Under the pieces are notes generated by a model, which saw nothing but the letters and a program-made list of their open reading frames with translations, did no database searches and had not been told where the DNA came from. Positions 1 to 41,928 of a stretch of 41,928 nucleotides of DNA are shown here, piece after piece. This DNA is from Octopus sinensis. Taxonomy: Eukaryota. The first letter of the stretch is position 1; each line of letters opens with the position of its first letter. The position numbers were made by a program, and so were the translations under genes. The stretch lies in contig NW_021835234.1 in the NCBI RefSeq assembly GCF_006345805.1, forward strand, positions 1 through 41,928, read 5' to 3'.

Positions 1-269
1 ATCAACTTTTAGAGTTACTTCCCTTGACATATTAATAAAAGACATGACAGTTTAAGATGTAGGTGCGTTTGTTTTTTGCATGCGAAGGGTACACTTGCAT
101 TCGCGCAGGAAGAGACAAATATACACATGCAAATTTTCTGCTGTTAACTTTAACAAATAAACATTGACTAGCTTATAATTCACACTTAATTACACCCGAA
201 AACTATGTAAAGTACTCACCATATCTACTAATACCCTTTGGACATGATCAGATTTCTATTTTGTTTTAG

Positions 270-325
270 ATAGTATATATGCGTATGTAGGTATATACAC
301 GTGTATATGCATGAATGCATGCATT

Positions 326-372
<47 letters not shown>

Positions 373-387
373 GCATACAACTAAATG

Positions 388-427
<40 letters not shown>

Positions 428-460
428 CATGTATATATTTATGTATATATTTATGTATGC

Positions 461-492
<32 letters not shown>

Positions 493-592
493 CATACATG
501 TATATATTTATGTATATATTTATGTATGCATATATATATATATATATATTTGTATGTATGAGTATATATATTTATATATTTATCATATATAT
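270..592. repeat. (TA)n/(ATGT)n compound microsatellite with an internal ~46-bp duplication
   Basis: Long TA runs. CATACATGTATATATTTATGTATATATTTATGTATGCATATATA occurs at ~424 and ~493. The YI-repeat ORFs here are artefacts. Confidence 0.95.
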
Positions 593-600
593 GCCTGAAC

Positions 601-700
601 ACCGCCTTTAGTGAAACATAATGTAACCCAGGACTTATTCTTTGGAAGCCTTGTCCTTATTCTAACTTTTTTTTTTGTCGAACCGTAAAGTTAGCGGAGC
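601..700 (-). mobile_element. tRNA-SINE 3' tail fragment
   Basis: ACCGCCTTTAGT...CCCAGGACTTATTCTTTG...GAACCG matches the reverse complement of the SINE tail seen at 12205-12340 and 2221-2374. Confidence 0.7.
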
Positions 701-835
701 ATATGTGTGGACTGTGCTCACCCATGCACAAACGCACATACGTTCAAACATGCACAAAGATATATGCAAAGATGCACACGTGTAGCTATTTTTGTTTTAA
801 ATATGTTGATCTTAAAACCGTGACATTCTGAAGAA
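700..835 (-). repeat. Inverted copy of the duplicon module CAGAATGTCACGGTTTTAAGGTCAACAT...CACAGTCCAC
   Basis: Reverse complement of the module at 12790-13020, 16620-16740, 17320-17400 and 28030-28260. Confidence 0.75.
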
Positions 836-1420
836 ATTGTATGTGTGTGCGGGCCAGCCAACGTGTGTGTGCGTGTATGTGTGCTTTCATTTCTGTGTCT
901 GTGAGTGGCATGTGTGAGTGTTTCAAGTTCAATGTTTGTGCGTGCGTGTGTGTATTTGTTTGTGATTGAGGGCGTGTTTAAATGTGTGTTTTGATTTCTA
1001 GGTGTGTGTGTGAGTGTGTGACTGTGTTTTCATTTTTGTGTGTGGGTGCGTACGTTTGTGTGTGAGTGTGTGCGACTATTTTCATTTCTGTGTGTGTGTG
1101 TTTGTGTGAGTGTGTAAGTGTTTGGATGTGCAACTGTGTATTTTAATTTCTATGTGTGTGTGTGTTTGTGTTTGTGCATGTGTGAGTGTGTGTGAGTGAG
1201 TGGGTGTGTAACTGTGTGTTTTCATTTGTGTTTGTCCGTGTGTGTAGCTGTGTATTTTAATTTCTACGTGCGTGTGTGTTTGTTTGTGCATATGTGAGTG
1301 TGTGTGTGTGTGTGTTGTGTGTGTGAGTATTTTTTTCAGTGTTTGTGTGCGTGGGACTGTTTTTATTTATGTGTGTGTGTGTGGGGGTATTTTTATTTCA
1401 GCGTTTGTGCGTGTGTGTGA
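836..1420. repeat. Degenerate TG-rich low-complexity repeat (GTGTGT...ATTTTCATTT units)
   Basis: Direct inspection. Similar blocks at ~2490-2620, 2900-3100, 18430-18580, 18860-19280, 29430-29590 and 29880-30290. Confidence 0.9.
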
Positions 1421-1509
1421 GAGTTCATTAATGAACTCATTTGCATACAAACAATTAGGGCTCACCTTGAACTTATCCGGTTAACAAACAGTAGTGTCTG
1501 AATGGGAAT

Positions 1510-1650
1510 TAGCTTGCTTACCTAACAAATGCTTCCGAGTTCAGTCCCACTGGGTGGCACGTTGGGCAAATGTCTTCTACTATAGTCTCGGGCCGACCAA
1601 AGCCTTGTGAGTGGATTTGGTAGACGGAAACTAAAAGAAGACTGTCGTAT
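1510..1650 (+). mobile_element. tRNA-derived SINE 5' half with CORE-like segment (Octopus OR2-like by recall)
   Basis: B-box-like GAGTTCAGTCCC, then GTTGGGCAAATGTCTTCTACTATAG...GGAAACTAAAAGAAG, ending at (TA)n. Family name is from memory. Confidence 0.85.
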
Positions 1651-1670
1651 ATATATATATATATGTATAT

Positions 1671-1835
1671 GTAGCAGTAAGAGTGGCTGTGGTATGTAGC
1701 TTGCTTTCCAAACACGGTGTTTCTGGTTCAGTCCAACTACGTGGCCCCATGAGCAAGTGTTTTCCAATATATTTTCGGACAGACCAACGTTTCTGAGTAG
1801 TTTTGGTACACGGAAACAGAAAGTAACCCGTCGTA
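1671..1835 (+). mobile_element. Second, more diverged SINE 5' half
   Basis: GAGTGGCTGTGGTATGTAGCTTGC (A-box region), GGTTCAGTCC (B box), GAGCAAGTGTTTTC core. Confidence 0.8.
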
Positions 1836-2009
1836 TAGAGAGAGAGAGAGAGAGAGAGAGACATAGGTATATATTGACAGATATATGTATATACATATAG
1901 ATATTTAAACATATAAGGGATAGCCATAATGGGACATCCGACACACTAGAGAGAGCAGATAAACTCCAAAAAAGCGTAAAAGTGTATGTCATGTCTGAAT
2001 AATATATTC

Positions 2010-2200
2010 GAGAGTTACTTGCATATTATAATTTAATAAAAGTAACATAATTATATGTAAGGAAAGTAACTCTAGAAGATGTTATCTAGTTATCTCCCTT
2101 CCGAGAGTTAATTTCCTTAAATATAATTTTATTATTGTTAACTTATAATATTCAAGGGAAGTAACTATAGAAGATACTTTGTAGTTATCTCCCTTAAGTA
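2010..2200. repeat. Cluster of alternating inverted GGGAAGTAACT / AGTTA(CT/TC)TCCC motifs with AT-rich spacers
   Basis: Motif pairs in opposite orientation. Homologous clusters at ~13790, 15105, 17943, 22420, 28945, 30945, 31765 and 32635. Confidence 0.8.
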
Positions 2201-2220
2201 TGTAGTTATCATAATATACA

Positions 2221-2374
2221 CTTTGTCGCTCTTAGACTCTTTCAGTTATTTCACTGTGACCATGGTGGAGCACTGCCTTTAGTCAAGCAAATCAACCCCA
2301 GGAATTATTCTTTGTATGCCTATTACTTAATGTATAGGTCTCTTTTGCAGAACCGATAAGTTACGGGGACGTAA
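2221..2374 (-). mobile_element. SINE 3' half (tail)
   Basis: CTGTGACCATGGTGGAGCAC..GCCTTTAGTCAAGCAAATCAACCCCAGG...GCAGAACCGATAAGTTACGGGGACGT. Copies at ~14000, 14830, 15265, 18160, 26915 and 29155. Confidence 0.85.
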
Positions 2375-3104
2375 TGTTCGATGTACTGATTAAGGAGGTA
2401 TTTATTTATTGTAAGAACTTCAATTATCATAAATTATGGGCTAGGAAAAATACTAGAAACTTTTTTGATATACCTATTGGAGCTCCTTGTGTGTGTGGGA
2501 CTGTTTTTATTTGTGTGAGTGTGGGTATTTTCATTTCAGTGTGTGTGAGAGTGTTTTTATTTCTGTGTGCGTGAGTGTGTGAGCGACTGAGTGTTTCTAT
2601 TTGTTTGTGTGTGTGCGACACTTACAACTACAACAAACACTTTGACCATTGCTAAGATACCCACATTTGAGATCACTAACTACTAAATCAAAATAAGTTC
2701 AATTTATTGCATCTTTAGTGACTTCAGATGTTGCTCATATTTTTACCATATGCCGACAATGTATTAATTTCACAAGTGAATGAAAGAAATTTTCACACTG
2801 GCATGGATGGGGCTGATATTCTAACTGCGAGTGCAAAGCACCCAATGCCCCTTTACATTCTGAATAAATTGTATGTTTGTGCTAGTTAGGGTTAGGGTTT
2901 TATGTGTGAGTGTGTAACTGCGTTTTCATTTCTGTGTGTGTGTGTTTGTGCATGTGTGAGTGTTTGGATGTGTAACTGTGTATTTTTCATTTCTATTTGT
3001 GTGTGTCTGTGTTTGTGCATGTGTAGGTATGTAACTGTTTTCATTTCTGTGTTTGTCCGCGTGTTTGAGTGTGTGAATATGTAGCTGTGTATTTTCATTT
3101 CTGT

Positions 3105-3335
3105 GAGATGCAGTGTCTAATGAAATGAAGCTGTTGCTTAGCTGTTGTTTTTCTCAAGCAACAAGTAACGGCTTTCCTGAGAGTTTTGGTAGCCTGGCTC
3201 AATCTTTCGGAATTACGGAGAAGTACTTGCATCTGTTAGATTCACTTTAACATTTGAATTTAATTTGTCAAAATATTTTCGTCGATTTGAGACTGCGACT
3301 TCTTCACTGACAAAATTCCATGCTGCATCTGAGAA
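3105..3335 (-). mobile_element. Probable Penelope-like element terminal (pLTR) fragment
   Basis: Contains the hammerhead-like fold at 3262-3317 and is bounded by the 8-bp inverted repeat AGATGCAG (3106-3113) / CTGCATCT (3323-3330). Assignment is inferred from the known PLE-hammerhead association. Confidence 0.5.
3262..3317 (-). ncRNA. Minimal type I hammerhead ribozyme-like motif (variant or degenerate core)
   Basis: Minus strand: UUUGUCA (stem I) GUGAAGA A GUCG-loop-CGAC (stem II) GAA AAUAUU (palindromic stem III) U UGACAAA (stem I). Position 3 is G rather than the canonical C. Confidence 0.55.
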
Positions 3336-3348
3336 AGTAAGTTAGTTC

Positions 3349-3643
3349 ATGATATATATGTATGTATGTATGTGTTTATGTATGTATGTATATGTGTACA
3401 TATATGTGCGCATGCATGTGTGCATGCCTATACGCATGTATGTATGTACTTACGTATGTGAGTATTTAGGAGAAATAGACGTGTCAGTGTGTGAACATGT
3501 ATATGTACTTGCGAACGTATGTTTATGTAATGATATGTGTCAGTTCAAGTTGTATACATGACTGTTACCTTGCCACTCGCTATGCAAGTACATCTCTTTC
3601 TCTCTCTCTCTCTTTATATATATATATATATAATATATATATA

Positions 3644-3702
<59 letters not shown>

Positions 3703-3820
3703 AGCAGATTGTAACATAGATAAATATATAGGCAGAAATAGATGGAGTCAGAAGAAGAATAGACATACCAACTACCAATCACCTAGAAAGATAGAGTGCT
3801 TGATAGATAGATAGATGCTT
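3349..3820. repeat. Compound microsatellite (ATGT/TC/TA/GA/GATA)
   Basis: Direct inspection. Confidence 0.9.
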
Positions 3821-3864
3821 ACTAAAACAGGGGAATGCCTCAAATTTTAGAAGAAGTGGTTAAT

Positions 3865-4030
3865 TGATTAAATTGATCTTATTACTTGACTTGCACTTTT
3901 TTTATCAACCATTAAAGGAAGAGAAACAAAGTTAGCCTCAGCAGGATTTGAAACTAGAATATAAAGAACTGGTAGAAATATTGCAAGGTATTTTGCCAAC
4001 ACTCTAACAATTGTGCCTCTCCACCATCGT
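3865..4030 (-). mobile_element. Decayed SINE of a second family (Deu/Nin-like central segment by recall)
   Basis: Minus strand GGCACAATTGTTAGAGTG...GTTTCAAATCCTGCTGAGGCTAACTTTGTTTCTCTTCCTTTAATGGTTGATAAAAAAAGTGCAAGT resembles a tRNA head followed by a CTTT-CATCCTT-GGTCGATAAA-AGTACCAG-type domain. Confidence 0.55.
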
Positions 4031-4734
4031 AAGTTTAATAGAATAAAATCTGTGAATGAATTTTGATGAATTTCTTGTGTAGTTTTAATGAAAGTTGGTC
4101 TCACATTGCTTGCATTTATATCTTTCCTGAGACATGTAAAACTTTCCATTTGCATAATACTTGGCTGCTTGTCACTTCAAATAAAGAGTATTGAACTGAT
4201 ATTAAAGCCAAAATTTTCCTTTCGCTACTATTAGGATGTTTTTCATTTTTACTTTCAGGGTTAAAAAATGAATGATTACACTTATTGGTTTACATGCGAA
4301 CTTTTGTTTATTTTATATCCTTCTATATGTTGGATATGCAAATTTCACGAAGCGGGGATAGACACAACTGTCTTCACACAACCCACTTCAGATTACTCCA
4401 CTAAACACAATACTCTAATAAATAGAAACTCTGAACAATGTCAGCAACTTCCATGAACTCCCAATGACTCTCTTTGTCTCAACCAATATGCTAATTTTTT
4501 TATAAGAGTTTTGCTAGTCCATTCTTCCAATCCCATAGGGGTGCCAATGACTCTCACCACAACAGTTTATACATGTAGATTTTACCAAGCAAGTAGCCCA
4601 TGCGAAGCTTCACCTATATGTAAGTACATAATTTTTTTGTTAAATTAAGTTTTCTGTTAGTTAACCATAGCTGTTTGTAAATTGAACACCTGTTTCTCTG
4701 TGTATATTGAACAATTTCCATAAGACATATATGT

Positions 4735-4900
4735 TTGCAAATGTAAAATATGTTTGTTTCCCAATACCATAGTTTAGTGTCTAGTTCTACTGTGTGGCAT
4801 TTTGGGCAAGAGTCTTCGACTATAGGTAGGGACCAACAAATGCATTTTTAGTGAAAGTGGTTGATGATGCTTATTGCATGTGTGTGTGTGTATACACCAT
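4735..4900 (+). mobile_element. Old, highly diverged SINE 5' half
   Basis: GTGTGGCATTTTGGGCAAGAGTCTTCGACTATAGG matches the SINE core. Confidence 0.6.
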
Positions 4901-5099
4901 ATCAATTATCTGATGCATGTTATAGGTAACTGTTGACAAAAAGTGCAAAATACTCATTGAAAAATCAAAATAATTTAGAGTAATGTCAAGAAGGGATGTG
5001 GAATGGATAGTGAAAGGTCTGGCTTGGAAGGTGTCCCACAGTATTGCTGCCTGGGCCTATGTGTCATCTTGCTACTGCAAGAGAGTACAGACCATTGAA

Positions 5100-5280
5100 T
5101 GTTTGTGAAATATTGGCATCTAAGATTATGAACTCTTTGGATTTACTGATTACCTTGATGTCAGTGAGATTGCCATTGTCAAACAAGAGATTTGTTACCT
5201 TAGTAAGTGTCTACCCTCCAACCATGTGTTCCTCTGAAGAGAAAAAAGGACTAATATTTTATCTTTCATGAAAAAAGCTT
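5100..5280 (+). pseudogene. RTE-clade LINE apurinic endonuclease fragment
   Basis: Translation LMSVRLPLSNKRFVTLVSVYPPTMCSSEEKK..FY fits the RTE APE motif LMTLRLPL...TIISAYAPT....EEK..FY. Confidence 0.7.
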
Positions 5281-5779
5281 CTATGCAGTATTCTTTCTGC
5301 TTATAAAATCTTCATACTTGTGTGATTCAGAGATAAAAAAATTTGGGATATAATTGGGAAACATGAAGCCAGAAAATGCAATAGTAATGGCTTGTTTAGT
5401 ACTGCAAATGTGTTCGATTTTTGCATATACTGGGTAACTGTCAATCTCCTAGTGTGGAGCATGCTGTATTTGAGCACCAAATATGTGGGAGTATTTATGT
5501 GATCAAGATGAAAGGCAATTAGGTCTCTCATTAATTTCTGTTTGGTGAGTTGGCCCTGAGGAAAAATCTAGGCAACAAATTGAAATTAAGGCATGAAAGT
5601 CATTAGAGACACTTAGAGGATCTAGATCAAATTAGAGACAGTGAAAACATCACAAAGTTTTTGATGGAAAAAATTGGTTCATGTTGGAATGAGTGAATTT
5701 GAATGAATGTCAATAAAATCTTAGTGTGCATGAAAAGCTTGAGAGAGATTTTTGAAAAGGTCTTAATATTAATGTTTCC

Positions 5780-7060
5780 ATTGTGTTTTGCTTCAAAAAC
5801 TACATAGACATGACAGAATTAAATAGACATCCTTATAATTGTTAAAATTTATTTAAATTATTTATTAATTATTATAATGTGAATATCTAATATTTAGTAG
5901 ACAGGCTCCTTGCATTTTTGAATGCAAGGACCCTAGCAGGCATGCTACTGATCTGATGAATATTCTCTTCATGATTTTCTTGCCAAGTTTCTTGCAGTAA
6001 TATCAAAAGATCTGGCTTTAAGGATGCTTTCTTTTTCTTTTTAGGAAGTATCCCATCCATCATGCCTCAGATGTGTTCAGTAGGGTTCATATCTGGTGAT
6101 TGGCTTAGCTATGGAAGCTTTTTAATGCCATTCTCTTCCAACCAATCCTGGGTCTTTTAGTTGTGCAAGAAAGCCCTATCTTCCATAAATAGTGTTATTT
6201 AATCATTTTACCCCTGGAGGTTATAGGAAGAAGATTTTTCTATAATATGGACACATATTTATCTGAGTTTATGTATCCCTCACATTCCACCATTTCTGAT
6301 TGACTATTGCTCCAAACTGCTCTCCAGACCATCACATGTTTCATTGTTGGCTGCAATATATTCACGTGAAAATATTGGTGACTGATTCTCCAGACCCACA
6401 TTCGACCAGTGTCAGAAAATACAGCAAATCTGGATTCATCAGAGAATTTGACTGTGTCCCAAAGTGCTAGTGACCTCTCTACCATTTCACTTGTCCAATC
6501 TTTTCTCCATTTGATATTGGCTGGTCGAAGCAGTGTCTTCTTTCTTGCTGCTCTGCCATAATAGCCAATTTTGCGGAGATAACTGACAGCTATTCTGGGA
6601 CTGACATCAACTTATTCTGCTATATTGGAGGCCTTGCAATGAGGATTATCTTACACACTTCTCTTAAGAAAGCAAAGTGTTCTGTCAGAGGGCCTTAGTC
6701 TACCTGGGTAAGGTGATATGGACTACTTTCCTGTTTAGTGAATTGAAATATTACTCTATTTACTGTAGAAAGTGGAATCACAATGTTTTCTGTGGTTTTA
6801 GGCTAAGTCAGCCTTGAAATAGGCGCAGCATATGGCCTCTTTGTAAATTGGACATTTTTAAGGCTTCTTTTGTACATGGCATGATTAAACAGTTACATAT
6901 AGAACCTGAAACATATAAATGTCAATTAATAAAAAAAATATAAACCTCTTCAAGTTATAATAACAATGTGTTAATGGGTATCTATTTACTTTTGTCATGT
7001 TTGTGTACAAATGTATCATTTGTTACAACTGCACTTTGAAAGAAAAAGAAAACCTTTAGT
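5780..7060 (-). mobile_element. Tc1/mariner DNA transposon, decayed, with long diverged terminal inverted repeats
   Basis: Transposase pseudogene inside. IR cores TACATAGACATGACAGAATTAAATAGACATCC (5801-5838) and its diverged complement at ~6970-7007. Confidence 0.75.
5887..6882 (-). pseudogene. Tc1-family DD34E transposase pseudogene (~330 codons, stops and frameshifts)
   Basis: MPCTKE.., HTH region IPLSTVNRVI, GYYGRAARKK, W..V.FSDESRF, VMVW, GYINSDKYVSIL, FMED, SQSPDMNPTEHIW, SMPARV...TKY-stop. Confidence 0.92.
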
Positions 7061-7737
7061 AGAAAATTAGCATTAGCTACGACAACGTTACCCAACTATT
7101 AAATCTTATTTTTTTCAAACTCATGCTAGGATGGAAAAATGAACGTAGGTATGAGACTTATTTTTACACATGTATTGATGCATATAAAACATGAAATTAT
7201 GTTGTCTACATACTTAAATACTTGCAATTAATTCATTGTAAGAACATAGAATTTTGACAGGTTTTCTTGAGTTGTTGCTCATCTACAATAATCTGATAAA
7301 TTGAGGTTATTGTTGGTTGCATAAGATTGTCATTGAATTTTCTCTCGACAGAAATATCTAATCATTTTATCCATACTAGCATGGGTTGTGTGTATCATGT
7401 TGATATCTGTTTCAGTTTAATTCCCTCTGCAATAGTTTCTTTTTTTTTTTTTATGCAATATGGTACTTTCATAAAATACAGTTGTCTCTTGCCTTACACA
7501 GTATTCTGTTTCTTACTTTCACTTTAGCACAATTTTGCTCATTTTCCTCTATTGTTTCTTTTTGTTTTTGTTTTTACAAATATAGAAGTAGTACCTGCTT
7601 CAGTTTCTCATAATATTTTGTTAAATATTTTTGAATTTGAAATATTAAAATTGATTTCACTGGAAATGAAAATTCAATGTATAAAATTAACTTTAAACTA
7701 GATGTTCAGCATAAAATGCAAAAGTTTTACAAAAATT

Positions 7738-8604
7738 GTCATCATCATCATCATCATTTAATGTCCATTATCTATGCTGGCATACGTTGGACAGTTTCAT
7801 CAGGGCTGGTAAGCTGAGGGTGTGCAGCAGACTCCAGTCTGATTTGTCATTGTTTGTATGGCTTGATGTTCTTCTTAACATCAAGCACTCCATGAGTGTT
7901 GTGGGCAGGGGTTGTGAAAAAAATTAATTGATGGGAAATTAATTACAATATATTGTCTTCTAAGGCACGGCATGTCATGAAAGGTGTCGGTCATTAGTCA
8001 TTGCCTTTATAAGTTTCAACAGTCAAAGATCATGCATTACCACCTTGTCCAATGCCTTCTTATGTCTACTTCTTCTGCCATGTAGCATAGTTGTCTGCAC
8101 AGGTATAATAAATATGGCTTTCACTCTGAAGGAGAGAACCTTAGTTACCAAACAGAGGAAGGAGCTCTCTGAATTTGCTCAGCCTATTTTTATTCTTGCA
8201 GCCACACTCTTGGTTCATCCACCTCTGCTACTGACTTTGTTGCTCAACAATCTTTATCGTACTCCTCTGGTATTTGATGAAGCCCATTTTCTGTACACTT
8301 TTAGTGTTTACTGTACATGTGCACCTTCCACATGCAAAAAATATTTTCCCAGTTTACCTTCCTCTGATATTGCTACACCTATTATGTGTTATACAGAGTA
8401 CATCTACCTACCTGTTTCCTTCATATTGAGGATGGCCATGTACCTGAAGGGCTTTACGATTTATCTGTTTTCCTACTTACTAAGACTTTGGGTTATGGTT
8501 GGGTAGGTTAATTCTGTGACCTTTCAATTCTAGATCTTGCTTCCATATGCAAAATTTGTTCTCTAGTTCTGGTAGTGATTTAGCTATAAGAAGAAGCTCA
8601 TTAG
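7738..8604 (-). mobile_element. RTE-clade LINE, 3' part (RT after YADD, Cys-rich segment, 3' UTR with (GAT)n tail), internally deleted
   Basis: Minus-strand LIAKSLPELENKF..WKQDLELKG..IN, KVLVSRK, SSRGG..SVAARIKIG. Tail (TCA)n at 7738-7757 on the plus strand. Confidence 0.85.
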
Positions 8605-10526
8605 TAAATAAGTGTGAAAACTCTTTGCTTTCACAAACACTTTATGTACACTGATTGAAGCAATGAAAAAAGGTCCTCGGTATACCTGAAACGTGAAGGA
8701 AAATATTTGGATAATGAAACTAATAATGTATGGCTAATTGAATGTAATGTAATAAATGATAATATATGAGTGTTCAGTTGTCATCCTCTATGCCCTCCCC
8801 AATTCCTTTGAGAGAAGCAAAGAAGACTAATAATATGTATTAAATGATTAACGAAAATATAATTAGTGCAAGAGACCCTTAATCAATATTGACGGTTGAC
8901 GATCAAGGAGCAACGTGTCAGTTGTGCATCAGGCTTTTAGTCTTTGTGAGTCTGGCAGAGCGACTAACAGGACAATTGCTGGATGGGGATAAACTGCATC
9001 AGGCAGGGTCGCTCTTGGAGGGCAGGGGTTTCAAGGGGTGTTGGGGTATGACCACTTGTGGTAAAGGTGGGGTAAGTTGGCATGGCTCTGTGGGTAGGCG
9101 GTGAGATGCATTTCTGGTCATGGTAATTTTGGAGTCGGGAAGTGGGCATTGGTGTTGCAGCTGCATGAGGTGCTGTTAAAGTCGGTTGAGAAGGTAGTCT
9201 CATCACTGGTGTTGGCGTGAAGAACGCAGGTGGTCCAGACACCATGAGCAGTGGGCCATGGGGAAGAAGCAGTAGATACTTCCAGAGGAATTTTGTTGCA
9301 CAGTGTGACTTGGCCTGATCCATCCACTCTCAACATGTATGATCGAAATGATGTACATCTAAATGGCACCAGTTTTCCCCCCATTTGTAGGATTGGGTCA
9401 AACTTGGCTCTGGATTAGGACATAGTTCGAAAGAAGTGAGCATGTGTGTTTTGACAACTGTTCAGTAACACTCATGTGTTTACGCAGGTCTTCTTTTCAA
9501 TAAGTCATAGTTTCATGCCATGTGGAATGTAGCTTGTACTTGCCGGGATGGATGGGAATAAAGTATTGTATAGGGCTGCCAAAGATGCACATGGCTGGGG
9601 ACAAGTGTGTGTCCCGGTCAGGTGTATTTCTTTATTGTAGCATTGTGCACTGGAAACTGTCAGTGTTAAGGAAGCCATTGGTGTCAGTGTTGTCTGTAAC
9701 GAGGCCCTTTATTGTCTCAATACCGACTTTGGCGCGCAGTTTCATGGGGAAATGCAATGGCGGTGATTCTCCCCAATTGTGGAAGAAGGTACAATGTCAG
9801 CTCATAGCTGATAGGGCAGTGTTAAGTGCCTGTGCGCCATTCAATGCTCCTTTAAGATGGTTTTCCAGACCTGTTAGGACATACCACCATTGTCTGTCAC
9901 CAAGTGACAGATGTACCAATGGGAATAGGCTTGATAACTCCAAGTGGAACATTCCGGTCGAGACCTGCTTTTACTTCCTCTTGCCAATGAACCAGGACTG
10001 GTATGGGCGTATGGTGGGCGACTGGTTTAGCATTAAGCGGATCGGTTGGTCAGACATCTTGGAGAATTGCCAATGGTTGCAGACGTTGAATGTGCTGGAG
10101 CTGTAGTATTGTAGCAGCTACTTCCTCAGGTGAAAACGTTTTTCCTCAGTTGCTGGGAATGGTAGTGTAGTTGGATGAGGGGGTTGTATTTGTTGTAGGT
10201 GGCAGGTGCATACATTCTGTGTCATTGTTGCAGATGATCGATGAGGCTTGTCAGTACTCACTCCCATGGATTGTTTACAGGCGAACTCATGGCACAATCA
10301 GGTGCAGGACAGGGTACGTTGGTCATACTGACTCGCTTTTTGTCATAAATAAGTCTGACAACTGTTTGCTTTCACCAATATTTTACGCAGTCTGAAGCAA
10401 TGAGTAAAGGGTCTTCAGTATACCTGAAATGTGAAGGAAAGATGATGGATATAAAATGAATAATATATGGCGAATTGAATGTAATGTAATAAATTGTAAT
10501 ATATTGTGTTTAGTTGTAATCCTGTA
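8605..10526 (-). mobile_element. Ty3/Gypsy (Mag-like) LTR retrotransposon, internally deleted, both LTRs present
   Basis: Diverged direct repeats 8605-8791 and 10346-10526. PPT-like GGAATTGGGGAGGG before the 3' LTR. RT N-terminus PVAHHTPIPV..HWQEEVKAGLDR.V.LGVI.P.PIG..VTW..MVVC (~9840-10030). Integrase C-terminus RNTPDRDTHLSPAMCIFG...RVDGSGQVTL (~9240-9740). Confidence 0.88.
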
Positions 10527-10815
10527 ATCAGCATAGAAGAGTTGCTAGGGTCTGCCTGTTTTATATTCATCTGTTATTACCTGAATGATTATGATACCAA
10601 CAAAAGTCAAGTACATAGGTTTATACTTGGTTAGGTACTTCTCCTGGGGTTTCTAACCAGAAATATATCATGACTGGTGTTTCTTCCTGATACAAAACCA
10701 AATTGCATCTCATCTAGATTAAGTCTTTTCCTAATTAGTTGGGCTATGATCCTCTCCGTGATTTTCATCATCTGAAGAAATTAGTGCCAGTGCAAGCTCT
10801 TTATTTTTAAAGCAC
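10527..10815 (-). mobile_element. RTE-clade LINE, upstream RT part (continuation of 7738-8604)
   Basis: Minus-strand MKITERIIAQLIRKRLNLDEMQFGFVSGR...KYLTKYKPMYLTFV and KTGRP*QLFYAD, ending at the Gypsy LTR. May extend to ~11000. Confidence 0.82.
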
Positions 10816-11621
10816 ACATCAAGCATATGTTAACATATTAGCAATGAGAAAGCGCTCTAATCGATGTCTACCTATATACATACATATATACAGGGTAGCC
10901 ATGTACTTTCTCTTCAGCGACACACCTCTGCCTGTCTCTCTATCATACTACAGGTTAGGATGAAGCCACCTCTCTCACTACTAGCAGTCCACTCATCCTT
11001 GAAATTTACTTTTTAATTTTACTAGTGTCAGTGTTACCAAAACTTTTCTCAGACATAGAAACCATGTGAAAACAGACATTAGATGTACGTGTAGTAATTC
11101 ATCTCAGATAGTGTGAAATAGTCCAACCCATGACAACATGAAAACGAATGTTAAATGATGATGACACACACACGTTAATTGTATTTCTTATATTAATTTC
11201 AATAATTAATTTGTTTCTATTTATAAATAAAAACAATTGATTTTGCATGAGAATGATTAGTTTGATGACTTGTGGAAGTAATGTACTGTGTAAATGTAAG
11301 GACAACTGTATTTATTAAACAAGTGTATTTCATGATTCGACACATAGATAAAACTTGACTTTCAAGTGTTGGTTGATATTTTGCTTGTTGTTTGCATATC
11401 ATGCCTTGTATTATAGATCCCAAATGGCCAAAGGTAAGTGGTTTTTCTTATTTTGGTGTGGGTTTGCTGTTAGGATTGTTTTTCAGAGTTTAGTCTATAT
11501 TAGGGTCAGCTTGAGGATTTGTGAAGGGTTTTTAGAGAGAATAGTCAAGTAAGAGATCAAAGTTTGAACTAGGGGTTAGGATTTGGGGTGATGAGGAGGG
11601 TAGAGATTGAACAGGTTTATT

Positions 11622-12130
11622 TATAGTGTTGATGACTGTTTTATATCGGGTTTAGCATTGAAAAGCAGGGATGAGGGCTGGGTGCTTAGATAAGATGCGG
11701 ATGTCAAGTTGACCCAAGTTATCTCCATGGTGGTCTTTGGCATGTTGGTAGAGTATAGAAGATGTTTTCTGTCGTCAAGTTGTCTTAGATGTTCATTTAT
11801 CCGTTCCGCAATGCTCTTAGACGTCTCCTCTATGTACATCATGTTCATGTCCTTACAAGCACCTTCTATGCATCTTATATTGTAAACTACACTTCGAGTT
11901 CTACAGTTAATACCAGGGCTAATTCTACATGTCATGCAGTTATCAATTGTGCATATGGTATTATTAAACGGGCATGTCCTTCATAATTGTGACCTGATGG
12001 AGTTCCTTGGCTTTTCAACAATTTTAATGTTGAGTTTGGTCTCTTTCAGAGCTTTTCTAAATCTAAGGGCTAGTTCTCCATGGGCTGTGGTCTCTACTAA
12101 TATCACTCCTTGAATTTTTACTGGTGAGTG
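11622..12130 (-). pseudogene. Penelope-like retroelement C-terminus with GIY-YIG endonuclease, degenerate
   Basis: ILVETTAHGELALRF...KIVEKP..SIRSQL*RTCPF....C...C..C......CRTRSVVYNIRC...C......YIEETSKSIAERINEH, then after a frameshift SSILYQHAKDHHG. Confidence 0.88.
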
Positions 12131-12204
12131 TGTATTTAATAATAAGGCAGTAAAAGAGAAAGACTCTCCCCAGACACAACAGAATATACACTGTTTTCGC
12201 TAAT

Positions 12205-12588
12205 TACTCTTTCACTCACTTTTGCTACTTTCAGTTATTTGACTGTGGCCATGTTGGAGCACCGCCTTCAGTCAAACAAATAGAGCCCAGGACCTATTCT
12301 CTTTTGCTGAACCGTTCAGTTAGGGTGCGTGAAAACAGCAGCATCGTTTGTCAAGCGATGTTCGATGGATAAAGAGGCATACAAACGTATATGTATGTAT
12401 ATATATATATATATATATACCACATACGATGGGCTTCTTTTAGTTTCCGTCTACGAAATCTATTCACAGGCTTTGGTCACCCCGAGGCTATAGTTGAAGA
12501 CACTTGTCCAAAGTTCCATGCAGTGGGACTGAACCCAGAACACTGCGGTTCGTAAGCAAGGTACTTATCACAAAGCCGCTCCTACGCC
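12205..12588 (-). mobile_element. Full-length tRNA-derived SINE (head - core - (TA)n - tail)
   Basis: Minus strand starts GGCGTAGGAGCGGCTTTGTGATAAG, with B box GGTTCAGTCCC, core TTTGGACAAGTGTCTTC, central microsatellite and tail ...AAGGCGGTGCTCCAACATGGCCACAGTC. Confidence 0.9.
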
Positions 12589-12779
12589 TACAGTATATAT
12601 TATATATTATATATATATATATATTATATATATATATTATATATATATATTTATCTATTTATAAAACTGAAATGCAAAAAGTTTGTTTGTCTCGAACGGT
12701 TCAAAGGCCACTACATCCCGTCGGATTGATTCCAAAATTTACGGTTCGTGAGCAATCATTCTCACAGAAATGCGTGCAC

Positions 12780-13290
12780 AACCAGACACAGAATGTCACG
12801 GTTCAAAGGTCAACATGTTTAAAACATAAATAGCTACGAGTTTGCGTATATGCATGTATCTATGTGCATGAGTGCGAACGTGTGTTTTCAGAATGTCACA
12901 GTTTTAAGGTCAACATATTTAAAACATAAATAGGTACGAGATTGCGTCTTTGCATGTATCTATATTCGTGAGTGCGGACGTGTGGGTGTTTGTGCGTGTG
13001 TGAGCACAGTCCACCTATACCCAATCTGGTTGCATTGTCTTATAGGAACGAGCCGTGAAAGTTCCGGACCCCATTAATGAACTCATTTGCATACAAACAA
13101 TTAGGGCTCACTTTGAAATTGTCCGGTTAACAAACAGTAGTGTCTGAATGGGAATTAGCTTGCTTACCTAACAAATGTTCCCGAGTTCAATCCCACTGGG
13201 TGGCATGTTGAGCAAATGTCTTCTACTATAGTCTCGGGCCGACCAAAGCCTTGTGTGTGGATTTGGGAGACGGAAACTAAAAGAAGACTG

Positions 13291-13345
<55 letters not shown>

Positions 13346-14443
13346 GCAGTAAGAGTGGCTGTGGTATGTAGCTTGCTTTCCAAACACGGTGATTCTGGTT
13401 CAGTCCAACTACGTGGCCCCATGGGCAAGTGTCTTCCAATATAGCCTCGGACAGACCAACGTTTCTGAGTAGATTTGGTACACGGAAACAGAAAGTAGCC
13501 CGTCGTATATAGATAGGTGTGTATATATATATATATATATATAAATATATATATATGTATGTATATATAAATATATATATATGTATGTATATATATATAT
13601 GTATATGTATGTATATATATATATATAGGGAGAGAGAGAGAGACATAGGTATATATTGACAGATATATGTATATACATATAGATATTTAAACATATAAGG
13701 GATGGCCATAATGGGACCTCCGACTCGCTAGAGATAGCAGTTAAACTCCAAAAAAGCGTAAAAGTGCATGTCATGTCTGAATAATATATTGGAGAGTTAC
13801 TTCCCTCTCGCATTATAATATAATTATATGTAAGGAAAGTAACTCTGAAAGATGTTATCTAGTTGTCTCCCTTCCGAGAGTTAATTCTTTGCATGTTATT
13901 TTATTATCGTTAAATTATAATATTCAAGGGAAGTAACTGCAGAAGATACTGTGTAGTTATCTCCCTTAAGAACGTAGTTATCGTAATATACACTTTGTCG
14001 CTCTTAGACTCTTTCAGTTATTTCACTGTGACCCATGGTGGAGCCCCGCCTTTAGTCAAGCAAATCAACCCCAGGAATTATTCTTTGTATGCCTATTACT
14101 TAATGTATAGGTCTCTTTTGCAGAACCGATAAGTTACGGGGACGTAATGTTCGATATACTGATTTAGTAGGTATTTATTTATTGTAAGAATTTCAATTAT
14201 CATAAATTATGGGCTAGGAAAGATATTAGAAACTTTTTTGATATACCTATTGGGGCTCTTTGTGTGTGTGGGACTGTTTTTATTTATGTGAATGTGTATA
14301 TTTTCAACTCAGTGTTTGTGTGTGTGTGTGTGTGTGTGAGAGTGTTTTTATTTCTGTGTCTTCGAATATAGCCTCGGACAGACCAACATTTCTGAGTAGA
14401 TTTGGTACACGGAAACAGAAAGTAGCTCGTGGTATATAGATAG

Positions 14444-14495
<52 letters not shown>

Positions 14496-14739
14496 CATAC
14501 ATACTAAGTAATTAAGGGTTTAGCAATGATTTGCCTCACCACACACCGAGTTTAGAAATAGCAGTCAAAGAGTTATAGCTATTCTTTCTACTAAAAGGGA
14601 GATCTCAGTAAAACCACAGCACTTAAAGGCTCGAATGGGGCTTTTACATGCCAAAATCTACTTGGTGAAGTTAATGATTATTCCAAATTAATTAATTTCA
14701 CCCTATATTATTACTGATAACTATATATATATATATAAT

Positions 14740-14770
<31 letters not shown>

Positions 14771-16110
14771 GAGAGAGAGAGAGAGAGAGAGACATAGGTA
14801 TATATTGACAGATATATGTATATACATATGTCGCTCTTATACTCTTTCAGTTATTTCAATGTGGCGATAGTGGATCACCGCCTTTAGTCAAGCAAATCAA
14901 CCCCAGGAATTATTCTTTGTATGCCTATTACTTAACGTATAGGTCTCTTTTGCAGAACCGATATGTTCGATGTACTGATTAAGGAGGTATTTATTTATTG
15001 TAAGAACTTCAATTATCATAAATTATGGGCTAGGAAAAATACTAGAAACTTTTTTGAAATACCTATTGGGGCTCCTTATGTGTGTGGGACTGTTTTTATT
15101 TATGTAGCAACTCTGGAAGATGTTATCTAGTTATCTCCCTTCCGAGAGTTAATTTCGTTAAATATTATTTTATTATTGTTGAATCATAAAATTCAAGGGA
15201 AGTAACTGTAGAAGATACTTTGTAGTTATCTCCCTTAAGTATGTAGTTATCGTAATATACACTTTGTCGCTGTTAGACTCTCAGTTATTTCACTGTGACC
15301 GTGGTGGAGCACCGCCTTTAGTCAAGCAATTCAACCACATGAATTATTCTTTGTATGCCTATTTCTTACAGTATAGGTCTCTTTTGCAGAACCGATAAGT
15401 TACGGGGACGTAATGTTCGATGTACTGATTTAGTAGGTATTTATTTATTGTAAGAACTTCAATTATGGGCTATGAAAGATACTAGAAACTTTTTTGATAG
15501 ACCTATTGGGACTGTTTTTATTTATGTGAGTATGGGTATTTTCATTTCAGTCTTTGTGTTTGTGTGAATGTTTTTATTTCTGTGTGTACGTGTGTGTGAG
15601 CGACTGTGTTTTATTCGTTTGTGTGTGTGCGACAATTACAGCTACAACAAACACTTTAAGCATCTCTAAGATACCCACATTTGCAGATCACTAACTGCTA
15701 AATGAAAATAAGTTCAATTTATTGCGACTTCAGATTTGCGATTGTTAAGCACCCAATGCTCCCTGTATCTACATACTTGGATCGGCCATAATTGGCCTCA
15801 TTCGGAGATCTCTCGGGTGTGGAATATTTATGACTATAGAAGTGAACCTGTTACAGGTTTTGTTTATGGCTTAACTTTTGTAGATTTTGGGAAGTCCATA
15901 GATGTTACTGGCTTTGCAGTCAAATCTAGTCAAGCAATTTGTCTCCTTTTTTGTTAAATCGTTTTGGAAATGGTGGATACGAGTAGACAGTTTGGTTATT
16001 CTTAGCGGTTCGGCAAAAGAGAATAAGTTAGAATAAATACTAGGTTTACAAAGAATAAGTGCTGCGGACGATGTGCTCGACTAAAGGCGGCGCTCCAGTT
16101 GTTTCCCTTT
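12780..16110 (+). repeat. Rearranged duplicon copy with internal re-duplications
   Basis: Starts with a ~100-bp tandem duplication (12790/12890, mirrored at 28030/28130), then octamer block 13072, SINE heads 13156-13293 and 13343-13508, and three SINE-tail blocks. Confidence 0.85.
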
Positions 16111-16214
16111 CATAGAGAAACCTTGCATCTGTATGTCCGATGGTTCGTGCGTGCATGGTCGTGTGCCATTCGAGTGCGAACACAGACAGACACACACACA
16201 CACACATATATATA

Positions 16215-16545
16215 AACATATATACGACGGGATTCTTTCAGTTTCCTTTCACCAAATCCAATCACAAGGATTTGGTCGACCCGGGGCTACTTTAGAAGAC
16301 AATTGGACAAGATGCGAGGCAGTGTGAATGAAACTGAAACCATGTGGTTCGTAAGCAAACTACTTACCACATAGCCATTCGTGCGCCGATTTTCATATAT
16401 ACGACGGGCTTCTTTCAGTTTCCCTCTACCAACCCTACTCAGAATACATTGGTCGGCCCGGGGGTATAGTTGAATACACTTGCCGAAGGTGCCACGCTGT
16501 TGGATTGAATCCAGCACATTGAGGTTGGTGAGCAAACACTCTCAC
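16215..16545 (-). mobile_element. Two tandem SINE 5' halves
   Basis: Twice TTTCAGTTTCC...CCAA..C.ACTCA...TTTGGTCG.CCCGGGG.TA.., each followed by a reverse B-box region. Confidence 0.75.
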
Positions 16546-16989
16546 ACAATCGCGCGCGCAAATAGACACAGAGATGAAAGCACACATATTGGCTGACCCA
16601 CACACTCATGCAATTTCTTGGGAGTGTCACGGTTTTAAGGTCAACATATTTCAAACATAAAATAGCTTTGCATGTATCTATGTGCATGAGTGCGGAAGTG
16701 TGGGTTTTTGTGCGTGTGTGAGCACAGACCACACATACCCAAGGTGGTCGCATCGGCTAATGTGACACAACCGCGAAAGTCTGTTTCACCCAGACATGCA
16801 CATACAGATATACGTGTATATACCCACGCATGTATATGTAGTGTTTAAAACAAAAAAGAAACTGTAAGGGATGGAACGGGAGTTCTTTCCATTTTATTAA
16901 GAAAACTTGCATCTGTATGTGTGATAGTACGTGCGTGCATTCTCGTGTGCCCTTCGAGTGCGAACAACACACACACACACACATTTAAA

Positions 16990-17300
16990 CATATATACGA
17001 TGGGATACTTTCAGTTTCCTTCCACTAAATCCAATCACAAGGATTAGGTCGGCCCTGGGGTACAGTAGTAGACAATTGCATAAGATGACAGGCAGTGGGA
17101 GTGAACACCAAACCATGTACAACATAGCCATTCCTACGCCGGTAATCGTATATACGACGGGCTTCTTTCAGTTTCCCTCTACCAACTCCACTCAGAATAC
17201 TTTGGTCGGCCCAAGGCTATAGTTGAATACACTTATCGAAGGTGCAACGCTGTTGGTTTAAACTCAGCGCATTGCGGTTCGTGAGCAATCATTCTCACAG
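16990..17300 (-). mobile_element. Two tandem SINE 5' halves
   Basis: Reverse-complement core and head motifs occur twice. Paralog at ~27755-28010. Confidence 0.75.
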
Positions 17301-17605
17301 AAATGCGCGCGCAAATAGACACAGAACGTCATGGTTTTAATGTCAACATGTTTAAAACATAAATATCTACGAGTGTGTGAGCACAGTCCACCCATACCCA
17401 AGTTTGTTGCATTGTCTTATGGGACCCAGCCGCGAAAGTTCCGGACCCCATTAATGAACTCATTTGCATACAAACAATTAGGGCTCACCTTGAACTTGTC
17501 CAGTTAACAAACAGTAGTGTCTGAATGGGAATTAGCTTGCTTACCTACAAATGTTTTCGAGTTCTGTCCCACTGGGTGGCACGTTGGGCAAATGTCTTCT
17601 ACTAG

Positions 17606-17649
17606 CATATAGACTCGAGGCGATAATAACTATGTCTCGAGTCTATATG
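17606..17649. other. Perfect 14-bp inverted repeat (hairpin) at a SINE truncation
   Basis: CATATAGACTCGAG (17606-17619) / CTCGAGTCTATATG (17636-17649). Confidence 0.95.
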
Positions 17650-17714
17650 ATATAAATATTCCAAATCCACCACTCTCGCGTGGTTTTCTCCCAGTAAATA
17701 TAAACTAGATAGAT

Positions 17715-17900
17715 ATTTATATATATGTTTCTGTGTCCCCAAAACCGCTTGACAACCGATGCTGGTATTTTTTCACTCTAGTAACTTCGGGAAAAGACGA
17801 TCAATAAATAAATTCTAGACTGTCATAGAGTTAGTCCTAGTGTCGATTTGCTCTAGAAAATGCTGTGCTCCAGCATGGGCACAGTAAAATGACTAAACAA
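17715..17900 (+). mobile_element. SINE 3' half
   Basis: CCGCTTGACAACCGATGCTGGT...GTCGATTTGCTC...GTGCTCCAGCATGGGCACAGT. Paralogs at ~22195-22390 and ~31565-31760. Confidence 0.8.
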
Positions 17901-19824
17901 GGAAAAGCGTAAAAGTGTGTGTGTCACGTCTGCATAATATATTCTAGAGCTACTTCCCTAGGAAATTATAATTTAACAAAAGTAAAATAATTATATGTAA
18001 GGAAAGTAACTCTGGAAGATGTTATCTAGTTATCTCCCTTCCGAGTGTTAAATTCCTAGCATTTTATTTTATTATTGTTAAATTTTAATATTTAAGGGAA
18101 GGTAACTGTAGAAGATACTCTGTAGTTATCTCCCTAAAGTATGTAGTTATCGTAATATAGACTTTGTCGCTCTTTGACTCTTTCAGTTATTTCACTGTGA
18201 CCATGGTGGAGCACCGCCTTTAGTCAAGCAAATCAACCCCAGCAATTATTCTTTGTATGCCTATTACTTAACGTATAGGTCTCTTTTGCAGAACCGCTAA
18301 GTTACGGGGATGTAATGTTCGATGTACTGATTTAGTAGGTATTTATTTACTGTAAGAACTTCAATTATCATAAATTAGGGGCTAGGAAAAATACTAGAAA
18401 CTTTTTTGATATACTTATTGGGGCTCCTTGTGTGTGTGGGACTGTTTTTGTTTATGTGAGTGTGGGTATTTTCATTTCAGTGTTTGTGTGTGTGTGTGTG
18501 TGTGAGAGAGTGCTTTTTTTTCTGTGTGCGCGAGTGTGTGAGCGACTGAGTGTTTCTATTTGTTTGTGTGTGTGCGACACTTACAAATGCAGCAAGCACT
18601 TTGACCATTTCTAAGATACCCACATTTGAGATCACTAACTACTAAATCAAAATAAGTTCAATTTATTGCACCTTTAGTGACTTGAGATGTTGCTCATATT
18701 TTTCCCATGTGTCGACAATGTATTAAGTTCACAAGTGGATAAAAGAAATTCTCATGCTCGCGTGGAGGGGGCTGATATTCTAACTGCGAGTTCAAAGCAC
18801 CCAATGCCACTTTACATTCTGAATAAATTGTATGTTTGTGCTAGTTAGGGTTAGGGTTTTATGTGTGAGTGTGTAACTGCGTTTTCATTTCTGTGTGTGG
18901 GTGCGTATGTTTGTGTGTGTGTGTGTGTGTTTGTGCGTATGTTAGTGTGTGAGAGTTTGGATGTGTTACTGTATTTTTCATTTCTATTGTGTGTGTCTGT
19001 GTTTGTGCATGTGTAGGTATGTAACTGTTTTCATTTCTGTGTTTGTCCGCGTGTTTGAGTGTGTGAATATGTAGCCGTGTATTTTCATTTGTGTGTTTGT
19101 CTTTGTGCGTATGTGAGTGTTTTTGTGAGATTCTTTTTCAGTGTTTGTGTGCGTGGGACATTTTATATGTGTGTGTGTTTTGCTATTTTCATTTCAGTGT
19201 TTGTGTTTGTGAATGTTTTTTATTTTGTGTGTACGTTGTGTGAGCGACTGTGTTTTTATTCCTTTGTGTGTGTGTGCGACAATTACAGCTACAACAAACA
19301 CTTTAAGCATCTCCAAGATACCCACATTTGCAGATCCCTAAGTTCTAAATGAAAAGAAGTTAAATTTATTGCACCTTTAGTGACTTCAGATTTGCGAGTG
19401 TTAAGCACGCAATGCCTCCCGTATCTACATACCTGGATTGGCCATAATTGGCCTCATTCGGAGATATCTCGGGTGTGGAATATTTATAACTATAGAAGTT
19501 AACTTGTTACAGGTTTTGTTTATGGCTTAACTTTTGTAGATTTTGGGAAGTTCATAGATCTTAGTGGCTTTGCAGTGAAATCTAATCAAGCAATTTGTCT
19601 CCTTTTTTGTTAAATCGTGTTGGAACTGGTGGATAAGAGTAGACAGTTTTGTTATTACCTTCGAACGACTGTAGCTGTTGATGTTTTTACTGATACAGGT
19701 GTGTTTACTCCCTGTATTTTAGCGGTTCGGCAAAAGAGAACAAGTTAGAATAAATACTAGGCTTACAAAGAAGTGCTGCGGACGATGTGATCGACTAAAG
19801 GCGGCGCTCCAGTATTTTATTTAT

Positions 19825-19862
<38 letters not shown>

Positions 19863-20262
19863 TACAGATATACGCATATATACAAAGAAAACAAAAACAA
19901 AAAGAAACTTGATTATGTCATTATTACTTTATTACAGATATTACACATGAAACGTATTATATGAAATTATGGGGACGTAGACAGACTAGCGTCCGTTGTG
20001 TAGCATTGTTTGGGGACAAACAGACATACGCACACACACGTACACATATATATAAACATATATTGACTGCATTTTTCCAGTTTCCTTCCCCATATCCAAT
20101 CACAAGGCTTTGGTCGGCTCGGGGCTATAGTAGATTTTTCAAACGATGCTGGTGTGTTTCCTCCCTGTATTTCAGCGGCTCGGCAGAAAAGAATAAGTTA
20201 GAATGAATACTAGGCTTAGAAAGAATAAGTGCTGCTGACGATGTGCTCGAAGAAGATAGATT

Positions 20263-20320
<58 letters not shown>

Positions 20321-20340
20321 AGATATATCAGATATATATA

Positions 20341-22131
20341 AACTTAGATGTGTTTTCGACCAAAGATTGGTCCAGGCTATGTCTAACTTAATAGCACCAT
20401 TTAATAGGATTTTCGAATCCTGTTTAAGTCGAGGTTTGTTCAAGTAGTGAGTTCTTGTTGGGTGAGTTGTATCCAGTTTTTGTTCAAGTAGTGAGTTCTT
20501 GTTGGGTGAGTTGTATCCTATTATGGGTGGCTTATCTGGTATTCTTTGAAGGAATCTATCCAGACTCTGTTTGAAGTTGATGGGATCCTTTTCCTCTTTG
20601 ATCTCTCTTGAGACAATGTTAAATAGGGCAGGGCCTGTTGAGGAAAAGAAATTATGTTGCAGTGTACATGTATGTTGTCATCTTGAATTGGGCAGGGGAC
20701 GTATAGCTCGTGGTCCAAGTCTTGGATGAACCTTGAAGCTAATGTTTAGGTCGTTTGGGCATAGTTGGCGGTATATTTTCCACATCGTACAAATGATGTA
20801 CCGCTCACGGCGACGCTGGAGGGAGTAAAGTTTCAAGGCTTTACGGCGATCCCAATAATCGAGAGCAGCCATGCCTTCAATTCGTTTAGTGAGAGACCTC
20901 TGGGGTGACTCAATTCTGGAGATGTTTTGTCTTGTGTGAGACCACAGTGGGCAGCAGTATTCAAGGTGTGGCCGTACAAAGGAGGAAAAAAGTGGTTTGA
21001 TGACACCTTGTTCTCTGGACCGGAAAGTTCTTAAGATCCAGGAACTCATCCTACGAGCTATATCGACCTTCTTGTTGTGCACTCCAACTGAGATCGTCAT
21101 CAACAATTACACCCAGGTCTCTGATATTGTTAGAGGCTGTGAGCGGTTCCCCTGAAGGAAGAGAGTATGGCTGTTTTAGTGAGGAGTTTCTTCCAAAATG
21201 CATCAGCTCAAATTTTCCCTCGTTCAGTTGCATTTTGTTTCTGTCTGCCCATTGACTCACAGCATATAGATCAGACTGGAGTTGAGTTCGGTCTGCTTTT
21301 TCAATGACGATTTGCTGGAGCTTGGTGTCATCAGCAAATATTTTCACTTTGCAGTAATGTACGACACTGGAAAGGTCGTTTATGTAGATTATGAAGAGTA
21401 GCGGACCCAAGACAGTCCCCTGGGGGACACCGCTGGTGACTTTTGCTGGGCTTGAGTGGACTCCATCAACTACAACATGTGTTTTATTCGCCAGGAAATA
21501 CTTGATCCAGTGTAGAACTTTTCCACGGATTCCAACATTTGCCAATTTTGAGAGTAGGATATTATGGTCTACCCTGTCGAACGCTTTACTGAAGTCAAGA
21601 TATATGACATCAGAGTTCGAACCTGTTCCCAAGGCTTTGAGTACATCTTCAATGTGGTGTAAGAGCTGTGTTAGACAGTCCCTGCCTCACCGAAAGCCAT
21701 GCTGATTTGCATTTAGGAGTTTCTGGGTCTCCAGGAAGTCAGCCATCCTTGATCTTAACACTCTTTCAAACACTTTGATGATGTGGGAGGTGAGTGAGAT
21801 TGGGCGATAGTTGAGTGCGAGGGATCTGTTTCCCTGTTTGAAAACCGGGATGACTGACTGGGATAGAAACTGTTTTGGTATATAACCTGCATCTAACGAA
21901 TTTCTCCAGAGGTTGGTCAGTGGGACTGCAAGTTGGTGTTTACATTCCTTCAGGAGACTAGCAGGGAATCTATCAGGGCCTACAGCAGAGTAGTATTTGA
22001 CCTCATTTATTGCTGCTACGATGTCAGTGGGAGTGAAGGTTATGTCTGCAATTTTGTGTTGGAGTCATCTTCGTTCGCTTCTCTTACGTCAATATCAGTG
22101 GGAACACTAAAGACAGCAGTATTTTTTCTGC
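20341..22131 (-). mobile_element. 5'-truncated CR1/L2-group LINE (RT pseudogene)
   Basis: IPVFKQG...NYRPISLTSHIIKVFERV, NQHGFR*GRDC, IYLDFSKAFDRVDH, SGVPQGTVLGPLLF, FADDTK, VRPHLEYCCPLW, LYSLQRRRER. In-frame TGA at 21687-21689 plus frameshifts. Confidence 0.95.
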
Positions 22132-22419
22132 AATATATATATATAGAGAAACATGTATATACATATAGATATTTATATATGTATATGTGTGTATGTTTCG
22201 GTGTCTCCAAATCGCTTGACAACCAATGCCGATGTTCTTCACACACCTTAACTTATCCGTTCGGGAAAAGAAGACAACAGAATTAATACTAGACTGACGT
22301 AAATAAAAGTCCTAGTGTCGATTTGCTCTGGAAAAGGCTGTGCTCCAGCATTGGCACAGTGAAATGACTAAACACGGAAAAGAGTAAAGTGTATGCGTTA
22401 CGTCTGAATATTATATTGT

Positions 22420-22735
22420 AGAGTTAATTAGCTTCCATAATACATTTTGATAATAGTCGTAACGTAATTAAATGTAAGGGAGGTAACTTTTGAATATTTT
22501 TGAGTTATCTCCCATCTAGAGTTACTCCCCTTGCATATTATTAATTATTAAATTATAATATGCATGGTAAGTCACTCTACGAAGGAAGATAACTATAAAA
22601 TCTTTCAGAGTTACTTCCCTTAAATCTAATTAAATTACTATTACGTATTATTAAATTATGCTATTCAAGGGAAGTAACTCTAGAAAGGGAAACAGGTACA
22701 AAATTATGCAGAGTTACTTCACTTACATGTAATTA
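22420..22735. repeat. Palindromic GGGAAGTAACT cluster
   Basis: Perfect 15-bp IR AGAGTTACTTCCCTT (22607-22621) / AAGGGAAGTAACTCT (22667-22681) around an AT-rich spacer. Confidence 0.85.
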
Positions 22736-22744
22736 CATTACGAT

Positions 22745-22816
22745 TGGTGTTTGGGTTGGTGTTGGATTAGGGTTAGGGTCAGGGTCGGGGTTAGGTTGGG
22801 GTTAGGGTTAGTGTTA
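22745..22816 (+). repeat. Degenerate interstitial telomeric tract 1 (TTAGGG/TCAGGG/TTGGGG)
   Basis: TTAGGGTTAGGGTCAGGGTCGGGGTTAGGTTGGGGTTAGGGTTAG. Confidence 0.9.
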
Positions 22817-25800
22817 GCCTCGTTCACACATCATGCGTCCATACAAACAAGCCTCATTCACACATCATGCGTCCATACAAACATGCCTCGTTCACACATC
22901 ATGCGTCCATACAAACAAGCCTCGTTCACACATCATGCGTCCACACAAACAAGCCTCGTTCACACGTCATGCGTCCATACACGCCACGTTCACACATAAT
23001 GCGTCCACACAACAAGCCTCGTTCACACATAATGCGTCCACACAAACAAGCCTCGTTCACACATCGTGCGTCCATACACGCCTCGTTCACACATCATGCG
23101 TCCACACAAAGAAGCTTCGTTCACACATCATGCGTCCATTCAAACAAGCCTCGTTCACACATCATGCGTCCATACAAAGAAGCCTCGTTCACACATCATG
23201 CGTCCATACAAAGAAGCCTCGTTCACACATCATTCGTCCATACAAACAGGCCTCGTTCACACATCATGCGTCCATACATACACGCCTCGTTCACACATCA
23301 TGCGTCCACACAAACGAGCCTCGTTCACACATCATGCGTCAATTCAAACAAGCCTCGTTCACACATGCGTCCATTCAAACAAGGCTCGTTCACCCGTCAT
23401 GCGTCCATACAAACAAGCCTCGTTCACACATCATGCGTCCACACAAACAAGCCTCGTTCACACATCATGCGTCCATACATACACGCCTCGTTCACACATC
23501 ATGCGTCCACACAAACAAGCCTCGTTCACACATCGTGCGTCCATTCCAACAAGCCTCGTTCACACATGTGTTCATACAAAGAAGCCTCGTTCACACATCA
23601 TGCGTCTATACAAACAAGCCTCGTTCACACATCATTCGTCCATACAAACAGCCTCGTTCACACATCATGCGTCCATACATACACGCCTCGTTCACACATC
23701 ATGCGTCCACACAAACAAGCCTCCACACATCATGCGTCCACACAAGAAGCCTCGTTCACACATCATGCGTTCATACAAACAAGCACGTTCACCCCGTCAT
23801 GCGTCCATACAACAGGCCTCGTTCACACATCATGCGTCCATACAAACAAGCCTCGTTCACACATCATGCGTCCATACATACACGCCTCGTTCACACATCA
23901 TGCGTCCACACAAACAAGCCTCGTTCACACATCATGTGTCCATTCAAACAAGCCTCGTTCACACATCATGCGTCCAACAACCAAGCCTCGTTCACACTTT
24001 ATGCGTTCATACAAACAAGCCTCGTTCACACACTCATCATGCGTTCATGCAAACAAGCCTCGTTCACCGCCATGCGTTCATACAAACAAGGCTCGTTCAC
24101 CCGTCATGCGTCCATACAAACAAGCCTGGTTCATACATCATGCGTCCACACAAACAAGCCTCGTTCACACATCATGCGTCCACACAAACAAGCCTCGTTC
24201 ACACATCATGCGTCCATACACGCCTCGTTCACACATCATGCGTCCACACAAAGAAGACTCGTTCCCACATCATGCGTTCATACAAACAGGCCTCGTTCAC
24301 ACATCATGCGTCCACACAAACAAGCCTCGTTCACACATCATGCGTCCATACAAACAAGCCTCGTTCACACATCATGCGTTCATACAAACAAGCCTCGTTC
24401 ACACATCTTGCGTTCATACAAACAAGCCTCGTTCACACATAATGCGTTCATACATACACGCCTCGTTCACACATCATGCGTCCATACAAACAAGCCTCGT
24501 TCACACATCATGCGTCCATACAAACAAGCCTCGTTCACACATCATGCGTTCATACAAACAAGCCTCGTTCACACATCATGCGTCCATACAAACAAGCCTC
24601 GTTCACCCGTCATGCGTCCATACAAACAAGCCTCGTTCACACATCATGCGTCCATACAAATATGCCACGTTCACACATCATGCGTCCATACACGCCTCGT
24701 TCACACCTCATGCGTCCATATACACAAGCCTCGGTCACACATCATACGTCCATACACGCCTCGTTCACACATCATGCGTCCACACAAAGAAGCCTCGTTC
24801 ACACATCATGCGTACATTCAAACAAGCATCGTTCACATATCATGCGTCCACACATAGAAGCCTCCTTCACACATCATGCGTCCATAGAAAGAAGCCTCGT
24901 TCACACATCATGCGTCCATACACACAAGCCTCGTTCACACATCATGCGCCCATACACGCCTCGTTCACACACGCTTCCACACAAAGAAGCTTCGTTCATA
25001 CATCATGCGTCCATTCAAACAAGCCTCGTTCACACATCATGCGTTCATACAAACAAGGCTCGTTCACCCGTCATGCGTCCATACAAATATGCCTCGTTCA
25101 CACATCATGCGTTCATACAAACAAGCCTCGTTCACACATCATGCGTCCATACAAACAAGCCTCGTTCACACATCATGCGTCCATACATACACGCCTTGTT
25201 CACACATCATGCGTTCATACAAATAAGCCTCGTTCACACATCATGCGTCCATTCAAACAAGCCTCGTTCACCGTCATGCGTTCATACAAACAAGCCTCGT
25301 TCACACATCATGCGTCCATACAAACAAGCCTCGTTCACACATCATGCGTCCATACATACACGCCTCGTTCACACATCATGCGTTCATACAAACAAGCCTC
25401 GTTCACACATCATGCGTCCATACAAACAAGCCTCGTTCACCGTCATGCGTCCATACAAACAAGCCTCGTTCACCCGTCATGCGTTCATACAAACAGGCCT
25501 CGTTCACCCGTCATGTGTTCATATAAACAGGCCTCGTTCACACATCATGCGTCCATACAAACAAGCCTCGTTCACACATCATGCGTTCATACAAACAAGC
25601 CTCGTTCACCCGTCATGTGTTCATACAAACAAGCCTCGTTCACACATCATGCGTTCATACAAACAAGCCTCGTTCACACATCTTGCGTCCATTCAAACAA
25701 GCCTCGTTCACACATGCGTTCATACAAACAAGGCTCGTTCACCCGTCATGCGTCCATACAAACAAGCCTCGTTCACACATCATGCGTCCATACAAACAAG

Positions 25801-26428
25801 CTTCGTTCACACATCATGCGTCCATACAAACAGGCCTTGTTCACACATCATGCGTTCATACAAACAAGCCTCGTTCACACATCATGCGTCCATACAAACA
25901 AGCCTCGTTCACACATCATGCGTCCATACAAACAAACCTCGTTCACACATCATGCGTCCATACAAACAAGCCTCGTTCACCGTCATGCGTTCATACAAAC
26001 AAGCCTCGTTCACACATGCGTTCATACAAACAAGCCTCGTTCACACATCATGCGTCCATACAAACAAGCCTTGTTCACACATCATGCGTCCATAAAACAA
26101 GCCTCGTTCACCGTCATGCGTTCATACAAACAAGCTCGTTCACACCGTCATGCGTTCATACAAACAAGCCTCGTTCACACATCATGCGTTCATACAAACA
26201 AGCCTCGTTCACACATCATGCGTCATACAAACAAGCCTCGTTCAAACATGCGTTCATACAAACAAGCCTCGTTCACACATCATGCGTCCATACAAACAGG
26301 CCTCGTTCACACATCATGCGTCCATACAAACAAGCCTCGTTCACACATCATGCGTCCACACAAACAGGCCTCGTTCACACATCATGCGTCCATACACACA
26401 AGCCTCGTTCACACATGCGTCCATACAT
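22817..26428 (+). repeat. 34-bp satellite, consensus GCCTCGTTCACACATCATGCGTCCATACAAACAA, ~105-110 copies
   Basis: Period 34 (e.g. CACATCATGC at 22861 and 22895), with 30-32-bp deletion variants. Confidence 0.98.
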
Positions 26429-26440
26429 AGATGTTCATAC

Positions 26441-26828
26441 ATTCAGGGACATGTAATTCAGGGGCAGGTAATTAAGGGGCATGTAATTCAGGGGAAGGTA
26501 ATCCAGGGGCAGGTAATTATGGGGAAGGTAATTGAGGGGCAGGTAACTCAGGGTCAGGTAACTGAGGGGCAGGTAATTCAGGTGCATGTAATTCAGGAGC
26601 AGGTAATTCAGGGGCATGTAATTATGGGGAAGGTAATTCAGGGCAGATAATCCAGGGGCAGGTAAATCAGAGGAATATAATTCAGGGGCAGGTAATCCAG
26701 GGTTACGTAATTCAGGGGCAGGTAATTCAAGTGCATGTAATTCAGGGTCATATAACTCCGGGGCAGGTAATTCAGGTGCATGTAACTCAGGCAGGTAATT
26801 CAGGTGCATGTAACTCAGGGGCAGGTAA
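26441..26828 (+). repeat. 15-bp minisatellite, consensus ATTCAGGGGCAGGTA, ~26 copies
   Basis: Period 15. Gives spurious QGQVI / LNYLP repeat ORFs. Confidence 0.95.
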
Positions 26829-26914
26829 GGGTTGGGTTAGGGGTTGGGGTTGGTTGGGGTTGGGTTTGGGGTTGGGTTAGCGTTAGGGGTTTGGCGTTGG
26901 GTTAGGGTTAGGGT
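26829..26914 (+). repeat. Degenerate interstitial telomeric tract 2
   Basis: GGGTTGGGTTAGGGGTTGGGG...GGGTTAGGGTTAGGGT. Confidence 0.9.
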
Positions 26915-27390
26915 AATATACTCTTTCACTGTGACCATGGTGGAGCACCGCCTTTAGTCAAGCAAATCAACCCCAGGAATTATTCTTTGTATGCCTATTA
27001 CTTAATGTATAGGTCTCTTTTGCAGAACCGATAAGTTACGGGGACGTAATGTTCGATATACTGATTTAGTAGGTATTTATTTATTGTAATAATTTCAATT
27101 ATCATAAATTATGGGCTAGGAAAATACTAGAAACTTTTTTGATAGACCTATCGGGGCTCCTTGAGTGTGTGGGACTTTTTAATTATGTGAGTGTGGGTAT
27201 TTTCATTTCAGTGTTTGTGTGTGAGAGTGTTTTTATTTCTGTGTGCGCGAGTGTGTGAGCGACTGAGTGTTTCTATTTGTTTGTGTGTGTGCGACACTTA
27301 CAACTACAACAAACACTTTGACCATTTGTAAGATACCCACATTTGAGATCACTAAATACTAAATCAAAATGAGTTCAATTTATTGCACCT
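26915..27390 (+). repeat. Partial duplicon piece (SINE tail block to TG block)
   Basis: Matches 2215-2710, 18150-18670 and 29150-29690. Confidence 0.85.
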
Positions 27391-27484
27391 TTATATATAT
27401 ACACACACACACATGTATGTGTTTGTGTATTTATATGTCGTATATAGCGTCGTATATATATATATATATATATCTATATATATT

Positions 27485-27517
<33 letters not shown>

Positions 27518-27570
27518 GTATATATGTATATGTATGTATATATATATATATATACATACAGATATACGTG
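27390..27570. repeat. (TA)n compound microsatellite
   Basis: Direct inspection. Confidence 0.9.
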
Positions 27571-28708
27571 AATATACCAACACACGTATATGTAGTATCT
27601 AAAAGAAAAAAGAAACTGTAAGGGATGGAATGGGAGTTCTTTCCGTTTTATTAAGAAAACTTGCATCTGTATGTGTGATAGTACGTGCGTGCATTCTCGT
27701 GTGCCCTTCGAGGGCGAACATACACAGACACACACACACACACACATTTAAACATATATACGACGAGATTCTATCAGTTTCCTTCCATGAACCCGAAACC
27801 ATGTGGTTCGTAAGCAAACTACTTACAACATAGCCATTCCTACGTCGATATTCATATATACGACGGCTTCTTTCAGTTTTCCTCTACAAACTCTACTCAG
27901 AATACATTGGTCGGCCCTAGGCTATAGTCGAATACACTTGCCGAAGATGCAACGCTGTTGGTTTGAACTCAGCACATTGCGGTTCGTGAGCAATCATTCT
28001 CACAGAAATGCGTGCACAAACAGACACATAATGTCACGGTTTAAAGGTGAACATGTTTAAAACATAAATAGCTACGAGTTTGCGTATATGCATGTCTCTA
28101 TGTGCCTGGGGGCGGGCGTGTTTCCAGAATGTCGCAGTTTTAAGGTCAACACATTTAAAACATAAATAGGTACGAGATTGCGTCTTTGCATGTATCTATA
28201 TTCGTGGGTGCGGACGTGTGAGTGTTTGTGCGTGTGTGAGCACAGTCCACCTATACCCAAGCTGGTTGCATCGTCTCATAAGAACCAGCCGTGAAAGTTC
28301 CGGATCACATTAATGAACTCATTTGCATACAAACAATTAGGGCTCCCCTTGAACTTGTCAGGTTAACAAACAGTAGTGTCTGAATGGGAATTATCTTGCT
28401 TACCTAACAAATGTTTTCGAGTTCAGTCCCACTGGGTGGCATGTTGGGCAAATGTCTTCTACTATAGTCTCGGGCCGACCAAAGCCTTGTGAGTGGATTT
28501 GGGAGACGGAAACTAAAAGAAGACTGTCGTATGTATATATATATATATATGTAGCAGTAAGAGTGGCTATGTAGCTTGCTATCCAAATACGGTGTTTCTG
28601 GTTCAGTCCAACTACGTGGCCCCATTGGCAAGTGTCTTCCAATATAGCCTCAGACAGACCAACGTTTCTGAGTAGATTTGGTACACGGAAACAGAAAGTA
28701 GCCCGTGG

Positions 28709-28790
<82 letters not shown>

Positions 28791-31450
28791 CAGGTATATA
28801 TTGACAGATATATGTATATACATATAGATATTTAAACATATTTAAACATATAAGGGATGGCCATAATGGGACATCCGACTCACTAGAGAGGGCAGTTGAA
28901 CTCCAAAAATCGTAAAAGTCTGTCATGTCTGAATAATATATTCGAAAGTTACTTCCTCTTGCTCATTATAATTTATTAAAAGTAATATAATTGTATGTAA
29001 GGAAAGTAACTCTGGAAGATGTTATCTAGTTATCTCCCTTCTGAGAGTTAATTTCTTGCATATTTTTTTATTGTTAAATTATAATATTGAAGGGGAGTAA
29101 CTGTAGAAGATACTTTGTAGTTATCTCCCTTAAGTATGTAGTTATCGTAATATACACTTTGTCGCTCTTAGACTCTCAGTTATTTCACTGTGACCATGGT
29201 GGAGCACTGCCTTTAGTGAAGCAAATCAACCCCAGGAATTATTCCTTGTATGCCTATTACTTAATGTATAGGTCTCTTTTGCAGAACCGATAAGTTACGG
29301 GGACGTAATGTTCGATGTTCTGATTTAGTAGGTATTTATTTACTGTAATAATTTCAATTATCATAAATTAAGGGGTAGGAAAAATACTAGAAACTTTTTT
29401 GATAGACCTATTGGGGCTCCTTGTGTGTGTGGGACTGATTTTATTTATGTGAGTGTGGGTATTTTCATTTCAGTGTGTGTGAGAGTGTTTTTATTTCTGT
29501 GTGCGTGAGTGTGTGAGCGACTGAGTGTTTCTATTTGTTTGTGTGTGCGAGTGTGTGAGCGACTGAGTGTTTCTATTTGTTTGTGTGTGTGCGACACTTA
29601 CAAATGCAGCAAGCACTTTGACCATTTCTAAGATACCCACATTTGAGATCACTAACTACTAAATCAAAATAAGTTCAATTTATTGCACCTTTAGTGACTT
29701 GAGATGTTGCTCATATTTTTCCCATGTGTCGACAATGTATTAAGTTCACAAGTGGATAAAAGAAATTCTCATGCTCGCGTGGAGGGGGCTGATATTCTAA
29801 CTGCGAGTTCAAAGCACCCAATGCCACTTTACATTCTGAATAAATTGTATGTTTGTGCTAGTTAGGGTTAGGGTTTTATGTGTGAGTGTGTAACTGCGTT
29901 TTCATTTCTGTGTGTGGGTGCGTATGTTTGTGTGTGTGTGTGTGTTTGTGCGTATGTTAGTGTGTGAGAGTTTGGATGTGTAACCGTATTTTCCATTTCT
30001 ATTTGTGTGTGTCTGTGTTTGTGCATGTGTAGGTATGTAACTGTTTTCATTTCTGTGTTTGTCCGCGTGTTTGAGTGTGTGAATATGTAGCCGTGTATTT
30101 TCATTTGTGTGTTTGTGCGTATGTGAGTGTTTTTGTGAGAATTTTTTTTCAGTGTTTGTGTGCGTGGGACTTTTTATATGTGTGTGTGTGTTGCTATTTT
30201 CATTTCAATGTTTGTGTTTGTGTGAATGTTTTTATTTTTGTGTGTACGTGTGTGTGAGCGACTGTGTTTTTATTCGTTTGTGTGTGTGCGACAATTACAG
30301 CTACAACAAACACTTTAAGCATCTCCAAGATACCCACATTTGCAGATCCCTAAGTTCTAAATGAAAAGAAGTTAAATTTATTGCACCTTTAGTGACTTCA
30401 GATTTGCGAGTGTTAAGCACCCAATGCCTCCCGTATCTACATACCTGGATTGGCCATAATTGGCCTCATTCGGAGATCTCTCGGGTGTGGAATATTTATA
30501 ACTATAGAAGTTAACTTGTTACAGGTTTTGTTTATGGCTTAACTTTTGTAGATTTTGGGAAGTTCATAGATCTTACTGGCTTTGCAGTGAAATCTAGTCA
30601 AGCAATTTGTCTCCTTTTTTGTTAAATCGTGTTGGAACTGGTGAATAAGAGTAGACAGTTTGGTTATTACCTTCGAACGACTGTAGCTGTTTTACTCCCT
30701 GTATTTTAGCTGTTCGGCAAATGAGAATAAGTTAGAATAAATACTAGGCTTACAAAGAAGTGCTGCGGACGATGTGATGGACTAAAGGCGGCGCTCCAGT
30801 ATTTATATATATACATATATACTTACAGATATACGTGTCTATACCCACATACGCATATATACTATATAAAACAAAAAAGAAATTTGATTATGTCATTATT
30901 ACTTTATTACAGATATTACAACATGAAACGTATTATATGACGTTAGGGAAGTAACTCTAGGAGATATTTTTTGCTATCTCCCTAGTGAAGAGGTCATGGA
31001 CTTTTCTCGTTATTTACTCTTTTACTCTCATTTACTTGTTTCAGTCATGTGACTGTGGCCACGTTGGAGCACGACCTTTAGTCGAGCATATCGACCCAGG
31101 ACTTATTCATTGTAGGCCTAGTCTCTTTCGCTGAACCTCTAAGTTATGGGGACGTTGACAGACTAGCATCCGTTGTGTAGCAATGTTTGGGGACAAACAG
31201 ACATACGCACACACACATACACACGTGCACATATATATAAACATATATATGACTGCATTTTTCCAGTTTCCTTCCACCATATCCAATCACAAGGCTTTGG
31301 TCGGCTCGGGGCTATAGTAGATTTTTCAAAAGATGCTGGTGTGTTTTCCTCCCTGTATTTCAGCGGTTCGGCAGAAAAGAATAAGTTAGAATGAATACTA
31401 GGCTTAGAAAGAATAAGTGCTGCTGACGATGTGCTCGAAGAAGATAGATT

Positions 31451-31490
<40 letters not shown>

Positions 31491-33172
31491 GAGAGAGACA
31501 GATCTATATATATAGAGAGAGAAACATGTATATACATATAGATATTTATATTTATGTATATGTGTGTATGTTTCGGTGTCCCTAAAACCGGTTGACAACC
31601 GATGCCGGTGTTTTTTACACTCCATTAACTTATCCGTTCGGGAAAAGAAGACCAACAGAATATATACTAGACTGACGTAAACAAAAGTCCTAGTGTCGAT
31701 TTGCTGAAGAAAAGGATGTGCATGGGCACAGTGAAATGACTAAACCAGGATAAGAGTAAAAGTAAATGTAAGGGAAGTAACTGCAAGATTTTGTAGTTAT
31801 CTCCCTTTCTAGTAACTCTACAAAGAAAGATAACTCCAAAATCTTTCAGAGTTACCTCCCTCACATATACTGATAATTGTTAAATATACTAGGCAAGAGA
31901 AGTAACTCTAGAAAAGGAGATAATTACAAAATCTTCCAGAGTTACTTCCCTTACATGTATCTGTTTGTGTACGTAAAACTGTTTTTATTTGTGTGTGTGT
32001 GTGTCGGTAGTTTCATTTCAGTGTTTGTGTTTGTGTGATTGTTTTTATTTCTGTGTGTATGTTTGTGGGAGCCTATGTGCGGTTTTTTTCGCTTGTGTGT
32101 GTGCGACAATTACAGCTACAACAAACACTTTGAGCATCTCCAAGATACCCACATTTGCAGATCACTAGCTTCTAAATGAAAAGAAGTTCAATTTATTGCG
32201 ACTTCAGATTTGCGATTGTTAAGCACCCAATGCTCCCTGTATCTACATACCTAGTACTGACTTTGCAGTGAAATCTAGTCAAGCAATTTGTCTCTTTTTT
32301 TGTTAAATCGTGTTGGAACTGGTGGATAAGCCTAGACAGTTTGGTCATTATATTCGATTGACTGTAGTTGTTCATGTTTTAACCGATGTTTTACTCCCTG
32401 TATTTTAGCGGTTCGGCAAAAGAGAACAAGTTAGAATAAATACTATGCTTACAACAAATAAGTGCTGCGGACGATGTTCTCGACTAAAGGCGGCGCTCCA
32501 GTATTTATATATATATATATATTTACATAGATATACGTGTATATACCCACATACGCATATAAAACAAAAAAGAAACTTTGATTATGTCATTATTACTTTA
32601 TTACAGATATTACAACATGAAACGTATTATATGACGTTAGGGAAGTAACTCTAGGAGATATTTTCTGCTATCTCCCTAGTGAACAGGTCATAGACTTTTC
32701 TCGTTATTTACTCTTTTACTCTCATTTACTTGTTTCAGTCATTTGACTGTGGGCATGTTGCAGCACCACCTTCAGCCGAGCATATCGACCCCAGGACTTA
32801 TTCTTTGTAGGCCTAGTACTTATTTTTTCAGTCTCTTTCGCTGAACCTCTAAGTTATGGGGAGGTAAACAGACTAGCATCCATTGTGTAGCAATGTTTGG
32901 GGACAAAGACACACGCACACATATATAAACATATATATGACTGGAGTTTTCCAGATTCCTTCCACCATATCCAATCACAAGGCTTTGGTTGGCTCGGGGC
33001 TATAGTAGATTTTTCAAACGATGCTGGTGTGTTTTCCTCCCTGTATTTCAGCGGCTCGGCAGAAAAGAATAAGTTAGAATAAATACTAGGCTTAGAAAGA
33101 ATAAGTGCTGCTGACGATGTGCTCGAAGGTAGATTGGTATATATAATATATATATTTATAAAGATATATCAG

Positions 33173-33203
<31 letters not shown>

Positions 33204-33365
33204 CATGTATATACATATAGACATTTATATATATGTATATGTGTGTATATTTCTGTGTCTCCAAAACCGCTTGACAACAAATGCCGGTGTTTTTTACACT
33301 CCATTAACTTATCCGTTCGGGAAAAGAAGACCAACAGAATTAATACTAGACTGACGTAGATAAGA
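27570..33365 (+). repeat. Large duplicon copy Y, with internal tandem re-duplication (~30290-31690 vs ~32100-33365)
   Basis: Collinear with 16780-22744. Near-identical spurious ORFs at 19961, 31173 and 32897 mark three copies of one segment. Confidence 0.9.
28392..28710 (+). mobile_element. Two tandem SINE 5' halves
   Basis: Same pair as 1510-1835 and 13156-13508. Confidence 0.85.
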
Positions 33366-33690
33366 GTTAGGGTTAGGGTTGGGTTAGGGTTAGGGTTGGG
33401 GTTGGGTTAGGGTTAGGGTTAGGTTGGTTAGGGTTAGGGTTAGGGTTAGGGTTAGGGTTTGGGGTTGGGTTAGGGTTGGGGTTGGGTTAGGGTTAGGGTT
33501 GGTTAGGTTAGGGTTAGGGTTAGGGTTGGTTAGGTTAGGGTTTGGGTTGGGGTTAGGGTTAGGGTTGGGGTTGGGTTAGGGTTGGGTTAGGGTCAGGGTT
33601 AGGGTTAGGGTTAGGGTTAGGGTTGGGGTTGGGTTAGGGTCAGGGTAGGGTTAGGGTTGGGGTTGGGGTTAGGGTTGGGTTAGGGTTAGG
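33366..33690 (+). repeat. Interstitial telomeric tract 3, ~55 hexamer equivalents of TTAGGG with TTGGGG/TTGGG/TCAGGG/TTAGG variants
   Basis: Direct inspection. G-rich strand is plus, as in tracts 1 and 2. Confidence 0.98.
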
Positions 33691-36600
33691 TGCGCTCGTA
33701 GGTACATCAGAACAAGGTATATACCTAGTAAGTCTGTAGCTTGTGCAGAGTCCGGTGCTCCCGTAGGTACATCAGAACAAGGTAAATACCTAGTAAGTCT
33801 GTACCTTGTGCAGAGTCCGGTGCTCCCGTAGATACATCAGAAAAAGGTAAATACCTAGTAAGACTTTAGATTGTGCAGAATCCAGTGCTCTCGTAGGTAC
33901 ATCAGAACAAGGTAAATACCTAGTAAGTCTGTAGCTTGTGCAGAATCCGCTGCTCCCGTAGGTACATCAGAGCAAGGTAAATACCTAGTCAGTCTGTATC
34001 TTGTGCAGAATCCGGTGTTCCCGTAGGTACATCAGAACAAGGTAAATACCTAGTCAGTCTGTATCTTGTGCAGAGTCCGGTGCCCCCGTATGTACATCAG
34101 AACAAGGTAAATAGCTAGTAAGTCTGTAGCTTGTGCAGAATCCGGTGCTCCCGAAGGTACATCAGAACCAGGTAAATACCTAGTAAGTCTGTAGCTTGTG
34201 CACAATCCGGTGCTCCCGTAGGTACATCAGAACAAGGTAAATACCTAGTAAGTCTGTAGCTTGTGCAGAGACCGGTGCTCCCGTAGGTACATCAGAACAA
34301 GGTAAATACCTAGTAAGTCTGTACCTTGTGCAGAGTCCGGTGCTCCCGTAGGTACATCAGAAAAAGGTAAATACCTAGTAAGTCTGTAGCTTGTGCAGAA
34401 TCCGGTGCTCTCGTAGGTACATCAGAACAAGGTAAATACCTAGTAAGTCTGTAGCTTTTGCAGAATCCGGTGCTCCCGTAGGTACATCAGAACAAGGTAA
34501 ATACCTAGTAAGTCTGTAGCTTGTGCAGAATCCGGTGTTCCCGTAGGTACATCAGAGCAAGGTAAATACCTAGTCAGTCTGTAGCTTGTGCAGAGTCCGG
34601 TGCTCCCGTAGGTACATCAGAACAAGGTAAATACCTAGTAAGTCTGTAGCTTGTGCAGAGTCTGGTGCTCCCGTAGGTACATCAGAACAAGGTAAATACC
34701 TCGTAAGACTTTAGCTTGTGCAGAATCCGGTGCTCCTGTAGGTACATCAGAACAAGGTAAATACCTTGTAAGTCTGTAGCTTGTGCAGAATCCGGTGCTC
34801 CCGTATGTACATCAGACCAAGGTAAATACCTAGTAAGTCTGTAGCTTGTGCACAATCCGGTGCTCCCGTAGGTACATCAGAACAAGGTAAATACCTAGTA
34901 AGTCTGTAGCTTGTGCAGAGACAGGAGTTCCCGTAGGTACATCAGAACAAGGTAAATACCTAGTAAGTCTCTAGCTTGTGCAGAATCCGGTGCTCCCGTA
35001 GGTACATCAGAACAAGGTAAATACCTAGTAAGTCTGTAGCTTGTGCAGAGACCGGTGCTCCCGTAGGTACATCAGAACAGGTAAATACCTGTAAGTCTGT
35101 AGCTTTTGCAGAGACAGGAGTTCCCGTAGGTACATCAGACAAGGTAAATACCTAGTAAGTCTGTAGCTTTTGCAGAGACAGGAGTTCCCGTAGGTACATC
35201 AGAACAATGTTAATAACTAGTAAGTCTGTAGCTTGTGCAGAATCCGGTGCTCCCGTAGGTACATCAGAACAAGGTTAATACCTAGTAAGTCTGTAGCTTG
35301 TGCAGAATCCGGTGTTCCCGTAGGTACATCAGAGCAAGGTAAATACCTAGTCAGTCTGTATCTTGTGCAGTGTCCGGTGCTCCCGTAGGTACATCAGAGC
35401 AAGGTAAATACCTAGTCAGTCTGTATCATGTGCAGAGTCCGGTGCTCCCGTATGTACATCAGAACAAGGTAAATAGCTAGTAAGTCTGTAGCTTGTGCAG
35501 AGTCCGGTGCTCCCGTAGGTACATCAGAACAAGGTAAATACCTAGTAAGTCTGTAGCTTGTGCAGAGTCCGGTGCTCCCGTATGTACATCAGAACAAGGT
35601 AAAAACCTAGTAAGTCTGTAGCTTGTGCAGAATCCGGTGTTCCCTTCGGTACATCAGAGCAAGGTAAATACCTAGTCAGTCTGTATCTTGTGCAGAGTCC
35701 GGTGCTCCCGTAGGTACACCAGAGCAAGGTAAATACCTAGTAAGTCTGTAGCTTTTGCAGAATCCGGTGCTCCCGTAGGTACATCAGAACAAGGTAAATA
35801 CCTAGTAAGTCTGTAGCTTGTGCAGATTCCGGTACTCCCGTAGGTAAATCAGAACAAGGTAAAAACCTAGTAAGTCTGTAGCTTGTGCAGAGACCGGTGC
35901 TCCCGTAGGTACATTAGAACAAGGTAAATACCTAGTAAGTCTGTAGCTTGTGCAGAGACCGGTGCTCCCGTAGGTACATCAGAACAAGGTAAATACCTTG
36001 TAAGTCTGTAGCTTGTGCAGAGTCCGGTGCCCCCATAGGTACATCAGAACAAGGTAAATAACTAGTAAGTCTGTACCTTGTGCAGAGTCCAGTGCTCCCG
36101 TAGGTATATCAGAAAAAGGTTAATACCTAGTAAGTATTTAGCTTGTGCAGAGTCCGATGCTCCCGTAGGTACATCAGAACAAGGTAAATACCTAGAAAAT
36201 TTGTACCTAGTGCAGAGTCCGGTGCTCCCGTAGGTACATCAGAAAAAGGTAAATACCTAGTAAGTCTTTAGCTTGTGCAGAATCCGGTGCTATCGTAGGT
36301 ACATCAGAACAAGGTAAATACCTGGTGAGTCTGTAGCTTGTGCAGAATCCGCTGCTCCCGTAGGTACATCAGAACAAGGTAAATACCTTGTAAGTCTGTA
36401 GCTTGTGCAGAGTCCGGTGCTCCCGTATGTACATCAGAACAAGGTAAAAACCTAGTAAGTCTGTAGCTTGTGCAGAATCCGGTGTTCCCTTCGGTACATC
36501 AGAGCAAGGTAAATACCTTGTAAGTCTGTAGCTTGTGCAGAGTCTGGTGCTCCAGGAGGTACAGCAGAACTAGGTGAATACCCAGTAAGTCTGTAGCTTG

Positions 36601-39600
36601 TGCAGAGTCTGGTGCTCCAGTAGGTACAGCAGAACTAGGTAAATACCCAGTAAGTCTAGCTTTTGCAGAGACAGGAGATCCCGTAGGGACATCAGAACAA
36701 GGTAAATACCTAGTAAGTCTGTAGTTTGTGCAGAATCCGGTGCTCCCGTAGGTACATCAGAACAAGGTTAATACCTAGTAAGTCTGTAGCTTGTGCAGAA
36801 TCCGGTGTTCCCGTAGGTACATCAGAGCTAGGTAAATACCTAGTCAGTCTGTATCTTGTGCAGTGTCCGGTGCTCCCGTAGGTACATCAGAGCAAGGTAA
36901 ATACCTAGTCAGTCTGTATCATGTGCAGAGTCCGTTGCTCCCGTATGTACATCAGAACAAGGTAAATAGCTAGTAAGTCTGTAGCTTGTGCAGAGTCCGG
37001 TGCTCCCGTAGGTACATCAGAACAAGGTAAATACCTAGTAAGTCTGTAGCTTGTGCAGAGTCCGGTGCTCCCGTATGTACATCAGAACAAGGTAAAAACC
37101 TAGTAAGTCTGTAGCTTGTGCAGAATCCGGTGTTCCCTTCGGTACATCAGAGCAAGGTAAATACCTAGTCAGTCTGTATCTTGTGCAGAGTCCGGTGCTC
37201 CCGTAGGTACACCAGAGCAAGGTAAATACCTAGTAAGTCTGTAGCTTTTGCAGAATCCGGTGCTCCCGTAGGTACATCAGAACAAGGTAAATACCTAGTA
37301 AGTCTGTAGCTTGTGCAGAGTCCGGTGCTCCCGTATGTACATCAGAACAAGGTAAATACCTAGTAAGTCTGTAGCTTGTGCACAATCCGGTGCTCCCGTA
37401 GGTACATCAGAACAAGGTAAATACCTAGTAAGTCTGTAGCTTGTGCAGAGACAGGAGTTCCCGTAGGTACATCAGAACAAGGTAAATACCTAGTAAGTCT
37501 CTAGCTTGTGCAGAATCCGGTGCTATCGTAGGTACATCAGAACAACGTAAATACCTGGTGAGTCTGTAGCTTGTGCAGAATCCGCTGCTCCCGTAGATAC
37601 ATCAGAACAAGGTAAATACCTTGTAAGTCTGTAGCTTGTGCAGAATCCGGTGTTCCCGTAGGTACATCAGAGCAAGGTAAATACCTAGTCAGTCTCTATC
37701 TTGTGCAGAGTCTGGTGCTCCAGTAGGTACAGCAGAACTAGGTAAATACCCAGTAAGTCTGTAGCTTGTGCAGAGTCCGGTGCTCCCGTAGGTACATCAG
37801 AACAAGGTAAATACCTAGTAAGTCTGTAGCTTGTGCAGAGTCCGGTGCTCCCGTATGTACATCAGAACAAGGTAAATACCTAGTAAGTCTGTAGCTTGTG
37901 CAGAGTCTGGTGCTCCCGTAGGTACATCAGAACAGGTAATATCCTCGTAGACTTTAGCTTGTGCAGAATCCGGTGCTCCCGTATGTACATCAGAACAAGG
38001 TAAATACCTAGTAAGTTTGTAGCTTTATGCAGAATCCGGTGCTCTCGCAGGTACATCAGAACAGGGTAAATACCTAGTAAGTCTGTAGCTTGTGCAGAAT
38101 CCGGTGCTCCCGTAGGTACATCAGAACAAGATAAATAACTAGTAAGTCTGTAGCTTGTGCAGAAACCGGTGCTCCCGTAGGTACATCAGAACAAGGTAAA
38201 TACCTAGTAAGTCTGTAGCTTGTGCAGAGACCGGTGCTCCCGTAGGTACATCAGAACAAGGTAAATACCTAGTAAGTCTGTAGCTTCTGCAGAGACCGGT
38301 GCTCCCGTAGGTACATCAGAACAAGATAAATACCTAGTAAGTCTGTAGCTTGTGCAGAAACCGGTGCTCCCGTAGGTACATCATAGCAAGATAAATACCT
38401 AGTAAATCTTTAGCTTGTGCAGAATCCGGTGCTCCCGTAGGTACATCAGAACAAGGTTTATACCTAGTAAGTCTGTAGCTTGTGCAGAGTCCGGTGCTCC
38501 CGTAGGTACATCAGAACAAGGTAAATACCTAGTAAGTCTGTACCTTGTGCAGAGTCCGGTGCTCCCGTAGGTACATCAGAACAAGGTAAATACCTAGTAA
38601 GTCTTTAGCTTGTGCAGAATCCGGTGCTCCCTTAGGTACATCAGAACAAGGTAAATACCTAGTAAGTTTGTAGCTTGTGCAGAGACCGGTGCTCCCGTAG
38701 GTACATAAGAACAAGGTAAATACCTAGTATGTCTGTAGCTTTTGCAGAGACCGGTGCTCCCGTAGGTACATCAGAACAAGGTAAATACCTAGTAAGTCTG
38801 TATCATGTGCAGAGTCCGGTGCCCCCATAGGTACATCAGAACAAGGTAAATATTTAGTAAATCTTTAGCTTGTGCAGAATCCGGTGCTCCCGTATGTACA
38901 TCAGAACAAGGTATATACCTAGTAAGTCTGTAGCTTGTGCAGAGTCCGGTGCTCCCGTAGGTACATCAGAACAAGGTAAATACCTAGTCAGTCTGTAGCT
39001 TGTGCAGAGTCCGCTGCTCCCGTAGGTACATCAGAGCAAGGTAAAAACCTAGTCAGTCTGTAGCTTGTGCAGAGTCCGGTTTTCCCGTAGGTACATCAGA
39101 GCAAGGTAAATACCTAGTCAGTCTGTAACTTGTGCAGAGTCCGGTGCTCCTGTAGGTACATCAGAACTAGGTAAATACCTAGTAAGTCTGTAGCTTGTGC
39201 AGAGTCCGGTGCTCCCGTAGGTACATCAGAACAAGGTAAATACCTAGTAAGTCTGTAGCTTGTGCAGAGTCCGGTGCTCCCGTAGGTACATCGGAACAAG
39301 GTAAATAACTCGTAAGTCTGTAGCTTGTGCAGAATCCGGTGCTCCTGTAGGTACATCAGAACAAGGTAAATACCTAGTAAGTCTGTAGCTTGTGCAGAAT
39401 CCGCTGCTCCCGTAGGTACATCAGAACAAGGTAAATACCTAGTAAGTCTGTAGCTTGTGCAGAATCCGGTGTTCCCGTAGGTACATCAGAACAAGGTAAA
39501 TACCTAGTCAGTCTGTATCTTGTGCAGAGTCCGGTGCCCCCGTATGTACATCAGAACAAGGTAAATAGCTAGTAAGTCTGTAGCTTGTGCAGAGTCCGGT

Positions 39601-41928
39601 GCTCCCGTATGTACATCAGAACAAGGTAAATAGCTAGTAAGTCTTTAGATTGTGCAGAATCAGGTGCGCTCGTAGGTACATCAGAACAAGGTATATACCT
39701 AGTAAGTCTGTAGCTTGTGCAGAGTCCGGTGCTCCCGTAGGTACATCAGAACAAGTTAAATACCTAGTAAGTCTGTAGCTTGTGCAGAATCCGGAGTTCC
39801 CGCAGGTACATCAGAGCAATGTAAATACCTAGTCAGTCTGTATCTTGTGCAGAGTCCGGTGCTCCCGTAGGTACATCAGAGCAAGGTAAATACCTCGTAA
39901 GTCTGTAGCTTGTGCAGAGTCCGGTGCTCCCGTATGTACATCAGAACAAGGTAAATAGCTAGTAAGTCTTTAGATTGTGCAGAGACCGGTGCTCCCGTAG
40001 GTACATCAGAACAAGGTAAATATCTAGTAAGCCTGTACCTTGTGAAGAGTCCGGTGCTCCCGTAGGTACATCAGAACAAGGTAAATACCTAGTAAGACTG
40101 TATCTTGTGCAGAGACCGGTGCTCCCGGAGGTACATCAGAAAAAGGTAAATACCTAGTAAGTCTTTAGCTTGTGCAGAATCCGGTGCTCTCGTAGGTACA
40201 TCAGAACAAGATAAATACCTAGTAAGTCTGTAGCTTTTGCAGAATCCGCTGCTCCCGTAGGTACATCAGAACAAAGTAAATACCTAGTAAGTCTGTAGCT
40301 TGTGCAGAATCCGGTGTTCCCTTCGGTACATCAGAGCAAGGTAAATACCTAGTCAGTCTGTAGCTTGTGCAGAGTCCGGTGCTCCCGTAGGTACATCAGA
40401 GCAAGTAAATACCTAGTAAGTCTGTAGCTTTTGCAGAATCCGGTGCTCCCGTAGGTACATCAGAACAAGGTAAATACCTAGTAAGTCTGTAGCTTGTGCA
40501 GAGTCCGGTGCTCCCGTAGGTACATCAGAACAAGGTAAATACCTAGTAAGTCTGTAGCTTGTGCAGAATCCGGTGCTCCCGTAGGTACATCAGAACAAGG
40601 TAAATACCTAGTAAGTCTGTAGCTTGTGCAGAGTCCGGTGCTCCCGTATGTACATCAGAAAAGGTAAATACCTAGTAAGTCTGTAGCTTGTGCAGAATCC
40701 GGTGCTCTCGTAGGTACATCAGAACAAGGTAAATACTTGTAAGTCTGTAGCTTGTGCAGAATCCGGTGCTCCCGTAGGTACATCAGAAAAAGGTAATACC
40801 TAGTAAGTCTGTAGCTTGTGCGAATCCGGTGCTCTCGTAGGTACCTCAGAACAAGGTAAATAACTAGTAGTCTGTAGCTTGTGCAAATCCGCTGCTTCCC
40901 GTAGGTAACATCAGAACAAGGTAAATACCTAGTAAGTCTGTAGCTTGTGCAGAGACCGGTGTGCTCCCGTAGGTACATCAGAACAGTAAATAACCTTGTA
41001 AGTCTGTAGCTTGTGCAGAGTCCGGTGCCCCCATAGGTACATCAGAACAAGGTAAATACTAGTAAGTCTGTACCTTGTGCAGAGTCCGTTGCTCCCGTAG
41101 GTATATCAGAAAAGGTAAATACCTAGTAAGTATTTAGCTTGTGCAGAGTCCGATGCTCCCGTAGGTACATCAGAACAAGGTAAATACCTAGAAAATTTGT
41201 ACCTAGTGCAGAGTCCGGTGCTCCCGTAGGTACATCAGAAAAAGGTAAATACCTAGTAAGTCTTTAGCTTGTGCAGAATCCGGTGCTATCGTAGGTACAT
41301 CAGAACAAGGTAAATACCTGGTGAGTCTGTAGCTTGTGCAGAATCCGCTGCTCCCGTAGGTACATCAGAACATGGTAAATAACTCGTAAGTCTGTAGCTT
41401 GTGCAGAATCCGGTGCTCCTGTAGGTACATAAGAACAAGGTAAATACCTAGTAAGTCTGTAGCTTGTGCAGAATCCGCTGCTCCCGAAGGTACATCAGAA
41501 CAAGGTAAATACCTAGTAAGTCTGTAGCTTGTGCAGAATCCGGTGTTCCCGTAGGTACATCAGAGCAAGGTAAATACCTAGTCAGTTTGTATCTTGTGCA
41601 GAGTCCGGTGCTCCCGTATGTACATCAGAACAAGGTAAATAGCTAGTAACTCTGTAGCTTGTGCAGAGTCCGGTGCTCCCGTAGGTACATCAGAACAAGG
41701 TAAATAACTAATAAGTCTTTAGCTTGTGCGGAATCCGGTGCTCTCGTAGGTACATCAGAACAAGGTAAATACCTAGTAAGTCTGTAGCTTTTGCAGAATC
41801 CGGTGTTCCCGTAGGTACATCAGAACAAGGTAAATACCTAGTCAGTCTGTATCTTGTGCAGAGTCCGGTGCCCCCGTATGTACATCAGAACAAGGTAAAT
41901 AGCTAGTAAGTCTGTAGCTTGTGCAGAG
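33689..41928 (+). repeat. 65-bp satellite, consensus GGTGCTCCCGTAGGTACATCAGAACAAGGTAAATACCTAGTAAGTCTGTAGCTTGTGCAGA(G/A)TCC, >=~126 copies, continues past the window end
   Basis: Period 65 (ATACCTAGTA at 33721 and 33786). High monomer identity throughout. Confidence 0.99.

What the first reader, a model, noticed from the sequence alone, without database searches (positions are those of the whole stretch)
16780..41928. Layered chromosome end: repeated duplicon - TTAGGG seed - captured satellite units
Seen: two collinear ~6 kb duplicon copies (16780-22744, 27570-33365) each end in a TTAGGG-type tract. Each tract is fused directly to a different satellite (34 bp, 65 bp). All telomeric tracts have the G-strand on plus. 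Established: co-oriented G-rich tracts point toward the chromosome end, and molluscs use TTAGGG. Inference: these are stacked fossil telomeres. An end was capped with TTAGGG, then extended by copying a satellite or duplicon via microhomology, and capped again. That would be recombination-based end elongation acting alongside telomerase, which I do not know to be described in cephalopods.
Basis: partly seen in the sequence, partly recalled or inferred. Interest (0 to 1): 0.75.

Follow-up and report, generated by a model that had tools for sequence, protein, structure and literature searches.

The report
Relic telomeres between duplicated end blocks
Three short, decayed telomere tracts, all pointing the same way, sit at the seams between duplicated segments and satellite arrays; this patchwork is well known from human and ape chromosome ends, so it is real but ordinary in kind, seen here in what looks like a cephalopod.

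Summary
They lie at the seams between four co-oriented blocks: duplicon copy A, a 34-bp plus 15-bp satellite block, a duplicon fragment plus copy B, and a 65-bp satellite that runs off the window.

Paralogue alignments show that the blocks proximal to the first and third islands are cut at arbitrary, non-homologous points. The blocks distal to all three islands start abruptly, with only 1-2 nt of overlap. This fits relic telomeres: an end is healed by telomerase, then buried when another terminal block is added.

The same grammar is established for human subtelomeric duplicon boundaries, for great-ape StSat caps and, from memory, for yeast Y' arrays.

Three points are not supported:
- "Each duplicon ends in TTAGGG". 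At least three further partial copies upstream have no tract.
- Microhomology-driven copying. The overlaps are too short to tell copying from end joining.
- A terminal location. No tool could place the window on a chromosome.

Transposon-tail and break-repair-insertion readings were tested and rejected. Verdict: a new member of a known kind, of moderate interest.

The parts
1426..3105 (+). Partial duplicon copy c1, with no telomere tract
   Evidence: 89-94% identical to 17903-19095 and 28308-30111.
12739..16572 (+). Tandem partial duplicon copies c2, c2a, c2b and c3, joined to each other and to copy A without any telomere tract
   Evidence: Self-BLAST chains. Identity is 90-96% in the shared 310-bp segment.
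16800..22745 (+). Duplicon copy A, cut 5 bp before the end of a 103-bp repeat unit
   Evidence: plus TRF row 22544-22745.
18844..18858 (+). Seed GTTAGGGTTAGGGTT inside the duplicon, directly before a TG-rich minisatellite. The same seed sits at 2885-2899 and 29861-29875.
   Evidence: Invariant in the three-copy alignment and located by 8-mer scan.
20335..22135 (-). 5'-truncated LINE reverse-transcriptase fragment inserted into a (TA)n/(GA)n microsatellite of copy A. The site is empty in copy B.
   Evidence: RVT_1 E=7.5e-23; homologues; insertion site compared.
22440..22745 (.). Inverted-repeat cluster prone to hairpins, immediately proximal to tel1. A plausible break site.
   Evidence: Seven inverted-repeat pairs. 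DNA fold -58.8 kcal/mol against -20.7 for shuffles, z = -10.3.
22746..22817 (+). tel1: a 72-bp degenerate telomere-like island, G strand on +
22816..26427 (+). 34-bp satellite, about 108 units at 88% match, C-rich on +
   Evidence: No similarity to the rest of the window.
26441..26828 (+). 15-bp satellite (ATTCAGGGGCAGGTA), about 26 units
26829..26913 (+). tel2: an 85-bp island rich in TTGGG/TTGGGG that ends in two perfect TTAGGG
26914..27393 (+). Duplicon fragment that starts at an arbitrary internal point of the unit (equivalent to about 18165 in copy A)
   Evidence: Alignment of seven copies. It is 92-95% identical to the other copies.
27554..33366 (+). Duplicon copy B plus a second partial unit (31962-33366). 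It is cut in the middle of a SINE-like module.
   Evidence: Paralogues A 22310, B 31690 and A 17829 run on through the break point.
33367..33690 (+). tel3: a 324-bp telomere-like island with a 17-bp higher-order period and an internal duplication of about 150-185 bp
33689..41928 (+). 65-bp satellite, at least 127 units at 90% match, running off the window
   Evidence: No similarity to the rest of the window.

Best explanation
The right-hand 25 kb is a subtelomere-type patchwork. It holds four co-oriented blocks, separated by three internalised relic telomeres.

Most likely history, in three steps that happened at least three times:
1. The chromosome end broke or eroded inside a block. At tel1 the break lies at the edge of a hairpin-prone inverted-repeat cluster.
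2. Telomerase healed the end by adding TTAGGG repeats onto a 1-2 nt G/T match.
3. A further terminal segment was later attached distal to the now short telomere. The most likely route is translocation of another chromosome tip by end joining, with the tip bringing its own telomere. Less likely is break-induced or rolling-circle copying. The attached segment was either a satellite array or a duplicon-bearing tip.

Once buried, each tract was no longer maintained by telomerase. It decayed into a variant-rich island of 70-325 bp, and tel3 also duplicated internally.

The duplicon copies also multiplied on their own, by local tandem duplication that left no telomere tracts.

Shown: the block structure, the truncations, the co-orientation and the short junction overlaps. 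Inferred: healing by telomerase, the joining mechanism, and that the chromosome end lies to the right of the window.
For: - All telomere-type sequence is on the + strand and none on the - strand.
- Every tract has a discontinuity on both sides.
- tel3 starts inside a module that is intact in three paralogues, at a shared GT.
- tel1 starts inside a 103-bp unit next to a strongly folding inverted-repeat cluster, z = -10.3.
- The block after tel2 begins at an internal point of the unit.
- The two duplicon-to-telomere junctions are about 435 bp apart in unit coordinates, so the tracts were added independently and not duplicated with the unit.
- The satellites are unrelated to the duplicon and to each other.
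- Tract sizes and variants (TTGGGG, TCAGGG; 72-324 bp) match the human internal islands. Those are mostly 150-200 bp, reach 823 bp, sit at duplicon boundaries, point toward the telomere and carry the same variants (PMC2323237).
- Great-ape caps show segmental duplications interleaved with a 32-bp satellite (PMC3371704).
Against: - The window could not be placed on a chromosome, so 'subtelomeric' is inferred from the grammar alone.
- Co-orientation of three tracts has a chance probability of only 0.25.
- Duplicon copies are about 91-95% identical to one another with no proximal-distal gradient, so the order of events cannot be read from divergence.
- No paralogues at other chromosome ends could be examined. 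Every outside search for the window's own repeats and proteins came back empty: sat34 ORF protein search, encoding-contig look-ups and metagenome scans.
- Misassembly cannot be excluded without reads.
Confidence: 0.58

Rival explanations
1. Each capped end was lengthened by templated copying, either break-induced replication or rolling circle on satellite circles. Copying was primed from the telomeric 3' end through microhomology, and the end was then recapped. This would be a germline ALT-like route working alongside telomerase.
For: - Two tracts are followed directly by long homogeneous tandem arrays.
- A small-scale version exists inside the duplicon: GTTAGGGTTAGGGTT followed by a TG-rich minisatellite.
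- All six junctions show 1-2 nt of overlap, where a simple null gives at least 1 nt at 44% of junctions.
- Copy B and the fragment are paralogues of proximal copies on the same stretch, so templates were nearby.
Against: - Overlaps of 1-2 nt are typical of end joining and of telomerase priming, and they do not show templated copying.
- No donor-recipient identity gradient is seen.
- If chromosome tips are largely satellite, a captured tip would often begin inside a satellite without any copying.
- Upstream duplicon copies multiplied without telomere tracts.
Confidence: 0.15
2. The structure records real relic telomeres, but the locus is now interstitial. Examples would be an old chromosome end buried by fusion or inversion, or heterochromatin rich in satellites and interstitial telomeric sequence.
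For: - The tracts are short and decayed.
- The satellites are about 10-12% diverged.
- The window ends in satellite and not in a terminal telomere.
- Nothing places the window on a chromosome.
Against: Three stacked, co-oriented tracts interleaved with duplicons form the pattern that PMC2323237 describes for human subtelomeric duplicon boundaries. I did not compare it against descriptions of fusion-site or pericentromeric telomere-like blocks.
Confidence: 0.15
3. Assembly chimera. Reads from different repeat-rich ends were joined through telomere-like or satellite sequence.
For: Every seam lies in low-complexity or repeated sequence, and such regions are hard to assemble (PMC13218726 notes this for cephalopods).
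Against: - The tracts are short and have individual variant patterns that a long read would span easily.
- All are co-oriented.
- The junction flanks are unique enough to align cleanly to paralogues.
Confidence: 0.07
4. The tracts belong to mobile elements or to break repair. Either they are telomere-like 3' tails or target sites of retroelements (HeT-A/TART, SART/TRAS, Athena types), or they are short telomeric repeats that telomerase inserted while an internal double-strand break was repaired.
For: A LINE reverse-transcriptase fragment lies 600 bp from tel1 in the antisense orientation. A GIY-YIG-like remnant lies at 11624-11980.
Against: - The two duplicon-to-telomere junctions are at non-homologous unit positions, so there is no fixed element end.
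- The LINE is an ordinary insertion into a microsatellite, with an empty site in copy B.
- The flanks of each tract are not contiguous in any paralogue, unlike break-repair insertions (PMC7215372).
Confidence: 0.04

Closest known systems
Human subtelomeric duplicon patchworks with internal (TTAGGG)n-like islands (Ambrosini et al. 2007, PMC2323237; the tip-translocation model cited there)
   Same: - Short, variant-rich telomere-like islands (TTGGGG, TCAGGG) lie at duplicon boundaries.
- Islands and duplicons are co-oriented.
- Paralogues are about 90-96% identical.
- There is no simple divergence gradient with distance from the end.
   Different: - Here two of the four blocks are short-unit satellites and not duplicons.
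- The scale is smaller, with 6-kb units.
- The taxon is a probable cephalopod.
- The terminal location and paralogues at other ends are untested.
Chimpanzee and gorilla subterminal caps: the 32-bp StSat satellite interleaved with hyper-expanded segmental duplications (Ventura et al. 2012, PMC3371704)
   Same: Short-unit satellite arrays (34 bp here, 32 bp there) alternate with copies of a locally amplified duplicon.
   Different: The passages I read do not describe telomere islands at every seam. The sequences are unrelated. Copy numbers here are known only for one 42-kb window.
Saccharomyces Y' elements separated by internal TG1-3 tracts, amplified in type I survivors (from my own knowledge, not checked here)
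   Same: A subtelomeric element is repeated in tandem with short telomere tracts in between, all in the same orientation. This is the classic example of recombination-based end extension.
   Different: In yeast the tracts sit at the same element boundary in every copy. Here the junctions are at different unit positions, and several tandem copies have no tract.
Telomere-associated retroelements: HeT-A/TART, SART/TRAS, Athena/Terminons (from my own knowledge)
   Same: They form layered ends in which telomere repeats alternate with inserted units.
   Different: The blocks here carry no element-defined ends and no reverse transcriptase of their own. This reading was tested and not met.

Membership tests
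Subtelomeric duplicon patchwork with internal telomere-like islands (human type) | Internal (TTAGGG)n-like islands co-localise with block or duplicon boundaries | tested here: met
   All three islands have unrelated sequence on their two sides, and the paralogue alignments show truncation points.
Subtelomeric duplicon patchwork with internal telomere-like islands (human type) | Islands are short and variant-rich, resembling proximal telomere sequence | tested here: met
   Lengths of 72, 85 and 324 bp. Perfect TTAGGG makes up 22-55% of each tract. Variants include TTGGG, TTGGGG and TCAGGG. Compare PMC2323237.
Subtelomeric duplicon patchwork with internal telomere-like islands (human type) | Islands and duplicons are co-oriented, with the G strand pointing to the chromosome end | tested here: inconclusive
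   Co-orientation is met: everything is on +, and no - strand 8-mers exist. The direction of the chromosome end is unknown.
Subtelomeric duplicon patchwork with internal telomere-like islands (human type) | Location within the distal part of a chromosome, with paralogues at other chromosome ends | not testable with these tools
   No eukaryotic genome collection could be searched by DNA. Every outside search for the window's own repeats and proteins came back empty.
Telomere-specific retrotransposon array | Units have a fixed element end abutting the telomere repeats, and the family encodes a reverse transcriptase | tested here: not met
   The junctions are about 435 bp apart in unit coordinates. 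The only reverse transcriptase is a truncated LINE inserted in a microsatellite, with an empty site in copy B.
Short interstitial telomeric sequences inserted during double-strand-break repair | The flanks of the tract are contiguous in a copy that lacks the tract | tested here: not met
   In the paralogues the sequence runs on into duplicon sequence, not into the satellite found after the tract. The model is from PMC7215372.
Recombination-based telomere elongation (ALT / yeast survivor type) | Templated copying of subtelomeric or satellite units onto telomere ends, seen as homology or long microhomology at junctions and donor-copy relationships | tested here: inconclusive
   Only 1-2 nt of overlap at each junction. 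The identities among copies are star-like.

The most novel reading that the evidence does not exclude
In this animal, germline chromosome ends are repeatedly lengthened by copying satellite arrays or duplicons straight onto a short telomeric 3' end, by rolling circle or break-induced replication. Telomerase recaps each new end. On this reading, satellite arrays are born at telomere seeds, and the layered structure records an ALT-like pathway operating beside telomerase in a cephalopod.
Probability: 0.12. Interest if true: 0.6.

Novelty: new member of a known kind. Interest (0 to 1): 0.35.

Why it matters
No sequence-level description of a cephalopod chromosome-end region turned up in the searchable literature. 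The only experimental telomere datum cited there is TTAGGG by FISH in one octopus.

If the locus is terminal, it shows that the vertebrate-style subtelomere dynamic also operates in a lophotrochozoan. That dynamic is break, heal, add another tip, and bury the old telomere.

There is also a practical point. Internal TTAGGG islands up to 324 bp long, followed by kilobases of satellite, can mislead telomere-motif-guided scaffolding and 'telomere-to-telomere' checks in cephalopod assemblies. The Sepia assembly, for example, used a TTAGGG motif option (PMC13218726).

Tried and rejected
1. Placing the window or finding sister loci all failed:
- Exact-protein look-ups of the 1187-aa satellite ORF and of the reverse-transcriptase ORF.
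- A protein search with the 34-bp satellite ORF.
- Metagenome scans for the 65-bp and 34-bp units.

2. The satellites as derivatives of the duplicon or of each other. No similarity beyond 10-12-mers.

3. Higher-order structure in the satellites. None found.

4. The block from tel1 through the satellites to tel2 as one insertion into a continuous duplicon copy. Rejected for two reasons:
- The fragment after tel2 is 92-95% identical to the young copies, whereas the module before tel1 is only about 76% identical to its counterpart.
- Copy B shows that this module is not followed by the fragment's sequence.

5. A transposon tail or target-site origin of the tracts. Rejected.

6. Break-repair insertion of the tracts. 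Rejected.

7. Rfam and tRNA scans to classify the SINE-like modules. Nothing found.

8. The 15-bp satellite as a telomere derivative. By eye only 9 of 15 positions match, so I did not pursue it.

Full report
**1. The observation**

Tandem Repeats Finder reports:
- a 34-bp satellite (22816-26427, 108 units, 88% match);
- a 15-bp satellite (26441-26828, 26 units);
- a 65-bp satellite (33689-41928, 127 units, 90% match, running off the window);
- three telomere-type hexamer tracts.

TTAGGGx3 with up to one mismatch occurs 15 times, always on the + strand, against none in 100 shuffles. No telomere 8-mer occurs on the - strand anywhere in the window.

Reading the junctions and breaking the tracts into units gives:
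- tel1, 22746-22817: 72 bp, very degenerate.
- tel2, 26829-26913: 85 bp, rich in TTGGG/TTGGGG, ending in two perfect TTAGGG.
- tel3, 33367-33690: 324 bp, with 30 perfect TTAGGG plus TTGGG, TTGGGG and TCAGGG. It has a 17-bp higher-order period and an internal duplication of about 150-185 bp.

**2. The duplicon**

Self-BLAST shows a family, not just a pair.
- Copy A (16800-22745) and copy B (27554-33365) are collinear and about 92-95% identical over about 2.4 kb, with patchy flanks.
- Partial copies also lie at 1426-3105, 12739-16000, 16097-16572 and 26914-27393.
- All copies are in direct orientation. They are 90-96% identical to one another, with no proximal-distal gradient.
- The upstream copies abut each other and copy A with no telomere tract, so the unit also multiplies by plain local tandem duplication.
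- Copy A carries a 1.8-kb 5'-truncated LINE reverse-transcriptase fragment on the minus strand (RVT_1 E=7.5e-23). It is inserted into a (TA)n/(GA)n microsatellite whose site is empty in B.
- Copy B carries an additional partial unit: 30153-31960 resembles 31962-33358.
- The unit itself is built from older SINE-like and palindromic modules that are 75-85% identical and occur in both orientations.

**3. Junction anatomy**

This is the key evidence.

Aligning the end of A, the middle of B, the end of B and an internal paralogue shows that tel3 starts in the middle of a module that runs on intact in three other copies. B reads ...GACGTAGATAAGAG|TTAGGG, where the paralogues read ...GACGTAAATAAAAGTCCTAG..., so the shared bases are GT.

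tel1 starts 5 bp before the end of a 103-bp repeat unit. This is about 435 bp further along the unit than the tel3 break. The two tracts were therefore added independently at different break points. They were not inherited with the unit.

The 300 bp just proximal to tel1 form an inverted-repeat cluster with seven pairs. It folds as single-stranded DNA at -58.8 kcal/mol against -20.7 for shuffles, z = -10.3. This is a plausible fragile site.

After tel2, the sequence begins at an arbitrary internal point of the duplicon...TTAGGG|TAATATAC..., where six paralogues continue upstream.

The satellites have no similarity to the duplicon or to each other. They are plain monomeric arrays.

Overlaps at the six telomere-tract junctions are 1-2 nt each. 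A simple null gives at least 1 nt at 44% of junctions. Six of six is therefore mildly suggestive of microhomology use. It is what end joining and telomerase priming produce, and it is far too short to demonstrate templated copying.

**4. What it is**

Read from left to right, the layers are:
- duplicon A, then tel1;
- the 34-bp and 15-bp satellites, then tel2;
- the duplicon fragment, (TA)n and duplicon B, then tel3;
- the 65-bp satellite.

Each tract begins where the block before it is truncated. Each tract ends where an unrelated block begins. The best explanation is a series of former chromosome ends. An end was healed by telomerase and later buried when another terminal segment was attached, which left a short decaying island.

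I favour tip translocation by end joining for the attachment step, as proposed for human subtelomeres. I place templated copying (break-induced or rolling circle) second. The sequence alone cannot separate them.

A small echo exists inside the duplicon. The seed GTTAGGGTTAGGGTT is conserved at the homologous site in three copies, directly before a TG-rich minisatellite. It may be an older, nearly erased layer.

**5. Rivals tested**

- A mobile element with a telomere-like tail or target site. Rejected, because the junctions are at non-homologous unit positions and the only reverse transcriptase is an ordinary microsatellite insertion.
- Telomerase insertion during internal break repair. Rejected, because the flanks of each tract are not contiguous in any paralogue (model in PMC7215372).
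- The tel1-satellites-tel2 stretch as a single insertion into one duplicon copy. Rejected on identity levels and on the structure of copy B.
- Still open: an interstitial position (a buried former end) and an assembly chimera. Neither can be tested without a chromosome-scale map or reads.

**6. Comparison with what is known**

Ambrosini et al. [quoted passage not shown] These islands are mostly 150-200 bp, reach 823 bp, and carry TGAGGG, TCAGGG and TTGGGG variants. That grammar is essentially the one seen here.

Ventura et al. (PMC3371704) describe chimpanzee and gorilla caps as hyper-expanded segmental duplications interspersed with a 32-bp satellite.

Yeast Y' arrays with internal TG1-3 tracts are the recombinational classic (my own knowledge).

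What is new is the taxon.
- The best named hit of the LINE reverse transcriptase is Argonauta hians at 63% identity, which fits a cephalopod.
- The library holds no sequence-level account of cephalopod subtelomeres.
- TTAGGG is the only experimentally determined cephalopod telomere motif.

**7. Verdict**

- Observation: confirmed, with amendments.
- Interpretation: partly supported. Relic stacked telomeres, yes. Microhomology-driven copying and a terminal position, not shown.
- Novelty: a new member of a known kind.
- Interest: moderate (0.35).
- Most novel reading not excluded: satellite arrays are seeded by copying onto telomeric 3' ends, in an ALT-like germline route. I give it about 0.12.

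Noticed in passing
window 11624-11980 (-): A 119-aa ORF with 60 homologues in the representative library (best E=6e-21). Pfam GIY-YIG is weak in the ORF itself (E=0.049) and in two homologues (6e-4 and 3e-3). It is probably the remnant of a GIY-YIG nuclease domain, possibly from a Penelope-like element. No reverse transcriptase lies next to it.
   Followed up: partly
window 6243-6611 (-): Tc1/mariner-type transposase fragment (HTH_Tnp_Tc3_2, E=9e-5, below Pfam's cut-off).
   Followed up: partly
window 20335-22135 (-): A 5'-truncated, frame-shifted LINE reverse-transcriptase fragment in duplicon copy A. The insertion site is empty in copy B at about 31440-31510. The best named relative is from Argonauta hians at 63% identity.
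   Followed up: yes
window 8605-8787 and 10346-10523: Direct repeats 81% identical flank a GC-rich stretch of about 1.5 kb (GC 0.48 against about 0.35 around it). It might be a small LTR-type element. No protein family matched the ORFs inside it.
   Followed up: no
window 2885-2899, 18844-18858, 29861-29875: GTTAGGGTTAGGGTT is conserved at the homologous site of three duplicon copies, immediately before a TG-rich minisatellite. It may be a nearly erased older telomere layer.
   Followed up: partly
window 22867-26430 (+): The 34-bp satellite keeps an open reading frame of 1187 codons, because 3 x 34 bp carries no stop codon in that frame. It is a trap for gene callers. It has no protein homologues.
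   Followed up: yes
window 17942-18091, 22457-22745, 28977-29107, 31811-31959, 13816-13938: A palindromic module (GGGAAGTAACTCT ... AGAGTTACTTCCC) of about 100 bp recurs in both orientations within the duplicon copies. It could be a MITE-like element. One cluster abuts tel1.
   Followed up: partly
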